From NCBI GenBank assembly GCA_963713825.1, contig CAVQNG010000003.1:1824001-1888000 (forward strand): 64,000 nt of DNA, read 5' to 3'. The position numbers were made by a program, and so were the translations under genes. The notes below the pieces were generated by a model that was not told where the DNA came from, searched no databases, and saw only the letters and a list, made by a program, of their open reading frames with translations. Below, piece after piece: positions 1-64,000 of this stretch. Positions within the stretch are counted from its first letter, which is position 1; each line of letters opens with the position of its first letter. Source of the DNA: an uncultured Acidobacteriota bacterium (GTDB taxonomy: Bacteria > Acidobacteriota > Thermoanaerobaculia > Multivoradales > JAHEKO01).

Positions 1-1
1 G

Positions 2-361
2 CAGGATATGGGAATCGTTGTCAACCCCGAAGGCGCCAAGATGCAAATGGAAGGCTGCATCACCATGGGGCTGGGCTACGCGTTTCGCGAGAACCTGCGC
101 TTCCGCGGCGGCGAGATCCTCGACAAGAACTTCGACACCTATGAGATCCCGAGATTTTCCTGGGTGCCCAAGATCGACACCGTGCTGGTGAAGAACGACG
201 AGCTCGATCCCCAGGGTGGCGGCGAGCCGGCCATCATCGGCATGGGCGGGGCGATCGCCAACGCCATCTTCGACGCCACTGGCGCCCGGCTCTTCCACCT
301 GCCGATGACGCCCAAACGTGTGCTGGAGGCACTGGCCCGGTTGCCTGACTTCGAGGGCTAG
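2..361 (+). CDS. C-terminal end of a xanthine dehydrogenase/isoquinoline oxidoreductase-family molybdopterin-binding subunit (5'-truncated by window edge)
   Basis: VVNPEGAKMQMEG...NFDTYEIPR...GGGEPA...AIANAIFDATGARLFHLPMTP are typical MoCo-binding C-terminal motifs. Confidence 0.88.
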   Translation, partial: QDMGIVVNPEGAKMQMEGCITMGLGYAFRENLRFRGGEILDKNFDTYEIPRFSWVPKIDTVLVKNDELDPQGGGEPAIIGMGGAIANAIFDATGARLFHLPMTPKRVLEALARLPDFEG

Positions 362-397
362 CTCGCCTCGCGGTCCGTCTCCAGCGGTAGCGCTCGA

Positions 398-2953
398 CTA
401 CTCCTGCCGCAGGGCCTGGACCGGATCCAGGCGCGAGGCGCGGTGGGCCGGCCAGAAGCCGGCGACCAGGGCCACACCGATGAGCACCAGGGAGGCCAGA
501 AGAAGTGTCTCGAGGTTCGACGGGTCGAGACCGAAGAGCAGGCCCGCCATGAGCCTACCCGAGGCCAGGGCCACGGCCAGACCGATGGCGACCCCGATGA
601 CAACGAGGACCAGGGCGCTCTTGAGCGCCATCCAGGTGACCTGGGTTCGCAGTGCGCCCAGGGCGATCCGGATTCCGATCTCACGTGTCCTGCGAGAGAC
701 GCCGTAGGCCACGACGCCATAGAGGCCGAGCGACGCCAGGATCAGCGCCAGCAGTCCGAAGAGAGTCGTCAGCTGGGCAATCATCTTCTCCTGTTGCAGG
801 GTCCGTTCGATAACGTCCGTCAGGGGTCGAGCAACGAGCAGCGGCAGGCCTGATGCGACCTCCGCGATGACACGGCTGACCTCGGGAATCAGCGTCTCCG
901 GCTTCTGGCGGGACCGGGTCAGAAGGGTGAACAGAGCCTGCATATTCTGGGCGACAGGAAAGTAGACCGTCGGGGTCGCTTCGGTGCGTAGATCGTGCTG
1001 CTTGAAGTTCCCCACCATGCCGACGATCTCGATGTCTTGGGCGGTGTCATCGCCATCGACGCCGAAACGCTCGCCAATGGGCGATCGGCCTGCGAAGTAA
1101 CGACGAGCGAAGGCCTCGTTGACGACCGCTACCTGCGGGGCGCCTTCAGCGTCGCTCTCGGCGAGGGGTCGTCCGAGCAGAAGCCGAGCCCCGATGGTCT
1201 CGAAATAGCCGGGCGTCACGAGGTCGGCCTCGATCAGAGCCTCGGAGTCGGTTTGGGGTTGGTAGCCATCGATCGAGATCGCGTTTACGTAGCGGCCGCT
1301 GCCGAAGGGTCCCAAATAGGCAATGCTGGCCGACTCGACACCCGGCAGCGCCTCGACTCTGGCCAGCAGATCTCGATACAGGCCCGGGAGTTGCTCTGGC
1401 GTGTACCCACCACCCTGGGGATCGATGTAGGCGGCGAGCAGTGCTTCGTGGATGACGCCGGTCTCCTCACTTCTCAAGTTCTGGAGACTGGCCACCAGCA
1501 GACCCGCGGCAACGAGCAGAGGCAGAGAGATCGCAACCTGAGAGACCAGGAGGATCTCCCGCAGTCCCCAGCCGCGGCCGGGGTCGTCGAAAGCTCCGCC
1601 TTCGCTTTTCATCGAGGCGGTCAGATCGGTTCGTGTGGCGCGCAGCGCCGGGATGAGACCGAAGAGCATCACGCTGAGGAGCGAGACGACGAGCGTGAAT
1701 CCCAGCACTCGGAGGTCGAGCCCCACGTCGATGGGGACGGCGCGGGTCGAAATCAGGCTGAGGAGCAGGGAGATCAACCACCGCGCCACGAGCAACCCCA
1801 TGGCGCCGCCCACGAGAGCTAGGATCAGGCCCTCGGTGAGGAACTGGCGCAGCAGCCGATTGCGCGTCGACCCCAGGGCCATGCGTAGTGCCACCTCCTG
1901 CTCGCGAGTCGCCGCCCTGGCCAATTGCAGGTTACCGACGTTGGCGCAGGCGATCAGCAAGACGAGGCCGACCACCGACATCAGGAATACGAGGGGCCTC
2001 GAGTACCTTCTCCGGAGCGGCGAGAAGCCCTTGGCGAACGGCTCCAACTCGGTCGAGAGAGCGGCGATCGTGCGCTTCGACTCTGCAGAGAGCTCGGAGC
2101 CCGCAGCGTCGGTCACGACCCGACGGAAGATCTCGTTGGTCCTGGCTTCCGCGGCCTGCACGGTGACGCTCGGATCCAGGCGTCCAAGGATTCTCAACCA
2201 CATCCTCTCCCGATCGTCGAGGAAGGAAGGTTCCCGCGTGATCTCGGACTGCATCGCGAGCGGTACCCAGAGGTCGGTCGAGAACCCGACCGTGACGCCT
2301 TGGAAGTCGGCAGAGGTCACTCCGAGAATGGTGTAACGGGCGCCGCTCAACTCGATCGTGCTATTGACGATGTCTGGGTCCTGCCCGAACTTCCGGGTCC
2401 AGAGTCCATGGCTGATCACGACCACCGGATGAGCTCCGGCAACTCGATTGTCGGCAGGGGAGAGGGTGCGGCCGAGAGCTGCCGGAACGCCGAGCAGGTC
2501 GAAAAAGTTGCCGCTCACCAGGCGTGCCTGGAACCTCTCCATGGGCTCGCCGGGCACGGGTGCCTCGTCGGTGGCGAAAACGTCGATGGGATAGCTCGAC
2601 AGAGCGGCCAGGCCGCTGAAGTACTCACCTTGCTGTTGGAAGTCCTGATAGAGGGGATAGGAGAAGAGGCTGGTGTCTCTCTCCTCGGGCGTATCGGAAA
2701 TCCTCTGCCCCATCCTGGCTTCGGCGCCGAAGACGTAGAGCTCCTCGGGGCTCTCGACCGGAAGGGAGCGAACCATGACGGCGTTCACCAACGTGAAGAT
2801 CGCGGTGTTGGCGCCGATGCCGAGAGCCAACGTGAGCGTCACCACGAGCGTGAACATCGGGCTCTTGACCAGGGACCTTGCTCCGTAGCGAAGATCCCGG
2901 AAGAAGGTTTCGAGAAAGTCGAATGGTGTCTTGGTCGAGTGGCTGCTGGTCAT
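398..2953 (-). CDS. Duplicated MacB/FtsX ABC permease (acidobacterial ADOP-type), 851 aa
   Basis: RDLRYGARSLVKSPMFT..LTLALGIGANTAIF, VLLIACANVGNL, GLYGVVAYGVSRRTREIGIRIALGA, RASRLDPVQALRQE; start placed at ATG 2953, not the ORF-track start at 3979. Confidence 0.92.
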   Translation of the reverse strand: MTSSHSTKTPFDFLETFFRDLRYGARSLVKSPMFTLVVTLTLALGIGANTAIFTLVNAVMVRSLPVESPEELYVFGAEARMGQRISDTPEERDTSLFSYPLYQDFQQQGEYFSGLAALSSYPIDVFATDEAPVPGEPMERFQARLVSGNFFDLLGVPAALGRTLSPADNRVAGAHPVVVISHGLWTRKFGQDPDIVNSTIELSGARYTILGVTSADFQGVTVGFSTDLWVPLAMQSEITREPSFLDDRERMWLRILGRLDPSVTVQAAEARTNEIFRRVVTDAAGSELSAESKRTIAALSTELEPFAKGFSPLRRRYSRPLVFLMSVVGLVLLIACANVGNLQLARAATREQEVALRMALGSTRNRLLRQFLTEGLILALVGGAMGLLVARWLISLLLSLISTRAVPIDVGLDLRVLGFTLVVSLLSVMLFGLIPALRATRTDLTASMKSEGGAFDDPGRGWGLREILLVSQVAISLPLLVAAGLLVASLQNLRSEETGVIHEALLAAYIDPQGGGYTPEQLPGLYRDLLARVEALPGVESASIAYLGPFGSGRYVNAISIDGYQPQTDSEALIEADLVTPGYFETIGARLLLGRPLAESDAEGAPQVAVVNEAFARRYFAGRSPIGERFGVDGDDTAQDIEIVGMVGNFKQHDLRTEATPTVYFPVAQNMQALFTLLTRSRQKPETLIPEVSRVIAEVASGLPLLVARPLTDVIERTLQQEKMIAQLTTLFGLLALILASLGLYGVVAYGVSRRTREIGIRIALGALRTQVTWMALKSALVLVVIGVAIGLAVALASGRLMAGLLFGLDPSNLETLLLASLVLIGVALVAGFWPAHRASRLDPVQALRQE

Positions 2954-3175
2954 CAGCGGATCCTTCCTGATTGGCGCACATTCGGAACTCTCGCGCTCAT
3001 GGAATGCATCGGGCGTGCCAAGCGTTACCTTCAACGAGTAGCAGGCCTGAAGTGACCACCAGGCTGACAAGATCTGTTCGATCGCGGGATGTTCGGTCCC
3101 GAAAGCAGACAGCCTCGACAAGACCCGGAGGAACCTAGCAGGTATGATCGCACCTCCAATTTGGTGGAGAACCCG

Positions 3176-5083
3176 ATGAGACACCGACAGTCGATCCCAG
3201 TGCCAACCGTTCTTGTTCTGCTCGTTTTGGCCGTCCCGGCCCTGGTATTTGGGTCGCCGGGTCCCGTGCACGTCTCTCAATATGAATGGACGGATGTAAC
3301 TCGCATCGTCGCGATCGGCGATCTCCACGGCAGCTATGAGAAGGCTTTGCGAATTCTCGAGGCCGCTGGCCTGATCGATGGCGATCTGCGCTGGAGCGGC
3401 GGCGAAGAGCATCTGGTCATTACCGGCGACGTTCTCGATCGCGGCACGGGTGGACGGGAGTTGATGGATCTGATCCGTCGGCTGCAGGGCGAGTCGCAAG
3501 CCGCCGGAGGCTACGTCCACATGTTGCTCGGCAACCACGAGGCGATGAACCTCATGCGGGATCTGCGCTACGTCAATCCTGTGGCCTACCAGTCGTTCGC
3601 CTCGGAGGAGAAGAAGCCGGATCGCAGAGCCGCACTGAAGTCCTATCTGGCCAGTCGCCAGAAGAATGCGAATCGAGAAGTGGCGACCAGCGAGTTCGAA
3701 AAGAAGTACCCGCCCGGCTACTTCGCCCGCCAGCAGAGCCTCAATCCTGATGGCGAGTACGGCGAGTGGCTCCTCGGGCTCCCCGCCATCGTCATGGTCA
3801 ACGACGTGATCTACATGCATGGCGGCCTGACGGAGGAGATTGCGGAGGTCGGGGTCGACGAGACGAATCGGCTCGTGCAAAGTGACCTGCGGCGCCACCT
3901 GGAGTCGCGGGGGGTGTTGGAAAAGAGGGGGATCGTCGAGCCCTGGATGGAGTACGTCGACATCGTATGGGTCAGGCAACAGGGGAAAGAGCAGGGAGAC
4001 AAGCTAACGGAAGAACTGCGCCTGGCTGTCGATGGTCTCGTGGGGACGTCCGACAGTCTGATGCTAGGGGGGCGAGGTCCGCTGTGGTATCGGGGGGGGT
4101 CCCACGAAGACGAGCGCATCGAGCGCGACAGCCTGGAGCGCACCCTCGAGCTGCTGGAGGCCAGGGCGATCGTTGTTGCCCACAGTCCGACCGAGGGCCG
4201 GGAGATCACTTCGCGGTTTCAGAACCGACTATTCCGTATCGATCACGACATCAGCTCCAGCGACGCGCTGCAGGCCCTGGTGGTCGAAGGTGATGACATC
4301 CTGGTTCTGGATGCCTCGACAGGCCGAGAGATCGAAGCGCCAAGAGAGCTGCCGATCGGCAAGCTCGATCCGCAGACGGTCACACAATGGTCGGATGCCG
4401 AGCTGCAGGAGTTCCTACAGCAGGCGTCGGTCATCGCCTCGCGCGACCTGGGCCGCGGGAGCACCCGACCGCGCCTTGTGGAAATGGAGATGGCAGGCAA
4501 GAAGGAGCGCGGCATTTTCAAGAACGTTTCGATCGGTGGCGAGCCAGGGTTCGAAGGTCAAATGGACCGCTATGAGCACGAGGTCGCGGCCTATCGCCTG
4601 GACCGAGAGCTCGATCTGGGATTGGTTCCAGTGTGTGTCCTGCGCGAGTTGGATGGCGAGCCGGGCTCGCTACAGGCGTGGGTCGAGGACGCGGTGGATC
4701 AGGAGTCGGCCACGGCTTACGAGCTGGAGTTCTTCGATCGAGATTGGGTAAAAGAGCGCATCGCGGATGGCGTGGTCTTCGACGCCCTGATTGGCAACCC
4801 TGACCGGGGGGCGGACGACATCCTCTGCGCTGTGCAACAGGACAGGCTATTTCTCATCGATCACTCGAAGGCCTTTCCAGTCTCGTCGGAGATCGGTTGG
4901 GAAGAAGGTCGGACGGTATCGATCGATCCCAGCCTGATCGCCGCTCTTGAAGGTCTGGACCAGGCCTCTTTAGAGCAAGATCTGGGCGAGTTGCTCTCCG
5001 CCGACCAGATCGAGGCTCTTTTGGGGCGCCGCGACCAGATTCTCGAACACGTCACCCCAGCGGTCGGCGAAGCCGGACCCTAG
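3176..5083 (+). CDS. Secreted calcineurin-like metallophosphoesterase (Shelph-like) fused to a C-terminal PI3/PI4K/Fam20-like kinase-fold domain
   Basis: GGAGA RBS before ATG 3176; signal peptide; GDLHG, GDVLDRG, GNHE, HGG, GPLWYRG, AHSP; C-terminal HEVAAYRLDRELDLGLVP, FDALIGNPDRG, LIDHSKAF. Confidence 0.85.
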   Translation: MRHRQSIPVPTVLVLLVLAVPALVFGSPGPVHVSQYEWTDVTRIVAIGDLHGSYEKALRILEAAGLIDGDLRWSGGEEHLVITGDVLDRGTGGRELMDLIRRLQGESQAAGGYVHMLLGNHEAMNLMRDLRYVNPVAYQSFASEEKKPDRRAALKSYLASRQKNANREVATSEFEKKYPPGYFARQQSLNPDGEYGEWLLGLPAIVMVNDVIYMHGGLTEEIAEVGVDETNRLVQSDLRRHLESRGVLEKRGIVEPWMEYVDIVWVRQQGKEQGDKLTEELRLAVDGLVGTSDSLMLGGRGPLWYRGGSHEDERIERDSLERTLELLEARAIVVAHSPTEGREITSRFQNRLFRIDHDISSSDALQALVVEGDDILVLDASTGREIEAPRELPIGKLDPQTVTQWSDAELQEFLQQASVIASRDLGRGSTRPRLVEMEMAGKKERGIFKNVSIGGEPGFEGQMDRYEHEVAAYRLDRELDLGLVPVCVLRELDGEPGSLQAWVEDAVDQESATAYELEFFDRDWVKERIADGVVFDALIGNPDRGADDILCAVQQDRLFLIDHSKAFPVSSEIGWEEGRTVSIDPSLIAALEGLDQASLEQDLGELLSADQIEALLGRRDQILEHVTPAVGEAGP

Positions 5084-5114
5084 ATATCGCCGTCCAATCA
5101 GAGGGCCGATCCGG

Positions 5115-6122
5115 TCAGGGGACCGATCCGGTCCAGGCTGCCGTGTCACCCGATTCGAAGCCGTCCTGGAAGACCATCTCTCCGAAGGCCCCGATGTGAG
5201 TGGTGCTGATGACGATGTTGTCGAACCAGATGCGGTAGGACTGACTGGCCTCGGGAAAATAGTTCCAAACGATGAAGTGATTGAGCAGGAGCTCCTCGGT
5301 GTGCCGCCAAAGCACACCGGTGTGATGTGCGACCAGCTCACCGTCGATCCACAGCGCCATCTCGCCGTCGTAGTTGCCCGCGCCCAGAAACACAGTATTG
5401 GCCCGGATCATGGTTTCCACGGAGTACCAGCGATCCTGCTCCATTGAGACGGCAGTCCCTTGGTTCAAGTTGAAGTGGTTGCCCCAGCAGCACTCGAGCC
5501 CGTTGTTGCAGGGCAGTCCTCTGTTGGCACACCCTTCGCAAATGGCATTCGCATCCGCGTAGGTATTACAGTGACTGCCGGGATCGCAGCTCATGTCGGG
5601 AAAGTAGCTGTAGAAGAAGGGTTCGCCCGGTAGCACATCCGGCACTGTTTCGCGGCTGTCCACCGTCGCACCGTTCAGGCATTTGATGCCATTGGGGCGA
5701 CAGCCGGCTGTACCGTGGCAGGACCACGGGTCGTCGTCGCGGTCACCGTGAACTGCAAAGAAGTGGTGCATCGGACGGTCCCAGGCGCTGTCCCATTTCA
5801 TGTAGAAGCGAACGTAAATACGTTCTTCGCCGAAGAAGCGGTAGCCGAAGCTGGCTCCCGTGCCGTCGGTATCCAGGACCGCTTCCACCGAGCCGCTGCC
5901 TTGAAAGGTGTGCAGGCCTGGCACACCTGCGGTGACGAGAGTGGCGTCGTCATCGTGCTCCATACCCTCCCAGGAGTGGGTCTCGAAGTCGTTGCAGTAG
6001 ACAGCCGGATTCTGCTGGCAATAGGGCTCGATGGCCGTGAGCGGGCCGGCCCCGACCAGGGCGGCAACCAGGGCCGAGAGGGTGACTCGAGACCTTCGAC
6101 GGTGACAACCGAGCTTGCTCAC
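5115..6122 (-). CDS. Secreted ConA/polysaccharide-lyase-like beta-sandwich protein with Cys-rich insert and DGFESGD tail
   Basis: Signal peptide; IYVRFYMKW, RWYSVETMIRANT, DGEMALWIDG, IWFDNIVIS; ends VFQDGFESGDTAAWTGSVP. Confidence 0.7.
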   Translation of the reverse strand: MSKLGCHRRRSRVTLSALVAALVGAGPLTAIEPYCQQNPAVYCNDFETHSWEGMEHDDDATLVTAGVPGLHTFQGSGSVEAVLDTDGTGASFGYRFFGEERIYVRFYMKWDSAWDRPMHHFFAVHGDRDDDPWSCHGTAGCRPNGIKCLNGATVDSRETVPDVLPGEPFFYSYFPDMSCDPGSHCNTYADANAICEGCANRGLPCNNGLECCWGNHFNLNQGTAVSMEQDRWYSVETMIRANTVFLGAGNYDGEMALWIDGELVAHHTGVLWRHTEELLLNHFIVWNYFPEASQSYRIWFDNIVISTTHIGAFGEMVFQDGFESGDTAAWTGSVP

Positions 6123-6262
6123 GCTTGGATCGAGGGTACCAAGACAGTGTCGGCAGTTCAGTGGAGGTTCAACACTGTCTCGTGGGAGGTGCGGCCCAGT
6201 GTAGAATCCCAGTAAATAGGCAGGTCAAGATCGTCCAGCAGGAGCCGCGAGGAAGGGGCTCG

Positions 6263-8875
6263 ATGATCGACGATTCCATAGCGCACTACCAAATCCTCCG
6301 CAAGCTCGGTAAGGGCGGCATGGGGGAGGTGTTTCTCGCGCGAGACGAGAAGCTGGGGCGCAAAGTGGCCCTCAAAGTCCTGCCACCGGAGGCGGCGGGG
6401 AATCAAGAGAGACTCGAGCGTTTCCGGCGCGAGGCCAAGGCCGTCGCGGCGTTGAACCACCCCAACATCGTCACGATCTATTCGGTCGAGGAGGTCGACG
6501 GCCTGCACTTCCTGACGATGGAGTACGTGGAAGGCAAGACGCTGTCGGAGGTGGTTCCGAAGAGCGGTCTCAGCCTGGAGCGCTTCTTCGAGATCGCCGG
6601 TTCCCTAGCGGATGCCCTGAGCAAGGCTCACGAAAAGGGGATCATCCATCGCGACCTGAAGCCCCGCAACGTGATGGTGGATCGAGATGGGCGGATTCGA
6701 GTCCTCGATTTCGGTCTGGCCAAGCTGCTTCCGACCCAGCGCAGGGAGGATGTGGATCTCGACTCGACACAGCCGACCGAGGTGCTGACGGGCGAGGGGA
6801 AGGTAGTCGGAACGACGCCCTTCATGTCACCGGAGCAACTCCGGGGTCGTCCGCTGGACGCGCGATCCGACATCTTCTCCCTGGGCATTCTGCTGTATTG
6901 GATGTCGACGGGCCGCCATCCTTTCAGTCGTGACAGCTCGGCCGATGTCATCTCCGCGATCCTCACCTCCAACCCGCCTCCGGTGACTGAAATCAAGGAG
7001 GACATGCCACGCCATCTCGGGCGTGTCATCCGGCACTGTCTAGAGAAGGACCCTTCGCAGCGGTTCCAGACAGCCCTCGATGTGCGCAACGAGCTCGAGG
7101 CGCTGCGAGAGGAAGTGTCGAGTGGTACAGCAACTGTCAGCTCGGAGTCCCTGTTCCCAGCCGAGCCCGAGAAGCGATCGAGGCGCTGGCGTGGCCTGGC
7201 CCTGGCGGCTGTATCCGTGGTCGCAATCCTGGTGGGGCTTCTGGTTGTGCGCAGCTGTGCGAGCCCGCCCCAGGATCTCAGGACTCTGGCAGTGCTGCCG
7301 TTCGCCAACCTGACAGGCGATCCCGAGAACGACCACCTGGGAGAGGTCTTCAGCAGCGGCCTGACGTACGAGCTCTCGGGCCGGTATGGCCTCCAGACGG
7401 TGGGTCGATCCGAAGTCGCGAGCCTTATTGGGAATGGTGTCGGAGCGTCCGAGTTTGGCAAGCGACTGGGTGTTGGCTCTGTCGTCGACGGCGAGATTCT
7501 TCGCGAAGGCGACCGGCGAAGAGTCGTGGTCAGCTTGACGGACACGGCTAACGGTTTCGTGCTGTGGTCGGAGCCCTATTCCTCCTCAGAGCCGGGCCTT
7601 GTCGCGCTGCAAGAGGAGGTGGCCAGAGATCTCGGTGCGCTGCTGTCGATTCCAATGACCCCAAGGCAGCGACGGCGACTGAGGAAGAACCCGGCTGAAC
7701 TGACCCGCGCCTACTCTCACTATGTGCGGGGCCAGAGGTTTCTCGATCAAGCGGATGATCCGAGTGGGCCGGAATCCGCCGCGGACAATTTCCGACAGGC
7801 AATCCGGTTGCACCCGGAATTCGCCATCGCTCACGCCAGCCTGAGCGAGGCCCTGTGGCAGATGTACCATCGGGACCTGGACCCGCAGCTTCTCGAGCAG
7901 GCTGAAATCGAAGCCAATCTAGCCCTCGAGCAGGCTCCGGACCTGCCCGCTGCGCGAATCGCCCTTTCCCGGGTGCTCCGGAGCACGGGTCAGGTGTCAG
8001 CCTCGATTGAAGTCCTGGAGCAGGCCATCGCCGATCATCCGAACCCGGATGAGGCCTACAGAGAGCTTGCCGCGGGCTACGAGCGAATCGGCGAGTTGGA
8101 GCCGGCGGAGAGCTATTACAGGACCGCCGCCGCGCTCAACGAGAGCGATTGGCTGAACTGGAATCGCCTCGGAGCGCTGCTCGCTGAGCTCGGGCGTTAC
8201 GATGAGGCGCGGGTTGCTTTTCAGCGTGCAGTAGACGTGGCTCCAGAACACATTTACCGTCCGCTCGAGAACCTCGGAACCCTCTACGTCTATGAAGCCG
8301 ACTACGAGACGGCGATCGAGATTTACGAGAAGATCCCAGAGCCCATACCGTACGCGCTGCTAGCCACCAATATCGCCACGGCTTACTTCTTCAAGGGTGA
8401 CATGGACCAGGCGGTCGGGAACTTCGCTCTGGCCGTGAAGCTGGATCCCAAAGATGCGGCGCTGCGGCGAAACCACGGTGACGTGCTGTTGCGCATGGGC
8501 GACCGCGAGGCGGCGGCGGCCGAGTACCGTGAGGCGGTGGCCCTGATGGACGAGGAGTTATCCGTCAATCCGGGGGACGGTGAACTTTTGCTCCACCGTG
8601 CCATGTATTCAGCCAAAGCGGGCGACTGCGAAAGCGCCGTGTCGGAGGCGACCGAGTTGAAGGCGACTCTCCCGAAGACGGCATTCGGAGCGCACGAGCT
8701 CGCCTACATATACGCCCTCTGTGGGACGCGTGAGATGGCGCTGGTGGCCGTCCGCGAGGCGATCGATCTGGGGATCAACCCCGAGCTGATGGCTCAAGAG
8801 GACGAGTTCGCCTCACTCCAAGACGATCCGGAGTTCCAGGCCTTGACCGGTGGCGGGCCAGAGAGCCCGAGCTAG
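6263..8875 (+). CDS. Ser/Thr protein kinase with TM helix, TolB-N-like domain and TPR repeats
   Basis: GKGGMGEV, VALK, HRDLKPRN, DFGLA, FMSPEQ; TM segment; LAVLPFANL; TPRs; start placed at ATG 6263. Confidence 0.93.
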   Translation: MIDDSIAHYQILRKLGKGGMGEVFLARDEKLGRKVALKVLPPEAAGNQERLERFRREAKAVAALNHPNIVTIYSVEEVDGLHFLTMEYVEGKTLSEVVPKSGLSLERFFEIAGSLADALSKAHEKGIIHRDLKPRNVMVDRDGRIRVLDFGLAKLLPTQRREDVDLDSTQPTEVLTGEGKVVGTTPFMSPEQLRGRPLDARSDIFSLGILLYWMSTGRHPFSRDSSADVISAILTSNPPPVTEIKEDMPRHLGRVIRHCLEKDPSQRFQTALDVRNELEALREEVSSGTATVSSESLFPAEPEKRSRRWRGLALAAVSVVAILVGLLVVRSCASPPQDLRTLAVLPFANLTGDPENDHLGEVFSSGLTYELSGRYGLQTVGRSEVASLIGNGVGASEFGKRLGVGSVVDGEILREGDRRRVVVSLTDTANGFVLWSEPYSSSEPGLVALQEEVARDLGALLSIPMTPRQRRRLRKNPAELTRAYSHYVRGQRFLDQADDPSGPESAADNFRQAIRLHPEFAIAHASLSEALWQMYHRDLDPQLLEQAEIEANLALEQAPDLPAARIALSRVLRSTGQVSASIEVLEQAIADHPNPDEAYRELAAGYERIGELEPAESYYRTAAALNESDWLNWNRLGALLAELGRYDEARVAFQRAVDVAPEHIYRPLENLGTLYVYEADYETAIEIYEKIPEPIPYALLATNIATAYFFKGDMDQAVGNFALAVKLDPKDAALRRNHGDVLLRMGDREAAAAEYREAVALMDEELSVNPGDGELLLHRAMYSAKAGDCESAVSEATELKATLPKTAFGAHELAYIYALCGTREMALVAVREAIDLGINPELMAQEDEFASLQDDPEFQALTGGGPESPS

Positions 8876-8935
8876 ATCCAGGTGGCCGGGCTTGGTGTTT
8901 CGAGCCGCGCCTTCACGAGACCCGTGGATCTTTGC

Positions 8936-9349
8936 CTAAGGATGAATGATGGCTCCGGGATCGGAACTCGCGATCAAATTTCCCTCACCGTCAAAAAGCT
9001 CGACGACATAGGTCCAGTATGTGCCAGGGGTCGTGTCGTCATCGGGCGGCCCACTGAGTGCCCCGTTATTCGGATAATGGATGTCGACCGGAACATTCGA
9101 AAAGCACGCGAAGGTCTCATCTCTGATCCTGAGCATTTGATCTGGCTCCAAATCATCGACGACTACCCATTCGAGTTCTTGTCCATCACAAAACGGCTTC
9201 TTGCCAATAATGGGAGGGTTCTTGGGCGCCACGACTATCCTGAAAATCCCCTCTGCTTTCTTCTTCCCCGTGACTATGATGTTCACCCGCCTCGTTTGTG
9301 GGGGTTGATCAATAGTGATCGCTCGGCCTTTGTTGCCATCCGTCATCAT
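8936..9349 (-). CDS. Hypothetical beta-rich protein, 137 aa
   Basis: GGAGG RBS upstream; more AT-rich than neighbours by eye; ends SSDPGAIIHP. Confidence 0.65.
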   Translation of the reverse strand: MMTDGNKGRAITIDQPPQTRRVNIIVTGKKKAEGIFRIVVAPKNPPIIGKKPFCDGQELEWVVVDDLEPDQMLRIRDETFACFSNVPVDIHYPNNGALSGPPDDDTTPGTYWTYVVELFDGEGNLIASSDPGAIIHP

Positions 9350-9604
9350 CGCCCTCCTTCCCAGAGGAAAAATCCTCGCGGGGCATATGCCCCGGTTGCT
9401 AGGCTATTCAAATTGTCGCGAGCTCCCTAGACACTAGGACCCTGGGGTCGCCGCGTCAAGTCGAGCCAGCTTCTGGTTGGTCCCCGTCCCACCCCAATGG
9501 GTGTTGCGGAAGAGGCCCCGATCGGCAGACCCTGTGTTCGGTTGCCGAGGGGCTGGTGCCAAAGGAAGACCTGAATGGAACAGGGCAAAGAGAGGGAGCA
9601 GACC

Positions 9605-10903
9605 ATGCAAATCTGGCGCATCTGGATGTTGAGCATTCTCGCGTTGTTCCTGGCGACAAGTGGGGCAGTAGCAGAAGTCATCGCGATCAAGGCCGACCGG
9701 CTTATCGATGGGACGGGAGCGGCCACCGTTGAGAATGCAGTTCTGTTGGTCGAGGGAGACCGGATTGTAGCTGTTGGAGCGGCAGCCGATTTGCTGATTC
9801 CGCCAGCAGCCCGAGTGATCGACCTGAAGGGGTACACCATTCTTCCGGGCCTCATGGACTGCCATGTGCACATTAGCGGTGCACCGGGCGACGGCGGCGA
9901 CACCCAGAAGCTTCGAGAATCCGAGGCTCACGAGGCGATCTACAGTGTCGCCCACGCCAAGATCACCCTCGAGGCGGGGTTCACGACGATTCGCAACGTC
10001 GGTGCGGGCAACTACTCCGATGCGGCCCTGCGAGACTTGATCGCCAAAGGAGTGGTGCCAGGGCCTCGGATGTACGTCGCCACCCGAGGCGTGGGAGCCA
10101 CCGGTGGGCATGCCGACATCAATGGTTGGAACCCAGCGCTCAATCTGCCCGGGTACGCCCAGATCGCCGACGGGGTGGATGAGCTGCGCAAGGCCATCCG
10201 GACCCAGATCAAGTATGGCGCCGATGTCATCAAGATCACGGCCACGGGAGGGGTCCTCTCAGCTGGCACCTCCCTCGACGAGCAGCAATACACCCTCGAA
10301 GAGCTTGCAGCCGTGGTCGAGACCGCTGGCAACCTGGGAGTCAAGGTTGCGGCCCATGCCCACTCGCCGGCCGGCATGAACGACGCTATCCGCGCCGGTG
10401 TGGCCTCGATCGAGCACGGCAGCCTGGTGGACGACGAGGGCATTGAGCTCATGCTCGAGCATGGAACCTACCTGGTTCCGACCCTCTACACCCTGGACTT
10501 CATCATCGAAGAGGGCGAGGCCTGGGGCATTCCGCAGTACTCCATCGACAAGGCTGCATCCATGGCGGTGCAGCAGCGCGAGCGTCTCCGCAAAGCCTAT
10601 GAGGCCGGTGTGAAGTTCGCTTACGGTACCGACGCCGCGGTCTTTCCCCACGGCTTGAACGCCAAGGATTTCGAGATTCTGGTGGAAGAGCTCGGGGTGC
10701 CGCCGATGGCAGCGATTGGCATGGCCACCCTTGATTCGGCCGAGCTGATCGGCATCTCAGAGGACGTCGGGACCCTGGAGTCTGGCAAGTGGGCGGATGT
10801 GATCGCTGTTGCCGGTAACCCACTCGAGGACATTACGCTCCTGGAGGACGTTCGCTTTGTGATGAAGGGTGGCGTGGTCTACAAGTCTCCACTCGCTGAG
10901 TAG
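9605..10903 (+). CDS. Secreted metal-dependent amidohydrolase (Xaa-Pro dipeptidase-like)
   Basis: Signal peptide; PGLMDCHVH, GFTTIRNVG, GADVIK, AAHAH, SIEHG, YGTDA. Confidence 0.92.
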   Translation: MQIWRIWMLSILALFLATSGAVAEVIAIKADRLIDGTGAATVENAVLLVEGDRIVAVGAAADLLIPPAARVIDLKGYTILPGLMDCHVHISGAPGDGGDTQKLRESEAHEAIYSVAHAKITLEAGFTTIRNVGAGNYSDAALRDLIAKGVVPGPRMYVATRGVGATGGHADINGWNPALNLPGYAQIADGVDELRKAIRTQIKYGADVIKITATGGVLSAGTSLDEQQYTLEELAAVVETAGNLGVKVAAHAHSPAGMNDAIRAGVASIEHGSLVDDEGIELMLEHGTYLVPTLYTLDFIIEEGEAWGIPQYSIDKAASMAVQQRERLRKAYEAGVKFAYGTDAAVFPHGLNAKDFEILVEELGVPPMAAIGMATLDSAELIGISEDVGTLESGKWADVIAVAGNPLEDITLLEDVRFVMKGGVVYKSPLAE

Positions 10904-10982
10904 GTGGCCGGCACTCGCATTTGCACCCTGAGGTAGATACCCGAGTCGGACGGATAGACTGGTCGTTCTGGAGGTCAACACG

Positions 10983-12629
10983 ATGCGAAACCGCTTCAGC
11001 CTGGTGATAGCTATTCTCTCCCTGTCGGTCCTCTGTCTATCGTCCTCGTTAGCAGCCTCGGCGTCTGTCGACAGCCCGACAGGCTACGACGAGCTCGTCC
11101 AGCTGTTTACGGACTGGCGCGAGTTCCAGCAGCCGGTGTTTCGGGATGGAGTGCCCGACTACACACCCCCTGCGATGGAGCGACAGCATCAGGAGCTGGC
11201 GAAGTACCAGCAGCGACTGGCGGCCATCGATACCTCTGGTTGGCCGGTGGAGCAGCAGATCGACAGCCTCCTGGTGGGCGCCGAGATGAATGGTCTCGAC
11301 TTCGATCACCGGGTCCTGCAGCCCTGGCTCAGGGATCCGGGCTTCTATGCGGTGGTGATCGATGCGGAGAGCGACACCCCCTTGCGTGAAGGTCCTGTGA
11401 TGGGCGGGGCGATCGAGCTCTGGCGACTGAGATTTCCATTGGCCGACGCGGAACTGGCGCCTTTGCAGGCGCGTCTGCAAGCCATACCGGCAGTTCTCGA
11501 GCAGGCCAGGGAGAATCTGGTGGGCAACGCCAGGGATCTCTGGCAGCTCGGCATCTGGACCCAGGATGGTCAGATCGCGATTCTCGGAGACCTCGCAGAG
11601 CAGCTTCGGCCCACACATCCCGAGCTCGTCCCCGACATCGAGCAAGCCCGCCAAGCTGTCAGTGACTTCAAGGCCTGGCTCGAGGAGCAGCTACCGACGA
11701 AGAACGGTCCCTCGGGTGTTGGCGTCGAGAACTACACCTGGTACCTGCGCAACGTCCATCTCGTGCCCTACAGCTGGGAGGACGAGCTGCAGCTGATGGA
11801 GCGGGAGCTCGCCCGTTCGATCGCCCATATGAAGCTCGAGGAGCATCGCAACCGCGAGCTGCCACCACTCGAGCCACCCGCCAATGACGAGGAGTGGCAG
11901 GCGCGGGCCGGCGCTGCAATCGAGGACTTCTTGCGTTTCCTCGACGAAGAAGCAGTCATGGAGGTCGAGGACTACATGGAGCCAGCACTTCGGGAACGCG
12001 TGGCACCGTACGCTCCGCCCGAGGCGCGGCATTTCTTCGCGCAGGTCGATCTGCGGGACCCGCGGGTCATGCGTTGCCATCACATTCATTGGATCGACAA
12101 GGCAAGGATGAGAGAGGACCCCCATTCCAGCCCGATCCGCCGGGTGCCACTGCTGTACAACATCTGGGACAGCCGAGCCGAAGGGCTGGCGACCGGCTGG
12201 GAGGAGATGATGGCGAGCGCCGGCCTCTTCGATGACAGTCCACGCAGCCGTGAGCTCGTCTACATCATGGTCGCTCAACGAGCGGCACGGGCGATCGCCG
12301 GTCTCCGGGTGCAGAGCAACGAATGGTCGGTCGACGAGGCGGTGGTCTTTGCAGCCGAGCAGACTCCGCGAGGGTGGTTCCGGGCGGATGGCAATCTCGT
12401 CCTTTTCGAGCAGCAGCTCTACCTCCAGCAGCCCGGCTACGGCACCAGCTATCTCACCGGCAAGGCGCTCATCGAAGACCTGCTCGCCGAGCGTGCTCTC
12501 CAGCTTGGCGACGCGTTCGTCCTCAAAGACGTCATGGAAGAGTTCTTTGCCACTGGAGTCATCCCCGTTTCATTGATCCGCTGGGAGATGACCGGCCTCC
12601 GCGACCCGATCCTGATGCCCGGCGACTAG
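10983..12629 (+). CDS. Secreted DUF885-like protein
   Basis: Signal peptide; RAEGLATGWEE, YLQQPGYGTSYLTGK, C-terminal GVIPVSLIRWEM. Confidence 0.75.
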   Translation: MRNRFSLVIAILSLSVLCLSSSLAASASVDSPTGYDELVQLFTDWREFQQPVFRDGVPDYTPPAMERQHQELAKYQQRLAAIDTSGWPVEQQIDSLLVGAEMNGLDFDHRVLQPWLRDPGFYAVVIDAESDTPLREGPVMGGAIELWRLRFPLADAELAPLQARLQAIPAVLEQARENLVGNARDLWQLGIWTQDGQIAILGDLAEQLRPTHPELVPDIEQARQAVSDFKAWLEEQLPTKNGPSGVGVENYTWYLRNVHLVPYSWEDELQLMERELARSIAHMKLEEHRNRELPPLEPPANDEEWQARAGAAIEDFLRFLDEEAVMEVEDYMEPALRERVAPYAPPEARHFFAQVDLRDPRVMRCHHIHWIDKARMREDPHSSPIRRVPLLYNIWDSRAEGLATGWEEMMASAGLFDDSPRSRELVYIMVAQRAARAIAGLRVQSNEWSVDEAVVFAAEQTPRGWFRADGNLVLFEQQLYLQQPGYGTSYLTGKALIEDLLAERALQLGDAFVLKDVMEEFFATGVIPVSLIRWEMTGLRDPILMPGD

Positions 12630-12748
12630 CTTCGACTCCTGCTCTATACTGGCCCGCACAACTGTGATCAGCGAGGGGGAAAGTCGCTTTCGAAACGTGC
12701 CCGGGACCTCTTCGACGCTCGGGCGTTCGGCCTGCTAGGCTGGATGGG

Positions 12749-13726
12749 ATGTCGGGTGATGTCAGGGCCGACCCACGGTTCGTTCGCCCGCGGAGCGAAT
12801 TCACTCCAGCGTACCTGAGCACCTGGGAGTCGGGGCGCCTCACCGGAAAGGTAGAGGAAGCTTTGGAGGAACTCCGAGTCTGCCGGGTCTGTCCTCGGGA
12901 TTGCGACGTCGATCGGCTGGCCGACGAGCGGGCGATCTGCAAGACGGGTCGCTGGGCGCGTGTCGCAAGCGCGTTTCCCCACCACGGCGAGGAAGACTGC
13001 CTGCGAGGATCCCGAGGCTCGGGGACGATCTTCTTCTCGCACTGCAATCTGCGCTGCGTCTTCTGCCAGAACCACGACATCTCCTGGGAAGGGAGTGGGA
13101 GGGAGGTGGCAGCGGAGGAGCTGGCGGCTCTCATGCTCGAGCTCCAGGATCTGGGTTGTCACAACATCAATTTCGTGACGCCGGAACATGTGGTCCCCCA
13201 GGTACTCGAAGGAGTGCAGATCGCAGTAGGCAGGGGACTGCGTTTGCCGCTGGTCTACAACACCAGTGGCTACGACTCGCTGCGCTCCATCGAGCTGCTG
13301 GATGGCGTTATCGACATCTACATGCCCGACTTCAAGTTCTGGGACGACGGCACAGCCCGTCGTCTGGTCCTGGCGGAGGACTACCCCGAGCGGGCTCGCG
13401 ACGCCTTCCGGGCCATGCACCGCCAGGCGGGAGACCTGGTCTTCGATGAGGAGGGCATTGCTTTGCGCGGCCTGCTGGTCCGCCACCTGGTCATGCCGGA
13501 GGGCCTGGCAGGAACCCGTGGAATCACGCGGTTTCTCGCCCACGAGCTCTCCCCCGATACCTTCGTCAACATCATGGGCCAGTACTCACCCGCCGGTCAG
13601 GTCGTCAAGAAATCCGGCCAATACTCGGAGATCGGCCGCCGCATCACCCACACAGAGTACCTGGAAGCCTTCGAGGTCGCCGTCGAAGAGGGCCTCCACC
13701 GCTTTGATCACCGCCCGTACCTCTGA
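12749..13726 (+). CDS. pflX: Radical SAM protein, PflX family
   Basis: CRVCPRDC, PHHGEEDCL, GSGTIFFSHCNLRCVFCQN (CxxxCxxC), DIYMPDFKF, GLLVRHLVMP. Confidence 0.88.
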   Translation: MSGDVRADPRFVRPRSEFTPAYLSTWESGRLTGKVEEALEELRVCRVCPRDCDVDRLADERAICKTGRWARVASAFPHHGEEDCLRGSRGSGTIFFSHCNLRCVFCQNHDISWEGSGREVAAEELAALMLELQDLGCHNINFVTPEHVVPQVLEGVQIAVGRGLRLPLVYNTSGYDSLRSIELLDGVIDIYMPDFKFWDDGTARRLVLAEDYPERARDAFRAMHRQAGDLVFDEEGIALRGLLVRHLVMPEGLAGTRGITRFLAHELSPDTFVNIMGQYSPAGQVVKKSGQYSEIGRRITHTEYLEAFEVAVEEGLHRFDHRPYL

Positions 13727-13839
13727 GCCATCCCAGCACTCCGGCACCTATCTTGCGTTCTACCCATGAGAGAGAGTGGGTTATGAACGATTTGACCGTT
13801 TATGATAGAGTCGGGGGAGCTTGAAAGGAAACAACCGTC

Positions 13840-14592
13840 ATGAATTCAGGACTTGTAGTCTCGTTGAAGGACAGAAGGATCGGAGCGCTGCTGGCGTTGT
13901 CCGTACTGTTTCTCACTGCCCTGGCCTTATTGTTGCCAGCGGATTCACCGGCCAATGACTTCGATCAGATCGTTGCAGCTGCGTTCGATCAAGCCATTGG
14001 AGAGGTTCAGATTTCAGAGATCGATGTCAGTTCCCTGACGATTTCGGAGCAGGAGCTCCTGCCGGTGTTTCCCGAGGTAGAAGGGGATAATCTGGAGCAG
14101 AGGAGCTTTCGCCTGCCGAGCGATTTCGAAGGTGAAGCCAATCTGGTCTTCATCGCCTTTCGCCGCCCTCAGCAAGCCGAGGTCGAAAGCTGGCTGCCGC
14201 TCACGAAGGACCTGGTCGAGAGGCATGCGGGTCTGCGGTTCTACGAGCTTCCCACCATTTCGGCCCGCAATGGCATGGCTCGCTACTTTATCGACAACAG
14301 TATGCGGCAGGCCATCCAAGACCGCAAAGCGCGAGAGCTCACGATCCCCCTTTATCTCGACAAGGAGCCATTTCTTCAGGCACTCGACATCCCCGATGAA
14401 GAGTCGATCCATGTTCTACTGGTCGGTAAAGAGGGTCGGATCCACTGGCGAGCCGAGGGTGCTCTGACCGAAGAATCCGCTGTGGGTCTAGAGAGGGCTC
14501 TGGCGAGGCGATTGCAGGCCAGGGCGAAGGTTGCCAGCTACGATTTCTTGGATGCCGCACCGCTCCTTGAATTCGCTTTTCTGGAGGAGTAG
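13840..14592 (+). CDS. Exported thioredoxin-fold/ATP10-like protein
   Basis: Hydrophobic N-terminus; FRLPSDFEG..NLVFIAFRRPQQAEVESW, FYELPTI, GRIHWRAEG. Confidence 0.65.
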   Translation: MNSGLVVSLKDRRIGALLALSVLFLTALALLLPADSPANDFDQIVAAAFDQAIGEVQISEIDVSSLTISEQELLPVFPEVEGDNLEQRSFRLPSDFEGEANLVFIAFRRPQQAEVESWLPLTKDLVERHAGLRFYELPTISARNGMARYFIDNSMRQAIQDRKARELTIPLYLDKEPFLQALDIPDEESIHVLLVGKEGRIHWRAEGALTEESAVGLERALARRLQARAKVASYDFLDAAPLLEFAFLEE

Positions 14593-14629
14593 CGTCGGGC
14601 ATCAAACGACGAAGGAAGGAGTCGTCCCG

Positions 14630-14854
14630 ATGCGCTACCCGGACCCGCGCCTACCGGTGGGGGAGACACTTCTCAGCACCCTGAGAAGGCTGCCCTCACC
14701 TAGATCCAACGCAGCAGCTCCGTTCTACGAGCGTCCCTGGAAGCTGAGAACAACCGTGCCTTCGGACCCGGCTGAGTGCGGCTGTCTCGAGCGTGGCCAA
14801 TCGGAGCTCATGCACCTGCTGAAGACACTCGAGTCCTACCGAGTAGAGCCCTAG
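14630..14854 (+). CDS. Small hypothetical protein, 74 aa
   Basis: AAGGAG RBS before ATG 14630; no recognisable motif. Confidence 0.35.
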   Translation: MRYPDPRLPVGETLLSTLRRLPSPRSNAAAPFYERPWKLRTTVPSDPAECGCLERGQSELMHLLKTLESYRVEP

Positions 14855-14903
14855 GGTTTCTCCAGGATTCCGTTTCGCCACCCTCGAGCGAGGGGAGCTG
14901 CTC

Positions 14904-16169
14904 TCAGCGCCAGACCAGCGGTCGCTGGACCACCGACGACCAGGCTGTCGTGTCGCCCGATTCGAAGCCGTCGGAGAAGAGCGGCTCCGCCGTCTCTTCG
15001 ATGCAGTATAGGCTTGAGAAGTTGAAGTCGCAGCTGCTGGTGAAGAGCAGGGTCCAGGCACTGTCCGCCGCGTTGGCGGCGCCCGCGCGAGCTGTTTCCG
15101 TTCCGCTCGCCGAGGTCCAGTCGGAACAAGTTCCATTGTCCCGGAGTCCGTCGCTGGCGGTCGCCGTCCACACCGCAATGTATGAAGAATACCTGCCCAG
15201 CTCTGACACATTGATGGAGGCCTCGAGTGATCCGTCCAACATGTCGGCCAGCGAGTCGGCCACCTTGACGCCATCCGGGCGGACCCTGGGTCCATCGACC
15301 AGAAAGCGATCCTTGGCGTCGGTCGTCGAGTCGGAGATCCAGGCTTTGAAACTCGAAGGATTCGCGAGTGAACCTGCCGCAGCCCGGGCCTGGCAGATGG
15401 CATCGGCGGCAGCCACTCCTGTCTGGCCTCCGGCATCGGGCCAGGAGCCCAAATCTCCCGTGCCCCTCACCGAGGTCACGAAGGCGACGGCACCCGTCTC
15501 GGCGGGTGGGGTCAGCGCAGGCCCCGATCCCGGCTCGAAGCAAAAGAGGTGAGCCGCGCCGGCACACGCCGGTGATCCGGTGTTGGTCCAGCTATACGAG
15601 CCTCGAGCCGTGCTTCCCACTTGTACAGCGACCGCAGGCGTGGCGGTCCAGTCCCCGCAGGTGCTGTGATTCGTGTCCAGAGTTCCTTCTGCGTCGGTTG
15701 CCGTAAAGACCGAGCCTGGAACGGACTCGCCATCTTCGTCGGCTGCCAGGGGGTAATAGACGACGGCTTCGGGAGGAACAAGCCGGTCGATTGTTTCGCT
15801 GAACGGCAGGCCGTCGGTCCGAACCCACGGGCCAGCGGCGACGGGAAGTTGTGCCTGGCCGCAATTGGCTGACTTCTTGCCGGTGAACCCATGCAACCTG
15901 CAGTAGGCGTCATCTGTACTCGTCGAAAGCCAGGCGATGAAGGTGTCGGCGTTCTGGAGCCCCGCGTCCGTGGCGAGAGTGCGGCAGATCTCGTCGCCGG
16001 CGCTAGCCCCGACGGCACTGCCTGCTTCAGGCCAGCTGCCGAGATCGGCCGTGCCAGTCACCGAGGTGACAAAGGCGACTTTCGGCTGCTGCGCCTCGAG
16101 CGCCGACACGAAGGCGCAAGAAAAGAGAAGAATTGTCCAGAGCCGAATCCGGCTGGTCGTCGGTTGCAT
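14904..16169 (-). CDS. Secreted protein with two endostatin-like/DUF1554-type domains and DGFESGD tail (paralog B)
   Basis: GGAGG RBS, ATG 16169, signal peptide; two copies of FVTS..G..DLGSW..AG...G..A(G/A)D.IC...A....L.N...F.AW(L/I)S; ends LFSDGFESGDTTAWSSVVQRPLVWR. Confidence 0.8.
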   Translation of the reverse strand: MQPTTSRIRLWTILLFSCAFVSALEAQQPKVAFVTSVTGTADLGSWPEAGSAVGASAGDEICRTLATDAGLQNADTFIAWLSTSTDDAYCRLHGFTGKKSANCGQAQLPVAAGPWVRTDGLPFSETIDRLVPPEAVVYYPLAADEDGESVPGSVFTATDAEGTLDTNHSTCGDWTATPAVAVQVGSTARGSYSWTNTGSPACAGAAHLFCFEPGSGPALTPPAETGAVAFVTSVRGTGDLGSWPDAGGQTGVAAADAICQARAAAGSLANPSSFKAWISDSTTDAKDRFLVDGPRVRPDGVKVADSLADMLDGSLEASINVSELGRYSSYIAVWTATASDGLRDNGTCSDWTSASGTETARAGAANAADSAWTLLFTSSCDFNFSSLYCIEETAEPLFSDGFESGDTTAWSSVVQRPLVWR

Positions 16170-16279
16170 ACTGCCTCCTCGCCCGCCAACCGGTATCCGG
16201 AGGCAGTGTTGGTAGATCAAACTGTTCGCGGTTGCGCTGATGGGCACTCTAGCATGGTGCCCCCGGGGGGGGGGCATTC

Positions 16280-17542
16280 TCAGCGAAAAATCAGCGGCCG
16301 CTGGACCACCGACGACCAGGCTGTCGTGTCCCCCGACTCGAAGCCGTCGGAGAAGATCGGCTCGGGTGGATCCTCGATGCAATAGAGACGCGAGTTGGCG
16401 AAGCTGCAGCTCGGGCTGTAGTACACGGTCCACGTGCTGTCCGCCCCAAAGGTGGTGCCCGCGCGAGCGGTATCTCCTCCGCTGGCCGAGGTCCAGTCTG
16501 AGCAAGTTCCGTCGAGGAGCCATCCTTCCGAGTTGGTCGCCGTCCAGGCCGCGTCGTTCGTGAGATAGGTCCCGAGCTCGGTTACGTTGATAGACGCATT
16601 GAGGGAGCCGTCCAGTAGGTCGGCGAACGAGTCCGCCACCTTGACTCCGTCTGGCCGCACTCTCGGTCCATCCGTGAGGAGGCGGTCCCTGGCATGGGTT
16701 GCCGAGTCGGACAGCCAGGCTCTGAATCTCGAGGGATTGGGCAGCGACGCCACCGCGGCCCGTACCTGACAGATGGCATCCGCCGCAGCCAATCCGGTCT
16801 GGCTTCCGGCGTCGGTCCAGGAGCCCAGGTCAGCTGATCCCGATACCGACGTCGCGAATGCAAGAGCACCAGTCTCCGCTGGTGGCGTGAGAGCGGGTCC
16901 CGCTCCAGGTTCGAGGCAAATCAGATGATTCGCCACATCGCATCGGTTGCTACCCATATTGGTCCAGCCCGCGGAACCGCGCGCCGTTCCGCCAAGGACC
17001 ACGCCATCCGGAATAGTCGAGGTCCAATCTGTGCAGGTGACGGGGTTCGGTGACACAGTGCCATTGGACATGGTTGCCGTCATCATGTATCCCTCGACGG
17101 GGTTTCCATCTTCATCGGCTGCCAGAGGGTAGTAGACGACTGATTCAGGGAGCAGTAGCCGGTCGATACTCTCCCCGAACGGCAAGCCGTCGGTCCGAAC
17201 CCACGGGCCAGCATCGACGGGCAGCTCGGCCTGACCACAGTTTGCGGACTTCTTGCCGCTGAATCCATGCAGCCTGCAGTAGGCATCATCGGTGCTCGTC
17301 GAGAGCCATGCGATGAAGGTGCCCGCATTGGCGAGTCCAGCGTCGGTGGCGAGAGTCCGGCAGATCGCGTCGCCGGCGGCCGCTCCGACGGCACTCCCTG
17401 CCTCTGGCCAGCTGCCCAGGTCGGCAGTGCCGTTCACCGAGGTCACAAAGGCGACTTTCTGTTGGGCTTCGAGCGCAGGGGAAGACAGCCCGACGAGAAC
17501 GAAGATCATCCACGCCAGGTAGCGGTAGCTGGTAGGTCCCAT
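16280..17542 (-). CDS. Secreted protein with two endostatin-like/DUF1554-type domains and DGFESGD tail (paralog A)
   Basis: GAGGT RBS, ATG 17542; collinear with the 14904..16169 product; ends IFSDGFESGDTTAWSSVVQRPLIFR. Confidence 0.8.
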   Translation of the reverse strand: MGPTSYRYLAWMIFVLVGLSSPALEAQQKVAFVTSVNGTADLGSWPEAGSAVGAAAGDAICRTLATDAGLANAGTFIAWLSTSTDDAYCRLHGFSGKKSANCGQAELPVDAGPWVRTDGLPFGESIDRLLLPESVVYYPLAADEDGNPVEGYMMTATMSNGTVSPNPVTCTDWTSTIPDGVVLGGTARGSAGWTNMGSNRCDVANHLICLEPGAGPALTPPAETGALAFATSVSGSADLGSWTDAGSQTGLAAADAICQVRAAVASLPNPSRFRAWLSDSATHARDRLLTDGPRVRPDGVKVADSFADLLDGSLNASINVTELGTYLTNDAAWTATNSEGWLLDGTCSDWTSASGGDTARAGTTFGADSTWTVYYSPSCSFANSRLYCIEDPPEPIFSDGFESGDTTAWSSVVQRPLIFR

Positions 17543-17700
17543 GGCACCTCCCACCTCCGAAATGGAGCTGTAGCGACTGTCAAGTCGTTGAGAAAAGACT
17601 GTCTCGGCACAAAAAGCCTAGCACAGGGAGAGTCTCCCAACTAACAGCAGTCCTGCGCCGGAAATGGTACGTTCGGCCCTATTCCAGAAGGGGTGGAGCC

Positions 17701-18822
17701 ATGAAGAGACGTGTCATCTCGAGCCTTCTACTTGTGAGCTTTCTGGCGGTGCCGATGTTCGGTTCGCGGAGCACCTACGACGGGCCGACGTTGCGAGACA
17801 ACTACGACGGCCCCATCCTTGTCGACAACTCCCAGCTGCGCTACCGCGGTGCCGACATGCTGAGCTTCGACACGGCCGTGTACCTGGAGCACGAGGCTCC
17901 CAACTTGATGCCGCTCCGCCCGGCGATCGACACCTGGGCTGCCATGCACGCCATTCATCCACGGGTGCTGATTCAGGTGCTGCGTGCGTACTGGCCGGTG
18001 GCGCCGACCTCGGGGAACATGGTCGAGAAGCAGACTGTCCACCAGATCGCCACCGGAATCGCTATGGTCTACCTGCGGCATCCTGAGGACCCCCTGGCAG
18101 CCTCGAAAGCGGTGATGGCCATCGCGGATGCCTACCATCTGAGGGTCGACCTGCCCGCCGAGCTGGCCAGGGGCCGGCACCTTCCGACACCCACGGCGCC
18201 ACTGGTCTTCGGTTGGTTCCAGCCGCCTTGGACGATTGGCGACACCTGGGCCGGAGGCGGTGCTCACGGTGACACTGGCAGCGGGGTCCGCAACGCGCTC
18301 GACTACTGGGGACAATGGCGCGATTGGGGTGCGGACTTGAGCCAATGGTGGGTGGCGGCGACCCAGGCCGGTACCGCACGAGTATGGTCCGAGTGCAGCG
18401 TATCGGTGTATCACGCCGATGACTGGGTGTCGACTTACTACCACCTGGAGAATATTCAGATTGCGGACCGCCAAGTCGTGGAACGAAACACGGTGATCTC
18501 GAACTACGCCAACGACAAGCCGACGGCACTTTGCCAGGGGGGCTCGTCCACGGGACCGCATCTCCACTCGGCTCTCTACCACAATGGCAACCGCGTCGAG
18601 ATCGATGAGGCCAACGTGGACTTCACCGCCTTCTCGCATCACGCTGGCGAGGGCCAGTACGACTTCAACTGTGCCACCTCCTGGTACACCCACGACACCA
18701 ACGGCAAGGTCTGCCCCTCGGCGGACCAACTCTGGAACAATGCTCCGCCCCCGAGCCCCATGCCCTTCATCGACGGCTTCGAGTCCGGCGACACCGCGGC
18801 CTGGACGAGCACTACCCAGTAG
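17701..18822 (+). CDS. LasA/beta-lytic-like M23A metalloendopeptidase with propeptide and DGFESGD tail
   Basis: Signal peptide; GGAHGDTG..ALD, STYYHLENI, ALCQGGSSTGPHLH; ends PFIDGFESGDTAAWTSTTQ. Confidence 0.85.
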   Translation: MKRRVISSLLLVSFLAVPMFGSRSTYDGPTLRDNYDGPILVDNSQLRYRGADMLSFDTAVYLEHEAPNLMPLRPAIDTWAAMHAIHPRVLIQVLRAYWPVAPTSGNMVEKQTVHQIATGIAMVYLRHPEDPLAASKAVMAIADAYHLRVDLPAELARGRHLPTPTAPLVFGWFQPPWTIGDTWAGGGAHGDTGSGVRNALDYWGQWRDWGADLSQWWVAATQAGTARVWSECSVSVYHADDWVSTYYHLENIQIADRQVVERNTVISNYANDKPTALCQGGSSTGPHLHSALYHNGNRVEIDEANVDFTAFSHHAGEGQYDFNCATSWYTHDTNGKVCPSADQLWNNAPPPSPMPFIDGFESGDTAAWTSTTQ

Positions 18823-18835
18823 CAATCGTCAGAAT

Positions 18836-18890
18836 GTAGGGGAGAGGTTCACCCCCTCCCGCGGGCGGGGGTAGGCCCCCAGGCCCCTAC
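18836..18890. repeat. GTAG-type REP-like palindrome pair
   Basis: gtaggggagaggttcaccccctccc...ggcccctac. Confidence 0.7.
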
Positions 18891-18997
18891 GACCCCAAGC
18901 CCTATTGGCGCAGGCTCCTCGGACGGACCGACCTGATCGGTGCCGTCGGCTTCAATGCTGTTGTCCTACAATGTCCGCTCAGTTGAAAGGAGAGCCG

Positions 18998-19477
18998 ATG
19001 AGCACCCGCGTCCTGCCGACACAGATTTACTACAACCTCGGAGCCCTGAAGATGAACCTCGAGGGGCTGACCCACGAGGAGAGCCTCGTTCAGCCGCAGC
19101 CAGCCGGCAACTGCCTCAATTGGATCGTCGGTCACATCCTGGCCAACCGCGCTGGCATTCTCGGTTTGCTGGGTAAGGACCCGGTGTGGAACGAGAAGGA
19201 AGCGGCACCCTACCAAAGAGGTTCCGAGCCACTGACGGATCCGGCGCTGGCCAAAGATCTCGATGAGCTCGTTGCGATGCTCGAGAACTCGCAGGAGTCG
19301 ATTCTCACGGGGATTGCTGAAATCTCAGCCGAGGGCCTGCAAGCACCGGCGCCCAGTGGCAAAGAGGGAGAAACGGTTGAGACTGGCCTTGCGGCTCTCG
19401 TCTTTCACGAGGCCTACCATGTGGGAGAGACGGGCATCCTGCGTCGCTTGCTCGGCCACGAGGGAGCCATCGGATAA
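18998..19477 (+). CDS. DinB/YfiT-family protein
   Basis: AAGGAG RBS; NCLNWIVGHI, FHEAYHVGE. Confidence 0.85.
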   Translation: MSTRVLPTQIYYNLGALKMNLEGLTHEESLVQPQPAGNCLNWIVGHILANRAGILGLLGKDPVWNEKEAAPYQRGSEPLTDPALAKDLDELVAMLENSQESILTGIAEISAEGLQAPAPSGKEGETVETGLAALVFHEAYHVGETGILRRLLGHEGAIG

Positions 19478-19480
19478 CGC

Positions 19481-19562
19481 GGGCGGGGGCAAGCCCCGCC
19501 CCTACATTGAGAGCGGTAGGTGCCGCCTTCGGGCCACGAGCGGGGCAAACCCCTTTCCTACA
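19481..19562. repeat. REP-like palindromes between convergent genes
   Basis: gggcgggggcaagccccgcccctaca (19481-19506) is the exact reverse complement of 46189-46214; a second degenerate copy ends cctaca at 19562. Confidence 0.78.
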
Positions 19563-21711
19563 GTGTCGGTGGGCCGTCTTCGGATGCGACCGGTCGGTCT
19601 CCAGAAAGGCTGCGTACCCGGCCTGTCACCGTTCCGTCAGGTGAGATCGTGAGCAGCGCTTGACCTTGTAGGTCGCCCAACCACAGGCTGCCATCCAGAG
19701 CTACAGCCATGGTCGACGGAGCTTCGAGGGCTTCGGAGTCGAGAAAGACCCATGGGTCTTCACATCGGTCCGCGCAGTCCAGCGCCCAGATCTTCTTTCC
19801 CCTAGCATCAGCCACATAGAGTCGCTGTTGACCCTGTCCATATTCGAGCGTTATGGGATAACCCAGCGTGTCGGCTACGAACTGGAGCCGTGGTGTCTCC
19901 GTGTCTGTTTGGACGATCCAGAGCGTGCCGGTTGCCCCCTGAGCCGCGAACAGCCGTCTGTGGGAAGTGTCGAAATGCAAGGCCGTTGCTGGCGTTCCAC
20001 CGGGCAAGTCCAGCATTTTCTCTGGGTTGGGTGAGTCCTGCGTGAGGTCTGCGACCCATAGTCCTGGACCCTCTTGCCCGTCATGACTCAGGTAGAGGAC
20101 CTTGCTCTGCACATCGAAGGCGGCAGCATTGAAACACTCGGAGCCGGCGACAGGTATCCGCCCCAGTTCTCGATAGCCGTCATTGTCCACCTGGAACTCG
20201 TAGACCTCCGTTTGGCATTTGGATGAGCCACGGCCCTCGGGTCTCGAAATCGCTGCGTAGGCCAGGTGTCCAGCCACATGAAAGCCTATGCCCTGGTTGG
20301 GATCGATGGACGGGCTCAGACAGGACAGGAAGACTGGTCGATCCGAGCCCGGACGCACCGAGTACACGGCGCGCGAACGGTCCAGGAACAAAGCACTGCC
20401 ATCGGGTCGGGGAGCCACCGCCACCGGCCGAACCCCGTCTTCGCGAACCACGGTTGTCGTGATTCCTTCGTTGTAGGTGCCGCTCAGGGTGAGGACAGCT
20501 TCCATCAGGCGAAACGTATCCTCGGTCAGAACGGCGGAGTGATTGGGAATCAATTCGCCGGGCACCTGCATGATCCAGTAGGGGGTGTCGTTGAGCACCC
20601 AGGGCTTGCGCCGGATGCTGAAACGATGCTCCTCTCCATCGAAGGAGAGGGCCATCTGCTGGGTTTCCGGATCGTACTCTGCCCTGTAGTTGGCGGGCGA
20701 TGACCTATCCGACTCTCCCAGGTCCTCGCTGTCACCGGGGGGTCTCTTTGGGCCGACCGTGACCTCGTGGCTGTGCAGTGCCGAGGTGTGACCCGCCGTG
20801 TGGGTGTACAGATGCTGTTGCTTGGAAATTGGGCTGCAATACTCCTGTCCGTAGTCGCGGAACTTCTTGTTCATCGCCTTGATGCTCATGCCGATTGGGA
20901 AGAAGAGGCTGGTCGCCTTGTCGGTCTGCGAGGTGAAAGAGACCAGGAGCGGTCGCTCATAGCGGTTGCCTCTCTTGTCGACTCGATAGGTCTTGAGTCG
21001 ATTGCGAGCCAGAATGTCGACCATCTGTTTGGTCTGGCTCGCCGAGCCGGCCGGGTTGAGAAGCACGACCAGATCGGCCGGGAAGATCAGCTCCTGCTCG
21101 GGCGAGGCCAGAAGGGCGCTTATCGCGGCCTGGGCCAGGGCCCGCTCGAGGATCATCGAGCCGAACGAATGGCCGATCAGCACGGAGCGCGAGTTCGGAT
21201 TGACCCGCATCGTCGTCAGGATTCGATAGATGGCCTCGGTCGCCGAGGCACCGGCGATCCGTTCCGCTGCGCCGCGCCGGTTGTAGAAGGAGGCCTCCCG
21301 AATCAGGGGAACATTAGAGACCCTGCCCCTCCAGCCGAGATAGACCCCCATCACCGGAATGCCGACCCCGGGGAACCGCTGCTCGATGTCCTCTTCAAGG
21401 CGAGTCAGGAATTTGCGGTACTGATAGATGGACCCCTTGTCCGCTTGGTCTTCGCGCGGGGAAGCGTCGTTGTTCCAGCCGTGGACGAACACCACGAGAG
21501 CAACTCCCGGGCCGCTGTTGAGTCGCTCGAGGTGCGCCAGGGCGCTGTCGAGCTGTGAGGGCGACCATAGCTCCCCCTGATCGTCGAACTCGATGAAGGC
21601 CAGGCTGTAGTCGGCATGCTCCTCGAGACTCGTGGGTCGATACATACGGTGCGCCGTGCACGACAGTGCAAAGAGCCCGGCAAGCAGGGGGACGATAAAT
21701 CTCCGAAGCAT
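19558..21711 (-). CDS. Lipoprotein: alpha/beta-hydrolase (DUF900-like) domain plus C-terminal beta-propeller
   Basis: Lipobox ALSC; FIEFDDQG, VVFVHGWNN, IGHSFG; SMP-30/NHL-like blades in the C-terminal third. Confidence 0.75.
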   Translation of the reverse strand: MLRRFIVPLLAGLFALSCTAHRMYRPTSLEEHADYSLAFIEFDDQGELWSPSQLDSALAHLERLNSGPGVALVVFVHGWNNDASPREDQADKGSIYQYRKFLTRLEEDIEQRFPGVGIPVMGVYLGWRGRVSNVPLIREASFYNRRGAAERIAGASATEAIYRILTTMRVNPNSRSVLIGHSFGSMILERALAQAAISALLASPEQELIFPADLVVLLNPAGSASQTKQMVDILARNRLKTYRVDKRGNRYERPLLVSFTSQTDKATSLFFPIGMSIKAMNKKFRDYGQEYCSPISKQQHLYTHTAGHTSALHSHEVTVGPKRPPGDSEDLGESDRSSPANYRAEYDPETQQMALSFDGEEHRFSIRRKPWVLNDTPYWIMQVPGELIPNHSAVLTEDTFRLMEAVLTLSGTYNEGITTTVVREDGVRPVAVAPRPDGSALFLDRSRAVYSVRPGSDRPVFLSCLSPSIDPNQGIGFHVAGHLAYAAISRPEGRGSSKCQTEVYEFQVDNDGYRELGRIPVAGSECFNAAAFDVQSKVLYLSHDGQEGPGLWVADLTQDSPNPEKMLDLPGGTPATALHFDTSHRRLFAAQGATGTLWIVQTDTETPRLQFVADTLGYPITLEYGQGQQRLYVADARGKKIWALDCADRCEDPWVFLDSEALEAPSTMAVALDGSLWLGDLQGQALLTISPDGTVTGRVRSLSGDRPVASEDGPPTL

Positions 21712-21713
21712 GG

Positions 21714-22511
21714 CTAGAGGAAGTCGAGGATCAATTGGTTCACTCTCTCGGGCCGTTCCAGTGGCGAGATATGACCGGCGCCGTAGATGACGTGAAACAT
21801 CGAGTCTGGCATCGCCGCCGCGACATCGCGCATCTCGGCTACCGGTGTGATGACGTCGTGCTCGCCGCAGAGCAGGAGAGCCGGCAGTTCGATGTTCGGC
21901 AGTTCGTCGGTCATGTCGGGCCGCTCCGCCATGCCTCGTAGCGCTGCGGCGATGGTGGCTGGTCGGGTCGAAGCCATGACCCGTTTCGTTGCCTCGACGC
22001 AGGGCGGATTGGATTCGAGGCTTCGAGGCGCAAAGAGCTTGGGCAGCATCGAATCGGCAACGGGCAACGAGCCCTCTGCGAGCACCGTTCCGGCCAGCGC
22101 CAGCCGACCCTGCGCCCCTTCAGGCGTGTCACTGGCGGCGCGGGTGTCGCACAGGATCAGCTTCTCGAGCCTCTCCCGGTGATGCCGCCAGAACTGCCAG
22201 GCGACGTAGCCGCCCATCGACAGCCCACAGAAAGTGATGGGCTCTCGAATCTCCAAGGCATCGAGCAGTCCGGCCAGGTCGTCCGCATACTGCTGCATGG
22301 TGGTCTTTGCGCCATCACCACCGCCTGGGCCTGCGCTCTCGCCGAAGCCGCGCAGATCGGCTGCGATAACGCGACAACGAATCGCCAGCGCATCGATCTG
22401 CTCCGACCACATGCTGTGGTCGAGTGGGAAGCCGTGTACCAGCAGAAGAACTGGGCCGGCCCCACGGTCTTTGAAAGCCAACTCGACTTCGCCAACAGAG
22501 ATTCTTCGCAT
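21714..22511 (-). CDS. Alpha/beta hydrolase (3-oxoadipate enol-lactonase-like)
   Basis: LVHGFPLD, DLRGFG, GLSMGG, GEHD, AGHISPLE. Confidence 0.88.
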   Translation of the reverse strand: MRRISVGEVELAFKDRGAGPVLLLVHGFPLDHSMWSEQIDALAIRCRVIAADLRGFGESAGPGGGDGAKTTMQQYADDLAGLLDALEIREPITFCGLSMGGYVAWQFWRHHRERLEKLILCDTRAASDTPEGAQGRLALAGTVLAEGSLPVADSMLPKLFAPRSLESNPPCVEATKRVMASTRPATIAAALRGMAERPDMTDELPNIELPALLLCGEHDVITPVAEMRDVAAAMPDSMFHVIYGAGHISPLERPERVNQLILDFL

Positions 22512-22672
22512 CCTGGGCCTCCTCGGGCAGAGCGCAGGCACCCGCCATGAAGGTGCCTGGCACCTATCCTATCGGTCCGGGGTCAGCCAACGTGACAGAA
22601 TCTCACTTTGCAAGTGTCGGAGTTTCTGCCCTCCAAAGGGTCTGGAATCGATAGCGCGAAGGGAGCAACGGA

Positions 22673-23272
22673 ATGAGGGTCTTGGTGGTAGGAGCGTCAG
22701 GGACGATCGGGCGAGCCGTCGTCGCGGAACTGGAGGATCGGCACGATGTGGTCTCTGCGGGACGCACCTCGGGTGCGGTGAGACTGGATATCACCGTCAG
22801 GGAGTCCATCCGAGCAACCTTCGAGAAGTTCGGTTCGGTCGATGCCGTCGTGTCGGCTTCCGGGTCGGTGAAGTTCGCACCATTCGGCGACATGAGCCAT
22901 GACGACTACACTCTCGGCCTCGAGGACAAGCTAATGGGGCAGGTCAACCTGGTCTTGATTGGGCGTGACTACGTCTCGGACGGTGGGTCGTTTACGCTCA
23001 CCTCTGGGGTGCTCGACAGCGATCCCATCGTGGCGGGCTCATCGGCCTCGATGGTCAACGGGGCGCTGAACTCCTTCGTTCGAGCCGCCGCCATCGAGAT
23101 GCCGCGAGGCCAGCGCATCAACGTGGTGAGCCCTGGAGTGATCGAAGAAGCGATGGAAGCTTACGCGCCTTTCTTCCGAGGCTTCGAACCCGTGCCGGCG
23201 TCCCGAGCCGCTCTCGCCTATGCCAAGAGTGTCGAGGGTGCTCAGACCGGTCAGGTCTTTCGCGTCGTCTAG
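22673..23272 (+). CDS. Short-chain dehydrogenase/reductase
   Basis: VVGASGTIG, KLMGQVNL, GGSFTLTSG, RINVVSPG. Confidence 0.9.
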   Translation: MRVLVVGASGTIGRAVVAELEDRHDVVSAGRTSGAVRLDITVRESIRATFEKFGSVDAVVSASGSVKFAPFGDMSHDDYTLGLEDKLMGQVNLVLIGRDYVSDGGSFTLTSGVLDSDPIVAGSSASMVNGALNSFVRAAAIEMPRGQRINVVSPGVIEEAMEAYAPFFRGFEPVPASRAALAYAKSVEGAQTGQVFRVV

Positions 23273-23287
23273 AGAGCGCGGTGCTCT

Positions 23288-23923
23288 ATGAAGCTCATCG
23301 ACCTTACCCACGTCGTCAAACCGGGAATGACTGTGTTCCCCGGCACAGAAGCGCCGGTTTTCGAAGTGGGCTCTTCGATCGACAAGGATGGCTTCGAAGA
23401 GAAGAAGATCACCATGTTCTCCCATACCGGGACGCACATGGACGCTCCGGCACACATCATCGCCGGCGCCCGCAGATTGGACGAGTTTCCCATTGGCAAG
23501 TTCTCGGGCCAGGCTTGCGTCGTCGATGTGGATAGCAACGATGCCGTCAAGATTGATGTGGAAGTGCTAAAGAGCAGGGGCGAGGCGATTCTCGAGTCCG
23601 ACTTCGTGATCCTGCGCAGCGGCTGGAGCCAGCTGTGGGACTCCGACGAGTACTTCCGTAATTTCCCTGTCCTGAGCCCTGAAGCAGCTCAGTGGCTCGT
23701 CGAGGCGAACATCAAGGGCGTCGGCCTCGACATGATCTCGGTGGACGAGTGCGATTCCACCGATTTCGCTGTCCACAACATCCTGCTCGGCGCGGATCTG
23801 GTGATCATCGAGAACCTGACGAACCTGGAGCTGCTGCCCGATTCGGTCTTCTCCTTCTACTGCTTCCCCCTACGCATCGACCAGGCAGACGGCTCCCCAG
23901 TGCGTGCTGTGGCTGCTGTCTGA
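23288..23923 (+). CDS. Cyclase family metal hydrolase (kynurenine formamidase-like)
   Basis: HTGTHMDAPAH, VGLDMISVD, IENLTNL, DGSPVRAVA. Confidence 0.9.
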   Translation: MKLIDLTHVVKPGMTVFPGTEAPVFEVGSSIDKDGFEEKKITMFSHTGTHMDAPAHIIAGARRLDEFPIGKFSGQACVVDVDSNDAVKIDVEVLKSRGEAILESDFVILRSGWSQLWDSDEYFRNFPVLSPEAAQWLVEANIKGVGLDMISVDECDSTDFAVHNILLGADLVIIENLTNLELLPDSVFSFYCFPLRIDQADGSPVRAVAAV

Positions 23924-23935
23924 AGCTGCTGCTTT

Positions 23936-25114
23936 TCACTGCACCACGGTAGGCCAGGCCGACAGGTCACCCGACTCGAAATCGTCCTTGAAGATCGCGG
24001 TGTCGAGGTGCCCCAGCGCGACAGCCCTGCTGTTGTCAGTGTCTGCACTGACGTCGCCGCAGGTGAAGCCTCCGTTGCCATCGCCAAGGCAGACACGATC
24101 CTCTTCACTCACATTGGAGAAGACGGCATCGAGATGCGAGTCGTCGTCGATCAGGCCCAGCGCAACGTCAACCGAAGTGTAGCTGACGGCCTCGACGTTG
24201 CTGCAGGAGAAGCCGCCTGTGCCGTCGCCCAGGCAGACGCGATTCGGGTCACCAGCGTTCGCGAAAACAACATCGACGTTGTCGTCGCCGTCAATCAATC
24301 CTGACGCCACACTGGTGGTAGTACCACGTTCGCTCAGATAGCTGCAGGTGAGGCCGCCCAGCCCGTCACCCACACAGAGCTGATTCGATCCGTTCGAGTT
24401 GCTGACAACGGCGTCCAAATGCCGGTCGGAATCGATCCGATCGAGCACGATGTCCGAAGAAAGGGAGCCAACGTCGAGCTCGCTGCAGGAGAAGCCGCCG
24501 GCACCATCGCCAAGGCAGATTTGAGCGTCGGACCCGCTGAAGACCGCGTCGAGGTGGTTGTCGGCGTCCAGCCAGTCCAGCGCGACCGCGGACGTAGTAG
24601 TGGGATCGCCCGCGAAGTCACTACAGGAAAAGCCACCGCTTCCGTCTCCCAAACAGACCCGATCCCACCAGCCGGACGTGGCGAGCACCACATCGAGGTT
24701 CAGGTCACCGTCGACGAATCCGAGGGCCACTCCGAACGTGTTGATGCTGGACTGGCTGAGGTCGCCACAGGTGAAGTCTCCGAAGCCATCGCCGAGGCAG
24801 AGCCGGTTGCCCTTGTAGGCGTTGGTGGCAAAGATCGCATCGAGATGAACGTCGCCGTCGACCAGTCCGAGTGCTACGTTTTGGGTGATCCTGATGTCGG
24901 TCTCGAGGTCGCTGCAGCTGAATCCACCTGTGCCGTCGCCGAGACAGACCTGGCTTTCGGCGTCGTAGACGGCAAACACGGCATCGAGATTCCCGGCGCC
25001 TTTGGCCGGTATCGTCAGTGAGCCGGAAGCTCCCAGCAACACGAGAATGAAGGCGAGTGGAAGCGAGTTGTGCTTCAGCTGTTCAGGGCTTGGATGTTCC
25101 TTGGGTCTCTTCAT
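23936..25114 (-). CDS. Secreted FG-GAP/VCBS-repeat beta-propeller with DDFESGD tail
   Basis: About seven repeats of C(L/V)GDG.G.F(S/T)C......VALG..D.D..LDAVF; signal-like N-terminus; ends IFKDDFESGDLSAWPTVVQ. Confidence 0.85.
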   Translation of the reverse strand: MKRPKEHPSPEQLKHNSLPLAFILVLLGASGSLTIPAKGAGNLDAVFAVYDAESQVCLGDGTGGFSCSDLETDIRITQNVALGLVDGDVHLDAIFATNAYKGNRLCLGDGFGDFTCGDLSQSSINTFGVALGFVDGDLNLDVVLATSGWWDRVCLGDGSGGFSCSDFAGDPTTTSAVALDWLDADNHLDAVFSGSDAQICLGDGAGGFSCSELDVGSLSSDIVLDRIDSDRHLDAVVSNSNGSNQLCVGDGLGGLTCSYLSERGTTTSVASGLIDGDDNVDVVFANAGDPNRVCLGDGTGGFSCSNVEAVSYTSVDVALGLIDDDSHLDAVFSNVSEEDRVCLGDGNGGFTCGDVSADTDNSRAVALGHLDTAIFKDDFESGDLSAWPTVVQ

Positions 25115-25143
25115 TTTGGTCCCCTCCCGCATGCAGGTAGCTG

Positions 25144-25242
25144 CTTTCGGCAGCCCGGCGATCTTGGGAACCTTCGAGGTCGATGAAGGAGGCGAGGACC
25201 CGTGGCTTTGTGCACTCAGCCTTTCGACTGGCTTACCCTTGT
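25144..25242 (-). ncRNA. Cyclic-di-GMP-I (GEMM) riboswitch upstream of the FG-GAP gene
   Basis: Minus strand reads AAGGGUAAGCCAGUC-GAAA-GGCUGAGUGCAC-AAA-GCCACGGGUCCU...AAGAUCGCCGGGCUGCCGAA, matching the GEMM layout (GNRA-capped P2, AAA junction, P3, 3' GCUGCCG). Confidence 0.8.
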
Positions 25243-25313
25243 CGAGGCAGCCACTCCCCGCCAGGTGCACCTCGTTCGAATCTGCACCCGCGAGGGTGAC
25301 TTGCTTGCTTCAG

Positions 25314-25319
25314 ATTATA
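25314..25319 (-). promoter_or_regulatory. Sigma70-type -10 box (TATAAT) for the riboswitch-FG-GAP transcript
   Basis: Perfect TATAAT on the minus strand ~70 nt upstream of the aptamer; the same tcctataat 9-mer precedes the SBBP gene (40909-40917). Confidence 0.5.
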
Positions 25320-25415
25320 GGATTTCTGTTCCTCCGAGGGTTCCCTTGCTCTCATCCCTCACAGCCTCGACCGAGAGTGATTCTGCAACCTCCTGTCGGT
25401 CGGTCACCACTACAC

Positions 25416-26852
25416 CTACCTGGTGACGAAATAGGACCGGCGAAGCGAACGGGTCTGCCCTTGGCTCTGCCAGGCGAATTCGAGTGTGAAGCGGCGGTGC
25501 TGGGGGCCAGCCGGCCGAATGCGGTTCCTCGGGATGATGATCAGATGGCGTCCCTCGCCCGAAGCAGGGAAGTCCGAAGTGTCGGTGGGACCGCCTTGTA
25601 GATCAGTGACACGGACAGTCGCGTCGGGCAGTGGATCGCCACCGGAGTCGAGCGCGACCAGGCGCACACGGACGTTCGTGACCGACGTTCGCAGGGCGTC
25701 CTCCGCGTCGACTGCTCCGTAGACGAAGGGGGCCAGCGGAAGCCCTCCCAACAGGTGCCGCAGCAGGTTACGTCCACCAGGATTGCGCCACAGGGTCGAG
25801 TGTGGGTTGGTCTTGCCGCCATGATCCCGTCCGACGGGGACGTGATAGGTGGCGACGTCGGCGCCGCGAAGCCAGTTCGCCGAGACGCGGGGCACAGTGG
25901 CATCGCCGCCTCCTTGGAGGTCGTCTCCCTCTTCGTTCACGAAGACGACATCCAACTGCTCCGGTGGTCCGGTCATCACCGCCCGCACCGCAGTCTCGGC
26001 CCCCCATCCGACAACGTTCGTCACAGGGATCGAGTGCCCTCCCAATCGGAGTGACGGCGTGCGCTGACCGAGAGTGGAGTCGGCTGCGTCGGCCCTCATG
26101 TCCATCTGGTCTTCCAGATCCGGTGTGAACCAGCCTCGTTTGAGTAGGGGAGTCACCTGCCTCCCTGCCCCGTCGATCGCCAAACGAAGGGGCCGCCCCT
26201 GGTCGTCTTCCATGACGGTCTTATCCGGGTCGGGAGGTAGGAGGTCGAAGGCCGCCCAGCTGAGGGACACCACCCTTTTCGTTTCGGGCTTGGTCAAGAG
26301 CGGTCCGAACCCATTCGTACCAGTGAGGAAGAGCAGGGACTTCAATGTACCCGCCCAGGGCACCCCGAAACCGATGACGCGTTCGACCATTCCCAGGAAG
26401 GCGTTGTCGTTCTTGTGGCTTTCGAGTAGATAGCGCGCCACCAGGCCGCCAGTCGAGTGGGCGATGATCGTGACCGGTGCCTGGGCTTGTTGAGCTTCCT
26501 TCTCGATCGCCTGCTCGAGCCGAGCCTGCATGCCGACGTCGAATATCGGCCGACGCCAGTCCCACCCGAACCGGACCGGCTCGATGCCGATTGTGCTGAG
26601 AATGTTGTACAGAGAGTCGGCCTGCTTGGCGAGATCGAAGAACAGGAAGTTGGCCAGCCGCCGAATCGGCTCCCCGGCGACGAGCGGGTCGAGAGCGGCC
26701 AGGTCGTCCGGCGCCTCGAGCTGCTTCAGGATGCGCTTCTTGGAGGCGGGGTGGAGCAGTCCAGGGATGTTGAGAAAGACCTTCTTCCCCGTGTCTCGCT
26801 CCAGGATGTGGGTCCCGGGATAGCCTGGAATAAACAGCACGGGCTTGGGCAT
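25416..26852 (-). CDS. LCAT/PGAP1-like lipase-acyltransferase
   Basis: PVLFIPGYPG, FGWDWR, IIAHSTGGLVARY, FGVPWAG, GDATVP; no signal peptide. Confidence 0.8.
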   Translation of the reverse strand: MPKPVLFIPGYPGTHILERDTGKKVFLNIPGLLHPASKKRILKQLEAPDDLAALDPLVAGEPIRRLANFLFFDLAKQADSLYNILSTIGIEPVRFGWDWRRPIFDVGMQARLEQAIEKEAQQAQAPVTIIAHSTGGLVARYLLESHKNDNAFLGMVERVIGFGVPWAGTLKSLLFLTGTNGFGPLLTKPETKRVVSLSWAAFDLLPPDPDKTVMEDDQGRPLRLAIDGAGRQVTPLLKRGWFTPDLEDQMDMRADAADSTLGQRTPSLRLGGHSIPVTNVVGWGAETAVRAVMTGPPEQLDVVFVNEEGDDLQGGGDATVPRVSANWLRGADVATYHVPVGRDHGGKTNPHSTLWRNPGGRNLLRHLLGGLPLAPFVYGAVDAEDALRTSVTNVRVRLVALDSGGDPLPDATVRVTDLQGGPTDTSDFPASGEGRHLIIIPRNRIRPAGPQHRRFTLEFAWQSQGQTRSLRRSYFVTR

Positions 26853-26943
26853 GGCTTCTCCCTAGATCAAGAGACCGACTCGGTCATTCGACTTTGGGCA
26901 TCGAGCACCGGCAGCTGGTTGGACATGACCTTCAGGTCCTCCT

Positions 26944-27567
26944 CTACCTTTCGATGGCTGCTTGCTGCAGGCCGCTTCGAGTCTGCTCCAGAGCCTGATC
27001 GAAGGCCTGATAGAGCTGCTCGACGATGCCGGCAACCGTCTCGTTGCTACCTGTGGCCGAACCTTCGACCACCCCGGACCACAGCGTCTTGCCATCGCGC
27101 TCGACCAGCCTCAGCTCGAGGGCCAGTCGGGCCAGTTGCTGGCCGGGTACGTCGATCTCTTCGAGATAGATAACGCGGCCCCGAAGGAACGCCGAGTAGT
27201 CGCCACTCGAAGTCACCGGCTCGATGCGGTCGATCCCGGGTGTACCTTGTAGACCCTCGGCCATGGACACGGCGACCAGGTCGCCCAGAGGGGCCGCCCA
27301 GCGGTGGTAGGTGTAGAAGCCAACCTCGACCGCATCGGTTCCCAGTCGATACACCAGTTGGTCCCGATCGTACGGTGGGTCGACGGTGAAGGGCTCGACA
27401 CCGATTCGCAGGCCGGTCGAGTCACTCGAAGGGGTGGCAACTTCTGTTGCCGTATTCGTCGGGGCGAGGACGTAGTAGTGAGTCGTTGGGGCCGAGCTGC
27501 AGGCGCCGAGTAGCGAGACAGCCAACGAGGTGGCCCACAGCAGCGAGATCAGCTTCGATTGCCTCAT
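26944..27567 (-). CDS. PqiC/DUF330-like ABC auxiliary lipoprotein
   Basis: Lipobox LGAC; HYYVL, YDRDQLVYR, HRWAAP. Confidence 0.85.
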   Translation of the reverse strand: MRQSKLISLLWATSLAVSLLGACSSAPTTHYYVLAPTNTATEVATPSSDSTGLRIGVEPFTVDPPYDRDQLVYRLGTDAVEVGFYTYHRWAAPLGDLVAVSMAEGLQGTPGIDRIEPVTSSGDYSAFLRGRVIYLEEIDVPGQQLARLALELRLVERDGKTLWSGVVEGSATGSNETVAGIVEQLYQAFDQALEQTRSGLQQAAIER

Positions 27568-28517
27568 CGATCCACTCCTTCCCCGGGCTTGCGATCCGGC
27601 CCTTTCGAATTGCGCACCAGGGCCGATGGGCGCTCCTTGATCGACTCCGTGAATGCCTTCAGATTGGCTGTGGCCAGTCGCAGGTCACGCACCATGGCTT
27701 CGAGCTCTCCTTGGTTCATCTCCATCGAGCTGACACTGTCGCCGGCGGAGTCCAGAAGGGAAGACAGTCGATCGCCGTCCGGCCCCAGGGCGGTTCGCAG
27801 GTCTCCCACCAACCCCTGCAGGTCGGTGGTCAGGTCCGGGATACCCGCAACTCCGGTTTCCAGCTCGGCAGATAGATCATCGAGTCGCGTCATCAGCGAT
27901 GTCAGCCGCGGACCCGCCTCTTGCATCGTGTCGCGCATCGCCGTCAGGCTCTCACTGATCGAGGCCAGATTCTGGTCTGACATCAGGAGCTCGAAACGCT
28001 CCAAAAGTGGTCCCGTACTTGCGGAAAGGCTCTGCAGCAAAGCCGTCATCTCGTCGAGAGCCACGCCGGCGCGATCCGATAGCTCACCGAAACCACTCAT
28101 GGCGTCGGCGGTGCTGACCATTTCGAGACCCACGATCGGCGTATCAGGGGGCAGCGCCGGCTCGCCCGATGGCCCGGTGTCGATCTCGAGATAAGGGCTG
28201 CCGAGAAGACCATCCGTTGTCAGCCTCGCCGAGGCGGCATCGGTGACCAAGATGTCGGCGTCGAGTCCGATCCGGAAGAGCACCGGCCACTCTGTGCCCG
28301 GCCGCAGGTCGACGTCCTGGACCCGGCCCACTTCCATTCCAGCGACGCGGACCGGATCCCCTTGGCGCACGCCTCCAGAGCTCTTCATGAGGACTTCGTA
28401 GGTTGCTCTTTCGGTGCCTCCGGGGTGGAATCCAGCCACCCACAGGGAGCCAACGACGAGAATTGCCAGAGCGATGATCACAAACAGTCCGGCACGAATG
28501 GTGCTCGTATCTTTCAT
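27564..28517 (-). CDS. mlaD: MCE/MlaD-family substrate-binding protein
   Basis: N-terminal TM; GGVRQGDPVRVAGMEVGRV, GLLGSPYLEI; helical tail ending ERPSALV. Confidence 0.88.
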   Translation of the reverse strand: MKDTSTIRAGLFVIIALAILVVGSLWVAGFHPGGTERATYEVLMKSSGGVRQGDPVRVAGMEVGRVQDVDLRPGTEWPVLFRIGLDADILVTDAASARLTTDGLLGSPYLEIDTGPSGEPALPPDTPIVGLEMVSTADAMSGFGELSDRAGVALDEMTALLQSLSASTGPLLERFELLMSDQNLASISESLTAMRDTMQEAGPRLTSLMTRLDDLSAELETGVAGIPDLTTDLQGLVGDLRTALGPDGDRLSSLLDSAGDSVSSMEMNQGELEAMVRDLRLATANLKAFTESIKERPSALVRNSKGPDRKPGEGVDR

Positions 28518-29308
28518 TGGCCTGTAATCCAGTGTCGGTAGCGCTCGCCATGCTCGGCGGCAATTTCGGTTTCACGGTCGAGGAAGCGGCGAACGATGCT
28601 GTTGGTCGAGGCCTTGATCTCGTCCGGTGTGCCAATCGCCAGGATGCGCCCCCGGTCGATCAGCGCAATGCGCTCGCCAACTGCGAAGGCGCTCTCGAGC
28701 TCGTGCGTGACCACGATCAAGGTGACGTCAAAGACCTCTCGCAAGCGAATCAGCAACTGGTCGAGGCCTGCCGAGGTCACAGGGTCGAGGCCCGCGGACG
28801 GCTCGTCGGCGAAGAGGATCTGAGGGTCGAGAGCCATGGCACGAGCGAAGGCGACCCGCTTGCGCATCCCACCCGAGAGCTCGGACGGATACAAGTCGGC
28901 GGTTCCTTCCAGGCCCACCAGGGCCAGTTTGATTCGCACGATGAGCTCGCGCGTCGTCTTCGGCAGATCGGTGAGCTCCTCGAGAGGCAGATCGATGTTC
29001 TCGCCCACCGTCATGGAGGTGAAGAGGGCTCCTGCCTGGAACGCCACTCCCATCGACTGTCGCAGCCGAGCCAGCTCCTGGCGTTTGGCCCGAAACAGAT
29101 TGGTGCCCGCCACGATTACCTCTCCTTCATCGGGCTCTTCGAGGCCGATCAGGCAGCGCAGCAGGGTGCTCTTGCCGCTACCGCTGGATCCCAGGATGAT
29201 CAACGTCTCGCCAGTCTCGATCTCGAGATCGATGCCGTCCAGCACGGTCTTTTCACCGAAGCTCTTGTGCAGGCCACGAGCCTCGATGATGGTTGTTGCC
29301 GGACTCAA
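28514..29308 (-). CDS. mlaF: MlaF-like ABC ATPase
   Basis: GSSGSGKS, ELSGGMRKR, DEPSAGLDP, VTHEL. Confidence 0.9.
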   Translation of the reverse strand: MSPATTIIEARGLHKSFGEKTVLDGIDLEIETGETLIILGSSGSGKSTLLRCLIGLEEPDEGEVIVAGTNLFRAKRQELARLRQSMGVAFQAGALFTSMTVGENIDLPLEELTDLPKTTRELIVRIKLALVGLEGTADLYPSELSGGMRKRVAFARAMALDPQILFADEPSAGLDPVTSAGLDQLLIRLREVFDVTLIVVTHELESAFAVGERIALIDRGRILAIGTPDEIKASTNSIVRRFLDRETEIAAEHGERYRHWITGQ

Positions 29309-30114
29309 GTTTGGCCCCTCAGGTAGAGGATCGCTGTCACGAAGAGGTCCGCGGCGATGATGAGGACGATGGATCGCACCACCGCGCGCGTCGTCGACCG
29401 GCCGACCTCGTCAGCGCCGCCCTCCGTGTCGAGGCCCTGCTGACAGGAGACGAGCCCGATGATGGCGCCAAAGACCACGGCCTTGAGCACGCCGCCCCAG
29501 ACATCCTGTTGAACCAGCGCGGCGAGGCTATCCGTGAGATAGCCATGAGCACCGAGGCCGAGAACGAAGACCCCGACCCCACAACCGCCCAGGATCCCCA
29601 AAAGGCCACTGAAGATGGTGAGCGCCGGTACTGCCACAATCAGGCTGATCATCCGGGGTACCACCACCAGACTCACCGGGTCGATCCCCATGACGGTGAG
29701 CGCGTCGATCTCCTGGGAGATCTTCATGGTGCCCAATTCCGCCGTGATGGCCGAGCCGACGCGACCGGCCACCAGGATGGCTGTGAGCAACGGAGCCAGC
29801 TCGCGTGTCATGGAGACCGCTACCAGATTGGCCACCAGATTCGTCACCCCCATCTGACGCAGCTGATAGGCCGACTGGAGCGCCAGAATCATGCCAATGA
29901 GGAGCGAGATCAACGCCACGAGGGCCAGCGAGCTGTTGCCAGCCGCAGTGATTTGTCCCGCTGTGGTGTTGACCCGCAGCCGGCCACCGCGCAGCGGCAC
30001 CATGATGGTGCGTACCAGAGCCGTCGAACCGACCTGCCACAGACGGCCGGCGTCGTGAAGGAACGCCAGCACCCTGGAACCGGACCAGGTCAGGATCTGG
30101 GTCAGCATTCTCAA
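29305..30114 (-). CDS. mlaE: MlaE-like ABC permease
   Basis: RELAPLLTAILVAGRVGSAITAELGTMKISQEIDAL, VGRSTTRAVV. Confidence 0.92.
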   Translation of the reverse strand: MRMLTQILTWSGSRVLAFLHDAGRLWQVGSTALVRTIMVPLRGGRLRVNTTAGQITAAGNSSLALVALISLLIGMILALQSAYQLRQMGVTNLVANLVAVSMTRELAPLLTAILVAGRVGSAITAELGTMKISQEIDALTVMGIDPVSLVVVPRMISLIVAVPALTIFSGLLGILGGCGVGVFVLGLGAHGYLTDSLAALVQQDVWGGVLKAVVFGAIIGLVSCQQGLDTEGGADEVGRSTTRAVVRSIVLIIAADLFVTAILYLRGQT

Positions 30115-30488
30115 TGCTTGATCTGCTGATGGACATCGTCCATACAGCCGAAACAGCGCATCAGGGCTTCCTCGAAGCCGGCGAGCTTGAAGACTCTTGT
30201 CACCGCGTCGTTGGCCCCTACCAGAAAGAGCGCGGGACCCTGCTCGTAAGTCATCCTCAGGCCCTCGAGCAGCACCGCCATGGCGGCCGTGTCGAACCGG
30301 TCCACCTTGCTGAGCTCGACGACGAGATTGCGGTCCGGGTGGGCTTCGATGGCCTCGAATAGCTGGCGCCGCAGCTCTGGAGCCTCACGGAATGTCACTG
30401 ACCCCTGTAGGGTCAGCATTGCCGTGTATGTGCCGGCCTGAGGTTCGTAGTCGATCTCGAACCGAGGCGGATCAACGAGTGTTTGCAT
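30111..30488 (-). CDS. STAS-domain protein (MlaB/anti-sigma antagonist-like)
   Basis: VVELSKVDRFDTAAMAVL, RVFKLAGF; overlaps the mlaE start; start could be 30506. Confidence 0.8.
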   Translation of the reverse strand: MQTLVDPPRFEIDYEPQAGTYTAMLTLQGSVTFREAPELRRQLFEAIEAHPDRNLVVELSKVDRFDTAAMAVLLEGLRMTYEQGPALFLVGANDAVTRVFKLAGFEEALMRCFGCMDDVHQQIKH

Positions 30489-30560
30489 GCCGTGCGAGTC
30501 TACCATCGGCTCCAGCGCCTGGCTCTCGGCGGGGTCCAGACTGGAGGCGCCCGTCGATTC

Positions 30561-31295
30561 CTATTTGACTTCCTCGAAGACGCTCATTGTCTCGTCCTTG
30601 ACACCATCTTCGGTTTTGGCCTGTGCCCCTGCAGGGGAGGCAAGAAAGGTCTGAAACGCCTCCATGTCCTCGACATCGATCATCAGCTCGACGAGATTGG
30701 GATTGTCGGAATTCTGAAAGACCCGGACATGTGGCGCCCCATGTTGTGCGAACAGCTCGTGCCGGCTGTCCTCACCCTGCCAAGAGGCCAGCCAGCGATC
30801 GGCATCTTCCACCTCATGCGCGATGGCCAGGGTCGTGCCGCCTGAGCCTCGAGCCGGGAGGTCACTACTGAACTGGTCGTTGCTGATCTTCCACTCGCCA
30901 TCGACAAGTCGCCAGGTCTCGATGAACTTCCCCTGGTCGGCAGTCGTGCCATCGGCTGTCATCAGCGTGTAGGTCCCAACGTGATAGCCGATGTCGCCGG
31001 CTGCCCTGATCTCGATGGTCTCGATCCCGCCTCCGAGGCCGGCGTCGATCATTTCACCGAAGATTGCCCGAACAGCGTCGTGACCGACTGCGAGCTCAGC
31101 GTTTGGCGGTAGTACCCGGGCGTCAGCCCAATAGGTCGCTACTACGCCTTCGACGTCACCTGCGTTGAGGGCCGTTAACCAGCCCTCGGCAGCTGCGGCT
31201 ATTTCAGGGCTATCCTGTGATCCCTGCGGGGCAGGGGCACAGGCGGCCACACCGACGATCACAAGTAATGCTGTTGTCAGATTCAAGAACTTCAT
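30561..31295 (-). CDS. Lipoprotein with DUF4440/SnoaL (NTF2-like) domain plus small C-terminal alpha/beta domain
   Basis: Lipobox VAAC; ALNAGDVE, GKFIETWRLVDGEWKI; second domain HEVEDADRW. Confidence 0.78.
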   Translation of the reverse strand: MKFLNLTTALLVIVGVAACAPAPQGSQDSPEIAAAAEGWLTALNAGDVEGVVATYWADARVLPPNAELAVGHDAVRAIFGEMIDAGLGGGIETIEIRAAGDIGYHVGTYTLMTADGTTADQGKFIETWRLVDGEWKISNDQFSSDLPARGSGGTTLAIAHEVEDADRWLASWQGEDSRHELFAQHGAPHVRVFQNSDNPNLVELMIDVEDMEAFQTFLASPAGAQAKTEDGVKDETMSVFEEVK

Positions 31296-31459
31296 CTCAA
31301 CCCCCTTAGACGTAAATGCAAACCGAGCCACGAACCGACGCGGCCGGCAGACAGTTGTTCACCGTCTTTCGTACGAATTGTTGACGACAGCCTATCCGAT
31401 CCACCGGCGAGATGCACTCGCGGTGGCGGCACCGCCACATCGTGGGGAGGCTTTGGGCC

Positions 31460-31975
31460 TTACTGGATCGACAGAATCTGGATGTCGAAGTTCAGCGTCT
31501 GCCCAGCCAACGGATGATTGAAGTCCAGGATGATGGTTTCTTCCTTCACCTCGTGGACGCGAACTGGATGTTCCTGCCCATCAGGACCGGCAGCCATCAG
31601 CATGATGCCCGGAGTTCTGGCGTCCTCGGGTAGCTTGTCCATCGGGACTTCCTGGAAAGCCTCGGGGTTGACGGGGCCGTAGCCCTGCTCGGCGGTCAAT
31701 TGGATCTGTTTCGAATCACCGACTTTGGCTCCGAGAAGGGCCTCCTCGAGTGCGGGCAGGATCTCGCCGGTGCCCTGCGTGAAGGTGAGCGGATTGCCTC
31801 CGACATTGCTGTCGACGGCCGTACCGTCCTCCAACGACAGGGTGTATTCGATGCCAACCGAGCTGCCGTCCTCGATCATTACGGTCTGATCATCCTGGGC
31901 CCGAATGGCTGCAGTGGCAAGAAGGGCCAACGCGAGGCCCGAAAGTGCGAGGCGAGAGATCGATGTGCGAAGCAT
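31460..31975 (-). CDS. FKBP-type PPIase of the SlyD subfamily with N-terminal signal peptide
   Basis: IEYTL, GEILPALEEAL, AEQGYG, LDFNHPLAGQTLNFDI. Confidence 0.85.
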   Translation of the reverse strand: MLRTSISRLALSGLALALLATAAIRAQDDQTVMIEDGSSVGIEYTLSLEDGTAVDSNVGGNPLTFTQGTGEILPALEEALLGAKVGDSKQIQLTAEQGYGPVNPEAFQEVPMDKLPEDARTPGIMLMAAGPDGQEHPVRVHEVKEETIILDFNHPLAGQTLNFDIQILSIQ

Positions 31976-32180
31976 TACTTTCCCCTTGATCGGTCTGTGC
32001 TGGTAGGTGGCCCAGGCGTCCATGTCGAGGTGGGTGAGCACTGGGACGGGAACGCGGCGACTATCCGCGCCCGCATGGTAGCACTTCCGCTACCTACTGC
32101 GGTGTGGCCGACCAGACATTCGTGTCGCCGGCTTCGGTAGAGACCGGCCTGCCCTCTGGCGTTGGAGAAGTGCCGGGCAC

Positions 32181-32960
32181 CTATTCAGACGGGTTTGAGC
32201 TCTGCGGATCTGTGGCACTCTCACGGATCGCCTCTACGAGGTGCTCGATGCTGAAGGCCACGACGATGCCGGAATTGCCTTTGGCGTAGAGGTCTTTGTA
32301 GATCTCGGCGTGCGGGTCGCGCAAGTCTTCTCTCTTGACCACGGGCAAAGCGTCCCAGCGATAGCCAATGAGGACTCCGGCAATACGGGGCTCCGACTCA
32401 CCTTTGGGGTAGAAGACGACGGGTCCGCCGGAGAAACCGGGATTGTTGTGACCATCGACGTAGAGGATGACGGCCCGCGGATTGCGGCTGTCGATGGCGG
32501 AGAGTATGCCTGTCTTGACGAAAGGAATCTCCGAGATCTGAGCACCGGAGGTTTCGGCTGTTCTCAGCCCGAACGGAAAGCCGATGAAATAGACCTGCTG
32601 AGCGAGCTCCAGTTGGTCTACCGTCGACCACGCTGTCGACTCGGGTGAGAGCCGCTCGTTCAAAGCAATGGCTACCGCCGCCACCTCACTGCTTTGCGGA
32701 CGAATGGCTTTCCCGGTGAGGCTCTTCCAGCTGTTACCGAGCCAAAGATCGATGGTGCATTCCGGGCACCCTGCCGGGAGCAGGTGATCCACCGTAACCA
32801 GGTACTGCTGCGAGTCGATGTCGAGCGTGAAGGCCGTGCCGAACTCCTGGCCGATGCGAATTCGAAATACCCGGGTCAGGACCTCATTGGCCGGCAGTTG
32901 TCCCAGCGCCGCGGACACTCCCGATAGAACAAGGACCAGAGCTAGTGAGAACTTGCGCAT
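32181..32960 (-). CDS. Secreted trypsin-like serine protease
   Basis: Signal peptide; GTAF, LVTVDHL, FIGFPFG, NNPGFSGGPV. Confidence 0.8.
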   Translation of the reverse strand: MRKFSLALVLVLSGVSAALGQLPANEVLTRVFRIRIGQEFGTAFTLDIDSQQYLVTVDHLLPAGCPECTIDLWLGNSWKSLTGKAIRPQSSEVAAVAIALNERLSPESTAWSTVDQLELAQQVYFIGFPFGLRTAETSGAQISEIPFVKTGILSAIDSRNPRAVILYVDGHNNPGFSGGPVVFYPKGESEPRIAGVLIGYRWDALPVVKREDLRDPHAEIYKDLYAKGNSGIVVAFSIEHLVEAIRESATDPQSSNPSE

Positions 32961-33030
32961 CGAATACACCCCTTGCCATCGCATTCTGGATCGCAGGATA
33001 CACCCTCACGGGTATGGAATACTCACCGAC

Positions 33031-33951
33031 ATGGGCAAAGAGACTGTCTCGCCTCTTCCCCTGATCTTGCTCCTGGCGGTCGGCCTGATGAGTGTCGTCT
33101 CGCACGCCCAGGAGCTGACGCCACGGGCCTATTGGCCGGCGCCGAAGGGCACGAAGGTGATGACCTTCGCCTACCAGTACTCGACGGGCGACATCCTGAT
33201 GGACCCATCGCTGCCGATCATCGGTGTGGACTCCAGGATCAACCTCACACAGTTCTCCTACCTGCAAACGATCAACCTGGCAGGCCGCACCGCCACCGTG
33301 CAGTTCAGCGTGCCCTACTCATGGGGGACGACGGAAGGTGTGGTCGATGGGGTGGATCGAAGTCGGTACGTCGCCGGGTGGGCCGACGCGCGGGCACGCC
33401 TGTCCGTCAATCTACTGGGTGCGCCGACGATGGGCCCAGCCGAATTTCAGCAGCTGCGCGCCAATCCGCGACCCATCGTGGGGGCGAGTCTTCAGGTCTC
33501 GGTGCCGACCGGCGTCTACGAAGAAGAGAGACTGATCAACGTCGGAACCAATCGATGGGCGATCAAGCCCGCTGTCGGGTATATCCACCCGATAACGAAG
33601 ACGTGGCTTTCCGAGCTCGATCTGGGCGTTTGGCTCTTCGGCGACAACGACGAGTTCCTGGGGTTGACGCGCGAGCAGGAGCCGATTGCATCAGGCGAGT
33701 TCCACCTGGTGAAGAGGGTCAAGCCCGGCTTCTGGTTCTCTTTGGATCTGAACTACTACTACGGTGGCCGAACCGTCATCGATGGCGACGAGAGGGCGGA
33801 TCTACAGCGCAACTCGAGGGCCGGCCTCACCCTGATGTTTCCGTGGAAACGGCACCACGCACTCCGAGCTAGCGGCAGTGCTGGCACCGTCACCTCCTCT
33901 GGCGGTGATTTCGACTTGTTCAGCCTGGTCTACATCTACGCCTGGAACTAA
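33031..33951 (+). CDS. Outer-membrane beta-barrel, MetA-pathway/phenol-degradation transporter family
   Basis: Signal peptide; QELTPRAYWPAPKG, PTGVYEEERLINVGTNRW; aromatic C-terminus YIYAWN. Confidence 0.82.
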   Translation: MGKETVSPLPLILLLAVGLMSVVSHAQELTPRAYWPAPKGTKVMTFAYQYSTGDILMDPSLPIIGVDSRINLTQFSYLQTINLAGRTATVQFSVPYSWGTTEGVVDGVDRSRYVAGWADARARLSVNLLGAPTMGPAEFQQLRANPRPIVGASLQVSVPTGVYEEERLINVGTNRWAIKPAVGYIHPITKTWLSELDLGVWLFGDNDEFLGLTREQEPIASGEFHLVKRVKPGFWFSLDLNYYYGGRTVIDGDERADLQRNSRAGLTLMFPWKRHHALRASGSAGTVTSSGGDFDLFSLVYIYAWN

Positions 33952-33963
33952 CGCCAGATCTCG

Positions 33964-34935
33964 CTACTGCACCGTGGATGTCCACCCGGACATGTCACCG
34001 CTCTCGAAGCCGTCTGCAAACAGGGCCTTGGAGCTGGTCATCGACAGGCTCCAGTAGAGGCCGCCCGAGAGCGCTTCGTAGTCGTCGCCCGGCGGTGGTG
34101 CTGCTTGCCCCCAGTGGGGATGGCCGGATGCGTCCGTGCCCGCGCCCCATCCTACGACCGTGCCGTTGGATTTCCGGGCGAGGCCGTGAATGTAGCCGGC
34201 CGAGATCTCCACGAAGTCGTTACCGGCAGGTACCACGTCCAGATCGTGGTCCCAGGGGTCGTCGCCCCAGTGGACGATCGAGCCGTCGCTGGCCAGCGCC
34301 AGACAGTAGTCATGACCGGCAGAGACTTGGGTATAGGTGCCGGAGGCGGGCTGTCCCGAGGTACCTCCCACGTAGCCCCAGCTGACCACAGTGAGGTTCG
34401 AGCGCAGGGCCACCGCATGCCTGTCTCCGGCGGCGACCTGAATGAAGTCGGTACCTGCCGGAACGTTGGTGACCTGACCGTAGTTGTCGTTGCCCCAAGC
34501 GACGATCGAACCGTTGGTGGCCAACGCCACGGCGTAGAACTCTCCGCCATCGACTGCCGTGTAGGTCCCCGCAGGAACAAGATCGACTCCATCCGGGTCA
34601 TCACCCCAGTGGACGATCGTGCCATCGTCCTGGATGGCCAGGCTGAAATCACCGCCCGCGCCGATCGCCTTGCACGTTCCGAGAGTCGCCGGGGGGACGT
34701 TCTGGCCATCGTGATCCTGGCCCCATGCCACAACGGTGCCATCGGCCTTGAGGGCCACGCCGTGCTCGTCGCCTGCCGCGATGGCGATGAAGTCACTGCC
34801 GGCCGGCGTGTCGGTGACCTGATTGACGTAGTCCCCACCCCAGGCCCTGAGCTCGTAGCCCAGCGCGAATTGACTCGAGAAACCCAGCAATAGCAAGGAA
34901 ACCAGAACTGCGAGCTGCTCTCTCGACACTCTCAT
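33964..34935 (-). CDS. Secreted RCC1/BLIP-II-like repeat beta-propeller with DGFESGD tail
   Basis: Signal peptide; repeats AIAAG.EH.VALK.DGTVVAWG; ends LFADGFESGDMSGWTSTVQ. Confidence 0.85.
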   Translation of the reverse strand: MRVSREQLAVLVSLLLLGFSSQFALGYELRAWGGDYVNQVTDTPAGSDFIAIAAGDEHGVALKADGTVVAWGQDHDGQNVPPATLGTCKAIGAGGDFSLAIQDDGTIVHWGDDPDGVDLVPAGTYTAVDGGEFYAVALATNGSIVAWGNDNYGQVTNVPAGTDFIQVAAGDRHAVALRSNLTVVSWGYVGGTSGQPASGTYTQVSAGHDYCLALASDGSIVHWGDDPWDHDLDVVPAGNDFVEISAGYIHGLARKSNGTVVGWGAGTDASGHPHWGQAAPPPGDDYEALSGGLYWSLSMTSSKALFADGFESGDMSGWTSTVQ

Positions 34936-35110
34936 GCGTCGCCTCCTCGAGGTAAAGGCGCGGGTTCGATACCGATGCCTGGCAAGGCAGTGCCGACCTG
35001 AAACGCTCGGCCGGCACCTCTGAAAGGTACCTTTGATCTAGCGGGGTGTCACTACCCGTTTGGGGAGGTTGCCCTCAGTGGGATGAGGCAGGTCTCCTGA
35101 CTCGAGTCCA

Positions 35111-36598
35111 CTACTGGGGGTCGCCCAGAAACCTGACCATCCGCACCATTGCCTCGGTGTCGAGCTGGCAGTACTCCAGGAGACGGGCTCGGAGTTGCTC
35201 GCGGCGCTCGGGCGAGGTTCTCTGGTCGATTGCCTCGAGGTAGGAGTTGGAGGCCGCGGATCCGTCCTGAATCTCTTCGAGGGCCGAGTAGTCGAGGTCC
35301 GGAGCAAACGTTGGCAGCACAGCCTTGACTGACCAGGAACCGAGCATGTCGGGGTGGTAGTAGTTCTCTTTGACGACAGGGTGGAGATCGACGAGCCGGT
35401 CTAGAACGGACTCCAGACCTGCAGCGAGATCAGGAAAGCGCTCGGCCAGATGCAGAATAACTTTTCTCTCGTAGGGGGTGTACATCAAGACCGGGCCATC
35501 GGTTCCCAGTACCTCGACCAAGCTCTCCGTCAGGGGCCGCATTGGCGGCTCGCCCGACAGATCGAGGAACTCCTCGTGCCGTAGGCTGCCATCGGCCTCT
35601 TCAATGTGGCATGACCACTGCACGGCCAGGGTCTCGTAGGGATGCGTCCCGGGCCAGATCGGTACAGCCGGAGCGATCGTCTCGAAGTCCAGGTAGTAGC
35701 GGGGAAAGGGGAGCTCTTGAACGAAGGCTTCAGCGCCATCGAGCAACTCGGCCTCGCCTGTCACGGTCACCCGGTGGATGCGTAGGCGAGTCTCACTTCC
35801 CTCCAACTCGACTGCCGGCACATCACGAATGTCCTGGTAGCCGGCGGTCACGAAGTGCCCCAGTCTCTCCTTCGATCCGCCCAGACCCTGAACCGGGTAC
35901 TTCGTCTCCGTCGGCCAGCACTGATCGAAGAAAGGGCAGAGATAGGGTGTCGTGCAGTGTTGTCCGACGGCAACCTCAGGTACCTCTCCGGCAGCAGCCT
36001 CTCTGGCGAGCTCTACCCAGGTGGGCACCGAATCCTGCAGCTCGGCCACCTCTGAAGTGAGGTCTGCCTCGACCAGAAGGCCGGAATAGTCTTCGCCGCC
36101 CGGATACTCGAAGGTATTGTCGACATGGGCCAGGGCGATCTCTCCCAGGTCATATCCCAAGCCCCGAAAGACCCAGGCTTGAACCGCGCAGTCCTCGAGA
36201 TGCTCGTCTTTGAGCTTTGTCGATGCCTTGACCTCGACGATCTTCCATTTCGGGCTATCTGGGTTTGGGCCCTCCGGCATCAGCACGTCCAGTCGCACGA
36301 GGACGCCGCCATGGGAGAAGGTCGCCTCGAAGATCGGCTCGCTCACGCCGGCTCGCATCAGCCGTTCCGTGTCGCGTAGAGCCTTGGCGAGGCCTGGACC
36401 GTACTCGATCAGAATCCCTCGACCCTGGCCATAGATCTCCTGTGCGACATCGCCAACTCGGTGTCCAATGTCGAACGCCCTCTGCGTTGTCGGTGTGATC
36501 TCGCGCAGCTCTGGATGTTGCACTTCGAACCACAACCGCTTGCGGCACTGCAACGCCGACATGATCTTGGTCTTCGACAGCTGCATCGTCCGACCCAT
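35111..36598 (-). CDS. DUF2779-domain protein: Cas4/RecB-like PD-(D/E)XK nuclease plus RNase H-like domain
   Basis: LSKT....LQC.KRLW, RLDVL, IVEVKAST, C-x5-C-x5-C (HCTTPYLCPFFDQC), YYLDFET, GSWSVKAVLP, LLEYCQLDT. Confidence 0.82.
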   Translation of the reverse strand: MGRTMQLSKTKIMSALQCRKRLWFEVQHPELREITPTTQRAFDIGHRVGDVAQEIYGQGRGILIEYGPGLAKALRDTERLMRAGVSEPIFEATFSHGGVLVRLDVLMPEGPNPDSPKWKIVEVKASTKLKDEHLEDCAVQAWVFRGLGYDLGEIALAHVDNTFEYPGGEDYSGLLVEADLTSEVAELQDSVPTWVELAREAAAGEVPEVAVGQHCTTPYLCPFFDQCWPTETKYPVQGLGGSKERLGHFVTAGYQDIRDVPAVELEGSETRLRIHRVTVTGEAELLDGAEAFVQELPFPRYYLDFETIAPAVPIWPGTHPYETLAVQWSCHIEEADGSLRHEEFLDLSGEPPMRPLTESLVEVLGTDGPVLMYTPYERKVILHLAERFPDLAAGLESVLDRLVDLHPVVKENYYHPDMLGSWSVKAVLPTFAPDLDYSALEEIQDGSAASNSYLEAIDQRTSPERREQLRARLLEYCQLDTEAMVRMVRFLGDPQ

Positions 36599-36621
36599 GC
36601 GTTCAGCTTGTCACAGGGAGC

Positions 36622-37074
36622 CTACCCTCGGGCGAGCCCCTTCAGGATCTCCTTCCGAAGGCCCTCGATGATGGCAACGAGAGTCCGGCGTTTCCGCGCC
36701 TTGACTGGGGGCCTGGAGATCGACGCGAGCTTGAACCTGACCGTTGGAGGATAGCCGGCCATGAGCATCAGAGCCTTCCATTCGGGCCCGTGCGGCCGGA
36801 TCGAGCTACCGTGGAGGTGATGAGCCGCGAGGTGCGCGGCCTCGTGGCAGAGAACCTCCTGGACCAGGGCGTCCGAATCCTCCAGGACGAATTGTGCTAT
36901 CCGAATCAAGTTGCGCTCGGGGTAGCACCGGCCCAGCGAGCGGGTCATACGGGAGCTGAACTCGACGGTGATCTGCGCGGCCAGATCGTCGGCAGCCCAG
37001 ACGTGGCACCAGCTCTGGAGGGCCCGGTGGATGTCTACCGACAATTGCCTTCGGATGGGAACGGTGGCGGCCAT
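36622..37074 (-). CDS. SprT-like zinc metalloprotease
   Basis: FSSRMTRSLG, LCHEAAHL (HExxH), PHGPEWKALM. Confidence 0.85.
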   Translation of the reverse strand: MAATVPIRRQLSVDIHRALQSWCHVWAADDLAAQITVEFSSRMTRSLGRCYPERNLIRIAQFVLEDSDALVQEVLCHEAAHLAAHHLHGSSIRPHGPEWKALMLMAGYPPTVRFKLASISRPPVKARKRRTLVAIIEGLRKEILKGLARG

Positions 37075-37083
37075 GAGAGCGGG

Positions 37084-38277
37084 TCAGATTCTAACCGTCA
37101 TTCCGAGGTGTCCTGAATAGGTGGAGATCGCAGATCGCACCGCGTGCTGGGTTGCGGTGGAGGGATCTCTGCTTTCGAAGACGAGGGATAGAACATCCAG
37201 GCACTTGCGTTGGCGGTCGGCTTTCAGATCGACCCGGGCCACGAGCTCGTCGCCGACAAGCACCGGCAGACAGTAGTACCCGTACTGACGACTCGCCGCC
37301 GGCTTGAAGATCTCGAGCACTTGATGGAAATCGAAGAGTCGTTGGGTGCGAGCCCGATCCCAAAGGACGGGATCGAACGGTGAGAGGAGAACGCCCTTGC
37401 TCCGACGAACGCGCAAGCGAGAAAGGTCGTGCGCCAGCTCCAGATCCTCGGTCCGGATCCATCCCGAGAGCCGGCCACCGTTCTTGTCAACGAGGCTGCA
37501 GGCGACAATCGCCTCCATCTCGACCAGCTCGCGCAGCGCCAGTGCGAGCTCCTTCTTCCTGTTTCTGAGTCGCCAGGTCGCAGTCAGGGTCCCCGTCTGC
37601 GCCCAGCCATGACCGGCCAGCGCTCGAAGCAGAAGAGTCCGAAGAGAGGAGGGTAGATCGCGTGGTTGCTTTCTGAGCTCCGCTGGGATCACCCGCTCAG
37701 CGAGATCGAAGACGCGTTGAAAGCTGCGTCGTTCACGAATGGCCAGATCACCCCTCGACCACAAGGCGGACGCCACCTTCTTGGTGAGCTTCACGTCCCA
37801 GCCCGAGCCCGACTGGCCTTCGAGATCGAGGGACCGCAGCGGCCCTTCGTTCCGAATCCGATCCAAAAGACGCTGGGTGGCCTTTGGGTTCTCGCCGAGA
37901 ACATCCCCCCACCACGGGTGGTGGCGATACTCCTGCCGCCGAAACTCGAAGTAGGGGTAGAGCTCCATCGGCAGCCAACTGGCTTCGTGTCCCCAGTATT
38001 CGAACAGCGGCTCACCAGGGCTGAGGAGGGACTCGCAAACGGCGGGATCGATCCCCTCGAGTCGGGACATCAGCACCAGGGCGTGGCTGCGAGCTCCGGC
38101 GACGGCGACCGTATCCAACTGCAGGTAGCCGAATCGCCGAACCACCGCGAGGCAAGCCCGGCGGGCGGCCTTCTCCCGCAGGGGACCCCTGCTCGGCAGG
38201 CCCGTCAAGGCTGGTCGAAGCAGGCCCGCTCTCACGAGGGCCAGGCGTCTGGCTTGGCGGATGTCGATGCTTTCCAT
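37084..38277 (-). CDS. ycaQ: YcaQ/AlkZ-family (HTH_42) interstrand-crosslink DNA glycosylase
   Basis: LQLDTV (QxD), FEYWGHEAS, LLSPFDPVLWDR, RQYGYYCLPVL, RVDLKADR. Confidence 0.85.
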   Translation of the reverse strand: MESIDIRQARRLALVRAGLLRPALTGLPSRGPLREKAARRACLAVVRRFGYLQLDTVAVAGARSHALVLMSRLEGIDPAVCESLLSPGEPLFEYWGHEASWLPMELYPYFEFRRQEYRHHPWWGDVLGENPKATQRLLDRIRNEGPLRSLDLEGQSGSGWDVKLTKKVASALWSRGDLAIRERRSFQRVFDLAERVIPAELRKQPRDLPSSLRTLLLRALAGHGWAQTGTLTATWRLRNRKKELALALRELVEMEAIVACSLVDKNGGRLSGWIRTEDLELAHDLSRLRVRRSKGVLLSPFDPVLWDRARTQRLFDFHQVLEIFKPAASRQYGYYCLPVLVGDELVARVDLKADRQRKCLDVLSLVFESRDPSTATQHAVRSAISTYSGHLGMTVRI

Positions 38278-38335
38278 GATGGCGACCAGCAAGGGTATCC
38301 CAGAAGGGGGACCACGCTGGGTTCGCACTTTCTTG

Positions 38336-38388
38336 ATACCTAGTGAAACAAAGTATATGGTGTGACCGTATACATAGTTGAACGAAAG
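38336..38388. promoter_or_regulatory. Putative tandem PadR operators
   Basis: AT-rich atacctagtgaaacaaagtat (imperfect palindrome, 38336-38356) and atacatagttgaacgaaag (38370-38388) directly upstream of padR. Confidence 0.55.
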
Positions 38389-38396
38389 GAAAGACC

Positions 38397-38750
38397 ATGG
38401 AATCCCTGGAAAGAGAGCTCAGACGCGGCACTCTGGAGCTGCTCTTGCTCCGCATCCTGGCTGACGAGCCGACGTATGGCTACGAGCTCCTCAGCCGGTT
38501 GGGCAAACGCAGCAGTGGGCGGTTCAAGATCAAGGAAGGAACGCTTTATCCGGTGCTCTATCGGCTCGAGGATGCAGACCTGGTGGAGCCGGAGTGGGAG
38601 CAACGGGCCCGCGGCGCGGCGCGAAAGATCTATCGATTGACCACAGCGGGGCAGCAGCGGCTTGTCGAACTGACGACGGAATGGCAGGGCTTCGCTGCTG
38701 GCATCGAGAGCATTCTCTCTGGGCATACGCCCGAGAAGGAGGAAACATGA
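38397..38750 (+). CDS. PadR-family transcriptional regulator
   Basis: LRRGTLELLLL, YGYEL, EGTLYPVLYRLE, RKIYRLT..G. Confidence 0.93.
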   Translation: MESLERELRRGTLELLLLRILADEPTYGYELLSRLGKRSSGRFKIKEGTLYPVLYRLEDADLVEPEWEQRARGAARKIYRLTTAGQQRLVELTTEWQGFAAGIESILSGHTPEKEET

Positions 38751-39466
38751 AACCAGCTGAACGCTATATCGACGACGTCCTGAGCCACGTTTTTGCTGTC
38801 CCGGAGGATCGGCAGCGGCTGGAAGCCGACTTGCGCTCACACTTCACCGAAGGGGAGGCCGAGGGCAGGACTCCACGCCAGGTAATCGAGGGGCTGGGGA
38901 CGCCCGAAGAGGTCGCGGCGGCCTTCAATGCCGAGCGCGAGTTCCGGTACGCGAGCTTCTGGCAGCGCCTTGTCGCCTTTTTCGGCGATGCAGGTCTCCT
39001 CATGTGTCTCGTGGTTCCGGTTCTCACCCTGGGTCTCATGGCGGGCGTGGTAGGAGAGGAGCCTGGAGACATTGCGGTCGTCTGGCTCATTCCCTTTGGG
39101 TTGCTGTTCCTGGCCATCCTCGGTCTCGGCATCTTCTACTTCCCATTGCTCGAGGCGCACTATGGCAAGACGCTCGGCAAGCACCTGATGCGACTTCGAG
39201 TGGTGCGGGAGAACGGTTCGCCCATTGGCCTCGGTCAGGCCTTCGTGCGGCGGCTTTCGTTCTACTTCGACATGCTCTGGGTCGACGCGCTCTTCGTCTT
39301 CTTCACCGACAAGAACCAGCGCGCCCTCGACATCGTCGCCAAGACCGTGGTGGCTCAGGAGCCAGGCGAGCGCACTCCGGGGTGGGCCTGGGTGGTGTGC
39401 CTGCTCCTCCCGGCCGTAGCGATGTGCTGCCTGCTGTTGCTGGTGGCCCTCTGCGGACCGGCCTGA
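38747..39466 (+). CDS. HAAS-like N-terminal domain plus RDD-family membrane protein
   Basis: ATGA overlap with padR; DLRSHF.E...LGTPEEVA; ASFWQRLVAF, GKTLGK, NQRALDIVAKTVV. Confidence 0.85.
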   Translation: MKPAERYIDDVLSHVFAVPEDRQRLEADLRSHFTEGEAEGRTPRQVIEGLGTPEEVAAAFNAEREFRYASFWQRLVAFFGDAGLLMCLVVPVLTLGLMAGVVGEEPGDIAVVWLIPFGLLFLAILGLGIFYFPLLEAHYGKTLGKHLMRLRVVRENGSPIGLGQAFVRRLSFYFDMLWVDALFVFFTDKNQRALDIVAKTVVAQEPGERTPGWAWVVCLLLPAVAMCCLLLLVALCGPA

Positions 39467-39484
39467 CCATCTACCTGTGTTCGA

Positions 39485-39539
39485 GTAGGGGAGGGGGCTT
39501 GCCCCCTCCCGCGGGCGGCCGCAAGGGGCCGCCCCTACA
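39485..39539. repeat. GTAG-type REP inverted pair
   Basis: gtaggggagggggcttgccccctccc-gcgggcggccgcaaggggccgcccctac. Confidence 0.78.
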
Positions 39540-39565
39540 TTTGTAGGGACAGATCAGAGTTCTTG

Positions 39566-40864
39566 CTACTGGGTAGTGCCAGACCAGCTAGTGGTGTCAC
39601 CCGCTTCGAAGCCGTCGGCGAACACCGTCGACACATCGAAGCGGCCGAACCACATGTCGAGGCCTCGGGTTGGGTGGCTGACGAGGGCCGACACGTAGAG
39701 ATCGTTGTTCCTGCCAGCCGCCACCCCGATACCGGTGTCGTAGCCACTGTCCGGCCCATCGAGCGTGACCCAGGCCTCCAGGTTCAACGCGGGGTCGAAA
39801 CGCGCCAGCCAGATGTTCGTGCCGCCGACAGTCTCGGTGAAGGTGCCGGTGTGGTAGAGGCGGCCAGCGCTGCCCATGGTCATGAGGTAGGCAACGTCTT
39901 CGCCGTCGACGGGGCCGTTGATCGTCAGCGCGTCGATTGGGTTCAGGTCGGTGTCGTACTTCGCCATCCAGATGTTGTAGCTCTCGTTCGTCTCGATCAT
40001 GGTGCCAGTAACGAAGATCGTGTCGTCCCCGTCGAAGGTGATGCCGTAACCCTTGTCTTCATCGGGCGTCGGTCCGTCGACCGTAATGTCATCGACGAAC
40101 GTCAGGTCGTCCTTGAACTTGCCGATCCAGATGGCGTAGTCCCGGCTCAGGTCGTCGGTCATCGAGCCGCTCACGAACAGGTGCCGTGTGTCATCGAAGG
40201 CCATGAACCGCGCCTTGTCGGTGTCGTGGGCGGGACCATCCATCGTGATGTCGTCCACCAGGTCGAGGTCGGTGCCGTAGATGGCGAGCCAGATGTTCGC
40301 GTCCTGGCCGGTTTCCCGCAGCGTTCCAGCCAGGTAGAGGTTGCCGCTAACGCTGTCGAAGAGGATGCCGTAGCCGTCGTCTTCGCCGTTGTCCGTGCCG
40401 TTGACGGTGATCGAGTCGAGCAGCGTCAGGTCGGAGTCGAACTTGCCGAGCCAGATGTTGTGGCGCTCGCCTGCTTCGGTCATGTATCCCACCAGGTAGA
40501 CGTTACCGCTCCCATCGAAGGCCATCGTGTAGCCTTCGTCGTCCCCGTTCGCCACGCCGTTGACCGTGACGCTGTCCTGGTAGACGAGCTCCTCGCTGTA
40601 CTTGCCCAGCCAGATGTTTCGACCCTGGCCCGCGACGGTAACGTAGCCTGTGGCGTACACAGTGCCGTCGGAAGCCACCGATATGCCGCGCGCTTCGTCG
40701 TTGCCGTCCTCCCCGCCATCGACCGTCACGGATTGCAGGAGATGGAAGACATCCCCTTCCTCGGAAACTGGAACGACGTCAGGTGGAGCGGAATCGACTG
40801 CTGCCGGGTGAACCACCAGCACTAGGACGGCGACGACCGATACGACCAAGGCTCTCGGGCACAT
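39566..40864 (-). CDS. Secreted SBBP-type beta-propeller with DGFEAGD tail
   Basis: Signal peptide; seven repeats T(V/I)(D/N)G....D.......D......Y..G.......NIWL.K(Y/F)D.DL; ends VFADGFEAGDTTSWSGTTQ. Confidence 0.85.
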   Translation of the reverse strand: MCPRALVVSVVAVLVLVVHPAAVDSAPPDVVPVSEEGDVFHLLQSVTVDGGEDGNDEARGISVASDGTVYATGYVTVAGQGRNIWLGKYSEELVYQDSVTVNGVANGDDEGYTMAFDGSGNVYLVGYMTEAGERHNIWLGKFDSDLTLLDSITVNGTDNGEDDGYGILFDSVSGNLYLAGTLRETGQDANIWLAIYGTDLDLVDDITMDGPAHDTDKARFMAFDDTRHLFVSGSMTDDLSRDYAIWIGKFKDDLTFVDDITVDGPTPDEDKGYGITFDGDDTIFVTGTMIETNESYNIWMAKYDTDLNPIDALTINGPVDGEDVAYLMTMGSAGRLYHTGTFTETVGGTNIWLARFDPALNLEAWVTLDGPDSGYDTGIGVAAGRNNDLYVSALVSHPTRGLDMWFGRFDVSTVFADGFEAGDTTSWSGTTQ

Positions 40865-41072
40865 GGGAGATCTCCCGAAGGGGACGGTCCGCGTTGCTGC
40901 TGGACTTCATTATAGGACCTGTCTGTCGACTGGAGAGGACCTCCGCTTCGAAGAGTCCGGCATTCGCCGGCCAGTAGATGTAACATCTTCCCAGGGACTC
41001 GTCTCTTGTTGGTAGAGCTTGCCAGTGGTGCACTGTCGAGTCGTCGAATACGCTCCAAGAAAGGCCGAAGTC

Positions 41073-41477
41073 ATGAGCGCATGGATCCTTCGCTTTTCCG
41101 ACAACAAGATCACGGTCGGGGTTCGCAGGCCAATCACGGTCCTTAGCGTCACGAGTGACGGTGAAGAGACGAAGTTGGAGGTGCTCGAGGCCGGTGGGGA
41201 AGTGCATCCGGGACTGCGAGATCTGGTTCGGGACCAAATCAAGCAGGGACGCCGTCGCTTGATTCTGGATCTGGGCTCTGTCGAGCGGATCGACTCGGAT
41301 GGAGTTGGAGAAGTCGTGGTGGTCTGGCAACACGCGAAGAACCGGGGCGGGGAGCTGGTGCTCGCGAATCTCGTGCCCAGGGTTCACGATCTCTTCGAGA
41401 TCCTCTTTCTCGACAAGGTGATCCCGATCTCCGATTCGATCTCCGAAGCGGTGGAATACCTGAACGAGGACGGCTGA
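41073..41477 (+). CDS. STAS anti-sigma-factor antagonist
   Basis: LILDLGSVERIDSDGVGEVV, GGELVLANL, VHDLFEI. Confidence 0.8.
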   Translation: MSAWILRFSDNKITVGVRRPITVLSVTSDGEETKLEVLEAGGEVHPGLRDLVRDQIKQGRRRLILDLGSVERIDSDGVGEVVVVWQHAKNRGGELVLANLVPRVHDLFEILFLDKVIPISDSISEAVEYLNEDG

Positions 41478-41548
41478 GCACGCCTTGCCAGTGGGAGGTC
41501 TCGGCCTCGACGCTGGCCGAGACCCTCGAGACAATCTTCGAGCGGCAG

Positions 41549-42109
41549 TCAACGGGGGACGCTGGTGATAGCGGCGCGAATCTGGTTGGCCAGGCCCTTC
41601 ATTTGGGTGGAGACCAGTAGCTTCCATTCGTCGCCCCGCTTCTTGCACGAGACGACCTCCATGCCTTCCACTTTGACGTCACCCACCGTGACTTGGTTGC
41701 GGGTCACGACATGCGCCACGTCCGGGCCTTCCATCACCTCTCCCAGAATCTCCAGGCCATCGAAGTTCACTCTGCCGAGAGCTTCGGCCTGAGCGAGTGC
41801 AGAGCGCAAGAAGGATGCGAAGAATTGCCTATCCGACATCTTCGCGATCGACTCTGCAGTCGCTCCGGCCCCAAAGAAAGCCTCGCGAAACTGTTGTTGA
41901 GCGGCGGGCGGGGCCTCATCGATGATGCTCAGCGATTGGCGAAACTCGGTCAAGGCCGACGGATCGAAGAAGGCAGCGGCAGCTTCGAAGTTACCCTCCT
42001 GCAGTTGTTTGTAGAAGGCTGCTGCCGTCTCTGGTGCTGTGGCTCCATAGACCAGACCGCTCGACAGGAGCAGAGCTGCTAACGCGAATCGTAAGGTCTT
42101 CATGATCAT
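41549..42109 (-). CDS. Secreted hypothetical protein (NTF2-like)
   Basis: Signal peptide; EILGEVMEGPDVAHVVTR, KKRGDEWKL. Confidence 0.7.
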   Translation of the reverse strand: MIMKTLRFALAALLLSSGLVYGATAPETAAAFYKQLQEGNFEAAAAFFDPSALTEFRQSLSIIDEAPPAAQQQFREAFFGAGATAESIAKMSDRQFFASFLRSALAQAEALGRVNFDGLEILGEVMEGPDVAHVVTRNQVTVGDVKVEGMEVVSCKKRGDEWKLLVSTQMKGLANQIRAAITSVPR

Positions 42110-42226
42110 CCTCTTCCCTTCGAAGTGAGTGCCAGATTCAACCAGGTGCCTGGGAACCTTCGGGCCACAGCATAACGGGTTACAATCTCATCTTCACTCC
42201 AGAGGGGAAATTCGAGGAGGTCTCTC

Positions 42227-44452
42227 TTGTCCGACCGTGGTCATGTCGTAATCGTCGACGACGACACATCCAGCGCCGCTGCGCTCCAGGAGCTCCTGGA
42301 AAAGGACGGCTACGTGGTTGAGAGCACGGGCAGTGGCTCGCACGCTCTCGAAGCCATCGTGTCGGCAAGAGCCAACCTCGTCCTGGTCGACACCCACCTG
42401 TCACAGACCAATCCATTCGAGCTTCTCGAAGAGCTCAAAGCAAGCCAGCAGGCGCGCGACATCCCGGTGATCTTCATGACCAGCCTCGACGATGCGGAGG
42501 CCAAGGCCAAGGGGCTCGAGTCGGGCGACGACCTGATCGTCAAACCGTTCGATGCCCGTGAGGTCCTGGCGCGGATCGAACGCCAGGTCACCGTATCCAA
42601 GGTGCGCATGGCGCTTCGCGAATCGGAGGCCAAATTCCGCTCGGTCATGGAGTCGGCGATCGACGCCATCATCTCCGGCGACGCCGAGGGCTTGATCCGG
42701 TCGTGGAACAGCGCCGCGACGGTGCTCTTCGGTTTCACAGAGGCCGAGGTGATCGGCCAGCCCATCGACCTGATCATCCCTGAGCGCTACCAAGAGGCCC
42801 ATCAAAAGGGCATTCATAGAGTCAGCTCGGGTGGGCCGACCCACGTCATTGGCAAGACTGTCGAGCTCGCGGCCGTGCGCAAGGATGGGGCCGAGTTTCC
42901 GGTCGAGCTGTCTCTGGCGACCTGGTTCCTGGATGACGAGCGCTATTACACCGGCATCATCCGTGACATCAGCGAGCGCAAGCAGGCAGAGCAGAAATTC
43001 CGCTCGGTTACCGAGTCGGCGATCGACGCCATCATCTCGGCCGACCACGTGGGACACATCATCAGCTGGAACAAGGCGGCCACGGAGATCCTCGGCTACA
43101 GGGAGGAGGAGGCGGTCGGCCAGCGCCTCGAGCTGATCATCCCGGAGAAGTTCCATGATGCGCACCGCAACGGCATGGCGCGGTTTGCGGCAACCGGGGA
43201 AGCTCGCGCGATCGGCACCACGGTCGAGCTTGCCGCTCGCACGAAGAGCGGTGAAGAGATGCCGATCGAATTGTCGCTCTCGACCTGGACGGTCCGCGAC
43301 GAGCGCTACTACACCGGCATCATCCGCGACATCGGCGAGCGCAAGAGGGCAGAGGAAGCACTGCGCGAAAGCGAGCAGACACTGCGGGATCGCACCGAAG
43401 AGCTGAAGACGAAGAACGAGGCGCTGGAAGAGACCCTGAACAAGCTCAACCAGATGCACAACCAGCTCATCATGCAGGAAAAGATGGCCTCGCTCGGCAA
43501 GCTCAGCGCCGGCATGGCGCACGAGCTCAACAACCCGGCCGCGGCTGCACAACGCGGCGCGGCCCAGCTGCAAACGACCTTCTCGCAGCTGCAGGGAATC
43601 CAACTACGGCTCGGTGAGTCGAAGCTCGATCAGGCGCAGCTGGGCAAGCTGGTGGAGCTGTATCAGGTGGCCAGGGATCGCGCCGAGAAGCCGGTGGACA
43701 TCAAGGCCATCACGCGGAGTGATCGAGAAAACGCTCTCGAGGAGTGGCTCGAGGAGAAGGGCATCGATACCTCGGGAGAGTTGGTGCCTTCCCTCGTCAG
43801 CCTAGGCAGTGAAGAAGACGATCTCGAAGCGTTGACGGACCTGTTTCCTGATGCGCAGTTCTCGATGGTGATCGATTGGCTGAGCTGCATGTACGCCATC
43901 TACAGCCTACTGGGCGAGATCAGCTTGGGCTCCGGTCGCATCGCCGAGATCGTCAAGGCTCTCAAGACCTACACCTACATGGACCAGGCTCCGGTCCAAT
44001 CCGTGGACCTGCGCGAAGGCCTGGACAACACGCTGATCATTCTCCACAGCAAGCTGAAGCGGGGGGTGACCGTGGTTCGGGAGTACGAGGAGGACCTGCC
44101 GGTCATCGAGGCCTTCGCGAGCGAGCTGAACCAGGTGTGGACCAACCTGATCGACAACGCCATCGATGCCATGGAGGGCGAGGGCACGCTCGTCGTGAGA
44201 GCCCGACGGGACGATCCCTGGGTGGTCGTCCAGATCGAGGACAGCGGGAGCGGCATCCCCGAAGACATCCAATCGAAGATCTTCGATCCCTTCTTCACTA
44301 CCAAGGGCCAGGGCGATGGCACCGGTCTGGGGCTGAACATCAGCCGCAATCTCATTGTTCAGAAACACTTCGGCGAGATATCCGTAGAGTCGAAACCGGG
44401 CAGTACCTGTTTTACCGTCCGGCTGCCGATCGATCTAAAACCCTCGGAATGA
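42227..44452 (+). CDS. Hybrid sensor histidine kinase REC-PAS-PAS-HisKA-HATPase
   Basis: IVDDD/LVD/KPF receiver; two PAS; [10 protein letters not shown]; [31 protein letters not shown]; TTG start. Confidence 0.92.
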
Positions 44453-44478
44453 GCTCGGACGAAACGGAGAAGAGGAAC

Positions 44479-46140
44479 ATGGCCAAACCCATCGTCATGA
44501 CGATCGATGACGAGCCGCACGTGCTCAATGCCATCGCTCGCGACCTGCAGGGGCGCTATCAGAAGGACTACCAGATCGTGAAAGCGAGCTCGGGCGCCGA
44601 GGCGCTGGAGACGGTGCAGGAGTTCAAACGCCGCAACACGCCGGTGTCGCTCTTCCTGGTCGACCAGCGCATGCCCGTGATGAGTGGCATCGAGTTCCTG
44701 GCCGAGGCCATCAAGTTCTATCCGGAATCGAAGCGGGTCTTGCTGACCGCCTATGCCGACACCGATGCGGCCATCGCCAGCATCAACGCCATCGGTCTCG
44801 ACTACTACCTCATGAAGCCCTGGGACCCCCCGGAGGAGCGGCTCTACCCAGTGCTCGACGACCTGCTGAGCGACTGGTCGGCCAGCGTGTCGGTGCCGTA
44901 CGACGGCATCCGGCTGGCCGGCACCCTGTGGTCCCCGAGCTCGCACAACGTCAAGGAGTTCCTCGCCCGCAGCCAGATCCCCTACAAGTGGCTCGACATC
45001 GAGCGTGACTCCGAGGCCAGGGAGTTGGTCGAAGCGAGCGCCGAGGGGCGGACCCGCCTGCCGGTACTGTTCTTTCAGGATGGCAGCACCCTGGTCGATC
45101 CGGACCTGCGGACGTTGGCGGACAAAGTGGGTCTGACGACCCAGGCCGGGCAGCCCTTCTACGACCTGATCATCATCGGTGCCGGTCCTGCCGGTCTGGC
45201 GGCAGGCGTCTACGGGGCCTCCGAGGGCCTGCGAACAGTCGTGATCGAGAAGGATGTGGCCGGAGGGCAGGCCGGGACCAGTGCGCGGATCGAGAACTAC
45301 CTGGGTTTCCCGAAGGGTGTCAGTGGCGCGGACCTGATGCGACGGGCGGCAACCCAGGTGCAACGCCTCGGGGCCGAGATCCTGACCGCTCAGGAGGTCA
45401 CCGGGGTGCAAGTCGAGGGTCCCTACAAAATCGTGACCCTGGGCGATGGCACTGAGCTCCGAAGCCATGCGCTTCTGATTGCCACCGGCGTCAAGGTGCG
45501 CGAGCTCGACGTGCCGGGTATCGAGCCCTTCGTCGGCGGCTCTGTGTACTACGGGGCGGCGACCTCGGAGGCCGTTCACTACAAGGACAAGAAGGTCTTC
45601 GTGATCGGCGGCGCCAACTCGGCCGGTCAGGGTGCGATGTTCCTGTCGCGGTTCGCCAGCGAGGTCACGATCCTGATCCGGGCGGACTCTCTCAAAGAGA
45701 GCATGTCCCAGTACCTCATCGACCAGATCGACGACACGGAGAACATCACGCTGAAGACCAACACCGAGGTGGCTGAGGTGGCCGGCAGCGACCGTCTCGA
45801 GTCCATCACGACCAAGAACAACGTCACCGGCGAGACCGAAACGACTCCTGCCGACGCGATCTTCATCTTCATCGGAGCCGTACCCCACTCCGACATCGTG
45901 GAAGGCATTGTCGAGCGCACCGAGGCCGGTTTCATCCCGACGGGTCAGGATCTGATTCGTGATGGTCGTCGGCCGAACAACTGGCAGCTGCGGCGCGACC
46001 CCTTCCTGCTGGAAACCAGCGTGCCGGGCATCTTCGCAGCGGGCGATGTGCGCGAAGGCGTCATCCGGCGTGTGGCCTCAGCCGTCGGCGAAGGCGCCGT
46101 CTCCCTCAGCTTCGTCCACGAATACCTCGAAACCGTCTGA
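44479..46140 (+). CDS. Response-regulator receiver fused to glutaredoxin-like and thioredoxin-reductase-like FAD domains
   Basis: IDDE, DQRMP, KPW; GAGPAG, IENYLGFP, GGANSA, FAAGDVR; alternative ATG 44449 overlaps the kinase stop. Confidence 0.9.
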   Translation: MAKPIVMTIDDEPHVLNAIARDLQGRYQKDYQIVKASSGAEALETVQEFKRRNTPVSLFLVDQRMPVMSGIEFLAEAIKFYPESKRVLLTAYADTDAAIASINAIGLDYYLMKPWDPPEERLYPVLDDLLSDWSASVSVPYDGIRLAGTLWSPSSHNVKEFLARSQIPYKWLDIERDSEARELVEASAEGRTRLPVLFFQDGSTLVDPDLRTLADKVGLTTQAGQPFYDLIIIGAGPAGLAAGVYGASEGLRTVVIEKDVAGGQAGTSARIENYLGFPKGVSGADLMRRAATQVQRLGAEILTAQEVTGVQVEGPYKIVTLGDGTELRSHALLIATGVKVRELDVPGIEPFVGGSVYYGAATSEAVHYKDKKVFVIGGANSAGQGAMFLSRFASEVTILIRADSLKESMSQYLIDQIDDTENITLKTNTEVAEVAGSDRLESITTKNNVTGETETTPADAIFIFIGAVPHSDIVEGIVERTEAGFIPTGQDLIRDGRRPNNWQLRRDPFLLETSVPGIFAAGDVREGVIRRVASAVGEGAVSLSFVHEYLETV

Positions 46141-46159
46141 CCAGCGCGTCGCGCCCAGA

Positions 46160-46296
46160 TGTAGGGGCAGGTTTCGAAGCCTTGACGTTGTAGGGGCGGG
46201 GCTTGCCCCCGCCCGCAGGAGCCGTCAAGGGGCCCCCAAACATCTGTCTCGCAATTGCGGGTCTCTCTCGTGTAGGGGAGGGGCTTGCCCCCTCCC
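46160..46296 (+). repeat. Cluster of three GTAG-type REP copies
   Basis: tgtaggggcagg (46160), tgtaggggcggggcttgcccccgccc (46189-46214), tgtaggggaggggcttgccccctccc (46271-46296). Confidence 0.8.
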
Positions 46297-46354
46297 GCGG
46301 CGCCCCTGCCAACCGACAGTCGATGCAGTACAATCCCTCGAGTACAAACCAAGC

Positions 46355-49060
46355 ATGATCGGCACAACGGTTTCTCACTATCGGATCACCGGCAAGCTCG
46401 GTTCGGGCGGCATGGGTGAGGTGTTCGAGGCTGAAGACACCGAGCTGCGCCGCAAAGTAGCTCTCAAGGTTCTTCCTGAGCACCTGGCCTCCGACCCCGA
46501 GCGTCTCGAGCGCTTCAAACGCGAGGCTCGCGCTGTCGCTTCCCTCAATCATCCCAACATCGTCACTCTCCATTCGGTGGAAGAGTCCGACGGCCACCAC
46601 TTCCTGACGATGGAGCTGGTGGACGGCAAGTCCCTGGATGCGCTCATTCCCGACGGCGGCTTCGACCTCGAGCGGCTCTTCGAGCTGGCGATCCCGATCG
46701 CCGATGCGCTGGCGGCGGCGCACGAGAAGGGCGTCGTGCACCGGGACCTCAAACCTGCCAACGTCATGGTGGGGGAGGATGGCCGCCTTCGGATCGTCGA
46801 TTTCGGCCTCGCCAAACTCTGGGAGGACAGTCTCGAGGACAGCGACACCGAGATGGCCACCGAGGGCCTGACGAAAGAAGGGGTGGCCATGGGGACGGCA
46901 CCGTACATGTCCCCGGAACAGCTCCAGGGCAGGGAGATCGACCACCGGTCCGATCTCTTCTCTCTGGGGATCCTGCTCTTCGAGATGACGACGGGAAGCC
47001 GGCCCTTCAAGGGCGAGTCTTCCATCGACCTGGCTTCGTCGATTCTCAAAGACAACCCGGACTCCGTTACCGACGTCCGCGAAGGGGTTCCCCGGCACCT
47101 GGGGCGAATCATCAAGCACTGTCTGGAGAAGGATCCCGAGCTCCGCTTTCAGTCCGCGAAGGATGTTCGCAACGAGTTGTCGGGTCTCAAGGATGAGGTC
47201 GCCTCGGGTGAAGTGCCGCTGAGCACGGGAGCGATGCCGGCAGTCTCGGCTCTGGAGCCCGCGCAGAAGGCGAGGCCGGCCTGGTTGATCCCGGCGGTGG
47301 TCGTCGTCGCCCTGCTCCTCGTTGCAGGACTGGCCTGGATGATGAAGGGTGGGGAAGAGGTGCGGCCCACCGACACGGAGGTCGCTGGCCAGCCTGCCGC
47401 ACCCGAGACCGAGCTCGACAAGATCGTCGTCCTACCTTTCGAGAACCTCGGCTCGGAGGAGGAGGCCTATTTTGCTGCTGGAGTCTCCGAGGAGATCACC
47501 GGGCGTCTCGGCTCGGTGAGTGGCCTCAAGGTGATCTCACGCAAGAGTGCCCAACGCTACGCGGACACCGACAAGACGATCCAGCAGATCGGCGACGAGC
47601 TCGATGTCGGCTACTTGCTCGACGGCACGGTACGCTGGGCCAAGAACCCCGACGGCACCAGCCGCGTCCGGATCACACCAGAGCTCATCCGGGTCTCCGA
47701 CGAGAGCCAACTCTGGTCCAACACCTACGATCGGACCATCGACGACATCTTCGAGGTGCAGTCCGATATCGCCTCGCAGGTGATTGGCGAGCTGGGCATC
47801 ACGCTCCTCGAGCCCGAGCAGAGGGCAGTAGAGAATCGGCCCACCGAGAACATCGAGGCCTACCAGGCCTATCTCCGCGGCCTGGAGTACGCCAATCATC
47901 CCGACTTCACCGAGCTCAACATGCGGCTGACCATCGAGATGTTTCAGCGCGCCACGGAGCTCGACCCCTCCTTTGCCCAGGCACACGCGTGGCTCAGCCA
48001 GGCCCAGGCACGGTACTACTGGTTCGGTCACGATCTGTCCGAGGCTCGGATGCAGCTCGCCCGTCAATCCGCGTCCCAAGCGCTGGTCCTGGATCCGGAT
48101 CTGCCGGAAGGGCACATGGCGATGGGCTATGTGCACTACTACGGGGCCAGGGACTACGACAACGCCCTGAAGGAGTTCACCCAGGCACTCGAGGCCAAAC
48201 CCAATGACGAGGAGCTCACTGCCTCCATTGGCTACATTCTGCGGCGGCAGGGAGACTGGGAAGCGGCGGCGGAGCAGTTCGCCAAGGCGCTGGAGCTCGA
48301 CCCGCAGGACGCCGGTCTCACGGTCGACCTGGGTGACGCCTATCAGAGGCTGCGTCGATATGAAGAGGCCGATGCGATCTTCGATCGCGCGATCTCGATG
48401 TTCCCAGACCAGAACCGCGCCTATGGCGCGAAGGCTCAGAATCTCTGGCAATGGAAGGGCGATGCTTCCCTGACGCGGCCGATTCTCGAGCAGATGCCGG
48501 TGCAGGATAGCGAGGACGCGATTTTTGCCTGGTGGATGCAGGAGCTCCAGGAGGAAGACTACCGCAAGGCCTCGGAGAGACTGGCGGTGGCGCCTTTCGA
48601 TTTCTTCACGGGCGACGTCATCCAGGTCCAGCCCAAGGAGTTCCTCGAGTCCTACACCTACTATCTGGCTGGAGATTTCGCTCGATCGAAGGCTGCCGCC
48701 GAGAAGGCGCTGCCCCACATGGAGCGCTATGTGAGGGAGCGACCTGAAGATCCCTTCTCCCACATCGGGTACGGACTGTGCCTGACGGTTCTGGGGCACT
48801 TCGACGAAGCCATCCGCGAAGGAGAGCTGGCGATGGAGATCCTCCCCCTCGAGAGGGACGGTGTCTACGCCCCCCTCCTCATCTACTGGATGGCCAATAT
48901 TTACAACTGGGCTGGCGATTACGACGCGGCCCTCGACCAGCTCGAAACTCTGCTGTCGCACCCCACGACCAACTCCGTGGTATCGGTGGAGGCCGACCCC
49001 CAGTGGGACACTCTCCGCGACCTGCCCCGTTACAAACAGCTCATCGAGAAGTACCGCTAG
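46355..49060 (+). CDS. Ser/Thr protein kinase with TM helix, TolB-N-like domain and TPR repeats
   Basis: [38 protein letters not shown]; IVVLPFENL; NIEAYQAYLRG; TPRs. Confidence 0.93.
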   Translation: MIGTTVSHYRITGKLGSGGMGEVFEAEDTELRRKVALKVLPEHLASDPERLERFKREARAVASLNHPNIVTLHSVEESDGHHFLTMELVDGKSLDALIPDGGFDLERLFELAIPIADALAAAHEKGVVHRDLKPANVMVGEDGRLRIVDFGLAKLWEDSLEDSDTEMATEGLTKEGVAMGTAPYMSPEQLQGREIDHRSDLFSLGILLFEMTTGSRPFKGESSIDLASSILKDNPDSVTDVREGVPRHLGRIIKHCLEKDPELRFQSAKDVRNELSGLKDEVASGEVPLSTGAMPAVSALEPAQKARPAWLIPAVVVVALLLVAGLAWMMKGGEEVRPTDTEVAGQPAAPETELDKIVVLPFENLGSEEEAYFAAGVSEEITGRLGSVSGLKVISRKSAQRYADTDKTIQQIGDELDVGYLLDGTVRWAKNPDGTSRVRITPELIRVSDESQLWSNTYDRTIDDIFEVQSDIASQVIGELGITLLEPEQRAVENRPTENIEAYQAYLRGLEYANHPDFTELNMRLTIEMFQRATELDPSFAQAHAWLSQAQARYYWFGHDLSEARMQLARQSASQALVLDPDLPEGHMAMGYVHYYGARDYDNALKEFTQALEAKPNDEELTASIGYILRRQGDWEAAAEQFAKALELDPQDAGLTVDLGDAYQRLRRYEEADAIFDRAISMFPDQNRAYGAKAQNLWQWKGDASLTRPILEQMPVQDSEDAIFAWWMQELQEEDYRKASERLAVAPFDFFTGDVIQVQPKEFLESYTYYLAGDFARSKAAAEKALPHMERYVRERPEDPFSHIGYGLCLTVLGHFDEAIREGELAMEILPLERDGVYAPLLIYWMANIYNWAGDYDAALDQLETLLSHPTTNSVVSVEADPQWDTLRDLPRYKQLIEKYR

Positions 49061-49130
49061 CCAAATCATCACGCGGATGCAGGGCCGGGGCCTGAGCCCC
49101 CCTGATCTGCCACGAACGGACGTCTCTTTC

Positions 49131-49156
49131 TGTAGGGGCGGAACTTGCCCCCGTTC
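49131..49156 (+). repeat. REP-like copy
   Basis: tgtaggggcggaacttgcccccgttc. Confidence 0.65.
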
Positions 49157-49166
49157 GTGCGGGTGG

Positions 49167-49442
49167 TCAGCTAGTGACCGGCAGGTTGCTTCGCGGAGCG
49201 GGTGCTCCTCGCAGCAGCCCCTGGGTGCTGAGGTCCTCATCGAGATCCGGCCAGTGAATGCCAAATCCTCCAGCGGAGATTTCCCAGTTGTCGAGCTGCT
49301 TTGGGGACGCAGCAAGCAATCGCGGGTACCAGGCCAGGGGCGCTGTGATCATGCGGCCGTCCTCCAGGTCGACCAGAATCGAGTCCTCTGAGAAACGGAC
49401 ATCGCGCACTCGCTCTCCAGGGCTAAGCAGTGAAGAACTCAT
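49167..49442 (-). CDS. DUF2442 protein (putative antitoxin)
   Basis: LEDGRMITAPLAWYPRL, GIHWPDLDEDLS. Confidence 0.88.
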   Translation of the reverse strand: MSSSLLSPGERVRDVRFSEDSILVDLEDGRMITAPLAWYPRLLAASPKQLDNWEISAGGFGIHWPDLDEDLSTQGLLRGAPAPRSNLPVTS

Positions 49443-49659
49443 TCCATTGTCTCAGCAAGAATAGACGATTCTCTCGAACCCTTCGCTCGACTCGCCGAAT
49501 CTCGGCGGCGCTGAATCCCAAGTTTCGCGCCAAGCTTACAGGAGCCAGCCAGAACTTCGCCGTCTGATCGTCCCGGTCGATGTGAATGTGAGGTGATTCG
49601 ACCAGATCATGGCTGAAGAAGTACAGCCGATAGGGACCGCTTCGCAAGACCGTCGGCAT
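49423..49659 (-). CDS. DUF4160 protein (putative toxin, HicA-like)
   Basis: MPTVLRSGPYRLYFFSHD..E.PHIHI, AKFWL, QWNEFF; overlaps DUF2442. Confidence 0.85.
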   Translation of the reverse strand: MPTVLRSGPYRLYFFSHDLVESPHIHIDRDDQTAKFWLAPVSLARNLGFSAAEIRRVERRVRENRLFLLRQWNEFFTA

Positions 49660-49740
49660 CTTGAAGGTAGAAGGCAACCGAACCCCTGATCTCGCAAGGG
49701 ACTCCCCTGCCTTTGATCTGCCATGAACAAACTCCTGTTG

Positions 49741-49780
49741 TGTAGGGGCGGGACCTGCGAACCCCTGACCTGCAGGGGCG
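49741..49780 (+). repeat. Degenerate REP-like copy
   Basis: tgtaggggcgggacctgcgaacccctgacc-tgcaggggcg. Confidence 0.5.
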
Positions 49781-49783
49781 GCG

Positions 49784-50365
49784 TCAGTCGTCGTCCCAGA
49801 TCGAGCCGAACGGGTCGCTATCCACTTCCACGGGATCGGTCGTGTCGAGATCCCAGTAGTTGGTGGTGCCCAACTCCATGACGCTCCCGCTGGTACTCGA
49901 GCCGTCACTGCTGTGAAGATCGAGATAGGTGAACGGTCCCAGTTTCTGGGAGGTACCGGTCGTCGTCTTGGTCTCGAAGCGCCCCGCCTCGGTGCCATTC
50001 GTCGTGAAGTTGTAGTGGGTAAAGGGGCCCAGCTTCTGCGACGTACCGGTCGTCGAAGAGCTCTTGAAACGCCCGACTTCGGCGCCGCTCGACTGGAAGT
50101 TGTAGTGGGTGAACGGCCCTAGCTGTTGCGAGTTGCCGGATGTCGACGTGCCGTCGCTACCCTGCAGGTTGTAGTAGGTGAACGGTCCCAACTTCTGCGC
50201 TGTGCCCGTCACCGACGTGCCGTCACTGTTGAAGAAGTTGTAGTAGGTGAATGGACCTATCTCCTGCGCGGTGCCGGTGGTACTGGTCGTCTGTGCCCCG
50301 AGCCCCGCCGTGCCCCAGACGGAGACCAACAGGACGGCGAATCCAGTAAACAGTCCTCTTCGCAT
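49784..50365 (-). CDS. Secreted Thr/Gly/Ser-rich protein with G(T/N)(A/S)Q.(L/I)GPFT(Y/H) repeats
   Basis: AGGAGG RBS; signal peptide; five clear repeats plus one degenerate; acidic C-terminus. Confidence 0.8.
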   Translation of the reverse strand: MRRGLFTGFAVLLVSVWGTAGLGAQTTSTTGTAQEIGPFTYYNFFNSDGTSVTGTAQKLGPFTYYNLQGSDGTSTSGNSQQLGPFTHYNFQSSGAEVGRFKSSSTTGTSQKLGPFTHYNFTTNGTEAGRFETKTTTGTSQKLGPFTYLDLHSSDGSSTSGSVMELGTTNYWDLDTTDPVEVDSDPFGSIWDDD

Positions 50366-50405
50366 GACAGATTCCTCCTATTTCGTTGTCGACACGAACC
50401 AAACT

Positions 50406-50421
50406 AGCAACCATGGTGCCA
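50406..50421 (-). promoter_or_regulatory. Sigma54 (-24/-12) promoter
   Basis: Minus strand TGGCAC-CATGG-TTGCT fits the TGGCAC-N5-TTGCW consensus, 40 nt upstream of ATG 50365. Confidence 0.8.
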
Positions 50422-50462
50422 GCGACCCGTGTCAGAACCTGTCAGTCGATGTTGGGGCAGTT

Positions 50463-50717
50463 CTAGACGACTTGTTGTAGCTCCTCTCTGAGCACTCGGC
50501 GGAGGGTCTCTTCCAACGGTTCATCGGCCCTCGCAATGTGCTCGCGGAGAGCAGTGTTGATCAACCGCTGGTAGCTCCCGCCCCCAGCTAGATCTACCTG
50601 GGTCTTGAACCATGCGATGAGGTCGCTGTCGAGTCGAATAGTGATCCGAGTCTTCCCAGGTGGTTTCTGTTCAACCGGACCGCGGCGACCCTCTTCAAAG
50701 TCGTATTCCTCTCGCAT
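50463..50717 (-). CDS. brnA: BrnA-family antitoxin
   Basis: MREEYDF..G.RG, KTRITIRLD, GSYQRLINTALRE; TGATG coupling with brnT. Confidence 0.88.
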   Translation of the reverse strand: MREEYDFEEGRRGPVEQKPPGKTRITIRLDSDLIAWFKTQVDLAGGGSYQRLINTALREHIARADEPLEETLRRVLREELQQVV

Positions 50718-50986
50718 CACAGCTCCTCGTAGCTCCGGCGCTCTCGCCGGGTAGCCTGCCTGGCTGAGATGATTCGAACTCGCTCTTCTCGCCAGGTGAA
50801 TGCCACCGCCAACAGCCTGCCGAATGGGTCCGCTCCGAGAGTGATGAATCTCTCTTCAGAGTCCGAATCGGGATCTCGAATCGTCAGGGCCATAGCATCG
50901 TCGAGCGCAAGAGCTGCATCTGCAAAATCGACTCCGTGCTTCTCGAAGTTCCGGCGGGCCTTTCCTAGATCCCATTCGTAATCCAT
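50717..50986 (-). CDS. brnT: BrnT-family toxin
   Basis: YEWD..KA..N..KHGVDF, EERFITLG, RIISARQAT. Confidence 0.9.
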   Translation of the reverse strand: MDYEWDLGKARRNFEKHGVDFADAALALDDAMALTIRDPDSDSEERFITLGADPFGRLLAVAFTWREERVRIISARQATRRERRSYEEL

Positions 50987-50990
50987 TGTA

Positions 50991-51004
50991 TGTACAAATG
51001 TGCA
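50991..51004. promoter_or_regulatory. Putative BrnA operator
   Basis: Imperfect palindrome tgtacaaatgtgca 4 nt upstream of the brnT ATG. Confidence 0.5.
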
Positions 51005-51196
51005 GATTGTCGAGAGACACTTTGACAACCACCGTCGATTCCAAAGGACGGATCTGGGAGTGAAGATCTTGCAGTTCGTGATTTCCGAGCTTCAATGAAG
51101 GCGCTCTACCCAGGAAGGAGTCTGACTCCGAGGCTCTCTGCGAGCCGGGCATTTCCATCGGGGGATATAGTGTGTCCCTCTTCAGAGGGGGTTGCG

Positions 51197-51811
51197 ATGA
51201 ACAATCTGCGAAGTTCCTTCATTCTCTTGCTCTTGTGCGCGGTGGCGGCCGCCCCGGGTAGCGCGCAGGACCCGGTGGAAGGGCCTTTCTTCCTGCCAAC
51301 GCCGGAAGGATGGAGAACAGAGACGATTTCCTTTCCCTTGGAATTCGCGCCAGAGCTCGAGTACGAGGGGCTCGAGGAGCTGCGCTTCGCTCCGGGGATG
51401 TTCAAGGAGGGCAGCGCCGACTTCTGGTCCTACGCCTTTGTCTGGTGGGTACCCAAAGGGACCCAATTCGAAACCGAGCGGCTGCAAGCGGATCTGGAGT
51501 ACTACTTCCGAGGACTGACCACGGCGGTCGCTGAAGCTCGAGAGTTCGACCCCGGTAAGCCCGACTACGATGTGCAGCTCGAGCCGACCGAGCCGTCAAA
51601 ACCCGATCATCCCCAGTGGGATGGCACCGCTGCGACCTACGACGTCTTTGTGACCCGCAAGCCCATCCGACTGAACGTTCGCGTCGACCTCGTTCCGTGC
51701 TCGTCACAAGGTCGGGTGGCGGCCATCTTCCAGCTCTCCCCCCAACCTCACGACCACAGCATCTGGGAAGTCCTGAACAACCTGCGGCAAGAATTCCGCT
51801 GCGAGCGCTAG
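51197..51811 (+). CDS. Secreted hypothetical protein
   Basis: Signal peptide; PEGWRTETISFPLEFAP, GLEELRFAPG, FWSYAFVWW. Confidence 0.75.
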   Translation: MNNLRSSFILLLLCAVAAAPGSAQDPVEGPFFLPTPEGWRTETISFPLEFAPELEYEGLEELRFAPGMFKEGSADFWSYAFVWWVPKGTQFETERLQADLEYYFRGLTTAVAEAREFDPGKPDYDVQLEPTEPSKPDHPQWDGTAATYDVFVTRKPIRLNVRVDLVPCSSQGRVAAIFQLSPQPHDHSIWEVLNNLRQEFRCER

Positions 51812-51931
51812 AGAGCCTCGGATCCCTCCCAGCTTCTGGACGCTCTCAGAGCCGCCAGGCCAACTGGAGCAAGCCGGAATTCGACTGACTGGTCGTCCCG
51901 GTGTCCGATAGTTTAGACTGCCATCAGGTGA

Positions 51932-52360
51932 GTGATGGCATCTAGACCTCCTCAGCCAAAGAGTCCCAATTGGGTGGCCCTGTGTTTTCTAGGGCTACTC
52001 GTCGGACTCGGCTTCCTCAGCCTCGAGGCCAATCATCAAGCGCATTGGCACCTGTCGCACGGCGTGAGCCATTCCCACGATCATCTTGCGGCAGGACCGC
52101 ACCATCATCATGCTGCGCCGGAGTCTGGCAGCAGTGGCAAAGATCGTTCCTCCCCCGAGCCCGAGGATCGAGACCTGTATCTTGGACAGGCGGCCCTTCC
52201 CTTGCTCAGTCATACGGATGCAAGTATCCGTGTCTTGCGCCCAGCGCTGACCAGATGGGACCCCGTGCCGATTTCGCTGACTTCCCTAGGGACTCGAGAG
52301 TCTTCTCCGGCCTCTCCCAGGGGACCTCCACTGGCTCGGCTACTCCTCGCCGCATCGTAA
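51932..52360 (+). CDS. His-rich membrane-targeted leader protein with C-terminal RGPP motif (DUF2946/CruR-like architecture)
   Basis: Hydrophobic N-terminal helix; HQAHWHLSHGVSHSHDHLAAGPHHHH; SPRGPP ten codons before the stop; directly upstream of a TBDT. Confidence 0.7.
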   Translation: MMASRPPQPKSPNWVALCFLGLLVGLGFLSLEANHQAHWHLSHGVSHSHDHLAAGPHHHHAAPESGSSGKDRSSPEPEDRDLYLGQAALPLLSHTDASIRVLRPALTRWDPVPISLTSLGTRESSPASPRGPPLARLLLAAS

Positions 52361-52447
52361 CCAGCGATCGATCGAGTTGGCGCCGGCGTTCCTCCGTGGA
52401 AGCGCTCGCTGACTCACGCATGGAACCGAGGATCCTCAGGAGGAGAC

Positions 52448-54646
52448 ATGCCTCTCATCTATGCATCCGGGTGGTCGCGTAGTGCGACCTCGATCCCGTT
52501 ATTGCTAGTGGGTTTTCTGACCGTCTCAGCAGTGTCGACAGTTGCCGTGGCTGGGACCCATCGCGCCCCAGCCAGCATGGCTGCCCCGCACGATCCTGAA
52601 AAGAAGCAGGAAGAGGAGGCAGAGTCTGTTTTCGAGGACCACATGACCGTCACCGCGCGGGCCGACAACATGACGGGGGTGGCCACCTCTGCGACCGAAG
52701 GAGCCACCGGCTACGAGGACCTGAAGACGCGCCCCGTTCTGCGTACCGGTGAGATTGTGGAGACGGTGCCCGGGGTTATTGCCACCCAGCACAGTGGTGG
52801 AGGCAAGGCGAATCAGTACTTCCTGCGAGGCTTCAATCTCGACCACGGCACCGATCTCAGTCTCGAGGTCGACGGAATGCCGGTCAATCTGCCGACCCAT
52901 GGACATGGTCAGGGCTATGCAGATCTCAACTTTCTCATCCCGGAGGTCATCGAGTCCGTTCAGTTTCGGAAGGGGACGTATTTCGCCAACGTCGGCGATT
53001 TCTCGGCCGCTGGATCCACCAGTGTCCTACTCAGATCCATCCTGCCCAGAGCTGGGGTTCGGGCGGCTTTGGGAAGCAACGACTTTCAGCGAGCCCTGGT
53101 GCTGGGCTCGACTCCGGCCGCGGGCGGAGAGCTGCTGGGGGCCTTCGACTACTATCACTACGATGGCCCTTGGGAAAAACCCGATGACTTCACCAAACTC
53201 AATGGGATCTTGCGCTACTCGCAAAGCCGCGGTAGCCGCCACTGGTCGGTGACTGCGATGGGATACGAGGGTGACTGGCAGGCCTCGGATCAGATCCCAT
53301 TGAGAACCATCGGCAAGACCGTGCCGCTCTTTGGTTTCGTCGATCCGTTTCCCAACGGCGATTCGAGCCGCTACAGCCTGTCTGGCGAGTACCACTGGCA
53401 TGCGGCGTCGACGCTGACCAGTCTCGGTGCCTATCTCATCAGCTACGACCTCAATCTGGTCTCGAATTTCACCTATTGTCTGGACTATGGAACAGCCAGC
53501 GAGTGCGGCGTCGACGACGATTCGTTCATGCAGACCGATGATCGCTTGATCTACGGTCTGGAGCTCGAGCGATCCCGGGCCCTGGAATGGGGTGACCGAA
53601 CAATGCTTCTGAGCTACGGCACCAAAGCTCAGTTCCATGACATCGACAACGGTCTGGGACGGGCGAGCGGTGGAGTCTCGCTGCCGGGCGGGTTGATTGC
53701 GAGCTATGGGGTGCAGGAGTTGATGCTGGGAGTCTTCGGCGATGCCGAGATTCAGTTGAGTGAGAAGGTGCAGATGAAAGCCGGGCTGCGTGGCGACTAT
53801 TACAGCGCCGACGTCGAGACCCAGTTGGAGGAGAACTCCGGACAGCGTGACGACTCGATCGTCAGCCCCAAGCTGAGCTTTGTTTTCGGTCCATGGAAGC
53901 GCACCGAGCTCTATCTCAACTGGGGACAGGGCTTCCATAGCAACGACGCACGGGGCTGGGTGACAACAGTCGATCCGCTAACGCTCGAACCGGCGGATCC
54001 CGCCGATCCGTTGGTGCGCGCCCAGGGCACCGATGTCGGAATCCGAACCACGCTGGTCGAGGGTCTGCAGTCGACGCTCACGGTGTTTCGACTGGAGCTC
54101 GATTCCGAGCTGGTCTACCTTGGGGATTCCGGGACAACCGAAGCAGGGCCTCCCAGCCGCCGTACCGGTATCGAGCTCGCCAACTTCTACCGTATCCGTC
54201 CCTGGATAGCGCTCGATCTGGATTTGACTTTGACGGACGCCGAGTTTACCGATGTGCCGGAGGACGAGCGTGAGATCTCTGGCTCGGTCGGCCGCACTCT
54301 GCAGCTGGGCTTGGCTCTCGGGCGAGAAATCGGCTGGTTCGGGACACTGCGCTGGAGGTACTTCGGAGACATTCCCTTGACCGCCGATGGAATCGTGCGA
54401 GGCCAGTCGTCATCGCTGGTCAATGGCAGGCTGGGCTATGGCTTCCAGAACGGTTTGCGGCTCGTCGTGGAAGGCTTCAACCTACTCGACCGAGACGATC
54501 CAGATATCCAGTACTACTACGCATCGCGCCTGCCAGCCGAGTTCAGTCCTACGGGACAGACGGAACCGGTCGGCGGCGTCGAGGACGTGCATCTTCACCC
54601 GATGGAGAGCCGTTCCGTGAGGGTCTGGCTGGAATTCGGGTTCTAG
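52448..54646 (+). CDS. TonB-dependent outer-membrane receptor
   Basis: GGAGGAG RBS; signal peptide; plug VETVPG...QHSGGGKANQYFLRGFNLDHGTD; NLLD; C-terminal F. Confidence 0.92.
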   Translation: MPLIYASGWSRSATSIPLLLVGFLTVSAVSTVAVAGTHRAPASMAAPHDPEKKQEEEAESVFEDHMTVTARADNMTGVATSATEGATGYEDLKTRPVLRTGEIVETVPGVIATQHSGGGKANQYFLRGFNLDHGTDLSLEVDGMPVNLPTHGHGQGYADLNFLIPEVIESVQFRKGTYFANVGDFSAAGSTSVLLRSILPRAGVRAALGSNDFQRALVLGSTPAAGGELLGAFDYYHYDGPWEKPDDFTKLNGILRYSQSRGSRHWSVTAMGYEGDWQASDQIPLRTIGKTVPLFGFVDPFPNGDSSRYSLSGEYHWHAASTLTSLGAYLISYDLNLVSNFTYCLDYGTASECGVDDDSFMQTDDRLIYGLELERSRALEWGDRTMLLSYGTKAQFHDIDNGLGRASGGVSLPGGLIASYGVQELMLGVFGDAEIQLSEKVQMKAGLRGDYYSADVETQLEENSGQRDDSIVSPKLSFVFGPWKRTELYLNWGQGFHSNDARGWVTTVDPLTLEPADPADPLVRAQGTDVGIRTTLVEGLQSTLTVFRLELDSELVYLGDSGTTEAGPPSRRTGIELANFYRIRPWIALDLDLTLTDAEFTDVPEDEREISGSVGRTLQLGLALGREIGWFGTLRWRYFGDIPLTADGIVRGQSSSLVNGRLGYGFQNGLRLVVEGFNLLDRDDPDIQYYYASRLPAEFSPTGQTEPVGGVEDVHLHPMESRSVRVWLEFGF

Positions 54647-54825
54647 CCCGCATTCTTCATGAGCCCCACGGCATCTAGCGGAGATCGCCCGCCATCTCAG
54701 GTCGTCCTCGCTCGTCGCTCCTCAACAACCTGCAAGGTTGCCTCCGGTGCTCCTCCCTGCGGGTGACCAGATCTGACAGACGCTTTCCACAATCTGCTCG
54801 CGGCGTCATGAAGAATGCGGGCTAG
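54643..54825. mobile_element. MITE-like element, 183 bp, with perfect 20-bp terminal inverted repeats
   Basis: ctagcccgcattcttcatga (54643-54662) and tcatgaagaatgcgggctag (54806-54825); CTAG at both ends; central hairpin caacc-tgcaa-ggttg; no credible internal ORF. Confidence 0.78.
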
Positions 54826-54850
54826 GTCTCTCAGGAAATCGAGGGCGGTG

Positions 54851-55429
54851 TCAGCTGCCCATCGCTACGATGCAGTCCATCAGCGCCTGGCAGGCTTCGG
54901 CCGTATTCAGAGTGTTCGCGTCGATCCTCGTCTGGGCCTTGTCGAAGGCGACTTTGCGCTCCTGATAGTAGAGTCTGATCTCGGCGACGTCGGCTGGGAC
55001 TCCTGCGAAAAGTGGGTGCCAGCGGGCTGACTCGAGACGGCGTGCGAGTTTCTGTATGCGCCAGAATAGATTGGCCAGCTCGAGATCGAGAACGATGAGC
55101 TGACCTTCGTCTTCGATGTGAGTCCGATTCTCGGAGCGCAGCAGACCCCCGTCTCCCAGCGCGATGAGTCCAACGGGTTTCTGACCAAGGACTCGTAGGA
55201 GACACTGCGACTCGATCTCGCGATAGGCCGCTTCTCCTTCTTCGAGAAGGATTCGGCCAATCTCCATCGCTGCCTCGTGCTCGACGAGACGGTCGATGTC
55301 GTAGTAGGTCAGCCCGAGATGGGCGGAGGCGCGATAGGTGGCACTGCGCGTGAAGTCCCCCAGGTAGCCCGACACCACGATCGGGGCCGAGAGCTGAACC
55401 TGTGGACCATACTCGTAGTAGTCGGACAT
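54851..55429 (-). CDS. Shikimate-kinase-like protein with degenerate P-loop
   Basis: YDIDRLVEH..M.I..I...EGEAAYREIE, LIALGDG; Walker A region reads SGYLGDFTRS. Confidence 0.72.
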   Translation of the reverse strand: MSDYYEYGPQVQLSAPIVVSGYLGDFTRSATYRASAHLGLTYYDIDRLVEHEAAMEIGRILLEEGEAAYREIESQCLLRVLGQKPVGLIALGDGGLLRSENRTHIEDEGQLIVLDLELANLFWRIQKLARRLESARWHPLFAGVPADVAEIRLYYQERKVAFDKAQTRIDANTLNTAEACQALMDCIVAMGS

Positions 55430-55528
55430 GGACTGAAGTCTAAATGATCTGGCGGACTGAGGGCCGACGATCGCGGCTGCAATCACCCGGCCGATGCTTG
55501 CCACCACCCATGGACGTAGCCGCTGTGC

Positions 55529-58195
55529 CTACCTTCGCTGCTCGAGCTCGGCTGGCCAGTTGATCACCAGGTTCAGAAGATTGTCGCCCTGCTGAGCCTG
55601 ATTTGGAACCACGAGGATGCGCTCGGCATCGGAGGTCAGTGAAAACCAGGCTCCACCAGCAGTGCTCGGCGCGATCGAGAAGAGGGACTGACTCTGGCCG
55701 ATCTGGAAGGTCTCCCCAGTCGGGTCGACCTCGACCGACACCAGATTACCGGTGAGCTCTGCATAGACGAGCTCTCGACCATCTGCCCGCCAGAACGCGT
55801 AGCTCGCGGGGTTGGTCGAGACCTGCCAGCGGCGACCCGGTTCCGGGAAGGTCGATACGTAGACTTGCCAGTCTCCCGACTCATTGGAGGCGTAGGCAAT
55901 CCAGCGACCATCGGGCGAGATCATGCCAACGCCCTCGGAGAACTCGGTCTGTCGAAATACAACCGGCTCGCCACCTTCTTCCAGCGGTAGCACGAACAGG
56001 TCCAGTTGGGTCTCTGGATTCGTAACGGAGTAGGCGAGATAGCGTCCATCGGGAGAGAGGCTCGAAGGAAATTTGTCGCGCTCCGAGGAATAGACGAGCT
56101 CGACTTCTCCAACGCCGCCGACCGCCTTGCGGTAGATGTCGCCAGTCCCTTCGCGATCGGAGTAGAAATACAAGTACTGGCTATCGCTCGACCAAGCCGG
56201 CCAGAATTCGACGCCAGGATCGAAGGTGAATCGGGTTCTCAGATCGCGCTCGATGTCCTGCATCCAGATGTCGTAGGCACCGCTTTCTTCGGCCTGGACG
56301 ACAGCAGCCATGGTGTCGTCGGGTGAGATCATGGCCGTGCGGACGACGGCCGGCTCGCCGAGGCTCCCCCCGACCTGGCCGTTGCGGTCTCTCCATTCGA
56401 TCGTGGTGCCGGAGACTGCCGAGCCGGTCTGATAGAGCAGATTACCGTTCTCCGAGGAGGAGAACACCGCCAGGGATGCTGCCGAGATGCGAAGCACGTC
56501 TTCGGCCAGGGGAATCGCTTCGTCGGTGAACTCGAGCTTGTCGGGATCGAAGGGTCGAGCCATCAAAGTCGAGTCGCGCGCGAAGAGCAGGTGGCCGGAT
56601 GCGAACTCTGCCTGGATTGGTGACTCCACGACTGGACGCGGCTCTTCACCGTCGAGAGAGCCCGCCATGACAGAGCTCGGTTTGGCACCGTCTCCCCGGG
56701 CCATGAACAGGAATCGGCTTCCATTCGGGAGGAATCGGGGGTGGCGGTGGGAATTGTGGAGCTCTTCATCGATCTCGGTGACCGCCACCGACTCACCCCC
56801 AGCAGCCGAGACACGATAGATCGGCGACCCGGAGTCCGGCGTGAAGAGGATGACGCCCTCCCGATTCCAGGTTCCGCCCTTGCCATCGGCAGCCTCGCAG
56901 AGGGTCATAGGTGGTCCACCGGCCGAGTCGACCTTCTTGAGAGTGCCGTCCACCTGAGTGAAGAATCCGACCCAGCGAGAGTCCGGTGACCAGAACGGGT
57001 ACTGGGCCCCTTCCGTCCCCGACAGGAGATGCGCCTGTGAGGCATCCATCGACCGCACATAGAGCCGCACCAGGCCGTCGCTGTCCGTGGCCGAGAAAGC
57101 GATCTTCGAACCGTCGGGTGAAAAGACAGCGGGTCCCGCGGTGAGTCCGTTCAAATGGAACCCGGCATCCTCCGGCGGCGGAATCGTCGCCTTGAGAATC
57201 GGTGCAGTAGGCTCGGGCCACATCGCCAGGGCCGCGACGGCGACGGCTCCAATCACGGCTAACGCCCAGGGCAGAGCCGTCCTCCATCGCGGCTGCTTTT
57301 GAGTCGCGGCCACGGTTGCTGGCGTTTCGACATCGAAGGAGCCTGGATCGGCCATGAACTCCTGGATGACCACACGGGCATCGCCGATGGCTTGTAGGCG
57401 CTGCTTGGGGTCCTTGCGCATGCAGCGCTTGAGGAGCTCTGTAATCGGTCGGGGTAGATCGTCGGGCAGCTGATCCCAGTCGGGATCTTTTTGCAGCACG
57501 GCTGCGAGTACATGCGATACCGTTTCGCCGCCAAACTGCTGCTGGCCGGAGATCATCTCGGCTAGCACTACGCCGAACGACCAGACATCCGCGCGGCGGT
57601 CCGCCATCTGCGCTGATGCCTGCTCCGGGCTCATATAACCGGCAGTACCCATGATGAGCCCCGCCTGGGTGGCTGCGGCTGTCAGCGTGGGGGAGTTCGC
57701 GAGGTCACCCTGCTCGTGTTCCTCTTCCAGTGCCTTGGCCAGGCCGAAGTCCAGGACCTTGACCTGTCCGTCGCTGGTGACCTTCACGTTCGCCGGCTTC
57801 AAGTCTCGATGGATGATCCCCTTCTCGTGCGCCGCCTCCACCGCCTCGGCAATCTGCAACGCGATCGGCAGGGCCTGGTCCAAGGGAACGGGCCCCTTCG
57901 CGATGCGCTCCTGCAGAGTTTCGCCCTCGGCCAATTGCATGATCAGCAGCTGGCGGCCGTCGACTTCCTCCAGACCGTAGATCGCCGCGATGCTCGGGTG
58001 GTCGAGCGCGGCCAGCACTTTCGCCTCACGCTCGAAGCGGGCCAGGCGCTCGGGATCGCCAGCGACTGCCTCGGGCAACACCTTGATCGCCACGTCGCGG
58101 CCGAGCTTGGTGTCCTCGGCACGATAGACCTCACCCATGCCGCCCTCGCCGAGCTTGGCGGTGATATTGAAACTAGACAGAGTCGTCCCGATCAT
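55529..58195 (-). CDS. Ser/Thr protein kinase with TM helix and TolB/PD40 beta-propellers
   Basis: [27 protein letters not shown]; repeated FSPDG/WSPDS/SPDGR. Confidence 0.93.
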   Translation of the reverse strand: MIGTTLSSFNITAKLGEGGMGEVYRAEDTKLGRDVAIKVLPEAVAGDPERLARFEREAKVLAALDHPSIAAIYGLEEVDGRQLLIMQLAEGETLQERIAKGPVPLDQALPIALQIAEAVEAAHEKGIIHRDLKPANVKVTSDGQVKVLDFGLAKALEEEHEQGDLANSPTLTAAATQAGLIMGTAGYMSPEQASAQMADRRADVWSFGVVLAEMISGQQQFGGETVSHVLAAVLQKDPDWDQLPDDLPRPITELLKRCMRKDPKQRLQAIGDARVVIQEFMADPGSFDVETPATVAATQKQPRWRTALPWALAVIGAVAVAALAMWPEPTAPILKATIPPPEDAGFHLNGLTAGPAVFSPDGSKIAFSATDSDGLVRLYVRSMDASQAHLLSGTEGAQYPFWSPDSRWVGFFTQVDGTLKKVDSAGGPPMTLCEAADGKGGTWNREGVILFTPDSGSPIYRVSAAGGESVAVTEIDEELHNSHRHPRFLPNGSRFLFMARGDGAKPSSVMAGSLDGEEPRPVVESPIQAEFASGHLLFARDSTLMARPFDPDKLEFTDEAIPLAEDVLRISAASLAVFSSSENGNLLYQTGSAVSGTTIEWRDRNGQVGGSLGEPAVVRTAMISPDDTMAAVVQAEESGAYDIWMQDIERDLRTRFTFDPGVEFWPAWSSDSQYLYFYSDREGTGDIYRKAVGGVGEVELVYSSERDKFPSSLSPDGRYLAYSVTNPETQLDLFVLPLEEGGEPVVFRQTEFSEGVGMISPDGRWIAYASNESGDWQVYVSTFPEPGRRWQVSTNPASYAFWRADGRELVYAELTGNLVSVEVDPTGETFQIGQSQSLFSIAPSTAGGAWFSLTSDAERILVVPNQAQQGDNLLNLVINWPAELEQRR

Positions 58196-58264
58196 CAGAC
58201 CTCCTGAAGTACCCTCGCGCTACCTGCACGGAGATGTGCGGGGATTCTACACTGTGCTTCTATT

Positions 58265-58292
58265 GGGTCGGGGGGGGCTTGCCCCCGCCCGA
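58265..58292 (+). repeat. Degenerate REP-like palindrome
   Basis: gggtcggggggggcttgcccccgcccga shares the ggggcttgccccc core. Confidence 0.55.
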
Positions 58293-58304
58293 TCGTCATC
58301 AACG

Positions 58305-58338
58305 AAAAAGGAAACGAGTGGCCCTCTCGGGCCACTCG
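58305..58338 (-). terminator. Intrinsic terminator downstream of the DUF4440 gene
   Basis: Perfect 10-bp stem cgagtggccc/gggccactcg with 4-nt loop, followed on the minus strand by tttccttttt. Confidence 0.7.
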
Positions 58339-58404
58339 GGGAAGACCGTTTGTGATGCCCGGTCTCCTACTACTTGTCGTGGGTGGTGTAGACAGCGGGA
58401 AGGA

Positions 58405-58860
58405 TCAGTTGACCGGGGCGAAGTTGGCGTGCACCAGCTTCCAGGCGCCGTCGATCTTGGCGTAGACGCGAGTCGACTTGGCCAGGTTGGGCTCGACCTC
58501 GCCGTCTACGGTCATGCCCGAGCCGATGAAGTTGTAGGTCAGGATCGCCACGTCGCCGTACACCTGGACCTTGGCATTCACCATGTCCGACACCAGAGTT
58601 TTCGCTTCTCCCATATTGGCGGCTCTGCTGAGAGTGGCGTTGAGCTCCTTGCCGTCGAGCCGGGTCGGATAGCCTGCGTTGAACTCGGTGTAGTCGTCGG
58701 CGAGAAAGGAAATCTGTTTGGCGGTGTCCTTCGCGATGCCTGCGGCCCACTGGGCCTTGGCGAGGGCGATGACCTCATCCGCGACCTCACTGTGGCTGTC
58801 CGCATAGACGGGAAGACCGATCATCAGGGATAGAACGAGTACGAAAATTACATTGCGCAT
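58405..58860 (-). CDS. Secreted DUF4440/NTF2-like protein
   Basis: AGGAG RBS; signal peptide; KVQVYGDVAILTY, STRVYAKIDGAWKLVHANF. Confidence 0.82.
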   Translation of the reverse strand: MRNVIFVLVLSLMIGLPVYADSHSEVADEVIALAKAQWAAGIAKDTAKQISFLADDYTEFNAGYPTRLDGKELNATLSRAANMGEAKTLVSDMVNAKVQVYGDVAILTYNFIGSGMTVDGEVEPNLAKSTRVYAKIDGAWKLVHANFAPVN

Positions 58861-59038
58861 ACTGCATCTCCTAGGGTTGTGGCGAGCATACAACTCTCGA
58901 TGGCACCCGAAACGGTGTCTACATCGGCGATGCTGCCGGAATGTCAGTTGGCTGACAGTGCGCGGACAGTATCACCCTGGGCAATGGAAAGATACTCGGA
59001 TACTGCTAGCTCATCCTGCGGGTTAGAATCACCCCGAC

Positions 59039-62000
59039 TTGATCGGCAAGACGCTTTCCCACTACCGAATCACCGCCAAGCTGGGCGAGGGCGGCATGGG
59101 TGAGGTCTATCGAGCTACCGACAGCAAGCTCGGTCGCGAGGTGGCGATCAAGGTTCTGCCCGAATCGGTGGTCGGCGAGCTGGCTTCCGACTCGGATCGG
59201 CTCGCACGCTTCGAGCTCGAGGCGCGCACGGTGGCCGGGCTCAACCACCCGAACATCGTGGTTCTGCACTCCATCGAAGAAGAGGAGGGGATCCGGTTCC
59301 TCACCATGGAACTGGTCGAGGGCGAGAGCCTCGACTGCCAAGTGGAGCCCGACGGGCTGCCGATCGCCCGGGTGATGGAGTTGGGCATCGCGATCGCCGA
59401 CGCCTTGGCGGCGGCTCACGAGAAGGGTGTGGTGCACCGGGACCTCAAGCCCGCCAACGTCATGCTGACTCGCGAGGGGCGTGTCAAGGTGCTCGACTTC
59501 GGGCTCGCGAAGCTCGAGGCACCCGACGCCGGTCTCGATGTGACCCAGGCGGCGACCCTCGCCTCACCGCTCTCGGCCGCGGGTCAGGTCGTGGGCACGG
59601 TGCCCTACATGGCGCCGGAGCAGGTGCGCGGTGAGGCCGTCGACAGCCGGACGGACGTGTTCGCCCTAGGCATCCTGCTCTACGAGCTGGCCACGGGGCG
59701 GCGGCCGTTCGAAGGGTCTACGTTGGGTGTGATCAGCACCGCGATCCTGCGCGATGCGCCGGCGACACTGTCTGCGGTGCGAGCCGACGTGCCCGCCGAC
59801 CTCGACCGCATCGTCGCGCGCTGCCTCGAGAAAAAGCCGAGCGCTCGCTTCCAGACGGCCCTCGAGCTGGGCGAAGCGCTGCGGCATATGCGGCAAGCTC
59901 GGGAGGGCGGTGCGGCCGTGAAGGCGCCGCCGACTCCCGTCACGCCCCTGCTCGGCCGCGAGGAGTCTCTCGAGGCCGCCGCCGACCTTCTGCGTGGTGG
60001 TGCGCGTGTGCTCACCGTCACCGGCTATGGCGGAACCGGCAAGACGCGATTCTCGATCGAGCTCTTTCGTCGCCTGTTGCCCGAGTACCCTGGCGGAGCG
60101 GTCTTCGTCTCGCTCGCCTCCGTCACCGCGGCGGTGGAGGTACTGCCGACCGTCGCCGTCGCCCTCGACATCGCCGAGGCGCAGGGCCGCACGGCACTGG
60201 AGGCGCTCTGCACGGTCATCGGAGACCACCGCGTGCTGCTTCTGCTCGACAATCTCGAACAGGTGCTCGATGCCGCCGCCGACATCGCTGCGCTCGTCGC
60301 CCGCTGCCCCGCACTGCAAGTCATCGCCACGAGCCGAGCGCCGCTCAAGATCGGCGCGGAATCGGAGTTTGCTCTGCCGCCGCTCGCTTTGCCCGCCGCG
60401 GACGCGACGTCGCTGGACGAGCTGGCTCGAACCCCCTCGGTCGCGCTGCTGCTCCAGCGCGCCGAGAAGGTGAAGCCCGGCTTCGCGCTTACCACCTCGA
60501 ACGCGGCCCCAATCGTCGCGATCTGTCGCCGTCTCGATGGTCTGCCGCTGGCGCTCGAGCTCGCCGCGGCGCGCCTGCGCATCCTCGAGCCCAACGCGCT
60601 GCTGCAACGACTCGACCATGCCCTCGACCTGCTGACTTCCGGCGATCGCGACCTGCCGCTGCGCCAGCGTACGCTTCGCGCGACGATCAGCTGGAGCTAC
60701 TCGCTCCTCGATGCCCAGGAGCAGCGACTGCTGCGCCACACCTCCGTCTTCCACGAGGGCTGGACACTCGAGGCGATGGAGCAGGTGTGCTACGGCGAGG
60801 AAGATCGCCATCGCGCCCTCGACGAGCTGGACTCGCTCGTAGAGAAGGGTCTCGTGCGCGTGGTGGATTCGGGCGGACGGTATGCCCTGCTCGAGACGAT
60901 CCGTGCCTTTGCCACCGAGCAACTGCATGCCGGTGGCGAGCTGGAGGCCGCCCGGGATGCGCATGCCGACTACTACCTGGGCTTTGCCGCGCAGGTTGCA
61001 GCGGAGATGCGTGGGACGGGGCAATGCGAGGCCATGATGCGCGCTCGAGGCGACCATGCCAACACGCTGGCAGCCATTCACTGGCTCACCGCTCTAGCTC
61101 GCCAGGGGGACGCGGCGGCGCTCGAGCGAGGGCTGCAGCTCTGCGGTCACCTGAACTGGCCTTGGCATATCGCTGGTCAACACTTCACGGCACGCGTCCT
61201 GCTCGACGAGCTGCTCGCTCTCGCTGCTGATTCTCCCCCCAGCCGTGGACGCGCCCTCGCACAGCTGGCGGCCGGGATGGTTTCCACGGTCACGGGTGAG
61301 TGGGAGCGTTCGCTCGGCGAATGGAGGGGCGGCTACGAGGACGGCCTGGCGATCGGCGATGAGGAGATCGCCGCCGAGGGAAGCATGGGAGTCGGGTACT
61401 GCCACCTGGGCGGTGGGCGCATGGAGGAAGCGCGCCCGGCGATCGAAGAGGCCATCACCCGCAGCGCCGGTGGCGTGAGCGACTTCATGCATGCGCTCTC
61501 GATGACCCTCGAGGGCATGCTCGCGTTCGCGACCGGCGACACCGATGCCGGCATAGCCCTCGTCGAGCGAGCGCGGCGGATCCAGGAGCGCCTCGACGAT
61601 TGCGAGGGTGGTGGTGTGGCGCTCAGCTTCCTGGCACAGATGACCTCCGCCAAGGGCGACCAGGAGCGCGCGCTGACGCTGTATCGCGACGCGCTCGACT
61701 TGTTCGAGAGGGTCGGCGACCACCCCGAGATCGCGCGTGTGCACTGTGAGATGGGCTGGACCGCACTCGCTGCCGAGGATGCGGGCGGCGCGAAGGACTC
61801 GTTCCGCCGCGCCGTGCATGCCTACGAGGTGGTCGGCAGTCCGCGGGGTACCGGCCTGGCGCTGTTGGGGCTGGCGGCAGTCGAGGCAGCTGAAGGCCGC
61901 TCGGAGCGCGCCGTGACGATCGCGGCGGCAGCGCACACGTTGTCGAAGAGCGACGGGCTCGTGGTCGACCATCCGATGGCTCCGGACGTCGTTGGCCGGA

Positions 62001-62104
62001 TCGAGGCGCTCAAGGCGTCGATCCCGAAGGGCGAGCTGGACGGGCTCATCGCGAATGCAAGTGCGCTCTCGCCGGCGGAAGTCCTCACCATGATCGCCGA
62101 GTAA
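59039..62104 (+). CDS. Ser/Thr kinase fused to STAND (NB-ARC-like) ATPase and TPR domain
   Basis: Kinase motifs; [60 protein letters not shown]; TTG start; no TM. Confidence 0.92.
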
Positions 62105-62112
62105 GGCAGAGG

Positions 62113-62907
62113 TCACGGGGCGCTGGTCCGCACCCGGATCCTGCCTCGGACGGGCCGATGGTCGGAAAGGTCGCGTTCCGCCAGCACCTCGCCTCCGAGG
62201 GGCATGAGCTCGAGGCCCCGACCGGTGCGCACCAGAATGTGATCGATGTCGACGCTCGGCGTTCGGGCATTCCAGCTCGGCCCCGGTGCCTCGACCGGCT
62301 CGAAACCGGCGGCGAAGAACGCTTGCATGGTGCGGCTTTCAGGAGTGTCGTTGAAGTCGCCGGCCACGATCATCGGCAGATCGAGAGTCTCGAGCTCGGC
62401 CAGCAGGGCGCGGGCCTGCGCGTAGCGGAAGGTGTCGTCCTTCGTCCAGTTCAGGTGGAGGTTGACCGCGAGCAGCGGCCGCCCGAGTACCTCGACCTCG
62501 CTGAGTAGGGCCACTCTCGGTTCGTCGCCCTCGGGTAGCCTGACCGACTGCGTCTCTCTAACCGGCAACGAGCTGAGCGTCCCCAGGCCGTAGCGGCCGC
62601 CCTGGTAGGGCATGAACGATCCAAAGGCGGCATCCATCGCTGTGATCCGTCCCAGCAGGGAGATCTGATCGACACCCCCAGAGCGCTCGCAGCCCTCATC
62701 GACTTCCTGCAGGAAGACCAGATCCGCACCCTGCTCGGCAAGGTAGGCGCCCTTGTCTTCCAGATTGAGCTGGCCCTTGTCGTTGGCGCCGTGGAGGATG
62801 TTCCAGGTGAGGACGGTCAGGTCCACGCTCGCGGGCTGACGCGCCCGACCCGTTGTGCAGGCGGTGAGCAGCAGAAGTAGGGGAGCGAAGCGGGCGATGT
62901 CTTTCAT
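62113..62907 (-). CDS. Endonuclease/exonuclease/phosphatase-family lipoprotein
   Basis: Lipobox LTAC; LTWNI, DLVFLQEVD, NLHL, VAGDFN, IDHI, SDHRPV. Confidence 0.88.
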   Translation of the reverse strand: MKDIARFAPLLLLLTACTTGRARQPASVDLTVLTWNILHGANDKGQLNLEDKGAYLAEQGADLVFLQEVDEGCERSGGVDQISLLGRITAMDAAFGSFMPYQGGRYGLGTLSSLPVRETQSVRLPEGDEPRVALLSEVEVLGRPLLAVNLHLNWTKDDTFRYAQARALLAELETLDLPMIVAGDFNDTPESRTMQAFFAAGFEPVEAPGPSWNARTPSVDIDHILVRTGRGLELMPLGGEVLAERDLSDHRPVRGRIRVRTSAP

Positions 62908-62989
62908 GGGCGGGTCCCGGGCGGTGACGACGAGAGGATATCCGACCGACAAGGGTCCAGCCCGTCCTCTCAGGTTAGAATTACGCCAC

Positions 62990-63094
62990 TGGATCCGTAC
63001 CACCCTCTCCCACTTCAGTGGCACCGCCAGACTCGGCGAAGGCGGCACGGGGGAGGACTATCGTGCCGAAAACATCGAGCTTGGCTTCCAATGA
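62990..63094 (+). pseudogene. Decayed 5' remnant of a Ser/Thr kinase gene
   Basis: Translates WIRTTLSHFSGTARLGEGGTGEDYRAENIELG*, collinear with MIGTTLS....[21 protein letters not shown]; preceded by the same ggttagaat as the kinase at 59039. Confidence 0.75.
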
Positions 63095-63128
63095 GGCGTA
63101 GCTTCCAAGCTTGCGAGAAAGGTTCGCC

Positions 63129-63956
63129 ATGAAGAGAAGAAGACCGAACGCCTGGCAGGTTTTGCAGCGCTACCTAGTGGTTCTCGGAGGCTGTGTGCTG
63201 TGGATGCTCCCCTGCAGCGCTCAGGAACCCGAGGCCGTAGCTGGCCGATATGTAGATCTGACGTACAGCTTCGACGAAAGCACCGTCTTCTGGCCGACCG
63301 CCGAGGGCTTCGAGCTCGAGGTCTTGAGCGCCGAAACTACCGAGGCCGGCTTCTACTATGCCGCCAACCAGTTCTCGCTGGCCGAGCATGGTGGTACTCA
63401 TCTCGATGCGCCGGTCCACTTCTCGGAAGGCAAGCAAGCGGCCGATGAGATCCCGCTGGAGCGCCTGATCGGCCCCGCCATCATCGTCGATGTCACCGAG
63501 CATTGCTCCCGTGACCGCGATTACCAGGTGACCGCGGACGACTTCATGGCTGCGGAGAAGGCGGCCGGCCTCGCTCTCGACGACAAGATCGTCCTCATCC
63601 GGACGGGCTTCGGCCGCTACTGGCCGGACCGTGAAAAGTACATGGGTACCGCAGAGCGAGGGCCGCAGGCGGTGGCCAAGCTGCACTTCCCGGGCATCGA
63701 TCCCGCGGCGGCACGATGGCTCGTTGCCGAGCGCAATGTCAAAGCCATCGGCATCGACACCCCCAGCCTGGACTTCGGGCAGTCCACACTCTTCCAGACC
63801 CACGTCACCCTGTTCGCCGACAACATCCCGGGCTTCGAAAACGTCGCCAACCTCGATCAGCTACCCCTCTCCGGTTTCACGGTCATCGCACTGCCCATGA
63901 AGATCAAGGGCGGCAGCGGCGGTCCCTTGCGGATCGTCGCCGTGCTTGGCGACTGA
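63129..63956 (+). CDS. Exported cyclase-family metal hydrolase
   Basis: Signal-like N-terminus; EHGGTHLDAPVHF, LHFPG, IGIDTPSLD, GFENVANL, GGSGGPLRI. Confidence 0.88.
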   Translation: MKRRRPNAWQVLQRYLVVLGGCVLWMLPCSAQEPEAVAGRYVDLTYSFDESTVFWPTAEGFELEVLSAETTEAGFYYAANQFSLAEHGGTHLDAPVHFSEGKQAADEIPLERLIGPAIIVDVTEHCSRDRDYQVTADDFMAAEKAAGLALDDKIVLIRTGFGRYWPDREKYMGTAERGPQAVAKLHFPGIDPAAARWLVAERNVKAIGIDTPSLDFGQSTLFQTHVTLFADNIPGFENVANLDQLPLSGFTVIALPMKIKGGSGGPLRIVAVLGD

Positions 63957-64000
63957 GGAGAACGGTTGAAGCGGCTGGTGCCTCTGCCGGCCGGGGATGT

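Follow-up and report, generated by a model that had tools for sequence, protein, structure and literature searches.

A short C-terminal tail on unrelated exported proteins of an uncultured Acidobacteriota bacterium and its candidate jelly-roll acceptor

Analysis of a 64,000-nucleotide stretch of DNA (the window) from an uncultured Acidobacteriota bacterium, together with the genome to which it belongs (G000; 5.42 Mb, 4,662 called genes), revealed a short C-terminal tail on unrelated exported proteins and a small secreted jelly-roll protein that lacks the hairpin to which the tail corresponds. Our best reading, held with about even confidence, is a non-covalent tag-and-acceptor docking system, in which the tail probably serves to attach a variety of proteins to a common receptor bound to the envelope. 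Thermoanaerobaculia and related bacteria, abundant in sediment and soil and almost uncultured, have large exoproteomes, and we know of no account of how they keep their enzymes near the cell.

Seven exported proteins of the window end in a common tail

A six-frame scan of the window with the pattern [DE][DGN]FE[SAGT]G[DNE] returned exactly seven matches, all at the ends of the seven open reading frames that a first-pass annotation had singled out (Table 1), and the motif was absent from every other frame. The distance from the D of DGFESGD to the stop is 16 codons in five of the seven tails and 22 codons in the two DUF1554 paralogues (cargo B and C), which carry the additional residues RPL[VI][WF]R. 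The start of cargo B was set at the signal-peptide-like MQPTTSRIRLW; a longer open reading frame, to 16523, overlaps gene C. Read by eye, all seven proteins have basic residues at the N-terminus and then a hydrophobic stretch, which bears out the signal-peptide-like N-termini proposed for them.

The bodies of these proteins were compared with the Pfam and NCBIfam models. The M23 peptidase of cargo D (31.8 bits, cut-off 28.7), FG-GAP_3 of cargo E (35.7 bits, cut-off 26.9) and RCC1_2 of cargo F (123.9 bits, cut-off 22) scored above their cut-offs, whereas the PL14/Polysacc_lyase-like label of cargo A (E 3.9e-4), the DUF1554 labels of cargo B and C (E 4e-4 and 9e-4) and the SBBP/delta-60 repeat label of cargo G fell below theirs and are weak. 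The 42 other proteins of the window were assigned by Pfam to Mla transport, kinases and housekeeping functions, with no secretion or sorting gene among them, in agreement with the earlier remark that no cognate machinery is encoded there.

Table 1. Positions of the tailed proteins, their tails and the candidate acceptor gene (window numbering except for the acceptor)
Feature	Position	Strand	Description
Cargo A	5115..6122	-	Exported PL14/Polysacc_lyase-like protein, weak match
Tail of cargo A	5115-5174	-	VFQDGFESGDTAAWTGSVP + stop
Cargo B	14904..16169	-	Exported DUF1554-like protein, weak match
Tail of cargo B	14904-14981	-	LFSDGFESGDTTAWSSVVQ + extra RPLVWR + stop
Cargo C	16280..17542	-	Exported paralogue of B, DUF1554-like, weak match
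Tail of cargo C	16280-16357	-	IFSDGFESGDTTAWSSVVQ + RPLIFR + stop
Cargo D	17701..18822	+	Exported M23 peptidase
Tail of cargo D	18763-18822	+	PFIDGFESGDTAAWTSTTQ + stop; partner chain in the complex model
Cargo E	23936..25132	-	Exported FG-GAP repeat protein
Tail of cargo E	23936-23995	-	IFKDDFESGDLSAWPTVVQ + stop
Cargo F	33964..34929	-	Exported RCC1-repeat propeller
Tail of cargo F	33964-34023	-	LFADGFESGDMSGWTSTVQ + stop
Cargo G	39566..40864	-	Exported SBBP/delta-60-repeat propeller, weak match
Tail of cargo G	39566-39625	-	VFADGFEAGDTTSWSGTTQ + stop
Candidate acceptor	contig C25:782692-783348		218 aa; only profile match in G000, outside the window

The tail is a portable C-terminal module

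Across the genome, the pattern matched 64 times; the stop follows at a distance of exactly 16 residues in 52 of these matches and of at most 28 in 61. A profile built from 52 tails, for a search of the kind that the first-pass annotation had recommended, retrieved 75 stop-to-stop frames, in 70 of which the motif lies no more than 6 residues from the stop; the other five carry it at an internal or N-terminal position, and copies directly following a signal peptide exist. The reversed DNA pattern, used as a control, gave no matches in 401 genomes and in 201 genomes, and the frequency of the tail is far beyond chance. The tail comprises about 20 residues (19-25) with the consensus phi-F-x-D-G-F-E-S-G-D-x-S-x-W-S-x-x-V-[PQE]; it is acidic, ends in V-[PQE] and contains no hydrophobic stretch. 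Third codon positions in the tails are variable and the DNA 3' of the stop is unconserved, so that selection acts on the peptide and not on a DNA repeat, and a DNA-repeat origin of the tails was thereby ruled out.

In public data, 8,660 cluster representatives carry the tag, none of them annotated for it, and single-copy tags lie at the very C-terminus in 67 of 71 cases among the matches listed. Many motif proteins outside the genome under study are multi-copy, some with two tails in tandem, an arrangement that would resemble the habit of binding modules and that we counted, by analogy, for docking. Within a sample of 201 genomes of the class, strict-pattern copies number 45-83 per genome in many genomes, and the counts are bimodal, either zero or tens. 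The cargo is rich in peptidases and beta-helix proteins, and it includes a lipase and an MtrC/MtrF-like cytochrome whose family is annotated as outer-membrane cytochromes. These observations support the description given from the window, of a C-terminal module that is portable among unrelated exported proteins and has neither a transmembrane helix nor a basic end. No curated Pfam or NCBIfam model matched the tail, and Pfam found no families in the motif proteins of other Acidobacteriota classes (L132-L141). Our literature searches returned no description of the tail or its system, with GFESGD occurring in unrelated contexts only, and nothing on C-terminal sorting signals of Thermoanaerobaculia or Acidobacteriota.

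The tail compared with sorting signals

The tail shares with the PEP-CTERM/exosortase, LPXTG/sortase and GlyGly-CTERM/rhombosortase systems its small size, its place at the very end of unrelated Sec-exported proteins, its tens of copies per genome and its patchy distribution among lineages. The tail differs from these tripartite signals in lacking the signature motif, transmembrane helix and basic cluster: no PF07589/TIGR02595 match was found on the seven proteins, no LPXTG-like motif, transmembrane helix or positive end in the seven tail sequences, and PEP-CTERM-like ends in the genome number at most one. The C-terminal domain of T9SS cargo (PF18962/TIGR04183) is likewise a beta-structured element on diverse secreted proteins; it is, however, a complete beta-sandwich of 70-100 residues, far longer than the tail, and its models had no match at E<=1 on the seven proteins.

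The first-pass annotation had left the choice between an export signal and a docking peptide. We consider it unlikely, though deserving of weight, that the tail is a genuine signal for sorting or export, read by an outer-membrane translocon or processing enzyme that would carry the cargo through the outer membrane or onto it, with the jelly-roll protein described below serving as a periplasmic receptor or chaperone or being a bystander. The strict C-terminal position of the tail would suit such a role, as would the bimodal counts, which are like those of dedicated sorting systems, the cytochrome among the cargo, and cargo F, homologues of which have PEP-CTERM at the end where it has the tail. 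The missing transmembrane helix argues the other way, and tandem tails and N-terminal copies behind a signal peptide would be unusual where a free C-terminus is needed. Furthermore, no candidate machinery emerged from kinases, neighbourhoods or exosortase. Ser/Thr kinase-TPR proteins were rejected as partners: they make up 17 of 386 neighbours, yet kinases number 85 in the genome as a whole and a permutation test showed no enrichment near tail genes (3/67 against a random mean of 3.0). Machinery beside the cargo of low-count genomes was rejected as well, since 17 neighbourhoods of 20 kb share only abundant families (sulfatase-TPR, kinase, ABC ATPase). Exosortase (PF09721), which served as a comparison family and was considered as tag reader or as the system replaced, does not co-vary with the tails: it occurs in 20 of the 22 tail-rich genomes and in 19 of the 25 without tails. 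It was not found in the genome under study.

Relation of the tail to a ConA-like jelly-roll domain

Sequence comparison identifies the tail as the first beta-hairpin of a ConA-like jelly-roll domain with weak similarity to PF14099. In G474 and G131, two genomes of the same family, cargo ends in a complete jelly-roll of ~185 aa that starts with the motif. Tandem jelly-rolls that likewise start with it, and that match PF14099 weakly, are found in Chloroflexota- and Actinomycetota-like proteins. On the intact relatives P0001 and P0003, PF14099 scored 24.4 and 23.6 bits, below the gathering score of 29.9, and in P0003 the match, covering profile positions 1-181, begins at the motif. In P0017, positions 4-22 of NTTRR-F1 (NF033675) align on a tail, below the curated cut-off. 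A sequence search of the PDB with P0006 gave xylanase matches only, at chance level. The tail thus aligns with the N-terminal start of these domains, and the acceptor model described below has their fold; the tail alone, however, is no domain, the acceptor is without the opening hairpin, and the matches stay below curated cut-offs.

Internal copies of the motif and a match to a characterised domain had both been named beforehand as evidence that would speak against the tail as a C-terminal signal. Each was found in part, the former in the five internal or N-terminal frames and in the many multi-copy proteins elsewhere, the latter as the correspondence to the first hairpin of a PF14099-like fold; they explain the origin of the tag and do not refute it. 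The homology to the first hairpin of a domain that is whole in relatives might also mean that the tails are functionless remnants of decayed C-terminal jelly-rolls. We find this barely credible given the 45-83 copies in many genomes, the recurrence of the same end point in 52 of 64 matches, conservation at the level of the peptide with free third codon positions, and the existence of tandem duplications. In addition, the tail is retained in the nine closest homologues of cargo F, at 58-80% identity.

A hairpin-less secreted protein is the candidate acceptor

The candidate acceptor consists of a signal peptide followed directly by LDVNANAALTGS..., without the hairpin, and its mature form has 193 residues. 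Equivalent hairpin-less open reading frames of 203-248 aa are present in 16 other genomes that were fetched. The tails end 5 residues past the W, at column 6 of the alignment of the family (A2), and the mature acceptors start at columns 5-7; the end of the tail therefore tiles with the N-terminus of the acceptor, which accounts for the fixed distance of 16 residues to the stop.

The acceptors had no Pfam match, and their profile had no match at E<=1 among PDB chains. The fold of the acceptor model is nearest to the PL18 structure 1j1t (E 9e-7), PL7, ulvan lyase and GH16, with TM values of 0.45-0.58. The model would thus place the acceptor among ConA-like lectin-glucanase jelly-rolls by fold-level similarity only, and the fold matches are generic. 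Of 21 loci of the core (the hairpin-less domain), 14 have sulfatase-family genes and 10 have glycosyltransferases no more than 8 kb away; only 4.3% of the genes of the genome under study have a sulfatase gene within three genes.

Predicted complex of tail and acceptor

Modelling of the cargo D tail with the acceptor gave an ipSAE of 0.66 (0.61, 0.66 and 0.66 in the individual runs), the best of three controls reaching 0.01. Among solved complexes, 116 of 157 attain this mark, and among mismatched pairs 2 of 215, figures that apply only approximately here, since our own alignments were used. The runs agree on at least 91% of contacts, with a partner pLDDT of at least 67. In the model, tail residues 15-18 pair with core residues 187-191 and tail residues 27-31 with core residues 35-40, these core segments being the best conserved blocks of the acceptor family. 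The tail is thus predicted to bind the acceptor by filling its hairpin gap. Such a result would be expected for two halves of one domain family, and it suggests that the pieces fit without implying that they meet in the cell. In the AlphaFold2 model of cargo F, the propeller has a pLDDT above 90 and the tail one of 33-49, so that the tail appears free or disordered, which we counted for docking. Also counted for docking was the equivalence of position in cargo F, whose distant homologues bear PEP-CTERM or dockerin where it has the tail, and whose nine closest homologues keep the tail.

Co-occurrence of tail and acceptor

In the class sample of 201 genomes, 29 have both tail and core, 4 the tail only, 5 the core only and 163 neither, or 19, 1, 4 and 57 when counted by genus; an unpublished genome, G024, is included in the counts for zero tails and zero cores. 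Fisher p-values overstate this association, since related genomes are not independent. By profile search, three of the five core-only genomes have tails, and no tails were found in five core-negative genomes. The core was found in 20 of the 22 genomes with at least eight tails. Two tail-rich genomes, G523 (43 pattern matches) and G551 (25), gave no core match even at E<=1; they are 91% and 94% complete, in 440-490 contigs. Eight genomes outside the class, from a sample of the phylum, have 1-5 motif matches each without the core, and some of these motifs are true C-terminal tails. Tail and core both track larger genomes, and their co-occurrence is trivial in low-count genomes where the motif belongs to an intact domain.

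The co-occurrence result depends on the sensitivity of the profile. A single-sequence search had placed the acceptor in 10 of 51 genomes, and the lack of co-occurrence that this suggested was shown by the profile search to be a failure of sensitivity. With a candidate partner elsewhere in the genome, its co-occurrence with the tail and the predicted acceptance of the tail, the docking half of the original proposal has gained support.

Anchoring of the acceptor

In three genomes (G276, G502 and G487), the hairpin-less core is fused to SLH (PF00395; 45-46 bits, cut-off 20.8), and SLH is present on 9 of 11 longer database homologues of the acceptor. The gene adjoining the acceptor-SLH gene of G276 encodes a PF04230 pyruvyl transferase (95.5 bits, cut-off 25.3) with additional GT domains. 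The two features by which SLH anchoring to the wall is recognised, namely SLH domains and a CsaB-type pyruvyl transferase, are thus found in relatives, the transferase in G276. SLH anchoring was ruled out for the genome under study, which encodes no SLH domain, and its acceptor therefore has no demonstrated anchor. SLH domains in diderm bacteria mostly function in the periplasm, and display at the surface is accordingly no more than a possibility.

The same findings bear on the possibility that tail and acceptor rebuild a working lectin or CBM, shared and detachable, that targets enzymes to a polysaccharide substrate or a community matrix instead of the envelope of the producer. The likeness of the acceptor fold to polysaccharide lyases and lectin-like jelly-rolls, the CBM-like presence of the whole domain at the C-terminus of cargo in relatives, the peptidases, beta-helix proteins and lipase among the cargo and the sulfatase-family and glycosyltransferase genes around the acceptor gene all lend themselves to this explanation. 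We nevertheless judge it rather improbable, as the matches to known folds are of a generic kind, none of the residues could be identified as sugar-binding, and the SLH fusions beside a pyruvyl transferase point to a wall polymer of the producer itself.

In two distant genomes, S8 peptidase genes adjoin the acceptor-SLH genes, the peptidases being 55% identical over 445 residues. Taken with the many peptidases among the cargoes and the disorder of the tail in the cargo model, this synteny could indicate a C-terminal pro-peptide or a protease recognition tag for maturation, quality control or turnover, with an incidental link to the jelly-roll. No protease family was shown to co-vary with the tails, and the exact tiling with the acceptor N-terminus and the complex model would be left unexplained, which makes this explanation highly improbable in our view.

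Docking model and comparison with known systems

For the docking system, we infer its cellular location, its anchoring in the genome under study and its purpose as follows. A hairpin would have been cut from a jelly-roll domain and attached to the C-termini of ~70 unrelated Sec-exported proteins, and the remainder of the domain would be a small secreted protein of ~215 residues with a single gene per genome. In this protein the signal peptide leads directly into the strand that comes after the hairpin in intact domains. Once a cargo has been exported, its disordered tail would insert between the C-terminal strand and the 'AYVxSD' strand of the acceptor, completing the sandwich and docking the cargo non-covalently. 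The acceptor itself would be held in the envelope, in some lineages by fused SLH domains binding pyruvylated wall polysaccharide and in the genome under study presumably by lectin-like binding to a polysaccharide made by the acceptor-gene locus. A single monovalent acceptor gene for ~70 cargo genes was counted against docking.

The dockerin-cohesin modules of clostridial cellulosomes, displayed by SLH-anchored scaffoldins, offer a parallel. Both systems place a short terminal tag on many unrelated exoproteins, with a dedicated non-covalent receptor (here predicted) that can be tied to the wall by SLH, as in the acceptor-SLH fusions. A dockerin, however, has ~65 residues against ~20 here and joins a cohesin as one folded module to another, whereas the tail is predicted to complete a split fold; moreover, the acceptor is monovalent and single-copy, in a lineage of diderm Acidobacteriota. 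The dockerin model PF00404 had no match on the seven proteins, and the resemblance is functional only.

In donor-strand complementation, as in chaperone-usher pili, bundling pili/TasA and AbpX, a beta-sandwich that lacks a strand receives it from another chain, as predicted here, the donor segment being disordered until docked. AbpX is reported to be a Ca-dependent jelly-roll completed by a donor with conserved aromatic and acidic residues (bioRxiv 10.64898/2026.01.04.697558). In these systems a single N-terminal strand links like subunits into a polymer, unlike the two-strand hairpin on ~70 heterologous cargoes with one separate acceptor, an architecture that would imply no polymer and may rather be a case of a split domain. 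By analogy, the logic of the system would be that of dockerin-cohesin-SLH display and its mechanism that of donor-strand complementation. None of the literature found on strand complementation with S-layer homology anchoring concerns the tail or its acceptor.

More tentatively, and with less than even confidence, we propose a natural 'tag-and-catcher', in which an Acidobacteriota lineage split a lectin-like domain into a hairpin tag of 20 residues, now found on dozens of exoproteins, and one acceptor, either secreted or anchored by SLH, and in which fold complementation, possibly calcium-dependent, assembles the whole exoproteome on the polysaccharide layer of the cell itself. If true, this would be a protein-display principle that has been described in no organism, and biotechnology would gain a non-covalent peptide tag ready for use. 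A short encoded peptide completing a small stable domain could also serve for affinity or immobilisation. Docking of the tail would place ~1.5% of the genes of the genome (roughly 70/4,662) in one display system and carry donor-strand complementation beyond the assembly of pili, to the docking of proteins in general. The mature acceptor and a 20-residue peptide form a testable pair, and models of tag and acceptor, both lacking so far, become available to annotators.

Short contigs with at least 99% identity to parts of the acceptor gene were present in the RNA libraries X12, X16 and X17. They are at most a hint of expression, since transcription cannot be shown by contigs and the libraries may contain carried-over DNA. 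Run X18 contained only a relative, at 90-95% identity.

A shared C-terminal peptide on unrelated exported proteins

The first-pass annotation had described seven secreted proteins of the window, with unrelated bodies and a common C-terminal tail, as a candidate sorting or anchoring system. Here, a six-frame scan for [DE][DGN]FE[SAGT]G[DNE] recovered seven matches in the window, one closing each of the named ORFs, and the N-termini of all seven proteins, inspected by eye, display a basic and then a hydrophobic segment, in line with the signal-peptide-like character ascribed to them. The bodies are indeed unrelated, with M23, FG-GAP, and RCC1 scoring over the Pfam cut-offs and PL14/Polysacc_lyase-like, DUF1554 (twice), and SBBP/delta-60 under them, while no Pfam-A or NCBIfam model covers the tail, whether whole proteins (E ≤ 1) or tails alone (E ≤ 10) are searched. 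The stop lies 16 codons from the D of DGFESGD in five ORFs and 22 codons in both DUF1554-like paralogues, in which six extra residues, RPL[VI][WF]R, follow the tail.

Across the genome harboring the window (G000; 5.42 Mb, 38 contigs), the same search yielded 64 motifs, of which 52 were located exactly 16 residues and 61 within 28 residues from the stop, and three deep inside long frames. The genome-wide count proposed with the annotation, run with a profile from 52 tails (E < 1e-3, domain score > 15 bits), returned 75 stop-to-stop frames. A C-terminal position held for the 70 frames with the motif at most six residues from the stop and failed for five, namely three proteins in which it directly follows the signal peptide, an RHS-repeat protein in which it precedes the C-terminal part, and a short frame. 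Judged by a crude rule based on hydrophobicity, the products of 41 of 60 tailed genes (≥150 aa) were export-like versus those of 1130 of 3660 other genes (48/60 versus 1461/3667 with alternative starts allowed). Tail 5-mers are the commonest C-terminal words in the G000 proteome, from which PEP-CTERM-like ends are essentially absent. A DNA-repeat origin was ruled out, since the third codon positions of the tails vary and nothing is conserved 3′ of the stop, so selection acts on the peptide; that the tails are functionless remnants is extremely unlikely.

Of 75 tail stop codons in G000, 45 are TAG, 26 TGA, and 4 TAA, and TAG closes 37% (1089) of 2,922 long ORFs; the enrichment is partly inflated by paralogues. 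Several frames of 46–72 codons end in good tails, lack a plausible start or signal peptide, and probably reflect assembly errors or cargo genes that are broken or frameshifted. Another C-terminal word that recurs in G000, L[RE]ALGY[LI], closes 17–18 proteins and may belong to a sulfatase-TPR family. Ser/Thr kinase genes with TPR or PD40 repeats number four in the window and 85 in the genome, and show no enrichment beside tail genes.

Coordinates of features in the window (positions only) and in G000 (contig and positions) or fetched loci
Feature	Location	Remark
Window tails in the stop-codon tally	5115, 14904, 16280, 18820, 23936, 33964, 39566	
Tail of DUF1554-like tandem paralogue	14904-14981	RPLVWR
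Tail of DUF1554-like tandem paralogue	16280-16357	RPLIFR
Ser/Thr kinase gene	6161-8875	
Ser/Thr kinase gene	46355-49060	
Ser/Thr kinase gene	55529-58195	
Ser/Thr kinase gene	59039-62104	
Hairpin directly behind signal peptide	C25:331864-333120	
Hairpin directly behind signal peptide	C3:1671359-1672048	
Hairpin directly behind signal peptide	C3:1180186-1182801	
Short tailed frame	C34:112171-112338	
Short tailed frame	C13:9849-10028	
Short tailed frame	C15:1347-1523	
Short tailed frame	C12:4631-4771	
Short tailed frame	C34:18052-18270	
Short tailed frame	C11:37639-37830	
Multihaem cytochrome	C3:904611-907028	MtrC/MtrF-like, tailed
RHS-repeat protein	C35:14180-18982	internal motif
Acceptor gene	C25:782692-783348	218 aa
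Three upstream paralogues	C25:776862-782431	512-577 aa
S8 peptidase gene	L182:4668-7826	genome G276
S8 peptidase gene	L198:4906-7362	genome G487

Cargo variety and taxonomic distribution

Among 56 further tailed proteins, Pfam identified peptidases (M43, M36, M12B, and trypsin-like), a GDSL lipase, an MtrC/MtrF-like multihaem cytochrome, beta-helix proteins, FG-GAP propellers, Laminin_G_3, CarboxypepD_reg arrays, Calx-beta/BACON, and a C-type lectin, and 24 had no family at E ≤ 1e-5. The cytochrome also carries Ig-like domains; if such cargo were docked outside the cell, the tag would be tied to extracellular electron transfer. The bodies following the N-terminal hairpin in three G000 proteins are unrelated and match no Pfam family, and the tag seems usable at either protein end. 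In the RHS-repeat protein, the motif sits just ahead of the C-terminal RHS core and variable end, a junction also present at loci L030 and L069 of two other genomes, as if a tailed protein had gained a downstream cassette. Among 120 listed homologues of the window's RCC1-repeat propeller, the nine closest (58–80% identity) retain the tail or a variant, and more remote ones terminate in PEP-CTERM (P0181, PF07589; P0191, by eye), dockerin (P0218 and P0248, PF00404), or other C-terminal domains.

When one genome per species was scanned with a degenerate DNA pattern encoding DGFESGD-x3-W, at least 131 loci matched, and the 80 listed belong mostly to Thermoanaerobaculia, Holophagae, and unclassified Acidobacteriota MAGs. 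In the 131 loci examined, the stop lies at exactly 16 codons in 65 and at 11–19 codons in 100, while in 23 the frame continues past the fetched flank; among the matches listed, such run-on loci include ones from Chloroflexota, Actinomycetota, Armatimonadota, Bathyarchaeia, and Vicinamibacteria, where the motif opens a longer domain. The pattern occurs in 17 of 401 genomes of the phylum and in 33 of 201 genomes of the class that are ≥90% complete, these counts being lower bounds since the strict pattern catches 45 of ~75 G000 tails. Counts are bimodal, with zero in whole families (48, 27, 20, and 19 genomes) versus 8–83 in 22 genomes of two clades; contrasts also occur within families, and a reversed-pattern control gave zero everywhere. 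A profile of 69 tails, searched against 1.84 billion cluster representatives, matched 8,660 proteins at E ≤ 1e-3; among the 150 matches listed, 67 of 71 single-copy ones (counted from the table) end at the last residue.

The tail as the first hairpin of a jelly-roll domain

The best-scoring representatives are multi-copy. In P0001 and P0003 every copy opens a ~200-residue jelly-roll, P0006 follows the order cargo, motif, jelly-roll, motif, end, and P0015, P0017, P0018, and P0021 end in two tandem tails. The jelly-roll gives weak PF14099 (Polysacc_lyase) matches with the profile start at the motif, and in the same-family genomes G474 and G131 cargo (e.g. a GSDH propeller) ends in a whole ~185-aa domain including the motif. 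Since the whole domain starts with the motif in these relatives, the tail is, judging by sequence, the first beta-hairpin of a ConA-like domain, split from the remainder. Residues 102–120 of P0017, within a tail, weakly match positions 4–22 of NF033675 'NTTRR-F1 domain' (E 0.015, 15.4 bits, cut-off 70), which probably opens with the same hairpin.

When the whole G474 domain was searched against the G000 proteome, a single protein matched, aligned only from residue 48 on, past the hairpin. This putative acceptor, also the sole profile match in G000, has a type-I-like signal peptide followed directly by 'LDVNANAALTGS...', the strand next after the hairpin in intact domains. In the acceptor alignment (A2), tails would stop at column 6, five residues past the W, and mature acceptors start at columns 5–7; together, tag and acceptor tile the intact domain, which accounts for the fixed motif-to-stop distance. 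The extension of the DUF1554-like paralogues would overlap in position with the first strand of the acceptor.

Modeled by itself in AlphaFold2, the acceptor forms a beta-sandwich (pLDDT 81, pTM 0.81), least confident at both ends. Its Foldseek neighbors are generic ConA-like jelly-rolls (PL18, PL7, ulvan lyase, and GH16; TM 0.45–0.58), and sequence searches matched it to nothing in the PDB, Pfam, or NCBIfam. With polysaccharide-active enzymes among these neighbors, tail and acceptor might instead form a carbohydrate-binding module that is shared, detachable, and directed to substrate, a reading that we regard as distinctly unlikely. In fetched loci of 16 further genomes, the acceptor is a single ORF of 203–248 aa with a signal peptide and without the hairpin. 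The acceptor gene of G000 resembles most others in being surrounded by Sulfatase-family genes (14 of 21 loci, against a background of only 4.3% of G000 genes with one within three genes) and glycosyltransferases (10 of 21); an ABC ATPase, methyltransferase, or sulfotransferase also lies close by. Directly upstream of the latter are three paralogous secreted proteins, two of which (557 and 577 aa) were scanned and carry a C-terminal Peptidase_S74 'chaperone of endosialidase', as in trimeric fibre/tailspike proteins; the sister genome G119 has the acceptor locus without them.

Co-occurrence of tail and acceptor

With a single sequence as query, the acceptor was detected in only 10 of 51 genomes, which argued against it as a partner. 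A profile of 13 cores reversed this result, matching 20 of 22 genomes with at least eight pattern tails, all 5 low-count genomes, and 3 of 25 pattern-free genomes. By comparison, the exosortase family occurs in 20 of 22 tail-rich versus 19 of 25 tail-free genomes. In the 201-genome class sample, 29 genomes have both, 4 tails only, 5 core only, and 163 neither, the negatives including the unpublished genome G024; by genus, the counts are 19, 1, 4, and 57. The Fisher p-values (1e-25 by genome, 1e-13 by genus) overstate the association, as related genomes are not independent. The tail profile recovered tails in three of the five core-only genomes (7, 2, and 1) and none in five core-negative genomes searched. 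Two tail-rich genomes, G523 (43 tails, 91% complete) and G551 (25 tails, 94%), have no core even at E ≤ 1, and outside the class the core is absent from eight genomes with 1–5 motifs and present without the pattern in three. Where the motif belongs to an intact domain, co-occurrence is trivial. The tail could also be a sorting signal read by a further machine, for which the acceptor would be a receptor or a mere bystander; we consider this unlikely. Tests for the defining features of PEP-CTERM, LPXTG, T9SS CTD, and dockerin were all negative.

Predicted binding and a candidate docking system

The complex was modeled from A2 and the tail alignment (A1), whose first row is the tail of the window's M23 peptidase. 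It scored 0.66 (runs 0.61, 0.66, and 0.66) versus 0.01 for the best of three controls. Of 157 solved complexes, 116 attain that mark, as do 2 of 215 mismatched pairs, counts that are a rough guide here as our own alignments were used. At least 91% of contacts agree between runs, with partner pLDDT of at least 67. Tail residues 15–18 (F-x-D-G) are placed against acceptor residues 187–191 in the C-terminal strand and 27–31 (W-S-x-x-V) against 35–40 (AYVAST); within the acceptor family, no other blocks are as well conserved as these two. The model supports, rather than shows, tail-acceptor binding as a split-domain pair: since such pairs tend to pass by likeness, it indicates a fit between the pieces, not an encounter between them in the cell. 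The model of the RCC1-repeat protein leaves the tail (pLDDT 33–49, versus >90 for the propeller) unpacked on its own protein. Such a loose end might also be a protease tag or pro-peptide, which we judge very unlikely.

We give about an even chance to a tag-and-acceptor docking system, in which exported cargo would insert its tail hairpin into an acceptor kept in the envelope or matrix. Functionally, such a system would resemble dockerin-cohesin-SLH display, and its mode of binding would resemble donor-strand complementation, without its being a member of either family. A recent example of donor-strand complementation is the Ca-dependent jelly-roll protein AbpX (bioRxiv 10.64898/2026.01.04.697558). 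A literature search covering main texts outside subscription journals found no description of the tail system; the present analysis adds a co-occurrence table over 201 genomes, a complex model with controls, the tiling argument, a link to SLH and pyruvyl transferase, and the conserved locus.

Clues to anchoring

In G276, G502, and G487, the hairpin-less core runs on into SLH domains (PF00395, 45–46 bits, cut-off 20.8; about three repeats by eye), and 9 of 11 longer database homologues share this core-SLH architecture, also without the hairpin. The G276 gene adjoining acceptor-SLH encodes polysaccharide pyruvyl transferase (PF04230) and glycosyltransferase domains; the SLH-domain ligand is reportedly a pyruvylated wall polysaccharide, and in diderms SLH domains are usually periplasmic. 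G000 contains no SLH domain, and SLH-less acceptors presumably bind a polysaccharide made by the acceptor locus. Points against docking are that one acceptor gene would have to serve ~70 clients, that the G000 acceptor lacks an SLH anchor, and that the tail-rich G523 and G551 show no acceptor. In G276 and G487, which belong to different orders, S8 peptidase genes adjoin the acceptor-SLH gene; their products share 55% identity over 445 residues, the G487 copy also has SLH, and the pair may constitute a mobile or functionally linked cassette.
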